Assembly: GCA_965207065.1 (NCBI GenBank)
Contig: OZ242260.1
Location: forward strand, 1,760,001-1,824,000
From: a bacterium
GTDB taxonomy: Bacteria; UBA8248
Direction of reading: 5' to 3'
Length of the DNA: 64,000 nucleotides
In this document: one piece after another, positions 1 through 64,000 of the stretch
Layout of the letters: each line of letters opens with the position of its first letter
Position numbering within the stretch: the first letter of the stretch is position 1
Made by a program: the position numbers and the translations under genes
Notes under the pieces: generated by a model
The model's input: the letters and a program-made list of their open reading frames with translations, nothing else
Databases searched by the model: none
Told to the model about the DNA's origin: nothing

Positions 1-3000
1 TGCGTTGGAGTACAAGCTGCTTTGTGCGGAGAACGCGATGCGGTGCGGAATCCCGCCTAAAAATCGTTGTTGCAGGCTGGAGATTTGATCGTCACGGATT
101 CCTACCCCGTAAGGACTGATTTGTTGATCATCTCCGACCACCAGAATTTTCTTGGCTATATAGAACAGAAACAGGCTCTCGATTCCGAGTTGACTTGCTT
201 CGTCCGCGATGACGAGATCGAATCGATTTGGTTCTGGATTGAGCATTTCGGCGACCAGATAGCGGGGCATGATCCAAGCCGGAATTGCATCACGACACTT
301 GTCCATATATATTCGCGCTTCCCGGCGCAGACGAGCTAATCTGTTGGATCGCCCTGTTCCTCTCCCTATGGCTCTGATAGTTTCGCGCCAGCCTTTTAAA
401 GCCTCGGCTTCTTGCTGGGACAAGCGGTCAAAAAAATGTCGCCATGCACGCAAAGCTGCTAAATCAGCCGTCAACTTACGAATCTGTTGTTCGATTGTAT
501 GCCAATTCTGCCCAAGTTCTTCTTGGTAATCGAAATCTAAGCGTTTATCGAGCCAAGCATCGGCAATACCCCATCGCCAAGCTTTTTCCCAATTCGCAAA
601 TCGCTCATCCCAAGCATTATCATTTATTGTCGAAACAATGCTTTCCACAAGATAAGGGACTGCCTCACGGAGGATTCGTTCAATGGATATTTGTTTTTCA
701 TGCTCGATTCTAGTTTGAACAATATCCCGAACTTGGTCATAGCATTTGCTGTATGCTCTTACATCCCGCTCATTGACGGCATGGATCAATGTCTGGACGA
801 CTGGATGTGCATTTTGAATATCGTTTAGGTTGTTCACTGCCTGGGTTGTGGAATCGACCGAATGAACGGCCTTTATGTAGTGCTCTTCGATTTCCACTAC
901 AGCAATCAGCCGAAGCCAATGTTCGATATCGCCGTCTAGCCAGTCTGGTGAAGGGATTGACGGGATTGCAGCCGCCATCTTTTGCCCAATGCGTAGACAT
1001 GCAACAGCAAATTTTGAACTTTGCTCTAAGGCTAATAATTGCTCTTCGAATGCCGCGATACACAAATCTCGATCTTCAGAAACGGGCACGGCGTCGATGT
1101 CGCTCCATACCGATCGCAGTTTCTCAAGTGCAAAATTTGCATCAAGGTGATCGCAAACAGCATATAAATGCTCGATATCCTCTGAGCCGATACCGTCGAC
1201 TAACACTCTCTCTTTGAGATAAGAGCGTTCACGGAGCAGCTTTGGTGTAAACAGGCCCCACTTTTTCCTCTTGCCGCCTGCACGTAAATAGGAAAGCACT
1301 GCTTCGGCGTCGGCACGGACCTTGCGTGGATTGAGGTCATTCGGAATTGTTACACTACGTCCAGACAATTTTGTGAGTTTGGTCTTCGACTCCTGAAGTC
1401 GATCTCGGCTTAATTTGATGATCGTTTCCCACTGCGCAGGTTGACCTGTGAGGTAATCACGTATGACGTTCCTCAACCATTTTTTTCGCTCTAGTATTTC
1501 TGCTTGTAGTTTTAGCTCTCTTAAGTCATTTTCTAATTCCGAGCGAGCATCAGGTGTCTGTGCGCGAAGAGGCGTATATGCCTTATGATTTTGAAGTGCC
1601 GCTTCTTTTTCTAGGTTAGATGCCGCTTCTTTTTCCTTTTCGACTATCTCGCTAAAAGCGCTAGGTGTGAGCAGGTTTTCAGGCAAAGGGATTTGAAGTT
1701 TAGATTGATTGATCTGTTCATCAGTGTAGCGGCGTTTGATCTCCAGCCAGCTTATGATTTCTTCTCTTGAGATCGCTGGTTCCTCAGATGCCTCTCGGGG
1801 CAATTTTAACCAGCCATAGAGTTCTTTTTCTTCAGAAACGCGCTTGGCAATTATTGAAGCCGTTCCGAGATATGTTCCACCCGAGACTGTTTGGGAAGTC
1901 GTTTCGCCTTCTCTTAAACTTCGCAACTCTGAAGCAGTTTTCGACAATTTCTGGTTAGCTTCTTTTAGCTCCTGAACGATTTCGTCAATACGGACATCAT
2001 AATTGCCTTTTGAGTAAGAGTTATATCGAGTCGTAATATCCTGAACAACACTGTTCAATTCCGCGAAAGCGTCGCCGCCTTGACCGAGTAAGCTCACGCA
2101 AAGCGGCTGAATTTCTTTTGGGAGTTTTTCTTTAAGCACTCTGAGTGCTCGAGGAGTTTCGGCCGTTACAACTACACGTTTTCCGGTTGCTAACAAATGG
2201 CAAATCAGATTAGCGATTGTTTGACTTTTCCCTGTTCCGGGTGGTCCCTGAACCAAGACACCCCGATTATTTTCGATTGCTTCAACAATTCGTTTTTGTT
2301 CATTGTTTGCAGACAGCGGGAAAAATACTTCGCTAGGCGGTAATGAAATAGAGGTTGGTGAATTCCATATGTCATGATTTGAACCACTGCCAATATCTTC
2401 ACTCATAAGGTCGTTGGTTAGTTTACGCCATCCCATAGGGATTTCTTCTGAGGAATCTGATAGTTGCTCGATAAGTTTGTCATAGACTCTGACCATTCCT
2501 GTTTGAGGACGTGACCTCAGGATTAAGGCTGGCGCTAAACTGATTGTCGGGCCCGAGACGCGGGAGTTTTCTTTGTTCAAGCTGGGAAGCCACTGCATGT
2601 TGGGACTAAAGGATGCTGCCCAAGCCTGAAGAGCGGTACAAATCTGTTCCTTGTCCCAAACATTGTTATCAATCTCATCCAGTTGTTCTTTGAGAACTTC
2701 GTAATGGTTGTGCTCTGGCCGTAAATCAGCTTCAAGCATGTCGTCCTCGATCCGAAGCTCTGCTCCTTCACCGGGTGGCTCAACTTGAATTACACTTCTG
2801 GTAGCATCAAATTTTAGTTCGACACTTGCCACTACAGTATGGCGTTTAATTTGTACCGAGGGTCCATTTTGTTGGGTTGGCCAATTGAGGAGCCCGATCC
2901 CGAGACATACTTCTTTTATTTCGCCCTGTTTCCGCACTTGGGTATGTAAGTTGAATAATTCTGCATAGACTTTCTGAATGGTTTGACGGCGTCGGTGCTC

Positions 3001-3450
3001 TTGCGACCAAGCTTCCCACTTCGGACGATATTTCTCGTAAGCACTGCGAACGTCGGGATAATCCGCGATATTTCGCTCAACTAATGGAGGAGATTCTCCC
3101 TCCAGCAAGACAACTTCATTGTCTTCCATGTGTATCGTTTGAAGGAGCGGTGGGATTTCCGGTGTAGCACGTTCAAGGGCTTGTTCGTTCACCCATGGGC
3201 GGGTTATTTCTGGCGGTTCTGGTTTCGGTTTGAACACTTGTTTCTTGACTTCAAGCCAAGGCTCATTGGGACTCCAATCGTCGGTCCATGCCCCGCTTCG
3301 GCAATCCTTGTCCTGTGGCATGTCCCCAAACCAAACGACCGTATCGTATTTGTCCACATCTCTGACGGTTTTTGTTCGAAGACCTACGAACTCTTTCAGG
3401 TAGCGGGCGAGTCGCAGTTCGGGATGTTCTGTTTCTGTGTCGTTTGACAT
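1..3450 (-). CDS. Large superfamily-1 (UPF1/DNA2/Nam7-like) DNA/RNA helicase, 3' end beyond window (>1150 aa)
   Basis: Missing from ORF track. Spot translation of the minus strand from ATG at 3450 (MSNDTETEHPELRLARYLKEFVGLRTK...) puts Walker A VLVQGPPGTGKSQTIANLICHLLATGKRV (~2170-2260) and motifs II/III FDLVIADEASQLG...VVGDDQQISP (~110-225) in the same frame as the start codon. Not every codon was translated. Confidence 0.88.
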   Translation of the reverse strand, partial: MSNDTETEHPELRLARYLKEFVGLRTKTVRDVDKYDTVVWFGDMPQDKDCRSGAWTDDWSPNEPWLEVKKQVFKPKPEPPEITRPWVNEQALERATPEIPPLLQTIHMEDNEVVLLEGESPPLVERNIADYPDVRSAYEKYRPKWEAWSQEHRRRQTIQKVYAELFNLHTQVRKQGEIKEVCLGIGLLNWPTQQNGPSVQIKRHTVVASVELKFDATRSVIQVEPPGEGAELRIEDDMLEADLRPEHNHYEVLKEQLDEIDNNVWDKEQICTALQAWAASFSPNMQWLPSLNKENSRVSGPTISLAPALILRSRPQTGMVRVYDKLIEQLSDSSEEIPMGWRKLTNDLMSEDIGSGSNHDIWNSPTSISLPPSEVFFPLSANNEQKRIVEAIENNRGVLVQGPPGTGKSQTIANLICHLLATGKRVVVTAETPRALRVLKEKLPKEIQPLCVSLLGQGGDAFAELNSVVQDITTRYNSYSKGNYDVRIDEIVQELKEANQKLSKTASELRSLREGETTSQTVSGGTYLGTASIIAKRVSEEKELYGWLKLPREASEEPAISREEIISWLEIKRRYTDEQINQSKLQIPLPENLLTPSAFSEIVEKEKEAASNLEKEAALQNHKAYTPLRAQTPDARSELENDLRELKLQAEILERKKWLRNVIRDYLTGQPAQWETIIKLSRDRLQESKTKLTKLSGRSVTIPNDLNPRKVRADAEAVLSYLRAGGKRKKWGLFTPKLLRERSYLKERVLVDGIGSEDIEHLYAVCDHLDANFALEKLRSVWSDIDAVPVSEDRDLCIAAFEEQLLALEQSSKFAVACLRIGQKMAAAIPSIPSPDWLDGDIEHWLRLIAVVEIEEHYIKAVHSVDSTTQAVNNLNDIQNAHPVVQTLIHAVNERDVRAYSKCYDQVRDIVQTRIEHEKQISIERILREAVPYLVESIVSTINDNAWDERFANWEKAWRWGIADAWLDKRLDFDYQEELGQNWHTIEQQIRKLTADLAALRAWRHFFDRLSQQEAEALKGWRETIRAIGRGTGRSNRLARLRREARIYMDKCRDAIPAWIMPRYLVAEMLNPEPNRFDLVIADEASQLGIESLFLFYIAKKILVVGDDQQISPYGVGIRDDQISSLQQRFLGGIPHRIAFSAQSSLYSNA

Positions 3451-3680
3451 TAACCAATCAACCTAAAGCGCTTATGACAAGGGTAGGGATGTTCAGTGTT
3501 TACTAGGCATCAGCTTAACAGAGATGCTCTTCCCATTCCGTTGGGTTTTATATTTTTCAAATTGAGTGCAATGTTATAGTAAATAACCCTGCTCGATCAA
3601 TATTGGAGTAATAAGTTATTTCTGTGCTGTAAGAAAGTTCGAACTTGGTCGAGAAAGCATCTCCTCCAAAATACATGCAC

Positions 3681-3711
3681 TTGACAACATATGTCCCGCA
3701 CAACATATCAT
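3681..3711 (+). promoter_or_regulatory. Sigma70-like promoter with overlapping palindromic operator upstream of the HTH gene
   Basis: TTGACA at 3681-3686, TATCAT at 3706-3711 (long 19-bp spacer); inverted repeat ATATGT-N8-ACATAT at 3689-3708. Confidence 0.5.
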
Positions 3712-3743
3712 GCGACCAAACCCAACTTTCAAAAGAGAGAACC

Positions 3744-4070
3744 ATGCCTGCAAACGTAAACAAGAAAATCAAAAAGCTAAGCCCCGCGCAACGCAAGAAG
3801 GTCGAGGCGCGGGCGGCGGAGTTGATCGCCGAGGAGATGACGCTGCGCGATCTCAGGAAGGCGCGGGAGTTGACGCAGGCGCGGATGGCGGAGGAGTTGG
3901 GGATCACGCAGGACGGCGTATCGAGGCTCGAGAAGCGAAGCGACCTCCTGCTCTCCACGCTCAGAAAATCCGTCGAGGCGATGGGCGGGCGCCTCTCGCT
4001 CGTGGCCGAATTTCCCGACCGCGCCCCGGTCGTGCTCACCGGCATCGCGGAGGATGAATCACGCGGGTGA
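3744..4070 (+). CDS. XRE/Cro-C1 HTH protein, HigA-like antitoxin (no toxin gene adjacent)
   Basis: MPANVNKKIKKLSPAQRKKVEARAAELIAEEMTLRDLRKARELTQARMAEELGITQDGVSRLEKRSDLLLSTLRKSVEAMGG matches the antitoxin HTH pattern. Confidence 0.85.
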   Translation: MPANVNKKIKKLSPAQRKKVEARAAELIAEEMTLRDLRKARELTQARMAEELGITQDGVSRLEKRSDLLLSTLRKSVEAMGGRLSLVAEFPDRAPVVLTGIAEDESRG

Positions 4071-4261
4071 CTGTAGGGGCCGCTCGCGAGCGACCCGGAT
4101 TCGCGAGCAGTATCAGCCGCAATCAGCCAAAGAGATCGTCCAACCCCTCCCGCCGCTGAACGCGGTCCGGCAGCTTCAGGAACATTCCGCTGTCTCAATT
4201 TGTATTCCTTGGAATATTTTTTTATATTCTTTGGAATGCAAATCAAGCGAATAGTGAAACC

Positions 4262-4528
4262 ATGTCGAATCTCACAGGCCCGCCGGTTTCCGAATGTGCA
4301 ACCTGGCTGTCCCATGTCAGCCGGCTTTTCGGAACACGCATGACCATTTTGCTGGAACCCCACGGTCTGACGTTGGGTCAGTCCGGCATCCTGCATCACA
4401 TCGTCAGGCGACGATCACGGCGAGGGAGCCGCATATCGGACATCGCGGCGGCTGTGGAAGTCGGCCGGCCTGCCGTTACGAAGACGCTCGAGACGCTTGG
4501 CGGGTGGCTCGACGGACAGGAACGATGA
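4262..4528 (+). pseudogene. Truncated MarR-family regulator
   Basis: HGLTLGQSGILHHI...RISDIAAAVEVGRPAVTKTLETL is a MarR HTH, but the ORF ends before the wing (DxR) and C-terminal helices; only 88 aa. Confidence 0.6.
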
Positions 4529-5940
4529 GCGATTTCGCGTTCATGACGGCAATCGAGTTGAAAGACCTGATCGCGCGCGGCGACATCTCGCCGGTCGAAC
4601 TCGTCGGGTCGTCCCTGGAGCGCATGGACGGGCTGGAGCCGACGCTCAACTGTTTCGTCCAGACCTCGCCCGACCTCGCCCTCGAAGCGGCGCGGCAGGC
4701 CGAAAAGGCCGTCATGTCCGGCGAAGAGCTCGGACTGCTGCACGGCCTGCCTGTCTCGGTGAAGGACATGATCGCCGTGGACGGCCTGAAGCTGACCTTC
4801 GGCTCCCGGGTGATGGCGGACAATGTCGCGGCGGTCGACGCGCCCTCGGTGGATCGGGTGCGGCGGCAGGGCGGCTGCATCGTCGGCAAGTCGACGACCA
4901 GCGAGTTCGGCTGCAAGGCGGTCGGCGACAGCCCGCTGACCGGGGTGACGCCGAACGCCTGGAATCTCGCCAAGACGCCGGGCGGATCGAGCTGCGGCGC
5001 CGCGACCAGCGTTGCCGCCGGGGTCACGCCGTTCGCGCTCGGAACCGACGGCGGCGGGTCCGTCCGCATCCCGAGTTCGCTCAGCGGCCTTTTCGGCATC
5101 AAGGCGCAGTTCGCGCGCGTCGGGGTCTACCCGGCGAGCGCCACGCCGACGCTCGGCCATGTTGGCCCGCTCACCCGCACCGTGCGCGACGGGGCGCTCC
5201 TGCTGAGCGCTATCGCCGGGCACGACCGACGGGATCCCTTCAGCGTCGCGCAGCCCGTGCCCGACTTCCTGGCCGCCTGCGAGCGTCCGGTCGAGGGCAT
5301 GCGCCTGGCCTGGAGCCCGACGCTCGGCTACGCGCAGCCTACCGGCGAGGTGGTCCGGATCGTCGAGGAGGCCGTCAGGGTGTTCGAGGATCTCGGCTGC
5401 ACCGTGGACCTGGTCGAACAAGTCATGGAAGAGGATCCGCTCCCCATCTGGATGGCCGAGTTCTACGCCGGCGTCGGAACCCGGCTCAAGGATGTGCTCG
5501 CCGACAAGCCGGACCTGCTCGACCCGGCGGTTGCCGACGTGCTTGCCGGCGCCCTCGATCAGGAACTGGACGAGTATTACGGCAAGGTTTTCCGGCGCTA
5601 CGACTTACGCGAGAAGATGCGCCTCTTCTTCGAGGACTACGATCTGCTCCTGACGCCGACGCTTCCCGTCCCGGCTTTCGACGTGAACTGCAACGCGCCC
5701 CCGGAGCTGCCCGACCGCAACATCGTATCCTGGGTCTACTACACCTATCCGTTCAACCTGACGGGCCAGCCGGCCGCCTCGGTGCCGGCGGGATGGACCT
5801 GGGACGGCCTGCCCGTAGGCATGCAGATGGTTTCGAAAATCCTGCGCGAGGAAGACATCTTCCGCGCCGCCGCCGCATTCGAGGCCGCCAGACCGTGGGC
5901 CGACCGAAGGCCCGATCTGGCCGCACCGGCCCAGGAATAG
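4525..5940 (+). CDS. Amidase-signature family enzyme
   Basis: PVSVKD, GKSTTSEFG, TPGGSSCG and GTDGGGSVRIP motifs; ATG at 4525 after GGA/AGGA RBS. Confidence 0.92.
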   Translation: MSDFAFMTAIELKDLIARGDISPVELVGSSLERMDGLEPTLNCFVQTSPDLALEAARQAEKAVMSGEELGLLHGLPVSVKDMIAVDGLKLTFGSRVMADNVAAVDAPSVDRVRRQGGCIVGKSTTSEFGCKAVGDSPLTGVTPNAWNLAKTPGGSSCGAATSVAAGVTPFALGTDGGGSVRIPSSLSGLFGIKAQFARVGVYPASATPTLGHVGPLTRTVRDGALLLSAIAGHDRRDPFSVAQPVPDFLAACERPVEGMRLAWSPTLGYAQPTGEVVRIVEEAVRVFEDLGCTVDLVEQVMEEDPLPIWMAEFYAGVGTRLKDVLADKPDLLDPAVADVLAGALDQELDEYYGKVFRRYDLREKMRLFFEDYDLLLTPTLPVPAFDVNCNAPPELPDRNIVSWVYYTYPFNLTGQPAASVPAGWTWDGLPVGMQMVSKILREEDIFRAAAAFEAARPWADRRPDLAAPAQE

Positions 5941-6050
5941 CTCCATTGAGCGGCTGTCTCGGCAGCCACACGGCGATTTCCGGAAATGCCACTATAAGCG
6001 CCAGTCCGGTCAGTTGCATAAGTACGAACGGAATGATTCCGGTGTAGATC
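5941..6050 (-). pseudogene. 3'-terminal remnant of a TRAP transporter large permease (DctM)
   Basis: Minus strand reads IYTGIIPFVLMQLTGLALIVAFPEIAVWLPRQ, like the DctM last helix; the 5' end abuts a repeat terminus at 6051. Confidence 0.65.
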
Positions 6051-6116
6051 GGGGCTGTTGGAAAAGTTCTGGTTTCGAGACCAGGCGTATATTACCTGCC
6101 GAGGAGAGAGAAGAAT

Positions 6117-6320
6117 CACTCCCCCCTTGAGGGTCGGTCTCCCTCGGGGAAGACCGACAGTGAACTGAGGGCGTAAGCCCGAAAGTGAACTGGTGGGGGG
6201 TATGATTCGGAATGGCAATAAAACGCATTTTACCCCCCACCGAATCGGCCTTCGCATAAATCGCTCGGCCTCTTCGTCGGTCTACCCGAGGAGGATAGAC
6301 CGACCCTCAAGGGGGGAGTG
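6117..6320. repeat. Palindromic cassette family A, copy 1 (variant with extra hairpins at both ends)
   Basis: Ends CACTCCCCCCTTGAGGG...CCCTCAAGGGGGGAGTG; internal GGTGGGGGG/CCCCCCACC stem. Confidence 0.9.
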
Positions 6321-6625
6321 AATTGTCCTTCTCCTTGGAATGCCCGATCCTCAAAGGGTCAATCCCGACCAAGGCGGGAGGGGTTGCTTTCCAGGCGAGA
6401 GGGTCGCCCCCTTTGCCGTGTTCCGTCAGGGACCGCTCACGAGGGGTTGTTGACGAAATCGTTAAATGCTGACAGGGGGTGTTTGTGTATGTAGCGCTCC
6501 CTTCTTGGGAGCGCTACATACATGCGTCCCACATGCCACAATCGGTCGGGTCGCATATTATGCGACCCCTACAACAGAAAAGGCGATGCGCCCCCGCCGG
6601 GCAGAGGAGGCTTTGCTTTTTCTTG

Positions 6626-6659
6626 CCCCCCTGACAAGGGGGGGTAGGGGGGGTTGCTT
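6626..6659 (+). repeat. Repeat family B (CCCCCTGACAAGGGGGGGTAGGGGGGGTTGCT)
   Basis: Near-identical copies at 9150-9180 (reverse), 9268-9298 and 11051-11083; partial at 10996; variant at ~37272-37300. Confidence 0.88.
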
Positions 6660-6690
6660 TTTAAGCCTGCAGAGGGAGCGCGCTGAATTT

Positions 6691-6853
6691 CACTCCCCCC
6701 TTGAGGGGGAGTCGATGAAGCCGAGCGGTTTGTGCGAAGGCTGAATCGGTGGGGGGTGAATCGCGTTTTATCGCCACTCCGGGTTATACCCCCCACCGAA
6801 TCGCTTTCGGGCTTACGCCCTCAGCTCTTCGACTCCCCCTCAAGGGGGGAGTG
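6691..6853. repeat. Palindromic cassette family A, copy 2 (163 bp)
   Basis: 25-bp perfect terminal IR CACTCCCCCCTTGAGGGGGAGTCGA; reverse complement of 33705-33867 with two differences by eye. Confidence 0.95.
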
Positions 6854-7094
6854 GTTGGTTGGCGTTCTGCAAGGGGATTGCGTAATCTTCTCCCTCCCCG
6901 GTCGGCTCCATAGCCAAATCACGAAATCAGGAATCTCTCAAAATCCCTTTATTAAAACTTACCCCATAACCCTTAATAACGAATTCCCTTATGAAGCGTT
7001 CGCGCAATATAACTGCAAAACGCACACTCTTATGAAGTTTTTGCTGTTAAGTCTTAATAGCGCTGTTTCTTATGAAACTTCGAGCCATACGCCC

Positions 7095-7973
7095 CTAGTA
7101 CCGATCCGGCACGAACGTCTGCTCGCTCAGGGGAGGGCGCACGTAGGCCTTGGAATCACGCCTGGGGGGGAGTTCGATGGGCGAGGGCGTCAGGTCCTTG
7201 TAGGGGATGAGGGAGAGCAGGTGGCTGATGCAGTTGAGCCGCGCGCGGCGCTTCGAGTCCGCGTCCACCACGTACCAGGGCGCCTGCTTGATGTCGGTGT
7301 AGGCGAACATCTCGTCCTTCGCCCTGGAATACTCCACCCAGCGGGTGCGCGATTCGAGGTCCATCGGCGAGAGCTTCCAGCGCCGCGTGCGGTCTTGCAG
7401 GCGCGCCTGAAAGCGGCGTTCCTGTTCCTCGTCGCTCACCGAGAACCAGTATTTGATGAGGACGATCCCCGAGCGCACGAGCATCCGCTCGAACGTGGGG
7501 CATGAGTAGAGAAACTCGCGGTATTCCTCCTCGGTGCAGAACCCCATCACCCGCTCCACGCCCGCGCGGTTGTACCAGGAGCGGTCCAGGAGCACCATCT
7601 CGCCCGCGGCGGGAAGGTGGGCCGCGTAGCGCTGGAAGTACCACTGCGTCTGCTCGCGCTCGGTGGGCGCGGCGAGCGCCACGACACGGCACACCCTCGG
7701 GTTGAGTCTCAGCGTGATGCGCTTGATGACGCCGCCCTTGCCGGCCGCGTCCCGCCCCTCGAATATGACGATCACTTTCAGGCCCTGGTCCTTTATCCAC
7801 TCCTGGAGCTTTACGAGCTCTTCCTGGAGCCTCAAGAGTTCGGCCTCATACATCTTTTTGGGCAGCTTCTGGCGCGGGGCTTTCTCGGCGTCTCCCGCCC
7901 GGGTGTAGGCGAGGGCGCTCTCGTCTTGTGATTGATCGGTTTGGGGTGTCGTCTCTTCGCTCATCTCGGTCAT
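7095..7973 (-). CDS. ppk2: Polyphosphate kinase 2
   Basis: IFEGRDAAGKGG (Walker A), DRSWYNRAGVERVMGFC, WKLSPMD; start overlaps the upstream stop (ATGA). Confidence 0.95.
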   Translation of the reverse strand: MTEMSEETTPQTDQSQDESALAYTRAGDAEKAPRQKLPKKMYEAELLRLQEELVKLQEWIKDQGLKVIVIFEGRDAAGKGGVIKRITLRLNPRVCRVVALAAPTEREQTQWYFQRYAAHLPAAGEMVLLDRSWYNRAGVERVMGFCTEEEYREFLYSCPTFERMLVRSGIVLIKYWFSVSDEEQERRFQARLQDRTRRWKLSPMDLESRTRWVEYSRAKDEMFAYTDIKQAPWYVVDADSKRRARLNCISHLLSLIPYKDLTPSPIELPPRRDSKAYVRPPLSEQTFVPDRY

Positions 7974-8818
7974 TCCTTCGCGCTGAGGTCGAAGCCGAAC
8001 CACTTAAGGGAGAGTCTGGACAGCGTCCCCTCCTCGATGGCGGCGGTGATGGCCTTGGAGAACATATCCGCGAGCGCGCGGTCTTCTTTTCTGATGCCGA
8101 CCCCGATTCCCTCGCCCAGGGAACCGCCCGTGAAGCCGGGGCCGACGACTTTCAGCTTTTCCTTCGCTTTGTCGAGCACGGGCTTCAGGTAGGAGGTTTG
8201 GGCGAAGAGCGCGTCCACGCGGCCGGCGAGCAGGGCGGCGTCGACGTCGCCCTGGTACTTGAAGGTGCGTATCCCGGCCCGGTCGGCCATGTGGATTCTC
8301 AGGAAATTCACGAATACGGTGCCGGCCTGCGCGCCGATCTTCTTGCCGGCGAAGGCTCTCCGGAGCGTCTCGATGGCGGCCTTCTCCCCGGCGTCCAGGC
8401 TTCCCAGCGTGACCGAGGCGGCTTTGGTCGATACGCCCGCGAGGGGGCCGCCCGCCCGCACGACGAAGACGTGGGGAGACGCGGCGAACGGACGCGAGTA
8501 GGTGATGAGCTTCTTTCGCTTCCCGGTGATCGCCATGCCCGACATGATGGCGTCGAACTCCCCCGCCCGGAGCGCGGGTATGATGCCCTCCCAGGCGCGC
8601 GGTATCATCCTGCACGTCACCTTCATGCGCCGGCACAGGTCGGCCGCGAGGTCGATCTCGAAGCCGACGAGTTTTCCCGACGCGTCCGTGTCGTTCCAGG
8701 GGGGGTATGCGCCCTCGGTGGCGATCCGCACCTTGGCCCCCTCTTTCCAGTCCGCAGCCCCCGCCGGAGCAAAAAAAGCGATCGCGGCGACGGCCATAAT
8801 CGCCGGAAACATCCTCAT
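7970..8818 (-). CDS. Polar amino-acid ABC transporter substrate-binding protein (family 3)
   Basis: Signal peptide; RIATEGAYPPWN, GFEIDLA and WEGIIPAL..GEFDAIMSGM motifs; AGGAGG RBS. Confidence 0.92.
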   Translation of the reverse strand: MRMFPAIMAVAAIAFFAPAGAADWKEGAKVRIATEGAYPPWNDTDASGKLVGFEIDLAADLCRRMKVTCRMIPRAWEGIIPALRAGEFDAIMSGMAITGKRKKLITYSRPFAASPHVFVVRAGGPLAGVSTKAASVTLGSLDAGEKAAIETLRRAFAGKKIGAQAGTVFVNFLRIHMADRAGIRTFKYQGDVDAALLAGRVDALFAQTSYLKPVLDKAKEKLKVVGPGFTGGSLGEGIGVGIRKEDRALADMFSKAITAAIEEGTLSRLSLKWFGFDLSAKE

Positions 8819-8890
8819 GCGCGCCTCCTGTTTCGTTTCGCCGATGGTTTCGATTATGAGCGTCTGACGCCCTGGCGTGCAAGCAATAAA

Positions 8891-9137
8891 GGGATGTTGA
8901 AAAAGCCCTGCAGCGCCGGGATGACGGCTAAGGGATACCGCCTTGCCGGATTGTGTGTAGGGGCCGCATATATGCGGCCCATGGTCGGCAGGTGTAAAAG
9001 GCAGGGTCGCATATATGCAACCCCTACAAAAACATGACATTCGCCTGACCCGTCAATCCCATGAAGAATTGCAAAGGTAGGGAACCATTCCTCCCGGAAG
9101 GGTCAATTCCGAGCGAGAAGGACTTGCTCAACAACCC
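8891..9137. mobile_element. MITE-like unit enclosing a GTAG-type REP doublet
   Basis: GGGATGTTGAAAAAGCCC ... GACTTGCTCAACAACCC ends; GTAGGGGCCGCATATATGCGGCCC and GGGTCGCATATATGCAACCCCTAC inside. Confidence 0.55.
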
Positions 9138-9149
9138 TCCCTCTTCGGA

Positions 9150-9298
9150 AGCAACCCCCCCTACCCCCCCTTGTCAGGGTCAAAACCGACCGAAGAGGGA
9201 GGTTTTGCGAGCCGATGCGTTTCCCGCCAATGGCTTATGCAAACGCTCGTTCCTCACTCGCGTTTGACCCCTGACAAGGGGGGGTAGGGGGGGTTGGT
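9150..9298. repeat. Inverted pair of family B repeats around a ~90 bp spacer
   Basis: GCAACCCCCCCTACCCCCCCTTGTCAGGG ... CCCCTGACAAGGGGGGGTAGGGGGGGTTG. Confidence 0.85.
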
Positions 9299-9506
9299 TT
9301 TGTAGCTGTCCCGCAGGTCGCGACCTGTCCCTGCGGCGGCGTCTTTCAATATTTTTTCCATTCAGATTCCCCCCGCAAAAAACGAGACATTGCCCACCGG
9401 AATATTGCTTGGTACTATTTTCGTTATGGGATGGCGTCCGCCGCCCGCGCCAATGGGACTCCATCATGCCGCCTGCATCGTAGTACGGGAAAGGGGGGTA
9501 GATGCG

Positions 9507-10868
9507 ATGGATTGGCTGAATTCCATGATTAGTTCCGTGAACGCCTTCGCCTGGGGGCCGCCGATGCTCGGTATGCTGGGGGTGACGGGCGTGCTGCTCA
9601 CGCTGGGGATGGTCTTCATGCCCTGGCGCAAGGTGGGGTACGGCTTCAAGCTCTTGTACGACACCGACGGGGAGGTCGGCGAGGGTGAGGTCAAGCCCTT
9701 CAACGCGCTGATGACGGCGCTATCGGCCACCGTCGGCACCGGGAACATCGCCGGCGTCGCCACCGCCATCGCCCTGGGCGGACCGGGGGCCATCTTCTAC
9801 ATGTGGCTCATCGCGCTCTTCGGCATGGCGACGAAATACGCCGAAGCCGTCTGCGCGGTCACCTACCGCGAGGTGGACGCGGCGGGCAAGTACGTGGGCG
9901 GTCCCATGTATTATCTCAGGAACGGCGTGGGCGAATTCGCGCCCGAACTCGCCAAGTGGCTGGGGCTCGCGTTCGCCGTGTTCGGCGCGGTGGCGGCTTT
10001 CGGCATCGGGAACGCCGTGCAGGTGAACTCGATGGCGACCGCGCTGCAGGGCAGCTTCCTGATCCCCACCTGGATTACGGGGGTCGTCGTGGCCGCGCTG
10101 GTGGGCTTCGTCATCCTGGGCGGCATCCAGCGGATCGGCGAGGTGGCGGGCAAGCTCGTGCCGGCCATGATCGCGCTCTACGTGGGCGCCGCGCTCATCA
10201 TCATCCTCATCAACATCGCCGCAGTGCCGGCGGCCATCGCCTTGATCTTCAAGCACGCCTTCACCCCGGCGGCGGCGGCGGGCGGTTTCGCGGGTGCGGC
10301 GGTGGCGGCGGCGGTTCGCTTCGGCGTCGCGCGCGGCGTGTTCTCGAACGAATCGGGTCTGGGCTCGGCGGCCATCGCGCACGCGGCGGCGCAGACGAAC
10401 AGCCCGGTGCGCCAGGGCGTCATCGCCATGCTCGGCACCTTCATCGACACCATCGTGGTCTGCACGATGACGGCGCTGGTCATCCTGACGTCGGGCGCAT
10501 GGGTGCTCAAGGATGCGGCCGGTAAGGGCTTGACGGGCGTCCTGCTCACCTCGGCGGGCTTCCAGAGCACCATCGCGGGCGGGAACTACATCGTCACCTT
10601 AGCGCTGGCCGTATTCGCCTTCACCACCATCCTGGGCTGGTCGTACTACGGCGAGCGGTGCTGGCAGTATCTCTTCAGCGAGAACAGCCTCATGGTCTAC
10701 CGCGGCCTTTGGGTGCTGGCGGCGCTCGGCTTCGCGAACGTCAAGGTGGACTTCGTCTGGAATCTCTCGGACACGCTGAACGGGCTGATGGCGGTGCCCA
10801 ACCTCATCGGCCTGCTCCTACTCGCGCCGATGGTCTTCAAGGTCACGCGCGAGTATTTCGACGCCTAG
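9507..10868 (+). CDS. Sodium:alanine/glycine symporter (AGCS family)
   Basis: ALSATVGTGNIAGVA, GGPGAIFYMW and RGVFSNESGLGS motifs; multiple TM helices. Confidence 0.95.
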   Translation: MDWLNSMISSVNAFAWGPPMLGMLGVTGVLLTLGMVFMPWRKVGYGFKLLYDTDGEVGEGEVKPFNALMTALSATVGTGNIAGVATAIALGGPGAIFYMWLIALFGMATKYAEAVCAVTYREVDAAGKYVGGPMYYLRNGVGEFAPELAKWLGLAFAVFGAVAAFGIGNAVQVNSMATALQGSFLIPTWITGVVVAALVGFVILGGIQRIGEVAGKLVPAMIALYVGAALIIILINIAAVPAAIALIFKHAFTPAAAAGGFAGAAVAAAVRFGVARGVFSNESGLGSAAIAHAAAQTNSPVRQGVIAMLGTFIDTIVVCTMTALVILTSGAWVLKDAAGKGLTGVLLTSAGFQSTIAGGNYIVTLALAVFAFTTILGWSYYGERCWQYLFSENSLMVYRGLWVLAALGFANVKVDFVWNLSDTLNGLMAVPNLIGLLLLAPMVFKVTREYFDA

Positions 10869-10953
10869 CAGTTTCACCAACCAGGGGCCGTCCTCGCGGG
10901 TTCGATACCGCCCGCCAGGGCGGCCCTTCCTGTAGGGGTTGCGCTCTGTAGCA

Positions 10954-11170
10954 GGGGCTGTTGAAAAAGCCTTAGCCAAGGGAATTTTTTTCTTGCCCCC
11001 TGTCAAGGGGGCGTTTCTTTCACCCCCTTATCGGGGGGGCTCCGCCTTTACCCCCCTGACAAGGGGGGGTAGGGGGGGTTGCTTTTCCAGTCGAGAGGAG
11101 CGTCCCTGCTACCCCCTGAAAAGGAACCCGCATTCGTTACATTCTGGATTCCGGCATGCGCCGGAATGAC
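10954..11170. repeat. Repeat mosaic: MITE-like end, family B units and a CTGGATTCCGGCATGCGCCGGAATGAC palindrome
   Basis: GGGGCTGTTGAAAAAGCC at 10954; family B at 11051-11083; palindrome at 11144-11170. Confidence 0.75.
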
Positions 11171-11332
11171 GAACCAAAGACACGTTGAAACATCCGGCTT
11201 GAGGGGTTCAGACGCCCTGCATTTGCTTTCCTGCGCGTCCGGCAAATAGTATTATATAGCCAGACTCGTATCTCACATCCGTAAGATATTCAAATAGGCG
11301 TGAACGAGAGGCGAGTATCACACGAGGGGAGT

Positions 11333-12340
11333 ATGGCCATGAAAATCGCAAAATCAGGTTTCGCTGTTTCCCTGCTCGTCTTTGCGCTGTTTCAGGCGGC
11401 GGGGCCGGCCATCGCCGAAGAATCCGGCGGATTCATGAAAAAGGGCGCCTACGTATTCGCGAAGCAGACCGGCATGTGCGGTTTTCAGTCGCTCGGCGGC
11501 GCTGGTCAATGCCCCGTATGGCGGTCCAAGGCGCCGAAGGGGAAGCCCGCGCCGGATAGTACCCTCGTCGCCGAGATGCCTCGCCCAAAAGGACTGGGCA
11601 AGCGCGGACGCAAAAGATGGCGCCGCTACCTCAAAGCCAAGAAACACAAGGCTTTCGCCCGTGGGTCGGGCAAGCGGTACGGATGGTCCTCCGGCCGGTC
11701 CTCCGTCGAGAAGGCGAAAAGGGCCGCAATGCGAAAGTGCGAGAAAAAGGGCGACACGTGCCGGATTATCTCGGTCGACGGGAAGCCTTTTGCCCCGGCC
11801 CCGGTAGCCAAACAAGTCCCGGCCCCGGCAGCCAAACCGGCCCCGGCTCCGGTTGCCAGACAAGCCCCGGCCCCGGTTGCCGGGTTGAAGGTCTCCTTCG
11901 CCGATTCGGCCTGGAACGGCGACACAATTCCCGATGGCCAGCAGTGCACGAAATTCTATGGAGAGGGGGGGACGCCGTCCTTGCGGGTCGAGAACATCCC
12001 CGCCGGGGCGAACGCGATCATCGTGGAGTTCAACGATCGGGACTACCCGCCTCTCTCTGAAGACGGCGGACACGGCAAGATCGGCTTCTGGGTCACGGAG
12101 GGTTCGAACAGCGCAGTCCTACCCCCGGTTCCGGGCGAAACGGATTCCCTGCCGAAGGGCAGTTTCGTGGAAGAGCCCAATCAGGCGACCGGCAGCTATG
12201 CGACGGACGGCTATCTCCCGCCGTGCTCGGGCGGCAACGATCACGCGTACTTCGCCGTGGTGAAGGCGGTGCGGAAGATGAAGGGAGAAGGAAAGCCCAA
12301 AGTGCTCGCCACGACGAAAATCGAACTGGGTTCCTATTGA
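11333..12340 (+). CDS. Secreted two-domain protein: basic Cys-containing N-domain, Pro/Ala linker, PEBP/YbhB-like C-domain
   Basis: Signal peptide (AAGPAIA|EE); AKRAAMRKCEKKGDTCRII; C-terminal TPSLRVENIP...YLPPCSGGNDHAYF resembles YbhB/YbcL. Confidence 0.7.
   Translation: MAMKIAKSGFAVSLLVFALFQAAGPAIAEESGGFMKKGAYVFAKQTGMCGFQSLGGAGQCPVWRSKAPKGKPAPDSTLVAEMPRPKGLGKRGRKRWRRYLKAKKHKAFARGSGKRYGWSSGRSSVEKAKRAAMRKCEKKGDTCRIISVDGKPFAPAPVAKQVPAPAAKPAPAPVARQAPAPVAGLKVSFADSAWNGDTIPDGQQCTKFYGEGGTPSLRVENIPAGANAIIVEFNDRDYPPLSEDGGHGKIGFWVTEGSNSAVLPPVPGETDSLPKGSFVEEPNQATGSYATDGYLPPCSGGNDHAYFAVVKAVRKMKGEGKPKVLATTKIELGSY
11792..11881 (+). repeat. In-frame 24-bp tandem repeat (~3.75 copies) encoding an APAPVAKQ-like linker
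   Basis: GCCCCGGCCCCGGTAGCCAAACAA / GTCCCGGCCCCGGCAGCCAAACCG / GCCCCGGCTCCGGTTGCCAGACAA / GCCCCGGCCCCGGTTGCC. Confidence 0.85.
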
Positions 12341-12467
12341 CCACAGGGCCGAGCATGACTGAGCGCTAGCGGCGAAGTAGTAAAGGGATGGGTGCTTAGA
12401 ATACTTGGCGCAGAGAATGGCGCCTTGCGGAACAGGCCCGCGTCTCAAGCCAGGGACTGCTACTCCC

Positions 12468-13145
12468 TCACAGCCTTCCCGCCGCCTCTTTCACCGCCGC
12501 TTCCCGCTCGTTCTGGCGCGCGGCGGCGCCTTCCTGCACGGCGGCGACCATCGCCGGGTCCGCCCGTTCGGGCGAGCCGGAATCGAACGGCGGCTGCGGG
12601 TCGTACTCCATGCCGAGCTGGATCTTCCGCGCGGCTTCAGCTCCGAGCACCTCGCCCGCCACCGTCAGGGCGAAATCGATGCCCGCCGTCACCCCGCCGC
12701 CGGTGATCACGTTCCCGTCCACGACCACGCGCTCGGCCACGGGCTCGCAGCCGAAGGCGGCCAGCATCGCGTGCGACATCCAGTGCGAGGTCGCGCGTTT
12801 TCCTTTCAGAAGCCCCGCCGCGCCCAGCACGAGCGACCCTGTGCAAACGGAAGTGACGTAGCGCGCCCCCGCCGCCTGCCTGCGCACGAAGTCGAGCGTC
12901 TCCTCATCGTTCAAGAGCGCGTTCATGCCCGCCCCGCCCGGTACGCAGATGAGGTCGAGCTGCGGACAATCTTCGAACGTCATGCCCGGCAGGAGCTCCA
13001 TGCCGCCGCCGGCCTTGACCGGGTCGAGCGTCTTCCAGACGAGGTGCACGTCCGAGTCGGGGAACTTGGTGAAGACCTCGTAGGGTCCGGTCATGTCGAG
13101 CTGGGTGAGGTTCGGGAAGAGAAGAAGGCCGATCTGGAATCGCAT
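12468..13145 (-). CDS. DJ-1/PfpI family protein, isonitrile hydratase-like
   Basis: LTQLDMTGPYEV, SVCTGSLVLG (catalytic Cys), GGVTAGIDFAL, EYDPQPPFDSG. Confidence 0.9.
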   Translation of the reverse strand: MRFQIGLLLFPNLTQLDMTGPYEVFTKFPDSDVHLVWKTLDPVKAGGGMELLPGMTFEDCPQLDLICVPGGAGMNALLNDEETLDFVRRQAAGARYVTSVCTGSLVLGAAGLLKGKRATSHWMSHAMLAAFGCEPVAERVVVDGNVITGGGVTAGIDFALTVAGEVLGAEAARKIQLGMEYDPQPPFDSGSPERADPAMVAAVQEGAAARQNEREAAVKEAAGRL

Positions 13146-13291
13146 GGCGCCTCGATGCCTCCGCTGTTTGGGTGTGGAGTCAGGGTATGGGCGGCTGGTT
13201 GAAGTGTCAAGGTGAACCCTCTCCGCCATATCCGCTCCCATGCTATACTGCGCCTCGTATCGAAACCCCTGCTCCTTCATGAAGGCCGCCA

Positions 13292-14518
13292 TTGGAATAT
13301 CTCTCCTTCGCGTGGAATAACCGCCGTTTCCTGTCATTCGGGCTTCTGCTCACGTTTTTTTCGTTCTTCGGGCAATCCTATTTCATCGCCGTGTTCAACA
13401 CCGATATCCGCGCCGCCTTCGCACTCTCCCACGGAGAGTTCGGCCTCGCCTACGCCGTCGCCACCGTCTCGAGCGCCATGTGCCTGATATGGATTGGCCG
13501 GATGATCGACAGGACGAGGCTCAAGGTTTTCGCCCTGTGCGTCTGCGGGGGGTTGATCGCCTCCTGCGTCCTGATGGCGGCGGCGCCCGTTTTTCCGGCG
13601 CTTCTCTTCGCCCTGTTCGCACTGCGTCTCACGGGGCAGGGGTTGATGGTCCACACCTCGGTGACGAGCATCGGCCGGCATTTCACGGCGGAGCGCGGGC
13701 GCGCCGTCAGCATCATCTCGATGGGCGGACCCTCCGGCCAGGCGGTGATGGCGCTCGTGGCCGTGGCGCTCACCGCGTGGCTCTCCTGGCGGCAGGTCTG
13801 GCTGGTGATGGCGGCCTTCTCCGCCCTGGTGCTGATTCCCGCCGTCGCCTGGCTGCTTTCGGATCATCAAGACGAGCATCTGGCTCGTGCGGCGCGCACG
13901 GGGGAGGCGGCTTCCGCCGCGAGACCCAAAGGGGTGTGGGGAAGGAGGGAAGTGCTCAAGGACCTGCGGTTTTATCTCATCATGCCCGTCTCTCTCGCGC
14001 CCTCGTTCATCGGCACCGGCTTTTTCTTTCACATGGGGCATCTGGTGGAGGCCAAGGGGTGGAGCCTCGCCTTTTTCACGGGCGCGTACACGCTCTACAC
14101 GCTTTTCTCCGTCACGTTGACGCTGTTCACCGGCCCCCTCGTCGACCGCGTCGGCGCGGTCCGGATTCTCCCCTGGCATCTCGCGCCCATGTGCGTCGCG
14201 CTTCTGGCGCTGGCGAGTTCCGACCACTGGGTCGTGGCCCTCATCTACATGGTCATGACGGGCGTCACCGTCGGCGTGCGCATCACCATCGGCGGGGCCA
14301 TCTGGGCGGAAATCTACGGCGTGGAGAACCTGGGGGCCATCCGCTCGCTCGCCACCTCGTTCATGGTGGTGTCGACCGCGCTCTCGCCCGTCGTCATGGG
14401 CTGGCTGATCGACTCCGGCGTGAGTATGGACAGCATCGCGCTCATGTGCCTGGTCTACGCGGCGGGGGCGTCGGTCCTGAGCGGCGCGTCCCTCGGGATG
14501 CGGGTCAATCCCGAATGA
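13292..14518 (+). CDS. MFS transporter
   Basis: ~12 hydrophobic segments; GRMIDRTR and GPLVDRVG MFS loop motifs. Confidence 0.9.
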   Translation: MEYLSFAWNNRRFLSFGLLLTFFSFFGQSYFIAVFNTDIRAAFALSHGEFGLAYAVATVSSAMCLIWIGRMIDRTRLKVFALCVCGGLIASCVLMAAAPVFPALLFALFALRLTGQGLMVHTSVTSIGRHFTAERGRAVSIISMGGPSGQAVMALVAVALTAWLSWRQVWLVMAAFSALVLIPAVAWLLSDHQDEHLARAARTGEAASAARPKGVWGRREVLKDLRFYLIMPVSLAPSFIGTGFFFHMGHLVEAKGWSLAFFTGAYTLYTLFSVTLTLFTGPLVDRVGAVRILPWHLAPMCVALLALASSDHWVVALIYMVMTGVTVGVRITIGGAIWAEIYGVENLGAIRSLATSFMVVSTALSPVVMGWLIDSGVSMDSIALMCLVYAAGASVLSGASLGMRVNPE

Positions 14519-14556
14519 ACAAGAAGGAATTGCGCCTTTTTGGGGAAGATTTTTCT

Positions 14557-14586
14557 TGTAGGGACAGGTCGCGACCTGTCCCTACG
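14557..14586. repeat. GTAG-type REP palindrome
   Basis: GTAGGGACAGGTCGCGACCTGTCCCTAC; related copies at ~9313, ~15083 and ~20433-20497. Confidence 0.8.
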
Positions 14587-14588
14587 GG

Positions 14589-14951
14589 CTAACCGGTTCG
14601 CTCGATGAGTTCGCGCAGGGCCATGCGGCTTTCGGCCTGTCCGTCGATGAGCGCGCGTAAAGAGTCGCGGCTTTCGGCATGGGTCGTCATTCTCTCCTCA
14701 TGCCTGCGCCTGGAATTTGTGGACTCTTCATCATGCTTGCGCATCCACTCGTCGTGCCTGCGGTTCGCTTCTTCGTCCCTGCGCCGGGACTCCGCCATCC
14801 TTTCATTGTGCTTGCGCTCGGAGTCCGCCGCCCGTATTTCCGCGCCGCGCGCCATCACGCGGATGCCGTAGTAGAGCAGCCCGAGGCCGCCGAAGGAAGC
14901 GATGAGGTTGAGATAGGCGGCGAGGAGACTCCAACTTTCAAAGGTCGTCAT
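14589..14951 (-). CDS. Hypothetical single-pass membrane protein with charged coiled-coil (RRHDE/RRHEE repeats)
   Basis: AGGAG RBS; N-terminal hydrophobic helix, then repeated RKHNE/RRHDE/RKHDE/RRHEE. Confidence 0.7.
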   Translation of the reverse strand: MTTFESWSLLAAYLNLIASFGGLGLLYYGIRVMARGAEIRAADSERKHNERMAESRRRDEEANRRHDEWMRKHDEESTNSRRRHEERMTTHAESRDSLRALIDGQAESRMALRELIERTG

Positions 14952-15130
14952 GTGCTTTCTCCTTTGAGTTGGGTCCCCTGGCGGCTGTGGTTGATTTCAT
15001 TATATCCGATCGCCCACCCTCCGCAATCAACCGGGAGAGGACGGGCGCACAAATCCGCACTTGCAATCATGTGCTCTTTATCTGTAGTCGCGACCTGTGG
15101 GGCAACCCCGAGGAGGGGAGGCTAGCGCCC

Positions 15131-15439
15131 TCACCGCCCCCGGCGTTTTGCGGGCGCGAAGCGTCGCCGCCAGCTCGCCGTCTGGGAGCGCGTGATGCGG
15201 TAGAGCATGTAGCCCCCCGCCGTCACCGAGACGAGGATGAGCGCGAAGCCAATCGTCATCGCCCGCTGGAACGGCGTGGCGCGCCTGGTTTTATCCTGAG
15301 CGGAGCTTGCCGCTTTTTCACCAATTGCGGGAGGTTTCTCCGGCGGCGCGACCTCGGGCAGCCAGACGAAGGGAATCGCCACCATCCCCGCCACGAAGAC
15401 GATGGGCAGAATCAGGCGCGTGAAGTAAAGACGGAACAA
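15131..15439 (-). CDS. Small hypothetical membrane protein (2 TM)
   Basis: GGAGG RBS before TTG; two hydrophobic stretches and a basic tail. Confidence 0.5.
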   Translation of the reverse strand: MFRLYFTRLILPIVFVAGMVAIPFVWLPEVAPPEKPPAIGEKAASSAQDKTRRATPFQRAMTIGFALILVSVTAGGYMLYRITRSQTASWRRRFAPAKRRGR

Positions 15440-15736
15440 GTGTGATAAACCTCCATACAGTCTCGAACAAAAAGGTCCGCATCCGGCGCGGGATTTGTCC
15501 GGCGGCGAGTCATTGACCACTCGCTTCGGACTATAAAGTGCGCGGACGCCGGAATCCACCCCGGAGCCGCAGCAGGCCTGAGGCATAACTCGTTTTTGGC
15601 TTTCGGGGGCGGGCGGTTTTCGTTTCGCCCAAAATGTGGTGATATTTGCTTTTCGCCTGTGGTGCGCAGCGCGTGTATTTTTTTTGAGCGTTTTCGCTTG
15701 GTATTTTTATGTTTTTTGCAAGGGAGGCGGCAACGG

Positions 15737-16492
15737 ATGAAACGGCCCAGAATCGGAATCACCTGTGACGTTGGCAAGCGGAATTACCCCGAAGAACCCA
15801 AGGTGCGCCCGCGCCACGTGCTCATGGACGCTTATGTGGAGTGCGTTATCAAGGCGGGCGGCGCGCCCCTGCTGCTCCCCGCGGTGGAGGATGAGCAGGC
15901 GAGCGTCTCCTTGCTCACCGGCATCCACGGGCTGATCATCTCGGGCGGCGGGCACGACATCGACCCCATGCTCTACGGCGAGGAGCGCATTCCCGAATGC
16001 AGCCCCACGAACCCCAAGCGCGAGACGGCGGAGATGGCGGCCTGCCGGGGAGCCATGTCGCGCGACATGCCCGTGCTCGGCATCTGCGGCGGCATGCAGG
16101 TCATCAACATCGCGGCGGGCGGCACGCTCTATCAGGACATCCCCTCCCAGGTGCCGGACGCGCTCACGCACCGGCCCGATAACACGGACGAGAACACCTA
16201 CACGTTCCACGAGATAGAGATCGGCGATTCCATCCTGGGCGAGGTGCTGGGTGCTTCGTCGGTGGTGAACAGCCACCATCACCAGAGCGCGCGCGAGGTG
16301 GGGCCGGGCGTGCGCGTTTCGGCCAAAACCGGGGACGGCATCATCGAGGCCATCGAGTCCCCCTCGCACCAGTTCGTCGTGGGCGTGCAGTGGCACCCCG
16401 AATCCATGTCGGCCTACGGCTACGCCGACATGGACGGAGCGGCGCAGCTCTTCTCCCGCTTCGTGGACGAGGCCCGCATCTACGGGGACTAG
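15737..16492 (+). CDS. Gamma-glutamyl-gamma-aminobutyrate hydrolase family (peptidase C26, class I GATase)
   Basis: GLIISGGGHDIDP, LGICGGMQ (nucleophile Cys), VNSHHHQ, VQWHPE. Confidence 0.9.
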   Translation: MKRPRIGITCDVGKRNYPEEPKVRPRHVLMDAYVECVIKAGGAPLLLPAVEDEQASVSLLTGIHGLIISGGGHDIDPMLYGEERIPECSPTNPKRETAEMAACRGAMSRDMPVLGICGGMQVINIAAGGTLYQDIPSQVPDALTHRPDNTDENTYTFHEIEIGDSILGEVLGASSVVNSHHHQSAREVGPGVRVSAKTGDGIIEAIESPSHQFVVGVQWHPESMSAYGYADMDGAAQLFSRFVDEARIYGD

Positions 16493-16552
16493 GAAGCGCG
16501 GGGCGGGGGCGATTACTTTCTTGAACATCACAAACCCTGAGGAACCATCCTG

Positions 16553-18778
16553 ATGGACAAGCGACTCGACCCTTACCGATTCGACGTGGGCGCGGCCCGC
16601 GTGGAGCCTGAAACCCCCATCGTGGCGGGGGCGTTCTTCACCCGGAAGATCATCTTCACGGCGGGCAGGTACGGGGTGGACGAGGGCGCGCAGATACTGG
16701 TCTGCAAGCGCCTCTCGAGCGACATGGAGATCCCCCAGTTCGAAGACCCGGCAGCGTCCGGCTACGTGAGCGTCACGTGTTCGAACGAAGATGTGGGCCT
16801 TGCGCTCTCCTACCAGGAACAGGGCTATCTGGACGATTGGCGCTCCGGCGTCGCGGTCCGCGTGGCGAAGGGTTATCTCTGCCAGGACGATGAAGTAACG
16901 CTCGTCCTGGGCGACACCAGCGGCGGCGGCCCCGGCATTCGCGCGCAGACGTTTCCCGAAACGCGCCACACGTTCAAGATCGTGGTGGACACATTCAACC
17001 GCAAGCATTTCTACGAGCTGGCCGAAGACCCGGACATCCGCGTCGTGGGCGGCGCGCCTGAAACCTGGCATCTCGCCTGCCCCCAGACGCCGAAGCAAGG
17101 AGAGTCGTTCTCCGCCATCGTGCGCGGCGTGGACAGCTGGGGGAACCCGGCGGAGGAATTCACCGGCGAGGTAACGGTCAACAAGAGTCTTACGCGGTGG
17201 CGCGAGGAGGATGAGGCCCCAGGTAAAGTGGAATTCACCTCAGGCGACGGCGGCGTGAAGCGCGCCGGCGGCGCGCGGCTGACGGGCGAGGGGCCTTATC
17301 GACTGCGCTTGGAAGACCCGGCGGGGCTGGTCTCTTTAAGTCCGCCGATTCTGCCCAAAGCGCCGGACGATCCCTACTCGCTTTTCTGGGGGGACATCCA
17401 CGGCCAGACGCGCTCCACGGTCGGCACGGGCACGGTGGAGGAATACTTCCGCTTCGCGCGCGACAAGGCGGGTGTGGACGTCGCCGCGTGGCAGGGCAAC
17501 GATTTCAGGGTCCGCAAGGAGGACTGGGCGGAGGTCGTGCGCGAGTGCAAGGCGTTCAACGAGCCGGGCCGCTTCGTCACGCTTCTGGGCTATGAGTGGT
17601 CGGGCACGCGCTCAGGCGGGGGCGATTACAACATCTACTACGCGGGCGACGAAGGAACCATCCACAGGAGTTCCCACGCGGGCGTGGACGACCTATCAGA
17701 CGTCGCCGACGACAGGTTCCCCATCTCGGCCTTGTGGGAGACCTTCAGAGGCCGTGCGGACGTGATGAGCGTCGCCCACGTGGGCGGACGTGCGTGCAAC
17801 CTCGATTTCTTCGACCCCGAATTCGTTCACCTGGCGGAAATCCACTCCCATCACGGCACTTTCGAGTGGTTCGCGGAAGAAGTGCTCGCGCGCGGCTTTA
17901 GGGTCGGCTTCATCGGCGGGAGCGACGATCACACGGGCCGCCAGGGGCTGGTCTACCCCAACCGCCGCTCGAACAACGTCGTCACCTTCGACGTGAAGGG
18001 CGGCTTGATGGGCCTCTATGCCCGTGAACTCACGCGCGAGGCCGTCTGGGAGGCGATGCGCGCGAGGAGGACCTACGCCACGAACGGCGAGCGTATTTTC
18101 TTGAAGACCGCGTGCGGCGAGGCTCTCATGGGCGGGGAGGTCGAGGCGCAAGGCCCGCCCACCATCAAGGTCGAGATCCACGGAACGGCGCCGCTTCTGG
18201 ACGTGGATCTGATACGCGGCGGTGAGACCATCCACCGCCATCCGGTGAACGCAGTCGAAGCCGGTGGCCGCGCGCGGCGAATCCGCGTCCAGTGGAGCGG
18301 GGTGACGCAGAAAAGCGGGCGCGACAAGAAGGTCGAATGGCGCGGCGGCATCGCGCTCGACAAGGGCGCAATGCTCGCACACACGCCCTACGCGCTCGAT
18401 CAGTACGACGACGCGGTCACCCGCGTATCGAACAAGCTGCTCCGCTTCGCCACGGCGACCTCGGGCGACCCCGACGGCGTGCTCATCGACCTGGACGCAC
18501 CCGATGACGCCACGCTCTCTTTCTTCAGCAACGTCAAGAGTTTCACGCTGCCAATCGGTGATATTTCTACAGAGCCGACAATTATCGAAGCCGGCGGCGT
18601 GAACATCCGCGTTTTAGTCTGCGAACTCGCCCCGACCCTCAAAGACTGGAGCGCGCGCTTCCAGTTCACCGACGAAACAGCCTCCCCAAATGCCGTCAAC
18701 CCCTACTGGGTGCGCGTCCTCCAGGTCGACGGCGGCCAGGCCTGGTCGAGTCCGGTGTATGTGAGGTGTAGGAAGTGA
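16553..18778 (+). CDS. DUF3604-like PHP-type metallohydrolase with beta-rich flanking domains
   Basis: WGDIHGQT, GYEWSG, EIHSHHG, GGSDDHTG, RRTYATNG; C-terminal YWVRVLQ.DG..AWSSP. Confidence 0.8.
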   Translation: MDKRLDPYRFDVGAARVEPETPIVAGAFFTRKIIFTAGRYGVDEGAQILVCKRLSSDMEIPQFEDPAASGYVSVTCSNEDVGLALSYQEQGYLDDWRSGVAVRVAKGYLCQDDEVTLVLGDTSGGGPGIRAQTFPETRHTFKIVVDTFNRKHFYELAEDPDIRVVGGAPETWHLACPQTPKQGESFSAIVRGVDSWGNPAEEFTGEVTVNKSLTRWREEDEAPGKVEFTSGDGGVKRAGGARLTGEGPYRLRLEDPAGLVSLSPPILPKAPDDPYSLFWGDIHGQTRSTVGTGTVEEYFRFARDKAGVDVAAWQGNDFRVRKEDWAEVVRECKAFNEPGRFVTLLGYEWSGTRSGGGDYNIYYAGDEGTIHRSSHAGVDDLSDVADDRFPISALWETFRGRADVMSVAHVGGRACNLDFFDPEFVHLAEIHSHHGTFEWFAEEVLARGFRVGFIGGSDDHTGRQGLVYPNRRSNNVVTFDVKGGLMGLYARELTREAVWEAMRARRTYATNGERIFLKTACGEALMGGEVEAQGPPTIKVEIHGTAPLLDVDLIRGGETIHRHPVNAVEAGGRARRIRVQWSGVTQKSGRDKKVEWRGGIALDKGAMLAHTPYALDQYDDAVTRVSNKLLRFATATSGDPDGVLIDLDAPDDATLSFFSNVKSFTLPIGDISTEPTIIEAGGVNIRVLVCELAPTLKDWSARFQFTDETASPNAVNPYWVRVLQVDGGQAWSSPVYVRCRK

Positions 18779-18788
18779 GGAGAGTGAG

Positions 18789-20120
18789 GTGAGAGGATTT
18801 TCGAGTAGGCGGATTCCGGCTGTTCTCGTCGTGGCCTTGGTGTTTAGTTTTTGGGCGCAGACGGACGTGGCTCTCGCTCAAGCGGCAACGGAGAAGCTGG
18901 TGGTGAAGGAAGTTCCTCCGGTGAAGGTTGAGAAGAAAGCGGTGAAAGAGATAGTCCAGCCCTTAATTTCCAAGGAAGTGAAAGAAAGTGTCATTAATGA
19001 ACTCAGGCGCGAACTACTGGATCAGCGGGCGGATTACATCGACCGCTGGCTGGCCGTCGTCGCTATCTTCCTTACTTTCTTCGGTATCATCGTCGCTATT
19101 CTCGGTATCATCGGCTTCAGAAGATTCCAGGGCATAGAGAAAGAGGCGCGAGAAAGTACTGGAGCTGCCAAAAAGCATGTCGATGAGGCTAAGAAACTTG
19201 TCGAGGAGATTGTAGAGTTTCGAGACCAAGTAAAAGACATCCGAGATGAGACTGCAGAGACCGCTGCAAATGAACCTGAAAGGGTGAAACAGGTTGCCGA
19301 GGATGTCCGTGAAAATCCGCAAGCACCTCTTACAATTCAGGCTATTGCTGACGCACTTTCACTTCAACAAGTGGAAAAATTTGATGAAGCTGTTGAAAAA
19401 TGGCTAGCTATCGCAAAGGTTGCTGAAGGGCATGACAATGATCTTGCCGCAAGAGCTTGGTTTTCTGTCGGTTATTTGCATAGTCTACAGAAAAAACACG
19501 GAGAAGCGATTGACGCCTATAGTAAGTCGATTGCTCTAAATCCTAACGTGGCCGTAACTTATAACAACCGGGGTGCTGCGAGAAACGAGTTAGGCCTGTA
19601 TGAGGACGCAAGCAATGATTGCAACCAAGCGATCAATATCGACTCAGTCTATGCACCAGCTTACATCAATCGGGGGGTTGCAAAGTCTGCTCTAGGGCAA
19701 TACGAAAGCGCAATTGCAGATTACGACAATGCCATCCATTTGGATTCGAATTTGACTAATGCTTTTAACAACCGCGGTATTGTGATGGGTAAATTAGATC
19801 GTTATGAAGAAGCCATTTCAGATTATGATAAGGCCATTAGCCTAAAGCCAGATAATGCCGAAGCTTACAACAATCGTGGTGTTGCGCAAATGAATTTGAG
19901 TCGGTTCGAAGCAGCTATAACAGATTACCGCGAAGCGCTAAATCTGGGATTTGATAAAACCAAAGCCTATTTTAACTTGGGTGAGGCGCAGGCCAAGTTG
20001 GGTCAAAAAGATGAGGCTAGGAGAGATCTAAAGACGTCTCTCCAACTGGCGCGGGCAGCTGACAATCAGAAAGTCATCAGCCAAGTGGAGTTGGAACTAA
20101 ACAAACTCGATGAGCAATAA
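18789..20120 (+). CDS. Membrane-anchored TPR-repeat protein
   Basis: Signal peptide, TM helix, coiled coil, ~6 TPRs (YNNRG/YINRG/FNNRG/YFNLG); 3' half is visibly lower GC. Confidence 0.88.
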   Translation: MRGFSSRRIPAVLVVALVFSFWAQTDVALAQAATEKLVVKEVPPVKVEKKAVKEIVQPLISKEVKESVINELRRELLDQRADYIDRWLAVVAIFLTFFGIIVAILGIIGFRRFQGIEKEARESTGAAKKHVDEAKKLVEEIVEFRDQVKDIRDETAETAANEPERVKQVAEDVRENPQAPLTIQAIADALSLQQVEKFDEAVEKWLAIAKVAEGHDNDLAARAWFSVGYLHSLQKKHGEAIDAYSKSIALNPNVAVTYNNRGAARNELGLYEDASNDCNQAINIDSVYAPAYINRGVAKSALGQYESAIADYDNAIHLDSNLTNAFNNRGIVMGKLDRYEEAISDYDKAISLKPDNAEAYNNRGVAQMNLSRFEAAITDYREALNLGFDKTKAYFNLGEAQAKLGQKDEARRDLKTSLQLARAADNQKVISQVELELNKLDEQ

Positions 20121-20229
20121 GACACGCGATTCCTTATAAGAGAAAACGCATCATTAATCCCCCATATTTCCGCGAAGGCAAATCTTCTTTCCTTGAGAAG
20201 CCCGACGTCAAAACGAGTCAAGCAAGAAC

Positions 20230-20411
20230 CACTCCCCCTTGAGGGGGAGTCGATGAGCTAAGGGCGTAGCCCGCAAGCGAGTCGGTGGGGGGTATAATTC
20301 GAATTGTGTCACAATTCAGGACACACCCCCCACCCAGTCAGCCTTCACCTGTCGGTTCGGCTTCCTCGTCGGGCTTTCCCCTCGGAAAGATCGACCCTCA
20401 CGGGGGGAGTG
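20230..20411. repeat. Palindromic cassette family A, copy 3 (extra hairpin at right end)
   Basis: CACTCCCCCTTGAGGGGGAGTCGA ... CCCTCACGGGGGGAGTG. Confidence 0.88.
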
Positions 20412-20432
20412 GTTTTAGAAACTGCGTTCTTC

Positions 20433-20498
20433 GTAGGGACAACCATTCGGGTTGTCCTGCCTCCTGTGGTTGTCGGACAAGTCGCGACCTATCCCTAC
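20433..20498. repeat. GTAG-type REP doublet
   Basis: GTAGGGACAACCATTCGGGTTGTCC ... GGACAAGTCGCGACCTATCCCTAC. Confidence 0.75.
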
Positions 20499-20646
20499 AG
20501 ACCCCCTCCTCAGTCGAGTTTGACCCAACAACAAAACCCCTTCCGGCTCATACCGGAAGGGGCCGATCCAGTGCTGCGGGATGTTCAGGTGCAAAAACCC
20601 TGTTATGCGGAGGGACGCGCGGGGTCGATTTCCACTCACTAGTCCC

Positions 20647-20892
20647 CTATTTCTTCTTCATGGGCGTTGCCGTTTTTTCCAGGTGCATGTGCGTGTCGCA
20701 GTTCGCGGGACCGCACGAGGTGGGGTAGCAGATTATGCGGCCGTCGAGTTTGCCGCAGGTGATTTTCTCCAGACAGACCTTCGCTTTGTCGCATCCTTTG
20801 TGCTCGTTCTTGACGTCGTGCGCGAATCCTGGGTTCGCGGCGCCGATCGCCATTCCCGTCGCAACCAGTGCGGCGAACAGTATCTTTTTCAT
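20647..20892 (-). CDS. Small secreted Cys-rich protein (81 aa)
   Basis: AAGGA RBS; signal peptide MKKILFAALVATGMAIGAANPGFA; 6 Cys in the mature part. Confidence 0.7.
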   Translation of the reverse strand: MKKILFAALVATGMAIGAANPGFAHDVKNEHKGCDKAKVCLEKITCGKLDGRIICYPTSCGPANCDTHMHLEKTATPMKKK

Positions 20893-21086
20893 CGCTGTTT
20901 CCTTTTTCGGCGGCGATGACGTCTGATTGTAGGATTGCTTTGCTGAACGTCCTGCTTGGTTGAATTGATGTATCCCTCCTCATGACGAAATATAGGTCTT
21001 GCGCGGCGAAAGCGCCATATTTTTTTCGGGGGAAAACCGTAAGGCGCCTGACGGTATACGCTGCGAATGACGGATTCATCTATTTC

Positions 21087-21268
21087 GTAGGGACAGGCCC
21101 CCGTGCCTGTCCTGGTCCTTTCCGCCCCCGAATGGACAACTACGGGGGGTTGTCCCTACGGCCAATCATGCCAGAGTCCGTATATCATCAGGGCGAACAC
21201 ATAGGTTCTCCCCTACGAAACCTTGGCGCATTGATGCCTCCGTAGGGGCGGACCTGTGTGTTCGCCCG
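21087..21268. repeat. Cluster of four GTAG-type REP palindromes (REPIN-like)
   Basis: GTAGGGACAGGCCCCCGTGCCTGTCC, GGACAACTACGGGGGGTTGTCCCTAC, GGGCGAACACATAGGTTCTCCCCTAC, GTAGGGGCGGACCTGTGTGTTCGCCC. Confidence 0.85.
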
Positions 21269-21406
21269 CACTTTGTGCTCAAAATTCTTTTCTCTCATCA
21301 TTCGGCAGCCCCTCCCTCCTCGGTCAGGGCTGACCCTTTTGACCTCGCACCCCCCTCTCTGTACACTCCCGCGCGTTTGTTCATGGTTCATTCAGGAGCG
21401 TAATAC

Positions 21407-22462
21407 GTGAAGATAGGCATCATCGGCCCCGCCGCCAGCGGCAAGACGACCCTGTTCAACGCGCTCACGGGCGGCGCGGCCTCCACGGGTGGATATGGCG
21501 CCGCGCGCGTGAACATCGGCGCGGCGGCGGTGGCGGACGCGCGGGTGGACGCCCTGAGCGGGGTCTTCAATCCGAAAAAGACGACATACGCGGGCGTCAA
21601 TTTCGTGGACGCGGGCGTGGGAGACGGGGGCGCTGCGAAGAGCGGCGAGGCCATCCCGCAGGCGCTGGAGGGTGCGGATGCGCTGCTTGTCGTCGTGCGC
21701 GCATTCGAGGACGCGGGCGTTCCCCATCCCAGGGAAAGCATCGACCCCGCGCGCGATCTGGCCGACGTTCGCTTCGACCTGATGCTGCGCGACTTGTCGG
21801 TCGTAGAGCGCCGCATGGAGCGGCTTGCGAAGCTGGTGCGCGTCAAGAAAGACGCGGCGGAAGCAGCGGAGTTCGCCCTGCTGGGCCGAATCCGCGAGGT
21901 GCTCGAAGAGGGCCGACCTGTCCGTTCTTTGGATATGAGTGAGGAGGAAACGCGTATCATTAAAGGGTTCGGGTTTCTCTCCGCCAAGCCGCTCCTGGTT
22001 GTGGTGAACGTCGGCGAGGATCAACTGGGAGAGGCGGACGCGTTCGCCAGACTGAAAGGCGAGACGCCCGTCGCCCTCGCCGCGCGTCTGGAGGAAGAAC
22101 TCGCGCAGTTGCCCGGTGAGGAGCAGGCGGAGTTTCTGGCGGATTACGACCTCGAATCCTCAGCGCTCGACAAGGTGGTTCAGGCGTCGTTCGATCTGCT
22201 CAATCTCAGGTGTTTCTTCACCGTGGGGGAGGATGAGGTGCGCTCCTGGCCGGTCCGCGCGGGCACGGTCGCGCTCCACGCGGCGGGGACGATTCACTCC
22301 GATCTCGAGCGCGGCTTCATTCGCGCGGAGGTGATCTCATATCCCGACTTCATGGCGGCGGGTTCGCTCTCTGCCGCGCGGGACAGGGGAACCTTGAGAC
22401 TGGAAGGCAAGGACTACGTCGTCAAGGACGGCGACATCTTCCACGTGCGCTTCAACGTGTAG
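21407..22462 (+). CDS. ychF: Obg-family ATPase YchF (somewhat divergent G motifs)
   Basis: GPAASGKTTLFNAL, FFTVGEDEVRSW, IHSDLERGFIRAEV, RLEGKDYVVKDGD..RFNV. Confidence 0.9.
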   Translation: MKIGIIGPAASGKTTLFNALTGGAASTGGYGAARVNIGAAAVADARVDALSGVFNPKKTTYAGVNFVDAGVGDGGAAKSGEAIPQALEGADALLVVVRAFEDAGVPHPRESIDPARDLADVRFDLMLRDLSVVERRMERLAKLVRVKKDAAEAAEFALLGRIREVLEEGRPVRSLDMSEEETRIIKGFGFLSAKPLLVVVNVGEDQLGEADAFARLKGETPVALAARLEEELAQLPGEEQAEFLADYDLESSALDKVVQASFDLLNLRCFFTVGEDEVRSWPVRAGTVALHAAGTIHSDLERGFIRAEVISYPDFMAAGSLSAARDRGTLRLEGKDYVVKDGDIFHVRFNV

Positions 22463-22466
22463 TGTT

Positions 22467-23558
22467 TCAGGCTTGTCCGATAGCGGCGAGTATCCTCTCT
22501 CTCGCCTTCCGGTGCGCCTCACACCCGATAACCTCGAGCATCTCCGCGCGCCAGTTCGGCCGGCAGTAGCTCTCCTTCAATCTGCGAATCCGGTCCGATG
22601 AGGCCGCCTCCTGTTCGGGGGGTAGGTCCCTATCTCTGATGGCCCCTGCGATGGCGTCGCAGGCGCTTTCCTGCGCCTCTTCCGAATGACAGATGAGGGC
22701 GATGTCGGCCCCGGCGAGGATGCTTTGAAGGGCGGCCTCTGCGGCGTCGTCTATCGCGCCCATGTCCAGGTCATCCGTGATCGCGACGCCCCGGAAACCG
22801 AGTTCCCCGCGCAATAGTTCTTGAAGAAAGACGTGAGAGAGGCTCGCGGGCGCGGCTTCGTCTATCAGTTGAAAGTCCGCGTGGGCGACCATGACGCAGG
22901 CGGGCGGTGCGCGGCGGATAAGGTGCCGGAAGGGCATCAGTTCACGCGCCCGAAGGTCTTCGAGCGTGAGGCGGGAGGTCGGCAGTTCGTCGTGGGGGTC
23001 GGGGGTCATGTCGCCGATGCCGGGGAAATGCTTGGCGCAGGCGGCGACGCCTTCCTCCTGAAGGCCGGTGGCAGCGGCCGCGCCCATCAGGCCGACGACT
23101 TCGGCAGTCTCCCCAAAGGCGCGGTCGCCGATGACGGCGCATTCGGGGTTCGTGAGTATGTCCACGGCGGGTGCGAAGTTAAGGTTCACGCCGACCACTT
23201 CGAGTTCCGTCCCCGTGACCTTGGCGGCTTCCCTTGCGAGAGCGGGGTCGCCCGCGTCCCCGAAACCCCGCGCCGCCGGGAAGGTGGTGAAGTCACCAGA
23301 GAGCCTGCTCACGCGCCCGCCCTCCTGATCGATTCCCACGAGCAGGGGCGCTTCGAGCGGGGAGGCGAGTGCGGCAGTTTGCAAGGATGCGATGAGCGAG
23401 GCGGTCTGGCGGGCGGATCCGATGTTCCGCTGGAAGAAGATGACGCCGCCGATTCTGCCCGCGCGGACGCGCTGGATGAGCGAGGGCGGCGCTTCGGTTC
23501 CCTCGAAACCGGCCATGATGTGCTGACCGGCCCGGACTTCGGGCGCCTCTTCGTTCAT
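22467..23558 (-). CDS. nagZ: Beta-N-acetylhexosaminidase (GH3)
   Basis: IDQEGGRVSR, KHFPGIGDMTPDPH, ITDDLDMGA. Confidence 0.88.
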   Translation of the reverse strand: MNEEAPEVRAGQHIMAGFEGTEAPPSLIQRVRAGRIGGVIFFQRNIGSARQTASLIASLQTAALASPLEAPLLVGIDQEGGRVSRLSGDFTTFPAARGFGDAGDPALAREAAKVTGTELEVVGVNLNFAPAVDILTNPECAVIGDRAFGETAEVVGLMGAAAATGLQEEGVAACAKHFPGIGDMTPDPHDELPTSRLTLEDLRARELMPFRHLIRRAPPACVMVAHADFQLIDEAAPASLSHVFLQELLRGELGFRGVAITDDLDMGAIDDAAEAALQSILAGADIALICHSEEAQESACDAIAGAIRDRDLPPEQEAASSDRIRRLKESYCRPNWRAEMLEVIGCEAHRKARERILAAIGQA

Positions 23559-23565
23559 GCGCGCC

Positions 23566-24258
23566 CTAGCCCTCGCGCATCCGCGTGATGACGAAAGACT
23601 CCGCTACCGGAAAACCGGCCGCGCGGCCCGCGTCTTCTAATCGGTGGCGCGTGCGTTTCTCGAACGCTTTCGGATTCTTGATCTGGCACTTGTGCGCGCA
23701 TACCGCGCGGACTTTCACGTCGAAGGTCTCCGTTATATCCACGTAGAAGTTGGGTACGCGCGTATTGATAAAGAGGAGGTTGTTCGTGTGGTGCGCGCCG
23801 ATGCCGGCGTAGGTGAGTTCGGGCAGGAAATGGTGATCCCGCGCGTAGACCACCGCCTTGAACGTGGCGTGGCCGATGGCCTGGTGGTCGGGGTGCTGGT
23901 AGTAGGTGCGCCAGGGGTCGTGGGTCAGGATGGTATCTGGCCTGAAGTGGCGGATCAGGAAGGCGATCTGGTTCCTGAACGCGCGCGTGTCCTCGAGTTC
24001 CCCGTCGCGGTGGCGCAGGAAAAGGGTCTCCGCAACGCCCAGTATGCGGGAGGCTTCGAGCTGTTCCGCCTCGCGGATCTTGGCGAGGTCGAAGGGGCTG
24101 ACCTCGTCCTTCGTGCCCTTGTCCCCGTTCGTGCAGACGACCGTGCGAACGGTCGCGCCCTCCCGCGTCCAGCGGGCGATGCTCCCTCCCGAGGATAGTT
24201 CCGCATCGTCGGGGTGGGCGACGACGACGAGTATGTTTCTGAATTCCGTGTGACTCAC
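23566..24258 (-). CDS. PIG-L family N-acetylglucosamine deacetylase (MshB/BshB-like)
   Basis: VAHPDDAE and HPDH zinc motifs. Confidence 0.9.
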   Translation of the reverse strand: MSHTEFRNILVVVAHPDDAELSSGGSIARWTREGATVRTVVCTNGDKGTKDEVSPFDLAKIREAEQLEASRILGVAETLFLRHRDGELEDTRAFRNQIAFLIRHFRPDTILTHDPWRTYYQHPDHQAIGHATFKAVVYARDHHFLPELTYAGIGAHHTNNLLFINTRVPNFYVDITETFDVKVRAVCAHKCQIKNPKAFEKRTRHRLEDAGRAAGFPVAESFVITRMREG

Positions 24259-24276
24259 TTGCGTTTCCTTCCGTGT

Positions 24277-25581
24277 CTATGATGCGTGTGGTGAGGTAAG
24301 CGCCGCTCCCTGTCGCAGCCGCGCCCAGATGTCGAGTTCCGCCTCCGCGATCCGCCTCCAGGCGAATAATTCCGCCCATTCAAGCGTCGCGCGATGGGGG
24401 CGCTCAGGAGGGTTTTCGAGCATCGCAATCATCTTCTTTGCGTAGGCTGTTATGTCACCGTCCGCGATGAGATGTCCGCTCACACCCTCGCTTACCGCCT
24501 GGGAGAGGCCGCCCACGTCGAAGGCGAGCGTCGGCGCCCCGCACGCGGCCGCCTCGATAGCCGTCATGCCGAAGCTCTCATAGCGCGAGGGCAGCGCGAA
24601 GATGTCGGCTGCGGAATAATAAAGAGGTAAATCCTCCTGAGGCTTCGCGCCTGAGAAGATCATGGCGTCCGCCACGCCGAGCCCCTGCGCCAATTCTTCC
24701 AGACACGCGACTTCGGCTCCCTGTGCGGGAGAGGCGAAATCTCCTGCGTGATAACTCCTCTCGACTTTTTGCGCGCCCTCTCTTATTTCACCGCCTAAGT
24801 GAAGGAGGCGCGCATCCAGCTCCGGTCGTTCCCGGCGCATGACGGCGAAGGCCTCGACGAGGCGGTCGAGACCCTTCACGCGCTCGATGCGGCCCACGCT
24901 CAGGATGTGTGCGAGGTCAGGCTTCAGGCCCAGCCGCGCGTGCGCCTCGGATTTGGGATGCGGCCGGAAGGTCTCCAGGTCCACACCGCAGGGGACGACG
25001 TGGACTTCCGTCGCGCCCGATATCTCGTCAATCGCGCGCGCCTCGGTGGGCGATGAGGTGAGAACCGCATCCGCCGCTTGTGCGAGCGCAGGCTCTCTCT
25101 CGAGCCGCACGTCTGACTCATGTCTGGTGTCTGCAGGCAGGGCGTCGTTTTTGAGCGCGGCCAGGGTGTGGAAGCGAACCGCGAGGGGAACGCCCCATGC
25201 TCTGGCCAGAATCTCGCCGGCAAGGCCCGAGAGCCAGTAATGCGCGGAAACGCCGTCATAACGCGCTCCGTCATTCTCCGCGAAGGCGAGAATCCCCTCG
25301 GCGAAGGCGTCCGCCCATTCGACTTGCGCGTCCTTGTCGAGTCTTTCCTTTGGTCCCGCCTCGACGCGGATGAGGCGCGCGCCGTCGGCGATTGTGACCT
25401 GGCGCTCGCTTGAGACCGATTCCAGTCGGGTGAAGATATCCGCTCCGACGCCCAGGCTTGCGAGCGCCTTCGCGACCTCGCGGGCGTAGACGTTCATGCC
25501 GCCCGTGAAGTCCCCTCCCAGGGGAGCGAGGGGGTCGGTGTGCATCGAGAGGATCGCGAGACGGGTGGGCTCGGCAATCAT
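24277..25581 (-). CDS. GT4 glycosyltransferase, MshA-like (D-inositol-3-phosphate glycosyltransferase-like)
   Basis: LSMHTDPL..LGG..GGMNVY, HYWLSG, FHTLAALKN, PSRYESFGM. Confidence 0.85.
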   Translation of the reverse strand: MIAEPTRLAILSMHTDPLAPLGGDFTGGMNVYAREVAKALASLGVGADIFTRLESVSSERQVTIADGARLIRVEAGPKERLDKDAQVEWADAFAEGILAFAENDGARYDGVSAHYWLSGLAGEILARAWGVPLAVRFHTLAALKNDALPADTRHESDVRLEREPALAQAADAVLTSSPTEARAIDEISGATEVHVVPCGVDLETFRPHPKSEAHARLGLKPDLAHILSVGRIERVKGLDRLVEAFAVMRRERPELDARLLHLGGEIREGAQKVERSYHAGDFASPAQGAEVACLEELAQGLGVADAMIFSGAKPQEDLPLYYSAADIFALPSRYESFGMTAIEAAACGAPTLAFDVGGLSQAVSEGVSGHLIADGDITAYAKKMIAMLENPPERPHRATLEWAELFAWRRIAEAELDIWARLRQGAALTSPHAS

Positions 25582-26597
25582 CGCGCGCTCCTCTCGATTC
25601 GCACGCGCATCACGCGTTCATCCTGCGCGCCGTAGCGGTATTTGTAGGCCTCATCGCCCCTCAGCATGTCGAAGGATGCCCGCCCCGCCTGAATCGCCTC
25701 TTCCACGTTGTGGGCGAGCAGCACCAGGCCCGCGCTCAGTTCGTGCTCCACCGGGTCGAAGCCCGAGTTGTATAGATAAATCCTGTCTCCGTAATCGAAC
25801 GATAGGTTGGCTGCGACGGGATGGCCGTCCACGCGCATGACGCTCAGGTCCAGACAGCCGAGCGCGAGCATCGCCCGGGTCACGTCACCGAAGAAGGCTC
25901 TTCTGTCGGCGTTCCAGAAGTCCGCCTTTTCTTGCTGGCTCAGCGCGTGGAGGGTGATGAAGTCTTCGAGATCGGCGGCCAGTGCGTCCGCCGATTCCGT
26001 CCGTTCATACTCCAGCCCCGCCTCCATGTTGGCCTTTCGAATCTTTCGCCTCAAGTCACGCTCGTCCCGGGGAGCGAGCATCCCGGTGTATTCATCCCAC
26101 GAATCGGGAAGCGCGATGACGGGGCAGACTTCTTCCTCGGATATCGAGGCCGCCCCGCCCGTCAACTCCTCTATCGCCGCGACCGTGGGGGAGGTTTCGG
26201 GAATCCCGCGCAGGGAGAGTTCGCGCCAGGCGGGCGCGTCCGCTTCTTCGAGGGCGGCGAGAACCGCCCGCCAGCAGGCCAGGTGCGCTCCGTCGGCGGC
26301 GATGATGTCGAGGTAGTCCGAGAGGTCGTCCCCTCCCGTCAGGCGCAGGCGTCCGCCCTCGCTCAGGACGAAGGGCGCCACGCCGGAGAGTGCGCCGTTC
26401 TCATCGCGCAGGGCGTAGACGCGCAGTTCGCCCGCGCCGAAGTTCCGCCACCACGCGGCGTGCCACGCGGGGTCGTAAAAGGGATGCGCGTGGGCGGAGC
26501 GCGCCATCAGCGCGCGCCACTCGGCTTCCAGGCCTGTGAACGCCTCGGGCGAGGTGAAGGCTTCTAGCTGCAATGAAGAACATGAACTTTGCGACAT
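25578..26597 (-). CDS. GNAT, CelD/BcsL-like (Acetyltransf_6-type)
   Basis: PFYDPAWHAAWW, SDYLDII, YLYNSGFD, FDMLRGDEAYKYRYGA. Confidence 0.85.
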   Translation of the reverse strand: MSQSSCSSLQLEAFTSPEAFTGLEAEWRALMARSAHAHPFYDPAWHAAWWRNFGAGELRVYALRDENGALSGVAPFVLSEGGRLRLTGGDDLSDYLDIIAADGAHLACWRAVLAALEEADAPAWRELSLRGIPETSPTVAAIEELTGGAASISEEEVCPVIALPDSWDEYTGMLAPRDERDLRRKIRKANMEAGLEYERTESADALAADLEDFITLHALSQQEKADFWNADRRAFFGDVTRAMLALGCLDLSVMRVDGHPVAANLSFDYGDRIYLYNSGFDPVEHELSAGLVLLAHNVEEAIQAGRASFDMLRGDEAYKYRYGAQDERVMRVRIERSAR

Positions 26598-26648
26598 CGG
26601 GATTCCTTCGCATCCATCGCGCCTGTGGGCGCGCGTTGATTTTGTCCG

Positions 26649-27242
26649 CTACGCGAACTCCAGCCCGACAAACGTGGCCGTCGGGTGTCCCTCCAGGGGG
26701 TCCGAAAGGTTCGAGCGGGTGAAGACGAAAAACCGGTTGTGGTAGAGCGTCTGAAACTGGATGAAGCCCGCCTTGTCCACCCCGCGCCTCGAAGCCATGT
26801 TCTTCGCTTCCACGAAAATGAGAGAGCGCGTAAGACCCAGCTTCTCGCCGTATTCGAGCGCGCGCCTGAGCACGGATGGATAGAGATTTTTCCCCCGCCA
26901 GGGCTCCAGCGTGAAGGCGTCGTAGAGGTAGATCTCCTTGGCCTCGGGTTTCACGGCCTTGTCGATTTCCTCCACGCCCACCACGCCGCGCGCGCCCCAG
27001 ATGTAGCTCACCGCCTTGCCGTCTTCCAGCGCGACGAAACACTTCTCGCCCCGCTCGAAGCGCCTCCCCGTCAGGCTCTCGCCCTGCACGTCGGTTATCA
27101 GGTGGCGATTCGGCGACGCCTCGTCGAGGATGATGTGCTCCACCTCGATTCTCGCATCGCTCGGCGGTATTTCGGTGGGATGCGGAAAATCGTACAGACA
27201 AAGCTCCACCGACGTGAGAAATGTCGTTTTCAGGAAATCCAA
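26649..27242 (-). CDS. GNAT family N-acetyltransferase
   Basis: YLYDAFTLEPWRGKNL (AcCoA loop); NMASRRGVDKAGF. Confidence 0.82.
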   Translation of the reverse strand: MDFLKTTFLTSVELCLYDFPHPTEIPPSDARIEVEHIILDEASPNRHLITDVQGESLTGRRFERGEKCFVALEDGKAVSYIWGARGVVGVEEIDKAVKPEAKEIYLYDAFTLEPWRGKNLYPSVLRRALEYGEKLGLTRSLIFVEAKNMASRRGVDKAGFIQFQTLYHNRFFVFTRSNLSDPLEGHPTATFVGLEFA

Positions 27243-27257
27243 CGGGGAATGACTCCT

Positions 27258-28280
27258 TTATTTGAGAAGCGCGTCGAGGAAATGTCCGAGCGAAGCTTGG
27301 AGAGGCCCGAAATCCCTCCTCTTTTCGAAATGCGCCCGCACCATCCTGGCGGTATGCGGAATGCTCGCCAGATAGCGCTCCGCTCCGCGCACCGCCTTTT
27401 GATAGGCGAAAGTGCCGATGGCCTTCAGGTTTCTCTGTATGGCGGTAGCCCGCAGGGCGCGTTCGTATTCTTCTTTATCCGAGAAGAGGCGGTGGCCGCA
27501 AGTCTCCCAGTAGCGGGCGGTGAGGTATTCCCGCGCCGAATCTCCCAGGTCGACGTAGCTGTCGAAGGCCAAAGACACCAGATCGTAAGTGGCGGGCCCC
27601 ATGCGCGCGTCCTGAAAATCGATGGCGATCACCGCCTCATCCAGGACCATCAGGTTCCTGCTGTGGTAGTCACGGTGCGTAAGGCGAAAGGGAATCCGGC
27701 AGATCTCTTCGCACAGTTTCCGGAACGCCGCATTAAGAATACGCTCATCCGTTTCCATCCCCAGGAGGCTCTCGAAAGCGTATTTGCGCGTGTGGTGAAG
27801 CTCGTTCGTGAAAAATTGAGCGTCGAATCGCCGCGTGAGCGCAATCCTCTCGCCAGCGGGCGCGCTCGGAGCCTCCTGCATGGCGGCCATCATGTCCATG
27901 GCGGCGTCGTAATGCGGCCCCGCTTCCTCCCATCCGCCGCCCCGCCATGTGTCTTCGAGCGATTCATCGCCGCAGTCTTCCAGCAGAATGACGCCCGCCT
28001 CCTCATCCACCGCGTAAATTTCTGGAACTCTGACGCCGATTTCCTTCAAATGCGCCTGCACGTCAATGAAGGGAAGGGTCTCTTTTACAAACGGCTCCGG
28101 CATAACCATGCCGATAGAACTCGGTCTCGCGCCATCTGCATGGGTGAGCCGGGCGTAGTCGCGCGTCGAGGCGTCACCCGCAAGGGGCGTGAGAGAAGAC
28201 ACGACGCCGCCGAAATGCGCACGCGCCAGGGTTTTCAGGCGCTCATGGGCTCGTGTCTGCTCCGCGAGGCTCGCCTTCAT
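27258..28280 (-). CDS. amgK: Anomeric MurNAc/GlcNAc kinase-like phosphotransferase (APH fold)
   Basis: LAGDASTRDYAR, LLEDCGD, THRDYHSRNLM, IDFQDARMGP, QRNLKAIGTF; ATGA overlap with upstream gene. Confidence 0.8.
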   Translation of the reverse strand: MKASLAEQTRAHERLKTLARAHFGGVVSSLTPLAGDASTRDYARLTHADGARPSSIGMVMPEPFVKETLPFIDVQAHLKEIGVRVPEIYAVDEEAGVILLEDCGDESLEDTWRGGGWEEAGPHYDAAMDMMAAMQEAPSAPAGERIALTRRFDAQFFTNELHHTRKYAFESLLGMETDERILNAAFRKLCEEICRIPFRLTHRDYHSRNLMVLDEAVIAIDFQDARMGPATYDLVSLAFDSYVDLGDSAREYLTARYWETCGHRLFSDKEEYERALRATAIQRNLKAIGTFAYQKAVRGAERYLASIPHTARMVRAHFEKRRDFGPLQASLGHFLDALLK

Positions 28281-29128
28281 GCGGGACTCGACTTGATCTG
28301 TGAGGCGAGGGACTTCATGGCGCGCGCTGCGTCTGCGAGCGTATTGGCGTAAGGTTCCTCTTTTCTTCTGAGTTCGAGCACGAGGGTTCCCGAATAGCGG
28401 TGGGCGTCGAGCGTCGTGAAGAAAGAGGGCCACTCGAACGCGCCCTCGCCGGGGATAAGATGCGCGTCGTTTCGCCCGTCGTTGTCGTGCAGGTGCGTAG
28501 CGGCGCAAAGGGGCGCCAGCCGCTCGACCCCGCTTCGCGTGTTTTCTCCCTCGGTGATGAGGGCGTGGCCGGTGTCGATGCAGATATTGAGTCTCGGATG
28601 ATCGATGCGTTCGACGAACGCCGCGAGAGGCTCCGCGCGGCCCAGGGCGGAGGGTATGTTCTCGAGTGTCAAAACCGCGTCGGTTTCCTCGGCCACGGGC
28701 AGGAGCCGCTCGATGCTATCTTCCAGCGCCTCGTAGGTATCCCCATCTCCCGCCTTGCCCGGCGCGCTCGGATGGATGACGACGATGCGCGCGCCCAGGG
28801 GGCGGAATGCGCGAAGAGCCTGAATCGTTTTCTCGATGGCCGCCTCCCGCGCATCCTTATCGGCCGCGGCGAGGGAGAGCCAGCGCCCCGCTCTCGCCTC
28901 GCTCAGATCGGCGTAAAAAGGCGCATGGAAAGAAGGCGCTTCGAGAGAGAGGTCCGCCAGCCAGTCTTGGAGGGTTTTGAGCTTCGCGATATCGCTCACG
29001 TCGAAATGGGGCGTCATCGCCCACAACTCGATTTTCCGGAAACCGGCGTCGGCCGCCTCTTTCAGGTGTTCGAAGCGGAGTGGCTCATAGGCGAACAGAT
29101 GCGCCGAGAGGGCGTAGTCGAGTCTCAA
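28277..29128 (-). CDS. Sugar-phosphate isomerase/epimerase (xylose isomerase-like TIM barrel)
   Basis: SFHAPF, LTLENIP, IDTGHA, THLHDNDG..DAHLIPGEG, VLE. Confidence 0.88.
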   Translation of the reverse strand: MRLDYALSAHLFAYEPLRFEHLKEAADAGFRKIELWAMTPHFDVSDIAKLKTLQDWLADLSLEAPSFHAPFYADLSEARAGRWLSLAAADKDAREAAIEKTIQALRAFRPLGARIVVIHPSAPGKAGDGDTYEALEDSIERLLPVAEETDAVLTLENIPSALGRAEPLAAFVERIDHPRLNICIDTGHALITEGENTRSGVERLAPLCAATHLHDNDGRNDAHLIPGEGAFEWPSFFTTLDAHRYSGTLVLELRRKEEPYANTLADAARAMKSLASQIKSSPA

Positions 29129-29223
29129 AACCTCATCCTTGGTGAGCGGGGGTCGTAGCGCGCGCTTGATGGGGGGCGATTATACGCTCTTCAAGATGAG
29201 AGCGGCAACGCGGGGCCGGATGC

Positions 29224-29647
29224 GGGGTTGTTAATAAAGTTATCCTCATGGGTGAACTACCTGTGGCGCATTCAACGCCCTTTCCCGTACTCTTCATCAC
29301 GAGTAGGCGCGCTTGCACGCCGTATCGAGGGAGCGCCTCTTCGACAGGCAAATGTCAGGCTCCTTCGATACGCCGCCTTCGGCGGCTACTCAGGATGAGG
29401 CAGATATGTGGGTATGCAAGACGAAGATTTGACGCGACAGATGAAAGAGCAAGAATCACTCCCCCCTTGAGGGGGAGTCGATGAAGCCGAGCGGTTTATG
29501 CGAAGGCTGAATCGGTGGGGGGAGCTTTTGGGTGGCATATCCCCCCACCGATTCGCTTGCGGGCTTACGCCCTTACCTCATCGACTCCCCCTCAAGGGGG
29601 GAGTGAAATTCAGCGCGCTCCTTCTGTGGACTTTTTCAACAACCCCC
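29224..29647. mobile_element. MITE-like unit enclosing a CTCATC/GATGAG-type palindrome pair and cassette A copy 4
   Basis: GGGGTTGTTAATAAAGTT ... GACTTTTTCAACAACCCC ends; CCTTCGATACGCCGCCTTCGGCGGCTACTCAGGATGAG at ~29362-29399. Confidence 0.55.
29457..29605. repeat. Palindromic cassette family A, copy 4 (149 bp, shorter loop)
   Basis: Same 25-bp terminal IR; arms shared with copies 2 and 5. Confidence 0.93.
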
Positions 29648-29818
29648 CTCAAGGGGAGAGTGATTCTTCCTCCTTCATCAGCACCCAGTGGCCCCCAAGA
29701 GGGGAGAACCAATTCATAAGCGCATGCAGGTTGAGAAATTCATTCCCTGTGTTTTGGGGTGACTTCTTCAACAAACCCATGCGCGCGGCTCACAAGACGA
29801 AAAATCGCCTCACACCTG

Positions 29819-29864
29819 TTGACAAAGGGGCGTGCGGGCTGGTAGTGGTCATACCATCTGACCA
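29819..29864 (+). promoter_or_regulatory. Promoter and FadR/GntR-type operator upstream of the GntR gene
   Basis: TTGACA at 29819-29824; TGGTCATACCATCTGACCA (29846-29864) contains the TGGTNNNACCA palindrome typical of FadR-subfamily sites. Confidence 0.7.
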
Positions 29865-29954
29865 GGACTTCCGGTCTCGTACAAAAAAAATGACAGTCCC
29901 AGCGTGGTTTTCCCTCATCGCTCGGGATGGTTTGCGTCACCAGGAGGCGGTTTC

Positions 29955-30686
29955 TTGCTTAAGCCGGTGAGAAAAACGAGGCTTTACGAAGACGTGGTGG
30001 AGCAGATTCAGCAGCTCATCCGCAAGCGAAAGCTCACGCCCGGAGACAGGCTGCCGTCTGAGCGTGAACTCGCGGCGACGCTCGGAATCGGCAGGCCTTC
30101 GGTGCGCGAAGCCCTGCGCGCGCTCGACACCACGGGCCTGATCGAAGTCAGAAGCGGCCAGGGCGCATATCTCCGCAACCTCACGGTCGACCCCTATCTC
30201 GCCACGGTGCGCGAGAGCCTGGCGTTTCTTCTCGACGTGAAGGAAGACACCCTGCTCGAACTCTGGGAGGTGCGGCAGGGGCTGGAAGAACAGATTGCGC
30301 GCCTCACGGCCGAGCGCAGAACCGGAGAGCAGATAGAGCGCCTGCGCGGCCACACCGAGGAGATGCGAAAGCGCATCGACAAGCCCGAAGCCTTCGTGCG
30401 CGCGGGCGTGGCCTGGCACCGCGCGCTTTGCGAAGCGGCGGAAAACGCCGTTTTGCGGACGGTGTGGGAGGCTATCGCGGGTCTCATCGAAAAGAGCCAG
30501 CGCCGGATCATCGGAACCCCCGGCCAGCCGGACGAGGCGCTGCGCCAGCACGAGAAGCTACTTGCGGCGGTCGAAGCGGGCGATCCGGAAGAAGCCGCGC
30601 TCGCCATGCGCGAGCACATGGCGGCCGAGGGCGCGCGGCTCAAAGAGGCGCTGGCCGTATCGCGAAACGGAGCAATGCGCGTCTGA
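29955..30686 (+). CDS. GntR family (FadR subfamily) transcriptional regulator
   Basis: PGDRLPSERELAATLGIGRPSVREAL wHTH plus FCD domain; AGGAGG RBS before TTG. Confidence 0.93.
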   Translation: MLKPVRKTRLYEDVVEQIQQLIRKRKLTPGDRLPSERELAATLGIGRPSVREALRALDTTGLIEVRSGQGAYLRNLTVDPYLATVRESLAFLLDVKEDTLLELWEVRQGLEEQIARLTAERRTGEQIERLRGHTEEMRKRIDKPEAFVRAGVAWHRALCEAAENAVLRTVWEAIAGLIEKSQRRIIGTPGQPDEALRQHEKLLAAVEAGDPEEAALAMREHMAAEGARLKEALAVSRNGAMRV

Positions 30687-30772
30687 GAAAGAGCGGGCGC
30701 GTTTTTTTGTTGGGCTATTTTGACCTCATTTTTTGAACGCTTCACACCCATTTCCGTATAGGAGGAATCTTG

Positions 30773-32122
30773 ATGGTGGAAATGAGCAAACAAGGCATGC
30801 CGATGGACTTTCTGCAGAAAGAGCACTACCAGTCCCCCCGGCGCGTCTTCAGCCAGACGGGCAGCGATTGGCAGCGCCGCGTGGACTTCGAGCAGATGCG
30901 CAAGGACAGGCTCGCCCGCGCCAAGGCGATGATGGAGAAGCACGACATGGACGCCATCATCATGTACAAGGGCGAGAACATCCGCTACACCGCGTCGGTC
31001 TTCCAGGGCAACTGGAAGAACAACATCTTCATCCGCTACGCCGTGCTCTGCCGCGGCGCGGAAACGCCCGTTCTCTTCGAGACCGCCGGATCGGACTACG
31101 AGTGCGCACGGATCGACGCGCCTTGGCTCGAGGGCAACATCCGTCCCGCCATCACCTGGAAGTGGTCCGAGACCGCCGAGCAGATGATGGTGAACCGCAT
31201 GGCGGATTCGGTCATCGACGTTCTCAAGGAGAACAACATCCCGCTGAACGGGCGGATCGGCATCGACATCATGGACATGCAGGCCTACAGCGCCTTCACC
31301 GAGAAGGGCGTGAACCTGGTGAACGCGTGGCCGGCGATGAGCGAGGCGCGCGTCATCAAGACGCCCGAGGAGATCGAGTGTCTCAAGATCAGCTCGACCA
31401 TCGGCGACACCTGCATGTGGAAGATCAGGAACGAATGGCTCAAGCCCGGCATCCGCGAGTGCGACCTCACCGCGTGGGTCAACAATCTGCTCTATGAAGA
31501 GGGCTTCGACTTCGTCTACGACATCATCGTCGCCTCGGGCGGAAACACGAGCCCCTACCGCCGCTGGCACACCGACAAGATGATCCGGGACGGAGACCTC
31601 GTCGTCGTCGACATCAACGCCATCGGCCCCGGCGGCTACTTCGTCGACTACGTGCGCTGCTTCAAGTGCGGCGGCGGCTGGACGAAGAAGGAAAAAGAGC
31701 TCTACAGGGAGGTCTACGACACGATGTACGCGGGCATGAGCCAGCTCGTGCCGGGCAAGACCTCCAAGGACGTGGCCGAGCAGTTCCCCGTCTACGCCGA
31801 TGACAAGTACGGCACGGTGACGCTCCAGCAGTTCGCGCACTCCATCGGCCTGGACTTGTATGAGGGCATGTGGATCAGCCGGGCATACAGCCTCGATTAT
31901 CCGGTGGAAATCAAGGAGAACATGTACTTCGCCATCGAGACGTTCGCAGGACACCCGGGGCTGCCCCAGACGGTGCGCCTGGAAGAGAACGTCCTCGTCG
32001 GCCCCGACGGCCCCGTCGTCTTCACGGGTTCCTCGCACTACGACGAGTGCATCGAGGATTCGCCGTATTTCGACTTCTCGGCGAAATCGCGCGGCGAGCC
32101 TCGCTTCGAGCTTCCCGCGTAG
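30773..32122 (+). CDS. M24B family metallohydrolase (Xaa-Pro peptidase/creatinase/DddP-like fold)
   Basis: Metal ligands in VVVDIN..YFVDYVR, AHSIG, AIET and RLEENV; creatinase-like N-domain. Confidence 0.88.
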   Translation: MVEMSKQGMPMDFLQKEHYQSPRRVFSQTGSDWQRRVDFEQMRKDRLARAKAMMEKHDMDAIIMYKGENIRYTASVFQGNWKNNIFIRYAVLCRGAETPVLFETAGSDYECARIDAPWLEGNIRPAITWKWSETAEQMMVNRMADSVIDVLKENNIPLNGRIGIDIMDMQAYSAFTEKGVNLVNAWPAMSEARVIKTPEEIECLKISSTIGDTCMWKIRNEWLKPGIRECDLTAWVNNLLYEEGFDFVYDIIVASGGNTSPYRRWHTDKMIRDGDLVVVDINAIGPGGYFVDYVRCFKCGGGWTKKEKELYREVYDTMYAGMSQLVPGKTSKDVAEQFPVYADDKYGTVTLQQFAHSIGLDLYEGMWISRAYSLDYPVEIKENMYFAIETFAGHPGLPQTVRLEENVLVGPDGPVVFTGSSHYDECIEDSPYFDFSAKSRGEPRFELPA

Positions 32123-32130
32123 CGGTTGTT

Positions 32131-32180
32131 GCTTCCCGTCCGTGTCCCTGCCGCCTGGGACGCGGGCGGGAGCGTTTTTT
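32131..32180 (+). terminator. Intrinsic terminator
   Basis: CCCGTCCGTGTCCC/GGGACGCGGGCGGG stem followed by T6. Confidence 0.7.
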
Positions 32181-32237
32181 CATATTCGCAGTGCAGGGGA
32201 AATCGCCTCCCGAAAAGGCGAATAGGAGAATCATGAG

Positions 32238-33458
32238 ATGAGCGAACCCTGGAACAACGATATGTGGTTCACCAGCCCGTGGAACTTCGAGGGCGAGGTG
32301 ACCTCCAATATCAATTTCGATCCCAACCCCAAGATCCACGACGTGACGCTCCGTGACGGTGAGCAGCAGGCGGGCGTCATGTTCAACAAGGACGAGAAGA
32401 TAAGAATCGCCGAAGCCCTCGCCGAGACGGGCGTGCACCGAATCGAGGCTGGTATGCCTGTGGTCTCGCCGTCGGACGAAGCGGCGATCCGCGAGATCGT
32501 CAAGCGTCTCGAAGGAACGGACACCGAGGTGTTCAGCTTCGCGCGCTGCATGGCGGACGACGTGAAGCGCTCCGCCGACACGGGCGTCAAGGGCGTCGTC
32601 ATGGAAGTGCCCAGTTCCACGCACATGATCGAGCGCGCCTACAAGTGGGAGCTCGACAAGGCCATCGACACCTCCGTCAAGGCCACGCAGGTGGCGAAGG
32701 AATGCGGCCTCTACACCGTGTTCTTCCCCATCGACTTCTCCCGTGCCCCGCTGGACTGGGTGCTGGGCCTGCTCAAGAAGGTGGCGACCGAGGGCCACAT
32801 GGACGCGCTGGCGATCGTCGACACGTTCGGCGTGCTCAGCCCGCACACCGTGCCCTACGTCATCAAGAAGATGCGCGAAGTATTCCCGGACGAGCCCTTC
32901 GAACCCCATTTCCACGACGACTACGGAATGGGCGTCGCCAATACGCTGATGGCGATGGCAGAGGGCTGCCAGGTGGCCCAGACTTCCGTGAGCGGCATCG
33001 GCGAACGCGCGGGCAACGCGGCGTATGAGGAACTCGCCCTGGCCATGCTCACCATGTACGACGTGGATATGGGCCTCAAGACGGAGAAGTTCACCGAGGT
33101 CTCGCGTCTCGTGCAGGAGTGCGGGCGCATCAGCTTAGCACCCAACCGCTGCGTCGTGGGCGATAACCTCTACGACATCGAGAGCGGCATCATCGTGAGC
33201 TGGCTCAAGAACTGCGAGAAGGACTTCCCGACCGAACTCGTGCCCTTCCGCGCCGGCCTCGTCGGCCAGAGCGAACCCGAGCCCGTCATCGGCAAGGGCA
33301 GCGGCATCGATTCCATCAATTTGTTCCTGGAGCAGTTGGGCATCACGGCGTCCGAGGAAGAAAAGATGGCGCTCCTGATGGACGTGAAGGAAAAATCCTT
33401 GGAGCTACATCGCCTGCTCACGATGGACGAGTTCAAGGAACTGGCGGGAGCGAATTAG
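32238..33458 (+). CDS. DRE-TIM acyl-CoA condensing enzyme (isopropylmalate/homocitrate/citramalate synthase-like)
   Basis: HDVTLRDGEQQAG, HFHDDYGMG, GIGERAGN; no C-terminal regulatory domain. Confidence 0.88.
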   Translation: MSEPWNNDMWFTSPWNFEGEVTSNINFDPNPKIHDVTLRDGEQQAGVMFNKDEKIRIAEALAETGVHRIEAGMPVVSPSDEAAIREIVKRLEGTDTEVFSFARCMADDVKRSADTGVKGVVMEVPSSTHMIERAYKWELDKAIDTSVKATQVAKECGLYTVFFPIDFSRAPLDWVLGLLKKVATEGHMDALAIVDTFGVLSPHTVPYVIKKMREVFPDEPFEPHFHDDYGMGVANTLMAMAEGCQVAQTSVSGIGERAGNAAYEELALAMLTMYDVDMGLKTEKFTEVSRLVQECGRISLAPNRCVVGDNLYDIESGIIVSWLKNCEKDFPTELVPFRAGLVGQSEPEPVIGKGSGIDSINLFLEQLGITASEEEKMALLMDVKEKSLELHRLLTMDEFKELAGAN

Positions 33459-33568
33459 TTTTCACCCCGCATCGCTCGGGGGCGGATGAGCTAGGCCGCG
33501 CCGGTTCGCCGGCCGGACCCGGCGGCCTCAGGCTCTCCGCCCCGATGCGCGGGTTGAAGATTGTACGG

Positions 33569-33601
33569 AAAGGGCGGCTCGAAATGGGCCGCCCTTTTTT
33601 T
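33569..33601 (+). terminator. Intrinsic terminator
   Basis: AAAGGGCGGCTC-GAAAT-GGGCCGCCCTTTTTTT. Confidence 0.85.
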
Positions 33602-33639
33602 GCGTGAACGCCGGGGGGGCGAAGGATCTCCCGCTATTC

Positions 33640-33962
33640 GGGGTTTTGAAAAAGACCTTATTTCATGATTCGGCGCATAGAGCCGACCGGGAAAAAGGAG
33701 ATTTCACTCCCCCCTTGAGGGGGAGTCGAAGAGCTGAGGGCGTAAGCCCGAAAGCGATTCGGTGGGGGGTATAACTCGGAGTGGCGATAAAACGCGATTC
33801 ACCCCCCACCGATTCAGCCTTCGCATAAACCGCTCGGCTTCATCGACTCCCCCTCAAGGGGGGAGTGGTTGGTTGGCGCTCTGCAAGGAAGAAGTAAAGT
33901 TTCATCCCTCCCTGGTCGGCTTCATGCTTGGAATCACGAAACCGGAACTTTTCAACAACCCC
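33640..33962. mobile_element. MITE-like unit with ~55-bp imperfect terminal inverted arms enclosing cassette A copy 5
   Basis: Left GGGGTTTTGAAAAAGACC..TTTCATGATTC..GAGCCGACCGGGA; right TCCCTGGTCGGCTTC..GAATCACGAAA..AACTTTTCAACAACCCC. Confidence 0.7.
33705..33867. repeat. Palindromic cassette family A, copy 5 (163 bp)
   Basis: Reverse complement of 6691-6853 with two differences. Confidence 0.95.
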
Positions 33963-34131
33963 TCAAGGGGGGAGTAATTTTTCCCTCATCAGGCGCGTCA
34001 AGCCTTCGTTCATAGAGATTTATCAACAACACAATCACGGGACCTTTTCCGGGCGATGGACTTAAGCCTTCCTCTTCTTTATCATTTCCGCATCAAACAG
34101 ATATCGACTCCCCGCACCGGAGGATTCCCCC

Positions 34132-34854
34132 ATGACGGATTGGAAGAAAAAGCTCGGCTTCATCGTTCCATCCTGGAACACGGTGATGGAGTACGAATGC
34201 CAGCGCATGGCGCCTGAGGGCGTATCGGTCCACTTCACGCGCATCGCCCACACGGACGATGAGGAAGAAACCCTCCTGCACATGATAGAGGTGGTGCCCG
34301 AACTCGCCGATCTGCTCGGCCACGCGAGTCTCGACGCCATCTGCTTCGGCTGCACCGGCGGCAGCTTCGTGCGTCCGGGCATGGATGACGACATCATCGA
34401 GGTCATCCAGGAGCGAACCGGGGTTCCCGCCACCACGACCTCCACCGCTCTCACCGAGGCCATGCGCGAGATGGGCGTCGCCAGGGTGGCGCTCGCCTCC
34501 CCCTATCCCCAGTGGCTGAACGAGCGGCTCACGGTGTTCCTGAAAGAAAAGGGAATCGAGGTGGTGGCCGAGAGAGGCCAGAACGTCGAGTGCCCCGCCT
34601 TCCTGCCGCCCGAGAACTCGGAAGCTCTCGCGCGCGAGGTGGACTGCGCCGAGGCGGACGGCATCTTCATCAGCTGCACGAACTTCCGCTCGCTCGAATC
34701 GGTGGATGTACTCGAAGCCGCGCTTGGGAAACCTGTGCTCACGAGCAACACCACGGCCATGTGGCACACGCTACGGGTGGCGGGCTTCGAGGGAGAAGCC
34801 ACAGCAGGCGGCGCGCTCATGCGCGAGCATCTCGCACCCGCCCGGCGCGCGTAG
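34132..34854 (+). CDS. Maleate cis-trans isomerase / Asp-Glu racemase family protein
   Basis: GFIVPSWNTVME; both catalytic Cys present (FGCTGG, ISCTN). Confidence 0.88.
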   Translation: MTDWKKKLGFIVPSWNTVMEYECQRMAPEGVSVHFTRIAHTDDEEETLLHMIEVVPELADLLGHASLDAICFGCTGGSFVRPGMDDDIIEVIQERTGVPATTTSTALTEAMREMGVARVALASPYPQWLNERLTVFLKEKGIEVVAERGQNVECPAFLPPENSEALAREVDCAEADGIFISCTNFRSLESVDVLEAALGKPVLTSNTTAMWHTLRVAGFEGEATAGGALMREHLAPARRA

Positions 34855-34861
34855 GTCTTTT

Positions 34862-36025
34862 ATGGACGAGGGGAGCCGCCGCGGCCAGCAGTGGGTGACC
34901 GAGGAGTTCTATAAGGTTCACGACGTCTACGCCTTCCGCTCGGTGATGTACGTGGAATGGGGCTTCCGGCCCGCCGACGTGAGGAGAACCACCGAGCGCA
35001 TCAAGACGCCAGGCTCCGTGCCCAAGGAGTGGGCGCGCACCGCCGCCCAGGAAGAAGCGCTCGCGAGAGAAGCCGAAGCCGCCGGCCACCGCGAATCGGC
35101 GGCGGAGTTCTACCACCGCGCAGCGCTTTATTACGGCCCCGCCTGCGGCGTCATCCACAAGAACACACCGCAGAAGCTCGAACTTTACGGAAAGATGATC
35201 GCCTGCTACGAGAAGTTCATCGAGCTTTTCGACGAGGCCCCCGTGGAGCGCGTGGAGATTCCCTTCGAGAACGGAAAGACGATTCCGGGCATTTTGCAGA
35301 CCGTGCCGGGGGTGGAGCGCGCGCCCTGCGTCATCATTGTACCGGGGATGGACACCATCAAGGAGTTTCTCCCCAATCCCTATCACAACCATTTCAGGCG
35401 GCGCGGCCTCGCCACGCTCAGCATCGACGGCCCCGGCCAGGGGGAGAGCAACACGCGCGAGACCTGGGTGACGCTGGACAACTTCGAGCGCGCGGGCTCG
35501 GCCGCCATCGACTATCTCGAATCACGCCCCGAGGTGGACGCCGAGCGAATTGGCCTCTACGGCTGGAGCATGGGCAGCTACTGGGGGCCGCGCGTGGCGG
35601 CGCACGATGCGCGCTTAAAGGCCTGCGTGGGCGCGATGGGCGTCTACCTCCAGAAGGACTCCATCTTCAAGAGCGGAAAGCCCGCCTACCGCGCGAACTA
35701 CAAGTACATGTCCGACACCTATGATGAGGACGCCTTCGACGCCATGGCCGGGCAGATGACGCTCGAGGGCGTCGCGGGTGACATCAAGTGTCCCACCCTG
35801 CTCGCGATGGGCGAGTTCGACGAGCTTTGTCCCTTGGAGGACGCCGAGCGGCTCTTCGACCTCCTGGGCGGCCCCAGGGAGCTTTGGGTGTATGAGAACG
35901 AAACCCACACGATGGGCGGACGCCTGCCCGATTTCTACCTCATGGTGGCCGACTGGCTCCGCGACGCCATAGACGGCAAGTTCAGTCCCGACCACGCCGT
36001 GCGCCGCTTCTTCGAGGCGCGCTGA
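34862..36025 (+). CDS. Alpha/beta hydrolase, 2,6-dihydroxypseudooxynicotine hydrolase/FrsA-like
   Basis: PGMDTIKE, DGPGQGE, GWSMG nucleophile elbow, GEFDEL, ETH. Confidence 0.85.
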   Translation: MDEGSRRGQQWVTEEFYKVHDVYAFRSVMYVEWGFRPADVRRTTERIKTPGSVPKEWARTAAQEEALAREAEAAGHRESAAEFYHRAALYYGPACGVIHKNTPQKLELYGKMIACYEKFIELFDEAPVERVEIPFENGKTIPGILQTVPGVERAPCVIIVPGMDTIKEFLPNPYHNHFRRRGLATLSIDGPGQGESNTRETWVTLDNFERAGSAAIDYLESRPEVDAERIGLYGWSMGSYWGPRVAAHDARLKACVGAMGVYLQKDSIFKSGKPAYRANYKYMSDTYDEDAFDAMAGQMTLEGVAGDIKCPTLLAMGEFDELCPLEDAERLFDLLGGPRELWVYENETHTMGGRLPDFYLMVADWLRDAIDGKFSPDHAVRRFFEAR

Positions 36026-36181
36026 GGAGAATTTCATTCAGGGGTGGGTGCGAAAGGGTATCAACGGCTTTTAAGGATTGTCCCAAACCCCGCTTTTCCA
36101 TATCGCCTCGATGCCGTATTCTTGGGCCTTTGCGATTCCCATTTTTCCAAAACGTAACCTCATGTTCTGACGGAGAATTTC

Positions 36182-37210
36182 ATGAAAGCGGCTTTGCTTG
36201 AAAAAACGCGCGTGATGAGCGTGGGCGATCAGCCCGACCCCGGCCTGCCCGCCGACCACGCGCTGGTGCGGGTGGCCACGTCGGCCATCTGCGGCACGGA
36301 CGTATCCATCTGGGCCGGAAAAATGCCCGCGCGCATCCCCTTGATTCCCGGCCACGAGTGCACGGGCACGGTGGAGCAGGTCGGCGAGAGCGTCACGCGC
36401 CTGAAAGTGGGCGACCGGGTGGTGCTGAACCCGCTGTCGAGTTGCGGGACTTGTTTCTACTGCGTGCGCGGGCTGACGAACATCTGCCTGCACGGCGGAT
36501 TGAGAGGCCGCGAGGTGCCGGGCACTTTCGCCGAGTACATCGCCGTGCGAGAGACCGAAGCCTTCGCCTTTCCCGAGCAGGTGAGTTTCGCCGCGGCGAC
36601 GAACTTCGTGGGTCTTTACACGGTCGTCTACAGTCAGAGAAAAGCGCCTTATATCGCGGGTTCGCGCGTGGCCGTCCTGGGGCAGGGGAGCAGCGGCCTG
36701 CTCCATACGCAGTTGGCGAAAGTGTCGGGAGCGGCGTCCGTCATCGCCGTGACGAGGAGCAAGTGGAAGCTGGAGGTGGCGAAAGAGATGGGCGCGGATG
36801 AAATCGTGCCCGCGGGCGAGGTGGACCCCGTCGAAGCCGTGCGTGAGCTCACCGACGGCCTGGGGGCCGACATCGTCATCGAGACGGCGGGCGCCGCCGA
36901 GACCATGGTGCAGGCCTACGAGATGGTGCGGCCCGGCGGCGCGATTTTGCAGTTCGGCATCGGGCCCGCGCAGGTAGACGGAGTACCGGGCCAGGCCTAT
37001 TACTTCAAGGATCTGACCGTCATCGGCTCGCGCGCGGGCCTGCCGGAGGATTTCGAGAGCGCCATCCGCCTGGTGGCGACCGGGCAAATCGACCTCGAAC
37101 CCCTCGTCACCCACCATTTCGCGCTCGATGAGATTCAAAAAGGCTTCGAGTTCGTCGATGCGGGCGGAGACGGCGGCACACTCCGGGCGGTGATCGAGAT
37201 AGCGAACTGA
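36182..37210 (+). CDS. Zinc-binding medium-chain dehydrogenase (threonine/sorbitol DH-like)
   Basis: ICGTD, GHE, CGTCFYC..C, GQGSSG. Confidence 0.92.
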   Translation: MKAALLEKTRVMSVGDQPDPGLPADHALVRVATSAICGTDVSIWAGKMPARIPLIPGHECTGTVEQVGESVTRLKVGDRVVLNPLSSCGTCFYCVRGLTNICLHGGLRGREVPGTFAEYIAVRETEAFAFPEQVSFAAATNFVGLYTVVYSQRKAPYIAGSRVAVLGQGSSGLLHTQLAKVSGAASVIAVTRSKWKLEVAKEMGADEIVPAGEVDPVEAVRELTDGLGADIVIETAGAAETMVQAYEMVRPGGAILQFGIGPAQVDGVPGQAYYFKDLTVIGSRAGLPEDFESAIRLVATGQIDLEPLVTHHFALDEIQKGFEFVDAGGDGGTLRAVIEIAN

Positions 37211-37231
37211 CGCCCGCCAACTTGCGCGGGC

Positions 37232-37423
37232 GGGGTTGTTGAAAGAGCCCTCGCAGGGGGCGTCGCCTTTACCCCCGTGGCAAGGGGCCGGGGGGTTGGT
37301 TTGGTAGGGGCCGCATATCATGCGGCCCGTTCGGGGGCGGCGTGAAAAATCCGGGTCGCATGTATGTCAGACATATATGTCTGACCTGCAAACCCCCTCC
37401 TCGGGGGGCTTTTTCAACAACCC
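37232..37423. mobile_element. MITE-like unit enclosing a family B variant and a GTAG REP
   Basis: GGGGTTGTTGAAAGAGCCC ... GGGCTTTTTCAACAACCC inverted ends; GTAGGGGCCGCATATCATGCGGCCC inside. Confidence 0.7.
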
Positions 37424-37455
37424 TGCGCTTGGCTCCGGCGAACAAGGAGGTTGTC

Positions 37456-38328
37456 ATGTCTTTTGAGCACCCATACATTCGAATTGCCAACGTGACGCCC
37501 GAGAAACTGGACGAGAAAGAGGGCTGGAGCGTCTCCGATTTCCGGGTCGTCGTCAGCGGGAAGGAGGGTTCCTCCTCCATCATGTACCACGCCACCCTGG
37601 CCCCGGGTGATCGCCACCACAAGCACCGCTACGAGAACTGCCAGATGCAGTATTACGTCGTGAGCGGCCACGGCCTGGCGGGAGCCGGGGAGGACCGCGT
37701 GGAGGTGCACGCGGGCCACTTCCACCAGATTCCGAAGGGCGTGGAGCACTGGCTCGTGAACCTGGGCCGGCACGATCCCCTGGTCATCATCGGGTTCTAC
37801 GACCGCGTTCCCTATCTGAAGGACACCGGCCGCGTCTATCTCGGCGATATCACCGAGGCCGACCTCACCGCCCCGCGCACGCTGAGCGCCGCCGCCCTGC
37901 AGCATCCCCTCGTGCACAACGACGAGGTTCCCCACGTCAAGGTGTCGCACGAGGAGGGTTGGACGCAGGATTACTTCAACGAGCCGCTCAACCGCAGCGT
38001 CGGGGCGGGCTCGTGCTGGATGCAGGGCTACTTCGGCCCCAAAACCGTGCACATGAAGCACCGCCACAACAACTGCGAGGAAATATGCTACATCTTGAAG
38101 GGCCGCGGCCTGGCCGGAATCGGGAAAGATCGCGGGGAAGTGTTCGCAGGCGACGTGAACTACATGCCCGCCGGGGTGGAGCACTGGCTCGCGAACATCA
38201 GCGATACCGAAGACCTCTCGGCTCCCGGCTGGTACATCGGGGTGGGCGGACTGGATGAGAGCGGTTTTGAATACTTGGGCCCCGTGACGGATGAAGACCT
38301 GAAACAGCGAACGGGCGCTATCGAATAG
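37456..38328 (+). CDS. Bicupin protein (two cupin domains)
   Basis: HHKHRYENCQMQYYVVSGHG...GVEHWL and HMKHRHNNCEEICYILKGRG...GVEHWL; AAGGAGG RBS. Confidence 0.88.
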   Translation: MSFEHPYIRIANVTPEKLDEKEGWSVSDFRVVVSGKEGSSSIMYHATLAPGDRHHKHRYENCQMQYYVVSGHGLAGAGEDRVEVHAGHFHQIPKGVEHWLVNLGRHDPLVIIGFYDRVPYLKDTGRVYLGDITEADLTAPRTLSAAALQHPLVHNDEVPHVKVSHEEGWTQDYFNEPLNRSVGAGSCWMQGYFGPKTVHMKHRHNNCEEICYILKGRGLAGIGKDRGEVFAGDVNYMPAGVEHWLANISDTEDLSAPGWYIGVGGLDESGFEYLGPVTDEDLKQRTGAIE

Positions 38329-38368
38329 ATCTTCCCTGTAGAACAACCATTTTGTGAGGAACTTGTCT

Positions 38369-39226
38369 ATGCCGCTTCAATACCCCCTGATCCACGTCGA
38401 CGACGTTACGCCCGAGAAGATGGAAGAAAAGGAAGGCTGGGCGATCTCGGAGTTCCGTCTGCCCATCACAGGCGCGCACGGGAGCTCGACGACCGTCTTT
38501 CACTCCATCTTCCGGCCTGGCTCCACCCACGCGAAGCATCTCCATACCGAGTGCGAGGAAATCGCGGTCTATTTGAAGGGCCACGGCGTAGTCGGCCAGG
38601 GCGACCAACGCGCCGAGGTGCGCGAGGGCCACTGCCGCCTCATGCCGAAGGGGTCGACGCATTTCTTCTACAACGAGACGAAAGACGAGGAGGCGATGGT
38701 GGTCGGCTTCTACCTCGGCGCGCCGAGCGTGGCGGGCACGGGCTATGAGTTCCACGGCGACGTGACCCGGGCCGACCTCGACATGCCGCGCGAGGGGCTG
38801 ACCGAGGGAATCCTGGTGCACCTCGACGACGTGCAGCCCGAGAACATGAACGAGGGGGAGGGCTGGTCGATCACCGACTTCAGGCTCCCTCTGTGTGGGC
38901 GCAACGGCAGCGACACGACGCTGTTCCGCGCGCGCTTTTTCCCGGGCGCGGTTCACAAGAAGCACAGGCACGACAACTGCGAGGAGATCTACTACATCAT
39001 CAGCGGCCACGGCCTGGCGGGCGCGGGGCCGGATCGCGTGGAGGTGCGCGGCGGTCACTTCCACTACATCCCCAAAGGGGTGGAGCACTGGCTCCACAAC
39101 CTGAGCGACACCGAGCCCATCGAGGCGGTGGGCATCTACATCGGCAGCGGGAGCGTGGAGGAGACGGGCTACGTCTACATGGGCGACGTGACCGAAGAGG
39201 ACATCAAGGCGCGGACGCCGCTGTAG
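38369..39226 (+). CDS. Bicupin protein, paralog of the upstream gene
   Basis: HAKHLHTECEEIAVYLKGHG...GSTHFF and HKKHRHDNCEEIYYIISGHG...GVEHWL. Confidence 0.88.
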   Translation: MPLQYPLIHVDDVTPEKMEEKEGWAISEFRLPITGAHGSSTTVFHSIFRPGSTHAKHLHTECEEIAVYLKGHGVVGQGDQRAEVREGHCRLMPKGSTHFFYNETKDEEAMVVGFYLGAPSVAGTGYEFHGDVTRADLDMPREGLTEGILVHLDDVQPENMNEGEGWSITDFRLPLCGRNGSDTTLFRARFFPGAVHKKHRHDNCEEIYYIISGHGLAGAGPDRVEVRGGHFHYIPKGVEHWLHNLSDTEPIEAVGIYIGSGSVEETGYVYMGDVTEEDIKARTPL

Positions 39227-39374
39227 CCGATTATGGGTGCTCTCAAGGCCCGGCGGAATATGGGATTCGTGCGCCATGTGTTTTATCTTTTGCCTTTTGC
39301 GCACGTCGTGGTATTCTTGAGGGGCATGGGGAATTGGCGCATATATACGAGACAAATCTTTCGGGAGTGATGTC

Positions 39375-39923
39375 ATGAAGATAACCGAGGCGGCAGCCGA
39401 TAAAGTCAAGGAAATCATGGAGCAAAACGGTGGAGGCTTCGCCGGAATCCTCATCAGCTTCGAGGGCGGCTACAAGCTCGATCTGGTGAAGGATGAGGAT
39501 GCGGCCGAATACATCCGGGTGGAGAACCCCCTGCTGGGCGTTTTCGCCTCGCCCGAGCATGTCGACAGAGCTGAGAAGGCCCAGATCGAGTTCGTGACCG
39601 AAGGCCCCACGAGCGGGTTCAAGGTGACGCGCGAGATGACGGAGGGCGATACGTCCCTCCTGGAGCAGATTCAGGAGATCATCGACACGGAGATTAACCC
39701 GGCGGTGGCTTCCCACGGCGGCGTCATCAACCTGCTCGACGTGGAGGAAAAGCGCGTGTTCGTGCAGATGGGCGGCGGCTGCGCGGGCTGCGGCATGGCG
39801 GACGTGACGCTCAAGTCAGGCGTCGAGGCGCGCTTACAGCAATTAGACCCCGAGATTCAGGTGATCGACACCACCGACCACGCCTCGGGTGCGAACCCCT
39901 ACTACGCGCCGACGAAAAAATAG
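39375..39923 (+). CDS. nfuA: Fe-S biogenesis protein NfuA
   Basis: Degenerate A-type N-domain; INPAVASHGG, GGGCAGCG, TDHASGANPYY. Confidence 0.88.
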   Translation: MKITEAAADKVKEIMEQNGGGFAGILISFEGGYKLDLVKDEDAAEYIRVENPLLGVFASPEHVDRAEKAQIEFVTEGPTSGFKVTREMTEGDTSLLEQIQEIIDTEINPAVASHGGVINLLDVEEKRVFVQMGGGCAGCGMADVTLKSGVEARLQQLDPEIQVIDTTDHASGANPYYAPTKK

Positions 39924-39938
39924 TTTTAGCGAAAGCAT

Positions 39939-39969
39939 AAAGGGGCCGGCCATATGGTCGGCCCTTTTT
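39939..39969. terminator. Bidirectional intrinsic terminator between convergent genes
   Basis: AAAGGGGCCGGCCAT-ATGGTCGGCCCTTTTT. Confidence 0.75.
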
Positions 39970-39977
39970 CTTTGGGC

Positions 39978-41231
39978 TTATTCCCCGATATCGAAGCGGA
40001 GTTTCTCATGCGCCGCGCGCAGGGCGGCTTCCACCTCTTCGGGCCGCTCTCCTTTTGCGAAGATGAAGCCCAGATATCTCTCTCCCTCTGGCAGCGGTAC
40101 GACGCGCCCGCCGATGTGGATGGAAATGTCGACCTCCACGACGCCGGGTACGGTCAGAGCTTCGTCTTTGCCCTCGACCCCCTTCAGCACCCCCTCACCG
40201 GGTATGGGAATCATCATGACGCCGGAAGCCTTTTTCTCACGCTCCATGGATGGAGGCGCTACGCCGAGGGCCTGGGAAAGGATGAGGCATTCGAGCGAGG
40301 CGCCGCCCCCGAACTCGAGTGCGCCCGAGCATTTCCCGCCAATGGAGCGGCTCGCCACGTCGATCACCCGTATTTCGCCCGCATCGTTGATTCTCAGTTC
40401 CGCGTGAAGTGGCCCCTCGCGCAGGCGGATGGCGCGGGCGGCGCGGGTGGTTTCCTCACGAATACGATTTTGCGTCTCATCGGGCAGCCGAGAGGGCGTG
40501 ACGTAGATGGTTTCCTCGAAAAAAGGGCCTTCCAGCGGGTCGGGCTTGTCGAAAATCGCGAGAATGTGCACCTCACCACGCACGACGAGGCCTTCGACCG
40601 CCACCTCTATGCCCTCCAGGTAATCCTCCACCAGGATCATCTCCGCCTCGGCGCCGCCGCGGGCGATGGTTTCTGGATCTTCGAGTATCGCGCCGACCCG
40701 GCGGTAGGCATCTGCGAATTCGGCCTCGTCGTTCGCGCGAATCACGCCCCGGCTGGCGGCGAGAAAGGTGGGTTTCAAAACACAGGGGTAGCGGATGCCC
40801 TCTGCGATTATCTCCGGCTCCTCCTGGGCGGAGACGAGGCGGAACGAGGGCGAAGGCAGGCCTTCTTCCGAGAGGACTTTTCTCAGTTCGTACTTGCTCC
40901 GCGTCGTGCGCGAGGCTTCCACGGGATGGTAGGGCAGCCCCAGCGCCTCGGCGGCCATCGCGCCGAGGATGAGCGTGTCGTCATCCACCGGTGCTATCGC
41001 GTCGAGCGGGAACTGACTTGCGAACGAACTGATGAGGGCGGCGCCCGCTTCCGGTTCGTTGTAATCGAGCGTGATGGAGCCGCCCGGGTTCAGCCCGGCC
41101 AGAAGGTCGGGCCGGTCGGTTCCCACTGTGACCCGGACGCCCATCTCCTGAGCCGCCGCCATGTAGGCGGACGCGCGGTAGGTGGCCGTCGTCATCAACA
41201 GGAGAACGCGCTCTCCTTCTTCAGGTGGCAT
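39978..41231 (-). CDS. ATP-grasp ligase (L-amino-acid ligase-like)
   Basis: YPCVLKPTFLAASRGV, LVEDYLEG.EVAVEG, HAELR, IDVASRSIGG. Confidence 0.85.
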   Translation of the reverse strand: MPPEEGERVLLLMTTATYRASAYMAAAQEMGVRVTVGTDRPDLLAGLNPGGSITLDYNEPEAGAALISSFASQFPLDAIAPVDDDTLILGAMAAEALGLPYHPVEASRTTRSKYELRKVLSEEGLPSPSFRLVSAQEEPEIIAEGIRYPCVLKPTFLAASRGVIRANDEAEFADAYRRVGAILEDPETIARGGAEAEMILVEDYLEGIEVAVEGLVVRGEVHILAIFDKPDPLEGPFFEETIYVTPSRLPDETQNRIREETTRAARAIRLREGPLHAELRINDAGEIRVIDVASRSIGGKCSGALEFGGGASLECLILSQALGVAPPSMEREKKASGVMMIPIPGEGVLKGVEGKDEALTVPGVVEVDISIHIGGRVVPLPEGERYLGFIFAKGERPEEVEAALRAAHEKLRFDIGE

Positions 41232-42000
41232 ACCACCCGCCATCCACCAGGAGCGATGTGCCGGTCACGAGGCTGCTCGCCTCGGAAGCCAGGAAGATGG
41301 CCGGCCCCACCAGTTCGCTCATCTGCCCGAAGCGGCCCATGGGCGTTCTGTCGCAGATGGCGTCGTAGATGAGTTCGTCTTCCTGCAGGGAGGCGGTGAG
41401 TTCCGTTTCGATGAAGGTGGGACAGATGGCGTTCACCTGGATGTTGTCTGTCGCATACTCGCGAGCGAAAACACGCGTCAGGCCGATGAGGCCGCTCTTC
41501 GAGGACGTATAAGGCCCGTAGCACTGTTGCCGGGGGTTCCGGAATACGGACCAGCCCATCAAAGATGAGATGTTGATCACCTTGCCGCCGCCCGATTTCT
41601 TCATTTCCTCGCCCGCGCGCCGCGTGATGAAGAAGATGCTCTTCAGGTTCAGGTCGAGGATCCTGTCCCAGTCCGCCTCGCTGATGTCCCAGAGCGTTTT
41701 CCGCACGTTCGTGCCCGCGTTGTTCACCAGAATGGTGAGGCCGCCCAGTGCTGCGGCGGCTTCTATCACCATGCGCTCGGCCGATTCCATGTTGGTCACG
41801 TCGGCCTGGATGAGCGCGCACTTGCGGCCCATGCCCTCGATGGCTTCCTTCGCCTCGCCGGCGGGTTCGATGTCGATGTCCGCGATGGCGACGTCAGCAC
41901 CCGCGGCGGCGAAGCCCTCGGCCAGCGTACGTCCGATGCCGCGCGCAGCGCCTGTAATGAGCGCCTTCGCGCCGCTCAGGTCGAAAAGAGATTGACTCAT
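41221..42000 (-). CDS. Short-chain dehydrogenase (gluconate 5-DH/KduD-like)
   Basis: TGAARGIG, NNAG, YTSSK. Confidence 0.92.
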   Translation of the reverse strand: MSQSLFDLSGAKALITGAARGIGRTLAEGFAAAGADVAIADIDIEPAGEAKEAIEGMGRKCALIQADVTNMESAERMVIEAAAALGGLTILVNNAGTNVRKTLWDISEADWDRILDLNLKSIFFITRRAGEEMKKSGGGKVINISSLMGWSVFRNPRQQCYGPYTSSKSGLIGLTRVFAREYATDNIQVNAICPTFIETELTASLQEDELIYDAICDRTPMGRFGQMSELVGPAIFLASEASSLVTGTSLLVDGGWYAT

Positions 42001-42186
42001 GTGTGATTCTCCTTATTAGGGGTGTCGGGTTTTTCCCGATTCTCTCCGCCGGAGCGTTCCCGGTCAATGGGCGCGGATAATCTCGTTGGCCTTGGAGGGA
42101 GAGTGTGATAATCAATAGGGAGAATTTCTTCTATTTTCCGTTCTCATTTGAGAGTGGTTTCGGGTTCCCATGCGCGGGAGTGAACA

Positions 42187-43836
42187 ATGGCTAAGTCCAA
42201 GGATAACGGCGCGAAAAAAGAGCGCCCCGTCCGGGAGGCGGCCTACAACTCGGGCAAGCCCGTGCCCGTGGTCTACGGGCCGGACGCGCCGGATGAGGGA
42301 TATCGGGAAAAGCTCGGCGCGCCGGGAGAATACCCCTACACCCGGGGCATCTACCCCACGATGTACCGGGGCTCGCTCTGGACGATGCGCCAGTACGCGG
42401 GTTTTTCCACCTCGGCGGACACCAACGCGCGGTTCCATTTTCTGCTCGGAAACGGCCAGACGGGCCTCTCGATGGCCTACGATCTGCCCACCCAGCTCGG
42501 CCTCGACTCGGACGACGAGACCGCACAGGACGACGTGGGACGCCTGGGCGTCGCCGTGGACACCGCTCAGGACATGGCGGACGTTTTCGAGGGGATACCG
42601 CTCGATAAGGTGAGTGTCTCGCACACCATCAATTCGACCGCCGCCATCATCCAGGCGTTCTGGCTCATCGCCGCAGAGCGCCAGGGGGTCGCGCTCGATA
42701 AGCTGCGCGGCACCTTCCAGAACGACATGCTCAAGGAGTACATCGGCCGGGGCACTTGGATATTCCCCCCGAGACCCTCCATGCGCCTGGTGGCCGACAT
42801 CATCGAATACAACGCGAAGCACTGCCCGCGCGTGAACGCCGTCAGCGTCTCGGCCACCCACATCGCCGAGACGGGCGCCACCCTCGCGCAGGACGTCGCC
42901 TTCCCCATCCTGAACGCTCTGGCCTATATACGAGAGCTCACCTCGCGCGGCCTCCACGTGGATGACTTCGTGCCCACGATGTCGTTTCACCTCTCGGTCG
43001 GCGGCGGCGTGGGGCCGTTCAATCTGCTTGAATCTATCGGCAAGCTGCGCGCGGCGCGGCGCATCTGGGCGCGCACGATGAAGGAGAAATACGGCGCGAA
43101 AAACCCGAAAACCATGCAGCTCAAGTTCTCGACCGGCAACTGCGGCAGCCGCATGGCGGCGCGCGAGCCGCTCAACAACATCGTGCGCCAGACGCTCTAC
43201 ACCCTGGCCGCTGTCATGGGGGGCACACGCTCAGTGAACATGGCGTGTTTCGACGAGGCTTTTGAGATTCCCTCGGACGAGTCCATCCGCACGGCGCTTC
43301 GGATTCAGCAGGTCATCGCCCATGAGAGCGGCGTGGCCGACACGGTGGATCCGCTGGCGGGGGGCTATGCGGTGGAAGCCGTGACGGATCAGGTGGAAGA
43401 GGAGATTCACGCCATCGTAGACGATTACGAATCACGCGGCGGAATCGTCCCCTTCATCGAGAGCGGCGAGATCCAGAGACTGCTCGCGCGGCAGGCTTAT
43501 GAGCATCAGCGAAAGATCGCCGATGGCGAGCAGGTGTGGGTGGGTGTGAACAAGTTCACCTCGGAAGAGGAAGACCGCATGAGCGCGGGTGAGGGCCTCT
43601 ACGAGGCGGATGATTCGGCGCTCGAAAAACAAAAAGAGCGCCTCGCGCGCGTGAAGGCCGCCCGCGATGAAGGCGAGGTGGCTGCGCAACTCGAAAAGCT
43701 GGCCAGGGCGTGTGAATCGAAAGAAAATCTGGTGCCTTATCTCATGGAGTCCGCTCGCGCGCGCCTCACCGTGGGGGAGATGACCGGGGTGATGCGCGGC
43801 GCCTTCGGGGCCTACGTGGAGCCGTCGGTCGTTTGA
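42187..43836 (+). CDS. Adenosylcobalamin-dependent acyl-CoA mutase, large subunit (divergent)
   Basis: PGEYPYTRGIYPTMY, WTMRQYAGF, QNDMLKEY, VDPLAG, VGVNKF. Confidence 0.93.
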   Translation: MAKSKDNGAKKERPVREAAYNSGKPVPVVYGPDAPDEGYREKLGAPGEYPYTRGIYPTMYRGSLWTMRQYAGFSTSADTNARFHFLLGNGQTGLSMAYDLPTQLGLDSDDETAQDDVGRLGVAVDTAQDMADVFEGIPLDKVSVSHTINSTAAIIQAFWLIAAERQGVALDKLRGTFQNDMLKEYIGRGTWIFPPRPSMRLVADIIEYNAKHCPRVNAVSVSATHIAETGATLAQDVAFPILNALAYIRELTSRGLHVDDFVPTMSFHLSVGGGVGPFNLLESIGKLRAARRIWARTMKEKYGAKNPKTMQLKFSTGNCGSRMAAREPLNNIVRQTLYTLAAVMGGTRSVNMACFDEAFEIPSDESIRTALRIQQVIAHESGVADTVDPLAGGYAVEAVTDQVEEEIHAIVDDYESRGGIVPFIESGEIQRLLARQAYEHQRKIADGEQVWVGVNKFTSEEEDRMSAGEGLYEADDSALEKQKERLARVKAARDEGEVAAQLEKLARACESKENLVPYLMESARARLTVGEMTGVMRGAFGAYVEPSVV

Positions 43837-44249
43837 TGATGAGCACGAATAAACGCATACGGGTCCTGATGGCGAAGCCGGGCCTCGACGGGCATGATCG
43901 GGGCGTCAAGGTCATCATCCATGCGCTGAGAGACGCCGGCATGGAGGTGATTTATTCGGGTCTCAGGCAAACGGTGGAGCAGATTATCGCCGTAGCGATT
44001 CAGGAGAACGTGGACGTCATCGGCCTGAGCATACTCTCGGGCTCCTACATGGGGATTGCGCGCAGGCTCATGGCGAGAATCAAGGAAGAGGGCCTCGATG
44101 ATTGCCTCGTCATCTTTGGCGGGAATATCCTGGAGCGCGACGTGGCGGGGCTCAAATCCTTGGGCGTTGCCGAAGTCTTCAATCACCATGCGGACATGAC
44201 GGAAGTCGTCTCGTATATCCGTAACAACGCAGCAGCCGGCGCGGCCTGA
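43836..44249 (+). CDS. Acyl-CoA mutase B12-binding small subunit
   Basis: KPGLDGHDRG (DxHxxG), GLSILSG, FGG. Confidence 0.93.
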   Translation: MMSTNKRIRVLMAKPGLDGHDRGVKVIIHALRDAGMEVIYSGLRQTVEQIIAVAIQENVDVIGLSILSGSYMGIARRLMARIKEEGLDDCLVIFGGNILERDVAGLKSLGVAEVFNHHADMTEVVSYIRNNAAAGAA

Positions 44250-44265
44250 CGGCGGCGCATCTTTC

Positions 44266-45474
44266 GTGGGGGAATCAGTTTTGGAAAAGCCGCTGGAGGG
44301 CGTGCGCATACTCGATCTTTCCGCCCTGCTCGCAGGCCCTTACGGCAGCATGGTGCTGGCCGATCTGGGTGCGGACGTCATCAAGATAGAAGTACCGGGC
44401 CGGGGCGACCTGGTCCGGACGATGCCCCCCCACTACGTGGGCGAGACGAGCGCCTATTTCATCGCGCTCAACAGGAACAAGCGGGGCATTTTCCTGAACC
44501 TGAAGGACGAGGAGGGCTACCGCGTCTTCTGCGAGATGGTGAAACGCTCCGACGTGGTCTATGACAATTACCGCCCTGGCGTTTTGGAGCGGCTGGGCGC
44601 GGACTACGAAACGCTTAAAGTAGTGAATCCGCGCATCATCAGCGCCTCCGTCACCGGCTACGGACTCACCGGCCCCCAGAAAGACAAGCCCGCGCTCGAC
44701 CTCATCATCCAGGGGCGCGGCGGCATCATGAGCTTCACAGGCGAGCCGGGCAGGCCGCCCGTGCGCCTCGGCGTTCCCATGGGCGACATGGGAGGCGGCA
44801 TGTTCGCCGCCCACGGGATTCTGGCGGCGCTCTATAAGCGCGAGCGGACGGGCGTGGGCCAGAAGGTGGATGTCTCGCTCTTGGATTCCCAGTTGTATCT
44901 CGCAAGCTATCGTTCGCAGTACTATCTGACGGCGGGCGACGTGGCCGAGCCAATGGGCACGGGCCACGCATCCGCCGTTCCCATCGGCGCGTACCAGTGC
45001 GGCGACGGCAAGTGGCTTGTGCTCGACGCCATTCTGGATCATTTCTTCCAGGGCCTTTGCGACGCGCTGGGTCATCCTGAATGGAAGGACGACCCCAGGA
45101 TGAAGGACAGGCCCACCCGCCTCGAGAATCGCGAGTACGTGGACGGCAAGCTCTCGGAAGTCTACAAGACGAACACCGCCGCCCACTGGATAGAGAGAAT
45201 CGAGGCGCACGGCGTTCCCTGCGGGCCAATCCAGAGCATCGAGGAGGCGCTGAACGACCCCCAGACGCGCTCGCGAGAGATGGTGGTGGAGATGACCCAC
45301 CCTGAACTCGGCGAGATGCGCACGTTCAACACGCCCATCAAGATGGAGGGCACCTGGGGCGCTGCTCCCTCGCCGCCTCCCCTGATGGGCGAGCACACCG
45401 AGGAAGTGCTCAAGGAAGTGCTCGATCTAAACGATGAGGAAATCGAAAGGCTGAAAGCGCGCGAGGCGATTTAA
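44266..45474 (+). CDS. Class III CoA-transferase (CaiB/BaiF)
   Basis: PLEGVRILDLS, LADLGADVIKIE, NRNKR, DNYRPG, GDMGGG. Confidence 0.95.
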   Translation: MGESVLEKPLEGVRILDLSALLAGPYGSMVLADLGADVIKIEVPGRGDLVRTMPPHYVGETSAYFIALNRNKRGIFLNLKDEEGYRVFCEMVKRSDVVYDNYRPGVLERLGADYETLKVVNPRIISASVTGYGLTGPQKDKPALDLIIQGRGGIMSFTGEPGRPPVRLGVPMGDMGGGMFAAHGILAALYKRERTGVGQKVDVSLLDSQLYLASYRSQYYLTAGDVAEPMGTGHASAVPIGAYQCGDGKWLVLDAILDHFFQGLCDALGHPEWKDDPRMKDRPTRLENREYVDGKLSEVYKTNTAAHWIERIEAHGVPCGPIQSIEEALNDPQTRSREMVVEMTHPELGEMRTFNTPIKMEGTWGAAPSPPPLMGEHTEEVLKEVLDLNDEEIERLKAREAI

Positions 45475-45483
45475 GGGGCCGTC

Positions 45484-46272
45484 ATGTTTCATGACAAGAA
45501 GGCTTTCGTGTTCGACCTGGAAGGAGTCTTCTTCGCCGGAGACGAGGTGATGCCCGGCGGACAGGAGTTGATGCGGGCCATCAAGTCGAGAAACCTCCCC
45601 CATCGCTTCATCACGAACATCAGCCGCAGCACGGCGGCGGAAATCCGCGCCCACATGGCGGGTATTGGACTCGACCCGGGGGAGAACCTCATCGTGGCCG
45701 CGCTGGATCGGGTCGGCTCGTTTTTGAGGAAGAATTTCGGGCCGGGCCGCGCCTACGTGTTGGGGACGGATTCGCTTAAACGTGCGGTCGCATCGGGCGG
45801 TTTCGAGATATTGGGGAATGACGAAGAAGATAAGGCCGACGTCGTGCTTGTCGGTCTGGACGAAGACCTCACCTATCAGACTTTGAGCGCCGCAGCGCGG
45901 GCGGTGAGCCGGGGAGCGCAATTCGTCGCCATGAACCCCGACGTGCGGTTGCCGAGCGAGGATGGCTCTTTCTCCCTCGGCGGAGGCGCCATCATGGCGT
46001 CGGTTCGGGCGGCGGCGGGACGTGAGCCGGTGTTTTTCGGAAAGCCCGAACCTTTTCTCTTTGAAGAGGCGCTCGCTGAACTGGGCGTGGATGCGCGCCA
46101 CGCCGTCATGGTGGGGGACAACTTGAGAACGGATATTGCGGGCGGCCGGAAGGTGGGCATGGCCACCGTGTGGGTGAACCGCTGGGGGGTGATTGCCGGG
46201 GATCCGGACGTCACGGCGGACCTCGAAGTCAATACACTCGACGAACTGATGCCGCATCTGCCCGGCGGCTAA
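45484..46272 (+). CDS. HAD-IIA (NagD-like) phosphatase
   Basis: FDLEGV, FITN, FGKP, VGDNLRTDI. Confidence 0.9.
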   Translation: MFHDKKAFVFDLEGVFFAGDEVMPGGQELMRAIKSRNLPHRFITNISRSTAAEIRAHMAGIGLDPGENLIVAALDRVGSFLRKNFGPGRAYVLGTDSLKRAVASGGFEILGNDEEDKADVVLVGLDEDLTYQTLSAAARAVSRGAQFVAMNPDVRLPSEDGSFSLGGGAIMASVRAAAGREPVFFGKPEPFLFEEALAELGVDARHAVMVGDNLRTDIAGGRKVGMATVWVNRWGVIAGDPDVTADLEVNTLDELMPHLPGG

Positions 46273-46295
46273 CTTTAAGAAACAGAGAGGACGAC

Positions 46296-47051
46296 ATGGC
46301 GCTGGTTGAATATGAGGTGAGAGACAAGCTGGCCTATATCAAATTGAACAGGCCGGAGAAGATGAACGCGATCAACCACGAGATGAGCGAACGCATCTTC
46401 GCGCTCTTCGACGAGATGGAGCGCGACCCAAATGTGTGGGGTTGTCTGATAACCGGCGAGGGCAAGGCCTTCTCGAGTGGACACGACCTCACCGAGCCGC
46501 CGCCCGAAGACAGGGAGGTGAAACCCGTTTCCGACCTCTATCAGGTCATCATGGAGCTTTTTAAGCCCTGCTTCGCGGCGATCAACGGGTTCTGTCTGGC
46601 GGGCGGGGCAGGCATCGCGCTCTCCTGCGACGTGCGCGTCATGGCCGAGGACACGCAACTCGGCTGGCCCCAGGTGATGCGCGGCATCTCTTCCGTCAGC
46701 GGGCCGATTCTCCTGGCGAAGCAGCTGCCCTTCAACCTCGCCCACTACCATCTGTTCACCGGCGAGCCCATCGACGCTGAAACCGCGCTCAGGCTCGGTC
46801 TCGTGAACAAGGTGGTTCCCCGGGCGAACGTGCTGGAGGAAACGGAGAAAATTGCGCGGCAGGTGCTGGCGAACGCGCCCCTGGCGGTGCGCGCCATCAA
46901 GGAGATCACCGTTCGCGCGCGCGACATGACGATGGAAGACGCCCTTCGATTCGGCGACGTGATCCTGAAACGCCTCCTGGAGACCGATGACGCAGAAGAG
47001 GGCGTGCGCGCCTTCAAGGAGAAAAGAACGCCTCGTTTCAAGGGGAAATAA
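46296..47051 (+). CDS. Enoyl-CoA hydratase/isomerase family protein
   Basis: LNRPEKMNAI, AFSSGHDL, AAINGFCLAGG; the usual catalytic glutamates appear replaced (GAG, PQV). Confidence 0.9.
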   Translation: MALVEYEVRDKLAYIKLNRPEKMNAINHEMSERIFALFDEMERDPNVWGCLITGEGKAFSSGHDLTEPPPEDREVKPVSDLYQVIMELFKPCFAAINGFCLAGGAGIALSCDVRVMAEDTQLGWPQVMRGISSVSGPILLAKQLPFNLAHYHLFTGEPIDAETALRLGLVNKVVPRANVLEETEKIARQVLANAPLAVRAIKEITVRARDMTMEDALRFGDVILKRLLETDDAEEGVRAFKEKRTPRFKGK

Positions 47052-47100
47052 AGATTATTATTATCTTTCGCTCCATCCTTCTGCCTGAAAGGAGGCCGCG

Positions 47101-48261
47101 GTGGACTTCGACCTCACCGACTCTCAACGGGAAATCCGGCAAAAAGCCCGCGAAATCGCTACGAACCAGATAGCACCCAAGGCGGCGTTCTGGGACCAGA
47201 CCGAGGAATATCCCTGGGAAAACGCTCGAATTCTCGCGGATGAAGGATTTATGGGCATGAACATCCCCGAGGAATTCGGCGGACCCGAGCGCCCGCTCAT
47301 CGAGGCCGTCCTGGTGGTCGAGGAGATGGCCAAGGTCTGCGGCATCACGGGGCGCATCGTGGTGGACAGCAATATGGGCGTGGTGGGGGCCATCATTAAA
47401 TACGGCACCGAGGAGCAGAAGAATAAGTATCTGCCCATGGTGCTCCAGGGGGATAAGCCCGCCATCGTCATCACCGAGCCCGAGGCGGGAAGCGCCGCCA
47501 CAGACATGACGACGCGGGCCGTGCTCGACGGCGATGAATATATCCTGAACGGCAAGAAGAAATGGATCACCGGCGCGGGCGTCTCCCACATCAACCTCGT
47601 ATTCGCCCGCGTAGTGCACGGCGGGGACGAGCAGGGAATCGGCGCGCTTATCGTGGAGTTGGGCGCGGAGGGCTTCCGCATCGGGGAACGCGCCTTCATG
47701 ATGGGCTTGCGGGGCATCCCCGAGAGTGAGGAGATTTTCGAGAACTGCCGCGTGCCGAGTGAAAACCTGGTGACGGTAGGCTTCGGTCGCCTGATGGCCG
47801 CCTACAACGCCCAGCGGGTGGGGGCAGGCACGGTGGCCTTGGGCCTCGCCGAGGGCGCCTTCGCGCAGGCGGTGGAATACGCGAAAAAACGCCACCAGTT
47901 CGGACGCCCGATATCGGAGTTCCAGGGGCTTCAGTGGATTCTGGCGGATGGACGCATTCAGCTCGACGCCGCGCGGCTCCTGCTCCACCGTGCGGCGGTG
48001 CAGGAAGACCCGAAGACGGGATTTCCCGACATGAACCTCGCCGCCATCGCCAAGACGTTTTCGGCCGAAGCCTCGATCAAGGTGACGAATGACGCGCTCC
48101 AGATTTTCGGGGCCGCCGGCTATTCGCGCGATCTGCCGATCGAGCGCATGGCGCGCGACGTGCGGATGTTCACCATCGGCGGCGGCACCACCCAGGCGCA
48201 ACGAAACGTGATCGCCTCGGGTATTTTCGGGAGAAAATTTTCGCAGCGCAGAGGAGAGTGA
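47101..48261 (+). CDS. Acyl-CoA dehydrogenase family protein
   Basis: ITEPEAGS, NGKKKWIT, RHQFGRPI, QIFGAAGY, IGGGT. Confidence 0.93.
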   Translation: MDFDLTDSQREIRQKAREIATNQIAPKAAFWDQTEEYPWENARILADEGFMGMNIPEEFGGPERPLIEAVLVVEEMAKVCGITGRIVVDSNMGVVGAIIKYGTEEQKNKYLPMVLQGDKPAIVITEPEAGSAATDMTTRAVLDGDEYILNGKKKWITGAGVSHINLVFARVVHGGDEQGIGALIVELGAEGFRIGERAFMMGLRGIPESEEIFENCRVPSENLVTVGFGRLMAAYNAQRVGAGTVALGLAEGAFAQAVEYAKKRHQFGRPISEFQGLQWILADGRIQLDAARLLLHRAAVQEDPKTGFPDMNLAAIAKTFSAEASIKVTNDALQIFGAAGYSRDLPIERMARDVRMFTIGGGTTQAQRNVIASGIFGRKFSQRRGE

Positions 48262-48380
48262 GAAAATCCTGCTCTAAGGATGGCTTCTCATAAAAGCGTC
48301 CCATGTCCGCTTGGAATATTGGGGCCGGAATATCCCGGGAAGGAGTAGTTAAACCCAGGCCGTATGATAAAGGAACCATA

Positions 48381-48722
48381 ATGGCTATCTTTACGCTTCA
48401 GGAAGCCCGCGATTTGCTGCCGCAGGTCAAGGAAGTGACGCAGCATTATTACGACGTCGTCGAGGAGATGCGCGAACAATTGGAAAACATCGAGGAGTCA
48501 CAAGACGTAAAGCGCCTCGAAGGACTCATGAATGACGCGGTCGGCGAGTGGGTCGAGGCCGTCAGAAACTTAGGGGTTGAAGTCAAAGGGTTGTGGCTGG
48601 CGGATTTCGATTCGGGAGACGGCTATTACTACTGCTGGAAGCTCGGCGAGGAAGACATCGAACATTTTCACAGCTACGATGGTGGGTTCGCCGGCCGCCG
48701 TCCCATTTCGTTGCTGGAATAA
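48381..48722 (+). CDS. DUF2203 family protein
   Basis: FTLQEARDLLP...GVEVKGLWLADF...YYCWKLGE..IEHFH..GFAGRRPI. Confidence 0.85.
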   Translation: MAIFTLQEARDLLPQVKEVTQHYYDVVEEMREQLENIEESQDVKRLEGLMNDAVGEWVEAVRNLGVEVKGLWLADFDSGDGYYYCWKLGEEDIEHFHSYDGGFAGRRPISLLE

Positions 48723-48828
48723 TACTCGTTTTTCCTGAGTTCGGAGGCTGTTCGATTCCAGAAAAACAATAACTTCCACGGTTCACGCTGGGCAAACGTG
48801 TGCCTGTTGGTGGTGGAGCAGATGCCCC

Positions 48829-50052
48829 CTAGCCGTATTGAAGTATCATGCCGGTGATCCCGCATTCGATGCAGCCGGCCACTTCGATGCAGCGCGAGTT
48901 CGCGGGCGGCATCACGACGCCGGTGATGCCCTCTCTGTAGAATCTCTCGAAGGGATAACGCCGCGCGATGGAGCGGCCCCCCACGAGCCGCATCGCGTGC
49001 TGCACCACCTTGGCGCAGACCTCGCACGAGATGTATTTGGACTGCATGACGGTTTTCACCGTGTTCTGGTTCGCCATGCCGTCGCCTTGTTCTTTCACGT
49101 GGCACGCCTCGTAGAGGAGCATCCGCGCGGCCCTGAGCTCGGAGCTCAACTCGCCGATGTTGCTCTGGTACATCTCGTTGTGACTCAGTGGCTCGGGGTT
49201 GGGCGGGTATTGCGTTGTTTTCACATATTCGACCAGGTGATTGTAGGCCCCCTCCGCGATGCCGAGGTAGGCGGCGGCAAAGCCTAAGTGGAACATGGTG
49301 ATGTCGATTTTCCCCAGCGCGCCGATGAAGTTCTCACCCCCCAGGATGTCCTCGTTCGGCACGAAGGTATCCTCGAAGATGATGTCGTCGCTCGCCGTTC
49401 CCCGCATCGACATGGTGTCCCACACCACCTGTACGGATGAACCTCCGTAATCCTTGTGAAGTACGGCGGTCATGATGGCCTCGGCGGCGGTCTTCTTCCC
49501 CTCCAAAAACCCGGTGGTGAAATAGTAATCGGCGTGCTCGCCAATCGAGGCGGAAATCTTCCTGCCGCTCAGCCGATAGCCGCCCTCGACGGGAGAGAAG
49601 ATGGACTTGAGCGTCACGAGGTGCCGGAAGCTCATACCGCGTTCCGCCGTGACGGAGGAAAACAGCTTGCCGTTCTCGACGATGTCGGGGAGGACGCGCT
49701 TTTTCTGCTCATCGTTCGCCAGGTCGAAAAAGAGGCTCACGCAGGTCTGGTGCATGTTCCAGGTCAGCGCGGTGGAGGCGCACGCCTTGCCCAGTTCTGC
49801 GAGCGCCATGTTGTAGGTGAGGGAATTCGCGCCCGATCCACCCCATTCCTCGGGGATGCACAAGGCGTTCAGGCCCGCGTCGATGAGTAGTTTGTAGTTC
49901 TCGGTGGGGAAGCGGCCTTCTCGGTCAATTTCGGCCGCCATCTCGGCCATCTGTGGCGTGAGGGCCTTTATCTTGTCGATGATCTGTTTGTCGTATTTCA
50001 GATCCATCAGCGTTTCGTATGACTCACTCGCCGCGGTTGTGGGACCCATCAT
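48829..50052 (-). CDS. Acyl-CoA dehydrogenase-like flavoprotein (divergent)
   Basis: IDREGRFP, CASTALTWNMH, WDTMSMRGTAS, AMRLVGG, FERFYRE. Confidence 0.88.
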   Translation of the reverse strand: MMGPTTAASESYETLMDLKYDKQIIDKIKALTPQMAEMAAEIDREGRFPTENYKLLIDAGLNALCIPEEWGGSGANSLTYNMALAELGKACASTALTWNMHQTCVSLFFDLANDEQKKRVLPDIVENGKLFSSVTAERGMSFRHLVTLKSIFSPVEGGYRLSGRKISASIGEHADYYFTTGFLEGKKTAAEAIMTAVLHKDYGGSSVQVVWDTMSMRGTASDDIIFEDTFVPNEDILGGENFIGALGKIDITMFHLGFAAAYLGIAEGAYNHLVEYVKTTQYPPNPEPLSHNEMYQSNIGELSSELRAARMLLYEACHVKEQGDGMANQNTVKTVMQSKYISCEVCAKVVQHAMRLVGGRSIARRYPFERFYREGITGVVMPPANSRCIEVAGCIECGITGMILQYG

Positions 50053-50423
50053 TTTTCCTCCTGTTCATCGAGGCGAAAAGCGCCCGCCTCGATCATCCAG
50101 ACGGCGTTCTGATTCAGGGTCGAGCGAGAGGACATGCTCGACGAATCTCGTGTTCAACTCATCAAAATCTCCATCAATCGACGATTTTCATCACACTGCT
50201 ACACCGGCTCAAAATTGGAGGTCGAGCGCGCCTCATGGGAAAAGGCGCACTTCCTCCATCGGGGATGGATCTCGATACTATCAGATGCCTCTTTGAGTTT
50301 GACAGCGTTTCATCGAGGCATGTAATCTCCGCAGGGTTTTCATACTTTAACCCATTGAGATAATTCTTGCACCAGCCGCTATACGGGTTGGTTTCGTTTC
50401 TCGAGATTTTCGGGAGATATTTT

Positions 50424-51425
50424 ATGACTCCCCGCATACTCGTCTCCACCACGCCGTTTGGGGAAATCGACCCCAAGCCCGTCGAGATGCTCGAAAGCGC
50501 AGGGGTGGAGTTCGTGCGCAACACGCTGGGCAAGCGGCCGAACGAAGATGAATTCGCCGATATGATACGCGATGGCTTCGACGCCGTCATCGCGGGTCTG
50601 GAACCATTCAACCCGAGAATACTGGATCTGGCGAAGGGTCTTCGCTTTATATCGCGCGCCACGGTGGGCCTCGAGACGGTGGACCTGAACGCCGCCCGCG
50701 AGCGGAACATTCTCGTTGCGAACACCCCCGGGGCCAACTCGCAAGCCGTGGCGGAACTGACGCTGAGCCACCTGCTCTCGCTCCTGCGGGGCGTACATCA
50801 CTCTCATGACGCGCTATTGCGCGGCGAGTGGCTCCAGTACATGGGCCGCACGCTCGATGAGATCACCCTGGGCGTCATCGGCGTGGGGCGCATCGGCAAG
50901 CGGGTGATACGCCAGGCATCGGGCTTCGGGGCGAAAATCATCGCGAACGATCTCGTTCCCGATGTCGAATTCGGCGAGCGCTACGGTGTGGAATGGGCCG
51001 AGAAAGAAGAAATCTACCGCCGCGCCGATGCTGTCTCCTTACACGTTCCTGCCACGCCGAAGACGATCCACATGGTGGGGGAAGACGAGATTACGATGAT
51101 GAAAAAAGGCGCTTTTCTCATCAACACGGCGCGCGGCGTCATCGTGGACGATGAGGCGCTCGCGCGCGCGCTGCGCTCGGGCCACTTGGGGGGCGCAGGC
51201 ATCGACGTTTTCCCCGAAGAGCCCTACCGGGGCGTACTCGTGGGCGCGCCCAACTGCATTCTCACCGCGCATCTCGGCGCAAGAGCGCGCTCCTCGCGTC
51301 TGCAAATGGAACTCGACGCGACGGAAAACGTCCTGTGCTTTCTGGCGGGCAAGCCGATTCCGGGACTCGTGCCGGATGAGGAATACGAGATGCAGCGCAT
51401 CATCACCGCCGACGCGAACGCGTAA
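50424..51425 (+). CDS. D-3-phosphoglycerate dehydrogenase-like D-2-hydroxyacid dehydrogenase
   Basis: GVGRIG, INTARG, DVFPEEP, TAHLG. Confidence 0.9.
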   Translation: MTPRILVSTTPFGEIDPKPVEMLESAGVEFVRNTLGKRPNEDEFADMIRDGFDAVIAGLEPFNPRILDLAKGLRFISRATVGLETVDLNAARERNILVANTPGANSQAVAELTLSHLLSLLRGVHHSHDALLRGEWLQYMGRTLDEITLGVIGVGRIGKRVIRQASGFGAKIIANDLVPDVEFGERYGVEWAEKEEIYRRADAVSLHVPATPKTIHMVGEDEITMMKKGAFLINTARGVIVDDEALARALRSGHLGGAGIDVFPEEPYRGVLVGAPNCILTAHLGARARSSRLQMELDATENVLCFLAGKPIPGLVPDEEYEMQRIITADANA

Positions 51426-51462
51426 ACCGGGAAAAGACTCTTCTAACAATTGGAGTTAATGA

Positions 51463-52227
51463 ATGCCCAGGACACCTGATTTTTTCGCGGGAAAAACCAT
51501 CATCGTCACCGGCGCAGCCAGCGGCATCGGAAAGGAGACCTCGCTCATTTTCGGGCGCGAGGGAGCCAACGTCTTCTGCGCGGACCTGGATGAGGAAGGC
51601 GCCGCCGATGTCGCCGAGCGCGTTACGGAGAACGGAGGCCGGGGCGTTCACATGAAGGTGGACGTCACCTCGCGCGAAGAAGCGTTCGACATGACGAGGC
51701 GCGCCAAGGAGAGGTTCAGCCGGGTCGATTTTTCGCTCAATTCTGCAGGCGCCGCTCTGCGCCGTTCTGATTTTTTAGGAATAGAAGACGACCTGTGGGA
51801 GCGGACGTTCGACCTGAACGTCAAGGGTGTTTTCTACTGTATGCAGGCCGCGATTCCCGAAATGCTCGAAAACGGCAGTGGCGTCATCGTCAACATCGGG
51901 AGTATGGCGCACAAGCGCGGAGGGCCGGGCCACTCGGTGCACTACGCGGCGGCCAAGGGCGCGGTGGTGACGATGAGCATGGGCGTGGGCCGCGAGTTTG
52001 CGGACAGGGGCATCCGGTGCATGTCCATATCGCCCGGACCCATCGACACGCCGTTTCACGACGTCTCCTCGGAGGAACTCAGGGAGTCGATGCGCGCTCA
52101 GATACCGATGGGCCGCTTCGGTACGCCGGAAGAGATTGGTGAGCTGGTGTTGTTCATGTGCTCGGATGCGTGCGGGTTCATGACGGCGGACACCGTGTAC
52201 GTGAACGGCGGCGGGGGCTGGAAGTAG
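51463..52227 (+). CDS. Short-chain dehydrogenase/reductase
   Basis: TGAASGIG, NSAG, YAAAK. Confidence 0.92.
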   Translation: MPRTPDFFAGKTIIVTGAASGIGKETSLIFGREGANVFCADLDEEGAADVAERVTENGGRGVHMKVDVTSREEAFDMTRRAKERFSRVDFSLNSAGAALRRSDFLGIEDDLWERTFDLNVKGVFYCMQAAIPEMLENGSGVIVNIGSMAHKRGGPGHSVHYAAAKGAVVTMSMGVGREFADRGIRCMSISPGPIDTPFHDVSSEELRESMRAQIPMGRFGTPEEIGELVLFMCSDACGFMTADTVYVNGGGGWK

Positions 52228-52238
52228 GATGCGCTAGG

Positions 52239-52463
52239 TCATCTTCTCGAAAAAAGGTTCAAGAGCAGCGTCAGCACGATGCTGATCACGATGCAGGTCA
52301 CCACCGGGAAGGAAAAACTCCAGTTCTTCCCCCGCAAGTGAATGTCGCCCGGCAGTTTTCCGAGAAACGGAATCTTGGGCGCCAAGACGAACACTACTCC
52401 CAGGACCATCAGAACCGCGCCGAGCAGAATCAACGCTTTTCCAAAACCGCCGAAAGGCTCCAT
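52239..52463 (-). CDS. DUF2905 family small membrane protein
   Basis: LGKLPGDI..FSFPVVTCIVISIVLT; typical position after ruvB. Confidence 0.88.
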   Translation of the reverse strand: MEPFGGFGKALILLGAVLMVLGVVFVLAPKIPFLGKLPGDIHLRGKNWSFSFPVVTCIVISIVLTLLLNLFSRR

Positions 52464-52478
52464 CTGCTATCTGTCCTC

Positions 52479-53543
52479 TTATGGGGATGTTTCGGTTTCC
52501 TCATCCTTCGCGGCGCCCTCCCAAAGATCCCGCTGGACCCCTTTGGGCAGCGCGACACCCAGATGCGAATACGCCGCCGATGGCGCGCGCCTGCCGCCGC
52601 GCGTTCTCTGTACGAAGCCCGCCCGCAGCAGGAATGGCTCCACCATGTCCACCAGGGTGTCCGTCTCCTCGTTCATGGTGGCGGCGATGGCCTCCACCCC
52701 CACCGGGCCGCCGCCGTATTGATCGATGATCGTTCTCAGATATTTCCTGTCCAGCGCGTCCAGACCCAACTCGTCCACGCCTTCCATGGCGAGCGCTTCG
52801 CGCGCACTGGTGAGGGTGATGGCGTCATCCCCACGCGCCTGGCAGAAATCGCGCGTCCAGAGCAGGAGGCGGTTCGCCGTGCGCGGCGTGCCCCGGCTTC
52901 TTCGTGCGAGTTCGTGTGCCGCCTCTTCTTCAATCGGAACTTCGAGACGAACGGCGCTCCGCAGGAGTATCTGCACGAGTTCTTCCTCGGAGTAAAAATC
53001 CACGTGGTAGACGAGATAGAAGCGTTCTCTCAGAGCGGCGGTCAGGGCGCCGGGGCGCGTCGTGGCGCCCACGGCCGTGAATATCTTGAGCGGGAAATTG
53101 ATGGTGCGGGCCATGGGTCCGCTATCGACGACGAAGTCCACGCGGTAGTCCTCCATCGCGGGGTAGAGGAATTCCTCCACCGCGCTGGGCATGCGGTGGA
53201 TCTCGTCGATGAACAGCACGTCTCCCTGCTGGAGGCCCGTGAGTATTCCCATGAGGTCGGCCGGTCTGGAGAGAGAAGGGCCGGAGGTCTTGACGAGGCG
53301 CGTTCCCATTTCCTCCGAGATGATGTGCGAAAGCGTGGTTTTCCCGAGACCCGGCGGCCCGTGGAAGAGAATGTGGCCCAGGGGCTCGTTTCTTCTGCGC
53401 GAGGCCTCGAGCGCAATGCGCAGTTTCGCCACCAGGTCGGTCTGGCCCACGTATTCTTCAAGCTGCGTGGGCCTCAGCGAGGTGAAGGTTCGCTCTTCCG
53501 CCGGGCTCGCCGCCTTCGCGCTCACGCGCCGCTCGATGACCAT
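52479..53543 (-). CDS. ruvB: Holliday junction DNA helicase RuvB
   Basis: LRP..EEYVGQ, GPPGLGKTT, FIDEIHR, SRGTPR. Confidence 0.97.
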   Translation of the reverse strand: MVIERRVSAKAASPAEERTFTSLRPTQLEEYVGQTDLVAKLRIALEASRRRNEPLGHILFHGPPGLGKTTLSHIISEEMGTRLVKTSGPSLSRPADLMGILTGLQQGDVLFIDEIHRMPSAVEEFLYPAMEDYRVDFVVDSGPMARTINFPLKIFTAVGATTRPGALTAALRERFYLVYHVDFYSEEELVQILLRSAVRLEVPIEEEAAHELARRSRGTPRTANRLLLWTRDFCQARGDDAITLTSAREALAMEGVDELGLDALDRKYLRTIIDQYGGGPVGVEAIAATMNEETDTLVDMVEPFLLRAGFVQRTRGGRRAPSAAYSHLGVALPKGVQRDLWEGAAKDEETETSP

Positions 53544-53553
53544 GGTTTTCTCC

Positions 53554-54189
53554 CTATCGGCTCAGCCGGAACACTTCCTGCAAGATGGCTTCGGCCTCCG
53601 CCTCAGCTCCCAGCGAGGCGACGGCGCGCTGGACAAGATTCTCTGCCTCGGGCGTTCGGTAGCCCAACTGCCCCACCAGCACGGCCATGACGTCGCCATG
53701 CAGAGGCGTGGCGTCGCGGTGTTCGTCCGATGGAACCTCGATATCGCGCGCCAGTTGAAGCTCCACAATTTCCTCTCTGAGCGTGGAGATTACCTGTTCG
53801 GCTTTTTTTCTGCCGATGCCGGGCAGTTTGGTGAGCATGACGGTGTTCGCCGTCGCGATGGCTTCTGCGATCTGAAGGGGAGGGAGGCTCATCGCCCGCA
53901 CCCCGCTTTTGGGGCTGATGCCGGGCACTTTAATAAACGACAGGAAAAACGCTCTTTCTTCCGCTGAGAGGAAACCCACCAGCCGGGGCAGGAGCTGACC
54001 AGTGGCCACGTTTCCCTCCAGGTAATGATGGGTGTGGAGTTCCACCGCCTCGCGCGCGCTCATGAGCGCCTGTAGCTCATGCACCGCGTATCCGCCCACC
54101 TGTATTTCATACCCGATGCCGGCTGAAGTCTTGAGGATGACGCATTCGGCCTGGACGTCGATGATCTCCCCCGATATCTGTCGGATCAT
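53554..54189 (-). CDS. ruvA: Holliday junction binding protein RuvA
   Basis: GIGYEI; HhH motifs VPGISPK and LPGIGRK; between ruvC and ruvB. Confidence 0.93.
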   Translation of the reverse strand: MIRQISGEIIDVQAECVILKTSAGIGYEIQVGGYAVHELQALMSAREAVELHTHHYLEGNVATGQLLPRLVGFLSAEERAFFLSFIKVPGISPKSGVRAMSLPPLQIAEAIATANTVMLTKLPGIGRKKAEQVISTLREEIVELQLARDIEVPSDEHRDATPLHGDVMAVLVGQLGYRTPEAENLVQRAVASLGAEAEAEAILQEVFRLSR

Positions 54190-54719
54190 GCTTTACTCCC
54201 GACCGCCTGCTCACTTCTTAAGTAGCTGCGGTCGATGTGGCAATACGCCGCGGCAATGGCGTCGGCCACGTCTGGGGGTTCCGGCAAATCGTGCAATCTG
54301 AGTCGCTGCTGGACCATGTGCTGCACCTGCGCCTTCGTGGCGCGTCCGGCGCCGACGAGCGATTTCTTGATTTCGGTCGCCGAGTAGCTGACCACCGGAA
54401 CGCCCGCCTGCGATGCGGCGAGGAAGATCACCCCCCGCGCGTGTCCCATGATGATGGAGGTGCGGGGGTGCTTGTAGTGGCTGTAGAGGTTTTCCACGGC
54501 CATGACGTGGGGTTCGTTCGTCTCGATGATGTGAACGAGGTCCTTGTGCAACTCGTAGAGGCGCTTCTCTAGCGCCGCGTTTGAATCGCTCTTGAGGATG
54601 CCGCCATCCACCAGGCGCGGTTCGAATTCGCCATCGTCGAGGCGCAGGACGGCGTAGCCCGTGACGCCAAGGCCGGGGTCCACGCCCAGAACGCGGAATG
54701 TGTTTTCAGATTGCGTCAA
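54186..54719 (-). CDS. ruvC: Crossover junction endodeoxyribonuclease RuvC
   Basis: GVDPG, AVE, GHARGV, DVADAIA. Confidence 0.95.
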   Translation of the reverse strand: MTQSENTFRVLGVDPGLGVTGYAVLRLDDGEFEPRLVDGGILKSDSNAALEKRLYELHKDLVHIIETNEPHVMAVENLYSHYKHPRTSIIMGHARGVIFLAASQAGVPVVSYSATEIKKSLVGAGRATKAQVQHMVQQRLRLHDLPEPPDVADAIAAAYCHIDRSYLRSEQAVGSKA

Positions 54720-54750
54720 AAGAAAACCCCACGGGCGGTGGGTTGTGCGT

Positions 54751-55500
54751 TTATGCGGATGCTTCCGCCATCTGTTCTTCGGAAATGTCGAAGTTCGCGT
54801 AGACGTTCTGCACGTCGTCGTTGTCCTCGAGCGCTTCCATGAGACGAAGCATCTGCTCTGCTTCCTTGCCCTCGAGCTTCACCGTCGATTTGGGCAGCAT
54901 GGCGAGTTCGGCCGATTCCGTCGGTATCTCGCTACTGTCGAGCGCCTCGCGCACGGACTCGAACGCATCCGGCGAAGTATGGATCTCGAACAAATCGTCG
55001 GTGGATTCGAAGTCCTCCGCCCCCGCTTCGAGCACGAGCTCCATGAGCGTTTCTTCATCCACGCTCTCCTGGGGGACGAGGAACAGGCCCTTTTTCTCGA
55101 AGTTCCATGCCACGGCGTTCGGCTCGGCCATGGTGCCGTTGTTCTTCGTCAGGATGTGGCGGATTTCCGCGCCCGTGCGGTTGCGGTTGTCGGTGAGCAC
55201 CGCGATGAGAATCGCCACCCCGTTGGGGCCGTAGCCCTCATAGGCGCATTCCTCATAACTCACGCCTTCGAGGTCGCCCGTTCCCTTGGCGATGGCGCGT
55301 GCGATGTTGTCCTGGGGCATGTTGGCCCCTTTCGCCGTCTGTATCGCCGTGCGCAGCCGGGGATTGCCGTCGGGGTCTCCCCCGCCGATCCTGGCCGCGA
55401 TGGTGATTTCCTTGATGAGTTTGGTGAAAATCTTGCCGCGCTTGGCGTCGAGTGCGCCTTTTTTCCGCTTGATGGTGCTCCATTTGGAATGACCGGACAT
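54751..55500 (-). CDS. yebC: YebC/PmpR family protein
   Basis: [35 protein letters not shown]. Confidence 0.96.
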
Positions 55501-55741
55501 GACGGGTACTCCTGCGATTCTCCTGCGGTGGGTTCTATCCCTCTCCATCCGAAGGGCATTCGTCCTCATGAGGCATTCTGACTATAATTTCTAGCATGGG
55601 GGGCGGTGGGAGTAAAGACTTGGGCCTGCCGGGTCCGGCCTCGAAGCGCCCCGCATGGACACCTCGTTGATGGGGTGATATTTTTCCGCCAGACGTTTCC
55701 AGGGAGGAAGGATTCTGAGTTCTCGAAAAACAGCAACTTCG

Positions 55742-56704
55742 ATGAATCCCGTAGAGCGGGGCGCGCGGACGCTTCGGATCGAAGCCGAGGCGCTCGCAGG
55801 GCTCATCGAGCGGCTGGACGGGGGGTTCATCCAGGCGGTCGATATCGTTCTGGGGTGCAAGGGCAAGGTCGCGGTCACCGGCATGGGGAAGAGCGGGCTG
55901 ATCGGGCAGAAGATTTCCGCCACCCTTGCGAGTACAGGCACGCCTTCTTATTTTCTCCATCCCGCAGAGGGCGTTCACGGTGATTTGGGTATGGTGACGA
56001 AAGAAGACGTCATCGTCGCGCTCTCCTACAGCGGCGAGACGGACGAGGTGGTGCGCATCCTGCCCGTCTTCGCCCGTCTGGGCACGCCGCTCATCGCCAT
56101 CACCGGAACCGGGAATTCCACCCTCTGGCGCGCCGCGCAGGCCGTTCTGAACATTCACGTGAAAGAAGAAGCCTGCCCGATTCAGCTTGCGCCCACGGCG
56201 AGCAGCACCGCCGCCCTGGCGATGGGCGATGCGCTGGCGATGGCCGTGCTGGAGGCGAGAGGGTTTCAGCCCGAGGATTTTGCGCGTTTTCATCCCGGCG
56301 GGGCCTTGGGAAAGAAACTCATTCGCGTGAAAGAACTGATGGTCACGGGCGATGACGTTCCGCAGGTGGAAGAAGCTGCTTCTCTGGACCGGGTCGTGCG
56401 CGAGATGAGCGCCAGGAGACTGGGGATGACGTGCGTGATGGGCATGGATCAGGAATTGCGCGGCGTCATCACGGACGGGGACTTGAGGCGCGCGCTGGAG
56501 AAAACCGAGGATTTGCCCGAGCTTACAGCCGGCGATTTGATGACGATCGATCCAACGACGATTGATCAGGATGAAATGGCCGCCGCGGCGGTTCAATTGA
56601 TGGAGGCGGGCGCCATAACATCCCTGGCAGTCACCGCCGGTGCGGATAAGCTTCTGGCGGGTGTGCTGCACCTCCATCATGTACTGCGCGCAGGTGTGGT
56701 ATAG
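55742..56704 (+). CDS. kdsD: Arabinose-5-phosphate isomerase (KpsF/GutQ, SIS plus CBS)
   Basis: GMGKSG, HPAEGVHGDLG, SYSGET, APTASS, FHPGG; CBS pair. Confidence 0.93.
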   Translation: MNPVERGARTLRIEAEALAGLIERLDGGFIQAVDIVLGCKGKVAVTGMGKSGLIGQKISATLASTGTPSYFLHPAEGVHGDLGMVTKEDVIVALSYSGETDEVVRILPVFARLGTPLIAITGTGNSTLWRAAQAVLNIHVKEEACPIQLAPTASSTAALAMGDALAMAVLEARGFQPEDFARFHPGGALGKKLIRVKELMVTGDDVPQVEEAASLDRVVREMSARRLGMTCVMGMDQELRGVITDGDLRRALEKTEDLPELTAGDLMTIDPTTIDQDEMAAAAVQLMEAGAITSLAVTAGADKLLAGVLHLHHVLRAGVV

Positions 56705-56743
56705 ACGTATCCGAGCCTTTCTAGGGCCGTTTTTACGCCATCC

Positions 56744-57487
56744 TCACTTCCACCCCGAAGGTCCGAAAATCAAAAGAGCGAGCGCTGCGGCAATCATCAG
56801 CCCCAGGCCGCTCGCGTAGCCCAAAGCGGGCGGGATGCGTCCGCGGATCAGTCTTCCCATCAGGAATCCGGCGACGGCGGGCAGAATTGATACGGCGGAG
56901 CGCGCTGACTCGAAGGCCCCCAGTGCGCCCGAGCCGCTCAGGATGGCAATCTGAACGCTCGCGAACACCAGCGCGCTCGTATAGGTGAGCCGCATCATCC
57001 GGGCGCGGCCTGCGCCCATGCTGTCGAGATACATGATGCTTATGGGGTTGCCCGCGTATGAAAAGCCGCTCAGCCCGCCCGCAAAAAACCCGGCCAGATA
57101 GGTGAAGAAGGTCTCGTCGCGCATATCGAGTTGGACTCTCTGGCGCGAGATGCTGTAGATGGCGAACAAAAGGACGAGGACGCCCACCGACCACTTGAGG
57201 AACGTGGGCGGACTGGAGATCAGGGTCAGCACACCCACGGCGGCGCCCGCCGCACCCGCGCCCAGGTAAGGCATGAGGCGTTTGAGCGAGGGGGTGGGAA
57301 CGCCGCCTCCGATCGCGCGAATCGCCACCAGGATCAAGTTGGGCAGCGAGAGGGTGAGCACGGAATCGCGCACGCCGACGAGGGCGCCCAGCGCAGGCGT
57401 CGCCACGAGGCCGAAATCGATTCCTGCGGCTCCCTCCAGGAAGGCCGCGGCGAAAACAAGAAGCGTGATATCCCAGGTTGGCCACAT
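56744..57487 (-). CDS. TauE/SafE (TSUP) family exporter
   Basis: ~8 TM; GAAGIDFGLVATP; repeated GxxG pattern. Confidence 0.8.
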   Translation of the reverse strand: MWPTWDITLLVFAAAFLEGAAGIDFGLVATPALGALVGVRDSVLTLSLPNLILVAIRAIGGGVPTPSLKRLMPYLGAGAAGAAVGVLTLISSPPTFLKWSVGVLVLLFAIYSISRQRVQLDMRDETFFTYLAGFFAGGLSGFSYAGNPISIMYLDSMGAGRARMMRLTYTSALVFASVQIAILSGSGALGAFESARSAVSILPAVAGFLMGRLIRGRIPPALGYASGLGLMIAAALALLIFGPSGWK

Positions 57488-57505
57488 CGGTTCTGGTGAA
57501 TCCGG

Positions 57506-58504
57506 CTAGAGGTTCAACAGTCGCTGAATGTTCTTGTGCGAGACGTTCTCGTATTCTTCCTGGCTCAAACCCGACTGCCGGAGCGTTTCGACCGCATCGG
57601 TGTCCGTCATGTCGTAGGGCAGGTCCGTGCCCAGCACGACCCGGTCTCCTCCCATGACGTCCACCAGGAAGCGCACGACGGGCGGATGAAATACCAGCAT
57701 GTCCAGGTAGAAGTTCGAGCGCAGGTACTCGATGGGCGCGCGAGATATGTTCTTGCACTCGGGCCGCACCTTCCAGCCGTGTGCGAAGCGGCCGACCAGA
57801 TAGGGCACGGTTCCCCCGCCGTGCAGGAAGATGAAGGTGAGGTTCGGCAGCCTCTCGAAAATGCCGGAGAAGATGAGGCGCCCGATGCTGTTCGCGCTCT
57901 CCGTGGGGAAGCCGACGAGGTTGAACAGGTGGTAATCCTTCATCTGCGCCGCGCCCGCCGGATTGGCCGGATGGACGATGATAGGCACGTCCATGCCCGC
58001 AGCAGCCTCGTAGATGGGATAGAAACTCTCATCATCGAGGTACCGTCCGTTCACGTTCGTGCTCAAAAACCCGCCTTTGAGCCCCAGCTTGTTCACGGAG
58101 CGCTCCAACTCCTTCACCGAGAGGTCGACGTTCTGCGCAGGCAGCGATGCCAGGCCATGAAACTTGGTGGGGTGTTTCTCGATGATGCCGGCGTAGGCGT
58201 CGTTCGCCGCCTTGCAGAGTTCATCAGCCAGTCCGTCGTCTGCCCAGTAGCAGCCCGGGTTCGACGAGAAGGAGAGGATGTTCATGTCCAGGCTCATCTC
58301 GTCCATTGTCTCGAGCCTTAAGTCCACGTTGGTGAAAGGCTCGATGGGCGGATGCATCATGCCCTTGATGTCCACGATGCGTTTGCCCTCGGCGTTCGTG
58401 GTGAGCTTCACGCCGTATCGCGGGCCTTCTTTTTCCAGGATTTCAAAGTATTCATCGGGATATATGTGGCAATGAGCGTCGATGTGCATTCTTATCGTCT
58501 CCAT
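57506..58504 (-). CDS. Amidohydrolase-2 family (ACMSD-like decarboxylase)
   Basis: IDAHCH, IVHP, HGGGTVP, LGTDLPYD. Confidence 0.88.
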   Translation of the reverse strand: METIRMHIDAHCHIYPDEYFEILEKEGPRYGVKLTTNAEGKRIVDIKGMMHPPIEPFTNVDLRLETMDEMSLDMNILSFSSNPGCYWADDGLADELCKAANDAYAGIIEKHPTKFHGLASLPAQNVDLSVKELERSVNKLGLKGGFLSTNVNGRYLDDESFYPIYEAAAGMDVPIIVHPANPAGAAQMKDYHLFNLVGFPTESANSIGRLIFSGIFERLPNLTFIFLHGGGTVPYLVGRFAHGWKVRPECKNISRAPIEYLRSNFYLDMLVFHPPVVRFLVDVMGGDRVVLGTDLPYDMTDTDAVETLRQSGLSQEEYENVSHKNIQRLLNL

Positions 58505-58621
58505 GATGGGAAAAGCCGAACCGGATTGTTAGCACCCGCGAATGAGGGGTGTCAATGATAAGGCGTCTTTCCGCCCGGTTGTGGATTCACAATTTTTTTG
58601 CTTCGGCTGGAGGTAGATAAG

Positions 58622-59398
58622 TCAGGGCTTGATGGCCCGGATGGTCGCGCTCGCGAGTTCAGGCGTGACGTAGGGTTTACGCCCAATGATTTCCACGTTG
58701 GCGAATCCGGCCTCGCGCAGCCCGGCAGTATAAGCATGCTCGCTGATTGCGCCCGCGATGCACGCGCACCAATCCTCGATGGAGGCTTCTGCGGATGACT
58801 CGGTGGTTTCGTTTCCGGCTGGTTCTCCCGCCCTGATGATGTCCGACACCACGAAACGCCCGCCCGGACGCAGTACGCGGAAAGATTCGCGGAACACGGC
58901 CGCCTTGTCCGGCGAGAGATTGATGACGCAGTTGCTGATGACGATGTCGACCGAGGCGTCTTCAATCGGCATGTCCTCCATCTCGCCCTTTCTGAACGAG
59001 ACGTTTTGAGCGCCCAGCCTTTGTCTGTTTTTCTCCGCTTTCTTCAGCATGGCGTCCGTCATGTCGAGGCCGACCACGCTTCCGCGCGGCCCCACCTCCT
59101 TCGCGGCAAGAAAACAGTCCAGCCCCGCGCCCGAGCCTAAGTCCAGCACAGTCTCGCCCGGCTTGGGATGAGCGTCCGCAATGGGATTCCCGCATCCCGC
59201 GTTGGCGCTCAGAACGTCACGAGGAAGCTCTCCCAAGTCTTCTTTCGCATATCCGATACTTTGGACGTTATCGGCGCCCATAGGCATCTCGGCGTCTGAG
59301 TCACCGCAGCAGGAAACCTCGCCCGCGGCGACCTTCGCATAAAGCTCGCGAACCGCGCTTTTGATTTCACCTGAATCGTCGCAGCATCCAGCGGACAT
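58622..59398 (-). CDS. arsM: Arsenite S-adenosylmethionine methyltransferase
   Basis: N-terminal CC pairs, [28 protein letters not shown]. Confidence 0.88.
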
Positions 59399-59928
59399 GG
59401 ATGGAACCTCCTCGTCGGTAGCATTCGGGCTTCGCGAATAGACGCCCCGAACTTGAGTAGGATAGCAAGGACGCGGGGGAGAGGGGAAGGGGGAATTCTT
59501 TCTGATGACGAGGGAATCGCGCCACACTTCCAAGTATGCCCGATGCCGCTAAATACGGTGCAGGTAGTCATTCCTCCCCGCTCGGAGCAGGGCGGTTCGC
59601 GAGCCGGGCGGATAACGTGTACATTGTATCCATCCATACCGTCTTCGTTTAGTTTTGGTATGAGCGCGCGCGGGTGGATGGCGGCCTGGTCATCGTCGGC
59701 GGGCTCTAGGAGATCGTGTCTACGACATCCGGCGGTGCAGTCGGAGCCATGCTTAGGCAGTTCTCGGGAATGAGCAAACCGCTCTTCATACTCTTCTGCC
59801 TCGAAACCAATTAGTCGGGAGCGGCCGACCAGGTCAGAATTAAGGACGGCTGGCGCGCATGCAGATATGGCCGATTTGATTCCTGTAATTCCGTTTTTTT
59901 CGGTAACCCAATCATTGAAAGGAAAATC

Positions 59929-60954
59929 ATGACTAGAATTTTTGTGCCGCAACCGATTCCGGAGGCCGCTGCCGCCAAGCTCGATACACTGGGCGAGGTG
60001 ACCACATATCCACATGTCGACCGAATGATCCCGGAATCAGAACTGCTGGAAGCCGTGCGTGACAAACACATACTGTTCGGTATCGGGGAGATCCCCTTCA
60101 ACGAGCGAGTGTTCGAGGCGGCGAAAGAGTTGCAGTTCGTCTCCGTCATGCACGGGTCGGCGAAGTTCATCGATTTTGCAGCGGCGACGCGGCGCAACAT
60201 TCCGGTCTCTGGGCAAAAAAGCATGACCCAGAAAACAACCGCGGAATTCACTTTTGCTCTTTTGATGGCGACGGCGTGGCGATTGCCGGAGGCGGATACG
60301 TTCCTCCGGGAGGACCGCTGGCGGCAGAATCAGTCGATGGCTTTCATGGGTACGCGCCTCTTCGGCAAGACGCTCGGAATCGTCGGGATGGGCCGGATCG
60401 GGCAACTGTTGGCGCGCAAAGCCGCCGCATGCGATATGCGCATTACCTACAACAAGCGCACCCCGCTGAGCCCGGCGGAGGAGTTCGTTCTGGGTTCAGC
60501 CGAATTCCGCACCCTGGACGATTTGTTCAGAGAGGCGGATTTCATCGCATTGACCCCGGCGCTCACCAAAGACACGGTGGGTCTCATCAATGAACACCTT
60601 ATCTCTCTCATGAAGCCGAGCGCTATTCTGATCAACACTTCGCGCGGACTCGTTCTGGACGAGGCGGCCCTGGAGAAAGCCCTGAGAGAAATGCGAATTC
60701 GGGGCGCCGGGCTGGACGTCTATCAGACCGAGGTACCCGAGCCCAACCCGGGGCCGATAGCGGGGCTTAAAGATCTGCCGAATGTCGTTCTTACCCCGCA
60801 CATGGGGAGCGCGGGCCGCGAGACGCGCGAGGAGATGGCCTTGCGTACTGTGATGAATATCGAGCGCTTCATCGCCGGCAAGCGGCCGTATGACGTTTTC
60901 AACCCCGAAGTTTACGGCAAGGCGGCCATTACGGGAGACGAGGTCATCGGATAA
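59929..60954 (+). CDS. Glyoxylate/hydroxypyruvate reductase-like D-2-hydroxyacid dehydrogenase
   Basis: GMGRIG, INTSRG, GLDVY, TPHMGS. Confidence 0.9.
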   Translation: MTRIFVPQPIPEAAAAKLDTLGEVTTYPHVDRMIPESELLEAVRDKHILFGIGEIPFNERVFEAAKELQFVSVMHGSAKFIDFAAATRRNIPVSGQKSMTQKTTAEFTFALLMATAWRLPEADTFLREDRWRQNQSMAFMGTRLFGKTLGIVGMGRIGQLLARKAAACDMRITYNKRTPLSPAEEFVLGSAEFRTLDDLFREADFIALTPALTKDTVGLINEHLISLMKPSAILINTSRGLVLDEAALEKALREMRIRGAGLDVYQTEVPEPNPGPIAGLKDLPNVVLTPHMGSAGRETREEMALRTVMNIERFIAGKRPYDVFNPEVYGKAAITGDEVIG

Positions 60955-61191
60955 CCGGCGAATCGGCTGTTTTACTTCCGGGAACCATTGCGCCTTGTAA
61001 TTATCGGCACTCCTCCACCTCTGAAACTTGCGGGTGTCCGCACTCATCGAGCTTCACCCGTGACCGGATGGCCGCCCGCAGAGACCCCTGCGGCGAGGCG
61101 AGCAGGGGTTCCCCGCTGCGGGTTGCGGGAAAAGCGCTTCCGTGCAAACTTGGGGCCGGACCGCCCCCTTTCCTCTATCACGCGTTGAGAC

Positions 61192-63924
61192 ATGACGGAA
61201 GATAAAAAACGAATCTTTCTGATTGACGGCTCGGGCTACATGTTCCGGGCCTATTACGGAACGATGCGCCAGCGTCTTTCGAACTCGAAGGGCGTGCCCA
61301 CAGGCGGTACGCTAGCGTTCGCCAGAATGCTCCTGAAAGTCATCCGGGAGCGAGGACCCGAGTACGTGGCCATCGCCTTCGATCGCCCCGAGCCCACCTT
61401 CCGCCACGAGATTTACCCCGCCTACAAGGGAAACCGCGACGCCGCGCCGGAAGACCTGGTCGAGCAGATCCCTTACATGCACCGCGTGGTCGAGGTGCTG
61501 CGGATCCCGCTTCTCGTACAGGTTGGGGCCGAGGCCGACGACATCATCGGCACGCTGGCCGCGCGCGCCGAAGCGGAGGACTTCGAGGTCGTCCTGGTGA
61601 CGGCGGATAAGGACTTCGCCCAGCTGGTCACTGAAAACGTGCGCATCTGGGACCCGATGAAGGACGAAGAGATGGGGCCTGCTGAGATCGAAGCGAAATG
61701 GGGCGTGCCGCCCGAAAAATTCGTGGATATCCAGGCGCTCATGGGAGATACGGCGGACAACATTCCAGGCGTGCCCGGCATCGGGGAGAAAACAGCCGTC
61801 GCCCTGATCCAGCAGTTCGGCGGACTCGACCAGGTGCTCGCATCTACTGATCAGATAAAACGCCCCAAGCAACGCGAGAACATCGAGGAAAACGTCGAGA
61901 TGGCGAAGCTCTCGCGGCAGCTTTGCACCATCAAGCGCGACCTGACGCTCGAAGGGGACCTGGAATCTTGCCGTCTGGGCGACGCCGACATCGAGGCGGG
62001 CCGAAAACTCTTCGCCGAGGAGCTCGAATTCAAGAACATCATCGAACAACTCCCCGGATACAGCGCAACAGAGGCCGAGGAAGCTGCGACCGAAGAGGCG
62101 GCTGCTCCAGCCGTAGAGGAGGAGCGCGATTATCACGTCATCAGAACGCAGGAAGATCTGCGGTCGATGACCGCAGAACTCGAAAAGGCGGGGCGCTTCG
62201 CGTTCGATCTGGAGACCACATCGCTCGATCCCATGAAGGCGCGCATCGTGGGTTTCAGTTTTTCCGCCGCTGCCGGCCGCGCGTTCTACGTCCCGGTGGG
62301 GCATGAGACGATGGATTCGGGCCCCCAGCTTGTGCTCGAAGACGTGCTCCGTGAAGTCTCGCCGCTGCTTGAATCGACTCAAATCGAGAAAATCGGCCAG
62401 AACATCAAATACGACATCGCGGTGCTCAAAGAGGCCGGCCGCGAGGTTTGCGGCCCCTTGTTCGACACCATGCTCGCCTCCTACCTCCTGCTCTCGAGCC
62501 GCAGGAGCCACGGGATGGACCATCTGGCGCAGGAGTACTTCGGGGTGACGACCATCAAATATGCCGATCTGTGCGGCAAGGGGGCGAAGCAGATTCCCTT
62601 CTCCCACGTGCCGGTCGAGGCGGCGGCCCCCTATGCCTGCCAGGATGCGGATATTACATATCGCCTGGCCCTGGAGATGGCGCCGCAACTGAAAAGTGAT
62701 GGTCTCGTGAACCTGTTCGAGGAACTCGAAGTCCCGCTCCTGCGCTTCCTGCTTGAAATGGAGCGCGCGGGCATCCGGCTGGATCGGGAATTCCTGCAGA
62801 ACATGGGCAAGGAGCTCGAAGCGCGCCTCGAGCAGATGACAAGCGAAATCCACGGGCTGGCGGGCCAGGAGTTCAACATCAACTCCACCCAGCAGCTGCG
62901 CGTCATCCTGTTCGAAAAGCTGAACCTGCCCGTGATTAAGAGAACGAAAACAGGGCCTTCCACCGACATCGACACGCTGGAGAGGCTGGCCCCTCAGCAC
63001 CCCTTGCCCCAGGAAATCCTGAGTTTCAGACAGCTCTCCAAGCTCAAGAGCACCTACGTGGATACCCTGCCCGAACTGGTGAACCCACGGACGGGCCGCA
63101 TCCACGCGCGCTTCAACCAGACGGTCGCCGCCACGGGCCGCCTGAGCGGTTCCGACCCCAATCTGCAGAACATCCCCATCCGCACGGATCTGGGCCGCCA
63201 GATTCGCCGGGCCTTCCTGCCCGAGGCGGGGTGGAAGCTCTTATCTGCGGATTACAGCCAGATCGAACTGAGGGTCCTGGCGCATTTCACGAACGACCCG
63301 GCCCTCGTCGACGCCTTCGGCAAGGGGGAGGACATTCACGCCACGACCGCCTCGGCCGTCTACGGCGTGGCCCTCGACGGGGTGGACTCCGAGATGCGCC
63401 GCGTCGCCAAGGCGGTGAATTTCGGTATCATCTACGGGCAGGGGCCCTTCGGCCTCTCCCAGACCATCGGCATCCCGCAGTCAGAAGCCCGCTCGTTCAT
63501 CGACACCTATTTCGAGCGATTCGCCGCCGTGCCCGCCTTCGTGGATGAGACCATCGAGAGCGGCAGGACGCGCGGCTACGTCTCCACCATCATGGGGCGG
63601 CGCAGGTACCTGCCGGATCTGAACAGCCGGAACCGCAATGCGAAAAACGCCGCCGAGCGAACGGCGGTGAACTCCGTCATCCAGGGCAGCGCCGCCGACA
63701 TCATCAAGCTTGCGATGATAGCCATCGCCGAACGGCTTAAGAAAGAAAACAGAGAAGCGCGCATGCTCGTGCAGGTGCACGATGAACTCCTGTTCGAGAT
63801 ACCGCCCGCAGAAATTGAAAGCGTCTCCGTCCTCGTCACAGAGGAGATGCGCGGCGCAATGCCCTTACGCGTTCCGCTCGACGTGGACGTGAGCACGGGG
63901 GATAACTGGGGCGAGTTGAAGTAG
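61192..63924 (+). CDS. polA: DNA polymerase I
   Basis: 5'-3' exo (IDGSGYMFRAY, EADD), 3'-5' exo (DLETTS), polymerase motifs (DYSQIELR, KAVNFGIIYG, VHDEL). Confidence 0.98.
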   Translation: MTEDKKRIFLIDGSGYMFRAYYGTMRQRLSNSKGVPTGGTLAFARMLLKVIRERGPEYVAIAFDRPEPTFRHEIYPAYKGNRDAAPEDLVEQIPYMHRVVEVLRIPLLVQVGAEADDIIGTLAARAEAEDFEVVLVTADKDFAQLVTENVRIWDPMKDEEMGPAEIEAKWGVPPEKFVDIQALMGDTADNIPGVPGIGEKTAVALIQQFGGLDQVLASTDQIKRPKQRENIEENVEMAKLSRQLCTIKRDLTLEGDLESCRLGDADIEAGRKLFAEELEFKNIIEQLPGYSATEAEEAATEEAAAPAVEEERDYHVIRTQEDLRSMTAELEKAGRFAFDLETTSLDPMKARIVGFSFSAAAGRAFYVPVGHETMDSGPQLVLEDVLREVSPLLESTQIEKIGQNIKYDIAVLKEAGREVCGPLFDTMLASYLLLSSRRSHGMDHLAQEYFGVTTIKYADLCGKGAKQIPFSHVPVEAAAPYACQDADITYRLALEMAPQLKSDGLVNLFEELEVPLLRFLLEMERAGIRLDREFLQNMGKELEARLEQMTSEIHGLAGQEFNINSTQQLRVILFEKLNLPVIKRTKTGPSTDIDTLERLAPQHPLPQEILSFRQLSKLKSTYVDTLPELVNPRTGRIHARFNQTVAATGRLSGSDPNLQNIPIRTDLGRQIRRAFLPEAGWKLLSADYSQIELRVLAHFTNDPALVDAFGKGEDIHATTASAVYGVALDGVDSEMRRVAKAVNFGIIYGQGPFGLSQTIGIPQSEARSFIDTYFERFAAVPAFVDETIESGRTRGYVSTIMGRRRYLPDLNSRNRNAKNAAERTAVNSVIQGSAADIIKLAMIAIAERLKKENREARMLVQVHDELLFEIPPAEIESVSVLVTEEMRGAMPLRVPLDVDVSTGDNWGELK

Positions 63925-63942
63925 CGGAGGCGCACGTTCCCC

Positions 63943-64000
63943 ATGTCCAATCTCTACGCGGTCGGCGACATCCACGGCCAGATTCATATGCTCGAAGCCC
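63943..64000 (+). CDS. Metallophosphoesterase (Ser/Thr phosphatase-like), 5' fragment
   Basis: MSNLYAVGDIHGQ; GDIHG motif; runs off the window. Confidence 0.75.
   Translation, partial: MSNLYAVGDIHGQIHMLEA

Follow-up and report, generated by a model that had tools for sequence, protein, structure and literature searches.

A G/C-rich hairpin serves as landing site for a resident IS1182-family element and bounds intergenic cassettes of probable MITE origin

A resident IS1182-family insertion sequence (IS) lands preferentially in the hairpin found at the junctions of a recurrent intergenic cassette, and the cassette itself is probably the palindromic centre of a MITE family. We consider it likely, from comparison of sequences, that nesting of these MITEs together with recombination scrambles the orientation and the flanks of the cassettes, with a flip step that we infer, and that a dedicated invertase would not be required. 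The idea of a hidden inversion or shuffling machine, raised by the first-pass annotation of this DNA, gives way to a concrete, testable account, in which a single G/C hairpin is the landing pad of an active IS1182-family element and its MITEs and is carried by them as well.

Cassettes in the window and across the genome

The window, the whole 64,000-nucleotide stretch of DNA that was analysed, contains five cassette copies, as the first-pass annotation had reported, all of them located between long ORFs. The 21-mer junction motif, allowing up to 3 mismatches, was counted 10 times across the window, whereas 100 shuffles gave an expectation of 0.00. The copies and the arms and outer repeats that surround them are listed here by position and strand.

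6051..6066, + strand: outer terminal inverted repeat, IS-like, GGGGCTGTTGGAAAAG; bounds the composite MITE holding copy 1
6067-6116: arm with AAGAAT end, between the outer repeat and copy 1
6117..6320, - strand: cassette copy 1; both ends extended by a further stem (long-stem form)
6655..6690, - strand: F1-type MITE arm (…GGAGCGCGCTGAATTT) abutting copy 2; outer repeat degenerate
6691..6853, + strand: cassette copy 2; reference copy, alpha arm first
6854..6946, + strand: F2-type MITE arm (GTTGGTTGGCG…); degenerate outer repeat at its end
20230..20411, - strand: cassette copy 3; diverged variant with diverged ends, one end short and one long
29224..29239, + strand: left outer IS-like repeat of a composite insert; right partner at 29763-29778
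29457..29605, + strand: cassette copy 4; short central loop, alpha arm first
29606..29662, + strand: F1 arm with outer repeat (29631-29646), then half hairpin (29646-29662)
29763..29778, + strand: right outer IS-like repeat of the composite insert
33639..33704, + strand: outer repeat (33639-33654) and arm left of copy 5
33705..33867, - strand: cassette copy 5; reverse complement of copy 2
33868..33976, + strand: F2-type arm with outer repeat (33947-33962), joined to half hairpin (33960-33976)

The cassette ends are inverted repeats of 28-29 nt, perfect over 29 nt in copy 4, and copy 2 folds into a single long hairpin (dG -59.2 kcal/mol, z -10.1). Copies 2 and 5, described earlier as reverse complements, are indeed 99% complementary, with 2 differences over 163 nt each. 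They had also been said to be followed on the + strand by the same flank of about 90 bp; the sequences 3' of the two copies are homologous but not the same, being far more diverged (64 of 98 aligned columns identical). The alpha arm of copy 1 lies at its right end, so that its core is inverted relative to copy 2. Consistent with the first description, the GGAGCGCGCTGAATTT flank meets opposite arms at 6691 and 29605, and the AAGAAT flank joins different arms at 6117 and 29457.

This mixing proved to be general when all genome copies were tabulated by core orientation and flank, a check that the annotation had proposed. In the genome, 64 core loci and 177 occurrences of the 17-nt end motif (up to 2 mismatches) were counted; 104 of the latter adjoin a core arm. 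Each of the four named flank types stands next to either arm (alpha/beta counts of 2/10 for F1, 11/8 for F2, 5/8 for F3 and 11/7 for F4), the remaining core-adjoining ends being of type F5 (n = 3; 2/1) or of no named type (n = 39). Genome-wide, flank type and core orientation are largely independent. Among 45 elements, every pairing of two alpha with two beta subtypes is represented (12, 6, 2 and 3 copies), so that the core arms re-assort as well; junctions are found inside the core too, and the claim that all of them fall at the terminal hairpin was not sustained. Short and long end forms assort without regard to the core. Simple end-motif pairs are convergent in 36 cases, spaced 132-191 bp, and divergent in 1. 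Solo hairpins are numerous, and exact 24-nt copies are present in a distant genome that also has the IS1182-family IS.

The resident IS1182-family element and its MITEs

The transposase of the resident IS scored 291.3 bits against NF033551 (cut-off 270; a 379-aa part of the protein was the query), which assigns it to the IS1182 family, and its Pfam domains are DUF772 and DDE_Tnp_1. Six copies are present in this genome (G000), every one with an open frame of 439-487 aa, and the IS ends read GGG(G/C)(T)CTGTTGAAAAAC. The copies at 442984 and 1980371 lie inside the loop of a cassette end hairpin, with a 5-bp duplication CTTGA (also given as CTCAA/TTGAG), and two others lie in the loops of other G/C hairpins, with duplications TTATC and CTTGT. 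One copy has a 5-bp duplication ATGAT, and the copy at 1142721 has a half hairpin at a single side. In all, five of the six touch G/C hairpins, four of them with both halves and the duplication. Both hairpin halves and the CTCAA/TTGAG duplication were also found at 10 of 14 IS copies from sister genomes (G014, G013, G011 and G002), the other four being one-sided or rearranged; these 14 were picked for an adjoining truncated cassette and so inform on the mode of insertion, not on its frequency. The IS inserts in the loops of G/C hairpins, chiefly the cassette hairpin, in either orientation and duplicating five loop bases, and it shows the target preference of the IS1182 family for hairpins and inverted repeats. 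The first-pass annotation was right that a trans-acting enzyme uses the hairpin, in so far as its loop is occupied, with a duplication of 5 bp, by an element with an IS1182-family transposase; its proposal of a dedicated inversion or shuffling system found no support.

The distribution of the two elements was compared in 41 genomes, including two of another family. The cassette is present in 15 of 15 IS-positive genomes and the IS in 0 of 21 cassette-negative ones, counts drawn from related genomes that are not independent evidence. Cassette-positive genomes in which this query found no IS are G003, G005 and G021 (190-470 contigs), G010 (20) and G017 (30).

In the organization that we propose, the cassette is a long hairpin of 120-205 bp, with two inverted 24-nt G/C-rich hairpins (CACT-C6-TTGA-G5-AGTG) as its boundaries; these are REP-like units, found on their own as well. 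Arms of 20-100 bp, of at least five recurrent types (the flanks of the annotation), adjoin the hairpins on the outside and end in terminal inverted repeats, GGGGYTGTTGAAAAAG, like those of the resident IS. The ends of the composites, GGGGYTGTTGAAAAAG / CTTTTTCAACARCCCC, match the IS terminal repeats. A motif like the outer repeat lies up to 110 nt outward of 61 of the 104 core-adjoining ends, compared with 101 of 5000 random windows, and in 16 cases the outer repeat stands directly against a half hairpin, which shows MITEs nesting in the manner of the IS.

Filled and empty sites support this organization. In the sister genome G017, locus L071 has the structure repeat-arm-cassette-arm-repeat with the duplication CATTC, and two more cassette-bearing MITEs, L061 (AGGCG) and L064 (TATAA), likewise have 5-bp duplications; the corresponding sites in G000 are empty or divergent. 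A cassette-less MITE in G014 is found opposite an empty G000 site. Target duplications are of the same length, 5 bp, in the MITEs and in the parent IS, and the MITE units are small (about 190-420 bp) and non-coding. Arm-cassette-arm units transpose whole, with 5-bp target duplications. What had been taken for flank modules shuffled by a dedicated system are MITE arms with IS-like terminal repeats, moving as whole units.

The window itself contains several such boundaries. Sequence conserved with G014 ends exactly before the outer repeat at 6051..6066, and the arm orthologous to 6655..6690 has an intact outer repeat in G014. The composite insert bounded by 29224-29239 and 29763-29778 has the same boundaries in G017, G011 and G013, with different contents, and is missing from G014. 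The join of outer repeat and half hairpin in 29606..29662 is the junction expected when one MITE lodges in the hairpin of another; at the similar join right of copy 5, G014 keeps the half hairpin (33960-33976) plus the downstream sequence. Orthologous intergenic sites in sister species differ by whole modules and not by orientation alone, and orthologous spacers of six species of the genus have almost no repeat content in common. Such different module sets at orthologous sites point to repeated colonization.

Inverted, lost and exchanged cores

Alignments of sibling copies and of one orthologous locus show that cores occur inverted between homologous arms, in agreement with the earlier observation of a core inverted relative to its flank. 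The siblings at 1742929 and 2148383 have cores 98% identical and arms 96% and 93% identical in crossed configuration; the variant base at the cassette end bordering F2 has remained with that arm, which puts the breakpoints inside the terminal repeat. Nested insertion followed by deletion does not by itself account for this pair, in which both arms are kept and the core alone is inverted. Pairs with both arms at least 70% identical comprise 5 collinear and 4 flipped cases. At the locus G000 4193975 and its G014 ortholog, the core matches at 122 of 124 positions as the reverse complement and at 81 of 125 on the same strand, and the left arm at 61 of 70.

Two routes may contribute to the scrambling. 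By the first, a MITE would insert in the hairpin of another in random orientation, and deletion between the repeated hairpins would follow. By the second, the many copies would recombine through their identical 25-29-nt ends, by inversion, gene conversion or replication template switching. If elements land in each other's hairpin loops and ordinary recombination acts on them, no dedicated flipping enzyme is needed. Stem-loop replacement of the IS1272 type by the same transposase might be an alternative source of the scrambling.

Cores can also be lost. At 1847200-1847379 G000 has a core where G014 has a solo hairpin between the same arms, the flanks being about 97% identical. This core has no paralog above 88% identity and appears old, so the difference reads as a loss, which leaves a solo hairpin, and not as a gain. 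No target duplication distinguishes the cassette from the solo hairpin, because its two loops are inverted and not direct; the site thus does not look like insertion of a core into a hairpin by the usual 5-bp mode. Moreover, among 19 pairs with cores at least 95% identical, 10 have no arm in common, 7 have one and 2 have both: near-identical cores lie between unrelated arms, and core sub-modules recombine.

The exchange of arms and the filled and solo sites without duplication would also be expected if the core with its two hairpins were itself mobile, replacing solo hairpins in random orientation through the IS1182 transposase. Passages of PMC5678879 describe IS1272 as swapping out target stem-loops with no duplication, and the abundance of solo hairpins, including the exact 24-nt copies in the distant IS-carrying genome, is in line with such movement, as is the co-occurrence with the IS of the cassette and not of the arms alone. 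We nevertheless regard a mobile core as unlikely, given that the sole clean filled-versus-solo case looks like loss, that the cassette ends resemble the IS ends weakly (by eye) and that the mosaic alpha/beta cores point to recombination and not to whole-unit movement. Equally doubtful is a form in which the transposase or a host hairpin-processing enzyme trades whole cassettes among hairpin landing pads, either way round and with no target duplication. Were this true, each cassette would bring two new landing pads, giving a self-amplifying, stem-loop-replacing system; near-identical cores in unrelated arms and the roughly 1:1 orientation would be explained, and solo hairpins would be empty sites and footprints alike.

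An invertible or shufflon-like system, in which a site-specific recombinase or nuclease dedicated to the 25-nt hairpin would be encoded at another place in the genome, is improbable. It would fit the near-equal numbers of collinear and flipped cores between homologous arms, the flipped orthologous locus and the breakpoints within the terminal repeat at 1742929/2148383, but the junctions are not limited to the hairpin, orthologous sites differ by whole modules, and MITE arms and nesting already explain the swapping of flanks. As the annotation had stated, no recombinase gene lies next to the cassettes among the ORFs neighbouring the five window copies. Its proposed IS110 candidates fared poorly, none of the 5 genome copies of IS110 being within 15 kb of a cassette motif. 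A consensus scan of the sigma-70 type found no promoter in the cores at 6117-6320, 6691-6853 and 33705-33867, which are also too short for a protein, so that no payload is apparent.

Mobilization of the hairpins as REP doublets by a REP-associated tyrosine (Y1/HUH) transposase, as for REPINs and RAYTs, is highly improbable. The inverted doublet does fold as a long hairpin, a feature of REPINs, and it has dozens of intergenic copies as well as solo units. The RAYT suggested by the annotation has no counterpart here, however: Y1_Tnp (PF01797) gave 0 matches in G000, which is 96% complete and a single contig, in a search that as a control matched 6 of 14 known genomes. Y1 matches were about as frequent in cassette-positive genomes (11 of 20) as in cassette-negative ones (10 of 21), which amounts to no association with the cassette, and the unit begins with CACT, not with the GTAG/CGTC head of the REP superfamilies described in parts of PMC3733652. 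Finally, although long palindromic repeats are hard to assemble and public-run contigs break inside every cassette copy, false orientations from mis-joined palindromes are barely credible, as copy 2 is identical over 163/163 nt, in the same orientation and with the same genes on either side, in the independently assembled G014, and every arm type and either orientation are seen again in several independent genomes.

The reading that we prefer is MITE nesting combined with recombination. Since the MITEs carry the landing-pad hairpin themselves, they would pile up in each other and remodel intergenic regions fast. Filled, empty, flipped and solo-hairpin sites occur naturally in large number and provide material for the study of structure-directed DDE transposition, the mechanism of which is still a proposed one for IS1272. 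For the annotation of these sponge-metagenome-associated genomes, this account makes sense of a large group of intergenic repeats and of places where assemblies are likely to break.

Comparison with known systems

The family most plausibly adds a new member to the known hairpin-targeting elements of the IS1182/IS1272 kind. It shares with IS1272 and TnSha1 the transposase family and insertion aimed at inverted-repeat or hairpin structures; stem-loop targeting by these and other IS1182-family ISs is described in passages of PMC5678879 (see also PMC4923244). In the former, IS1272 targets inverted-repeat and stem-loop structures and replaces stem-loops without duplication, and a loop-duplicating pathway is discussed as a possibility, one that the 5-bp loop duplication here matches. 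Unlike in IS1272, a strict 5-bp loop duplication is the rule here, in place of replacement without duplication, and one hairpin sequence is strongly favoured. The MITEs, again unlike IS1272, hold the target hairpin internally, in two inverted copies with a palindromic core between them, which makes the family nest in itself.

IS1397 and ISKpn1 insert in REP loops. The same is described for ISPpu9/ISPpu10 and IS621, of the IS110 family, in parts of PMC12288879, PMC11208160 and 10.64898/2026.03.19.712850. As in these systems, a transposase with its gene at another place uses a repeated extragenic palindrome as landing pad; the enzyme here is of another family and chemistry, being a DDE transposase of the IS1182 type and not of IS3 or IS110, and the target lies on the element's own MITEs. 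With REPINs, as described in passages of PMC3116915 and PMC2817692, the cassettes share the inverted palindromic doublet, the long hairpin, the intergenic location, the high copy number and the solo units. They differ from REPINs and RAYTs in that the genome has no RAYT, Y1 genes are not associated with the cassette and the GTAG/CGTC head is absent, and from REPINs in that the units ride in DDE-type MITEs with 5-bp duplications.

Hairpin-associated small inversions in plastid genomes, and inverted-repeat inversion or template switching in E. coli, involve a short segment, lying between inverted repeats of 20-30 bp, that flips recurrently with no dedicated recombinase; compared with these, the orientation changes here are deduced from sibling and orthologous copies alone. 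The BIMEs of enterobacteria and RIME-type elements form mosaic intergenic arrays, in which palindromic units lie either way round with a few linker modules. The arrays that we describe are likewise mosaic and intergenic. In contrast to BIMEs, which are mentioned in passages of PMC2817692, their linkers have transposon terminal repeats at the ends, and comparison of filled with empty sites shows transposition of whole units.

Cassette copies and their mosaic structure

All five copies of cassette A that the first-pass annotation had placed in the window (6117, 6691, 20230, 29457 and 33705) were present, the window being positions 1760001-1824000 of the single 4.48-Mb contig of its genome (G000:C1). 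Each has a core, that is, a long palindromic hairpin made of an alpha arm, a central loop and a beta arm. With at most 3 mismatches allowed, the window holds 10 occurrences of the 21-nt junction motif, where shuffled sequence gives an expectation of 0.00, and a repeat search of the window gave the cassette ends as inverted repeats of 28-29 nt. Copies 6691-6853 and 33705-33867, both of 163 nt, are reverse complements as described (99% complementary), and the former, used as reference and folded as single-stranded DNA, forms one long hairpin (dG -59.2 kcal/mol, z -10.1 against shuffles). The + strand flank said to follow both copies is indeed homologous, with 64 of 98 columns identical, though it has diverged much further than the cores, and the flank GGAGCGCGCTGAATTT was confirmed beside opposite core arms at 6691 and 29605. 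An Rfam search of the window returned no family at gathering score, and a limited literature search, which does not prove absence, found no paper on the cassette A repeat family. By one search of Logan contigs, the window stretch is contained in 24 sequencing runs, mostly labelled sponge metagenomes.

Copies were counted genome-wide by blastn and by a mismatch scan. G000 has 64 cassette loci (blastn with the 163-nt copy as query) and 177 copies of the 17-nt end motif (at most 2 mismatches), 88 and 89 on the two strands, in 104 clusters. Among the clusters are 36 simple convergent pairs spaced 132-191 bp, 50 singles, only 1 divergent pair, and 15 clusters with one or two extra copies in the same orientation. 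Read in one orientation, the copies are a mosaic of terminal unit, end form, alpha arm, central loop and beta arm, bordered by flanks of several types.

Variable parts of cassette A, and flank types with the number of end motifs beside the alpha/beta arm (104 core-adjoining end motifs)
Short end form: makes the end a 24-nt hairpin
Long end form: carries an extra stem-loop of 24-27 nt
Central loop: long or short
Flank F1: outward from the end motif, starts AAATTCAGCGCGCTCC; 2/10
Flank F2: outward from the end motif, starts GTTGGTTGGCG; 11/8
Flank F3: outward from the end motif, starts AACTTCAAAAGCG; 5/8
Flank F4: outward from the end motif, starts ATTCTTCTCTC, its reverse complement being the AAGAAT flank of the first-pass annotation; 11/7
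Flank F5: 3 end motifs; 2/1
No named type: 39 end motifs

The named types adjoin either arm genome-wide, so that no fixed orientation of core to flank is seen, and the observation first made in the window stands. The same annotation had confined all junctions to the terminal hairpin, which was not borne out: when two subtypes each of alpha and beta were assigned by explicit signatures, all four combinations were found (12, 6, 2 and 3 copies), indicating recombination inside the core as well. Among 19 core pairs at least 95% identical, 10 have no arm in common, 7 have one and 2 have both.

Flanks as MITE arms of an IS1182-type element

Nearly all flank types close in the outer repeat CTTTTTCAACA(A/G)CCCC, 8-96 nt out (median 50). 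A match to it (at most 2 mismatches, within 110 nt outward) was present at 61 of the 104 core-adjoining ends, compared with 101 of 5000 random genome windows. An insertion sequence (IS) of about 1.54 kb has this motif as its terminal inverted repeat; the IS was recognised from two copies located between end motifs, and its transposase has DUF772 and DDE_Tnp_1 domains and scores 291 bits against the NCBIfam IS1182 model (cut-off 270). Six copies are present in G000, and their open frames span 439-487 aa.

Comparison with sister genomes revealed the units as insertions. Twelve loci were fetched from G017, with detailed reading of four (L061, L064, L066 and L071). There, a 322-bp unit consisting of outer repeat, F4 arm, cassette, F2 arm and outer repeat has CATTC duplicated at its borders, the G000 site being uninterrupted, and two further units in the same comparison have duplications AGGCG and TATAA. 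A cassette-less 298-bp MITE with IS-like ends is found in G014 and missing from G000. At window 29236-29814, the inserts of G000, G017, G011 and G013 have the same outer repeats and different interiors, and G014 has no insert. Taken together, these aligned loci identify the arm-cassette-arm units as MITEs of the IS1182-type IS and show that whole units transpose. Separately, window 37232-37424 holds a MITE of about 190 bp with both IS-like outer repeats and without cassette A, and window 22462-22483 (G000 1782462-1782483) is an insertion hot spot, empty in G000, occupied in G014 by a MITE of 280 bp without a cassette, and in G017 by a composite of 420 bp that bears one.

Among 41 genomes, which are kin and not independent, the IS1182 element was detected in 15, all cassette-positive, and in 0 of the 21 cassette-negative ones. 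The 15 include two from a different family of the class, one of which, G032, has many exact 24-nt solo hairpins. With this query the IS was not found in five cassette-positive genomes, three of them in 190-470 contigs and two (G010 and G017) in 20-30. Exact solo hairpins at G032:C1:3226376-3227063 and 3757814-3758615 are regularly spaced, at about 330 and about 389 bp, a pattern suggestive of a longer unit arrayed in tandem.

Two enzymes that the first-pass annotation had suggested looking for fared less well. RAYT was rejected as the mover, since G000 has no RAYT (Y1_Tnp) match and Y1 matches are not associated with the cassette among the 41 genomes (11 of 20 cassette-positive, 10 of 21 cassette-negative). 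IS110 is present in G000 in 5 copies, none of them closer than 15 kb to an end motif.

Several other repeats and sites were noted in passing. A GTAG-headed classical REP palindrome, GTAGGGACAGG…CCTGTCCCTAC, occurs at window 14558-14585 and is abundant genome-wide (287 half-sites with at most 1 mismatch, 31 exact full palindromes), often within or beside MITE arms, yet without a RAYT/Y1_Tnp match in the genome. A second G-rich family (…CCCCTGACAAGGGGGGGTAGGGGGGGTTGC…) lies at window 6623-6661, 9149-9186, 9263-9301 and 11048-11086, its 19-nt core being present about 111 times genome-wide; the IS copy at G000 963274 sits in the hairpin loop of a member, with a TTATC duplication. In window 37583-39193, a 185-nt unit is present three times as direct, diverged repeats (63-73% identical), together with a 70-nt pair; these are probably repeated coding domains. 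A promoter scan with a sigma-70-like consensus gave nothing inside the cores at 6117-6320, 6691-6853 and 33705-33867. Outside the repeats, a sigma-70-like site (TGGACT-17-TATCAT) at window 34057-34085, upstream of the gene starting at 34132, is probably the real promoter of that gene; the stretch around it is conserved in G000, G014, G017, G011 and G013, and not in G002.

The cassette hairpin as a landing pad

Two IS copies in G000 lie inside a cassette end hairpin, with the 5-bp loop (CTTGA) duplicated, and another two occupy the loop of some other G/C hairpin (TTATC, CTTGT). Of the remaining two, one has half a hairpin on a single side, and the other is at a non-hairpin site (ATGAT). In other genomes, several cassette matches are broken at position 7-8 or 156-157, directly beside the IS. 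Fourteen such places were fetched, and 10 show both halves of the cassette hairpin around the IS, in either orientation, with a CTCAA or TTGAG duplication; the remaining 4 are either one-sided or made of halves from different hairpins. At L051 (G032) the pattern search gave no pair of IS ends. The 14 places were picked for adjacency and so speak to how the IS inserts, not to how often it does so in this hairpin; for the latter, 6 of the 33 IS matches in G014 are an unselected lower bound. These junctions show the cassette hairpin loop to be the preferred target of the IS, with a 5-bp duplication and in either orientation. The hairpin had been proposed as a cleavage or recombination site for a trans-acting enzyme; the IS does land in its loop, but nothing points to a dedicated invertase.

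A MITE end abutting half a hairpin, followed by an arm, is found 16 times in G000, including two places in the window:
29631-29662, MITE end and half hairpin
33947-33976, MITE end and half hairpin
Such junctions, and the extra end motifs in the same orientation next to many cassettes, are the trace to be expected from a MITE nested in the hairpin of another. At L048 (G002:C1:923900-926300) the IS lies between halves of two different cassette hairpins with loops inverted, an arrangement to be expected after recombination between two IS copies, which would be another route to swapped flanks.

Inversion, loss and exchange of cores

Comparison of paralogs and orthologs, with one genome per species, indicates that cores do flip on an evolutionary scale. 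The 45 elements that have both ends and both arms give 990 pairs. Of those in which both 70-nt arms are at least 70% identical, 5 are collinear and 4 flipped, and at 80% arm identity or more the numbers are 2 vs 2. The clearest sibling pair, 1742929/2148383, has cores of 98% identity between arms of 96% and 93% identity in crossed configuration; a variant end base is kept with the F2 arm, which places the breakpoints within the terminal repeat. At the orthologous locus G000 4193975/G014, the core matches at 122 of 124 positions as reverse complement vs 81 of 125 on the same strand; the left arm is 61/70 identical and the outer boundary is shared, and on the right both the end form and the arm are different. 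Contigs from four runs (X19, X21, X22 and X24) over 19800-34300 end inside every cassette (X19 record 7 stops at 33730), and their apparent joints, explained by other repeat copies, were discarded as evidence of orientation.

The four cassette loci common to G000 and G014
6691 (window): unchanged, 163/163 identical
2772682: unchanged
4304712: orientation same; core subtype, end forms and right arm different
4193975: flipped

Other loci differ by more than orientation. Between the same arms, G000 has a core (1847200-1847379) and G014 a solo hairpin only; considering that the flanks are about 97% identical and the best paralog of the core at most 88%, the difference seems due to a deletion in G014 and not to a recent insertion. 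Across six species, almost no repeat content is common to the spacers orthologous to 33460-34130; at the 33705 locus, G011 has a core of a different subtype, oppositely oriented and with other arms. Orthologous sites thus differ by whole modules, for which reason a flip in situ was rejected as the sole process. Insertion of a core into a solo hairpin by ordinary 5-bp duplication was also rejected, the loops at the two ends being inverted and not direct. These comparisons show cores lost, inverted, exchanged and internally recombined.

We infer that a MITE may nest in a hairpin and that subsequent deletion between the duplicated hairpins would scramble orientation and flanks; recombination, conversion or template switching via the identical 25-29-nt ends may scramble them as well. 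Alternatively, cassettes as such could be moved by stem-loop replacement in the style of IS1272, an IS1182-family element that targets stem-loops and for which a pathway duplicating the loop alone is discussed (PMC5678879). A dedicated invertase flipping the cores is not needed and is judged unlikely.

With its unusually rich, self-nesting architecture, this system lends itself to the study of structure-directed transposition. REPINs and BIMEs are similar to it in architecture, but the RAYT test failed here. The stem-loop targeting published for IS1272 (PMC5678879) matches the landing of the resident IS in hairpin loops, and the system behaves like the hairpin-targeting elements of the IS1182 family and their MITEs, whose tests it passes.
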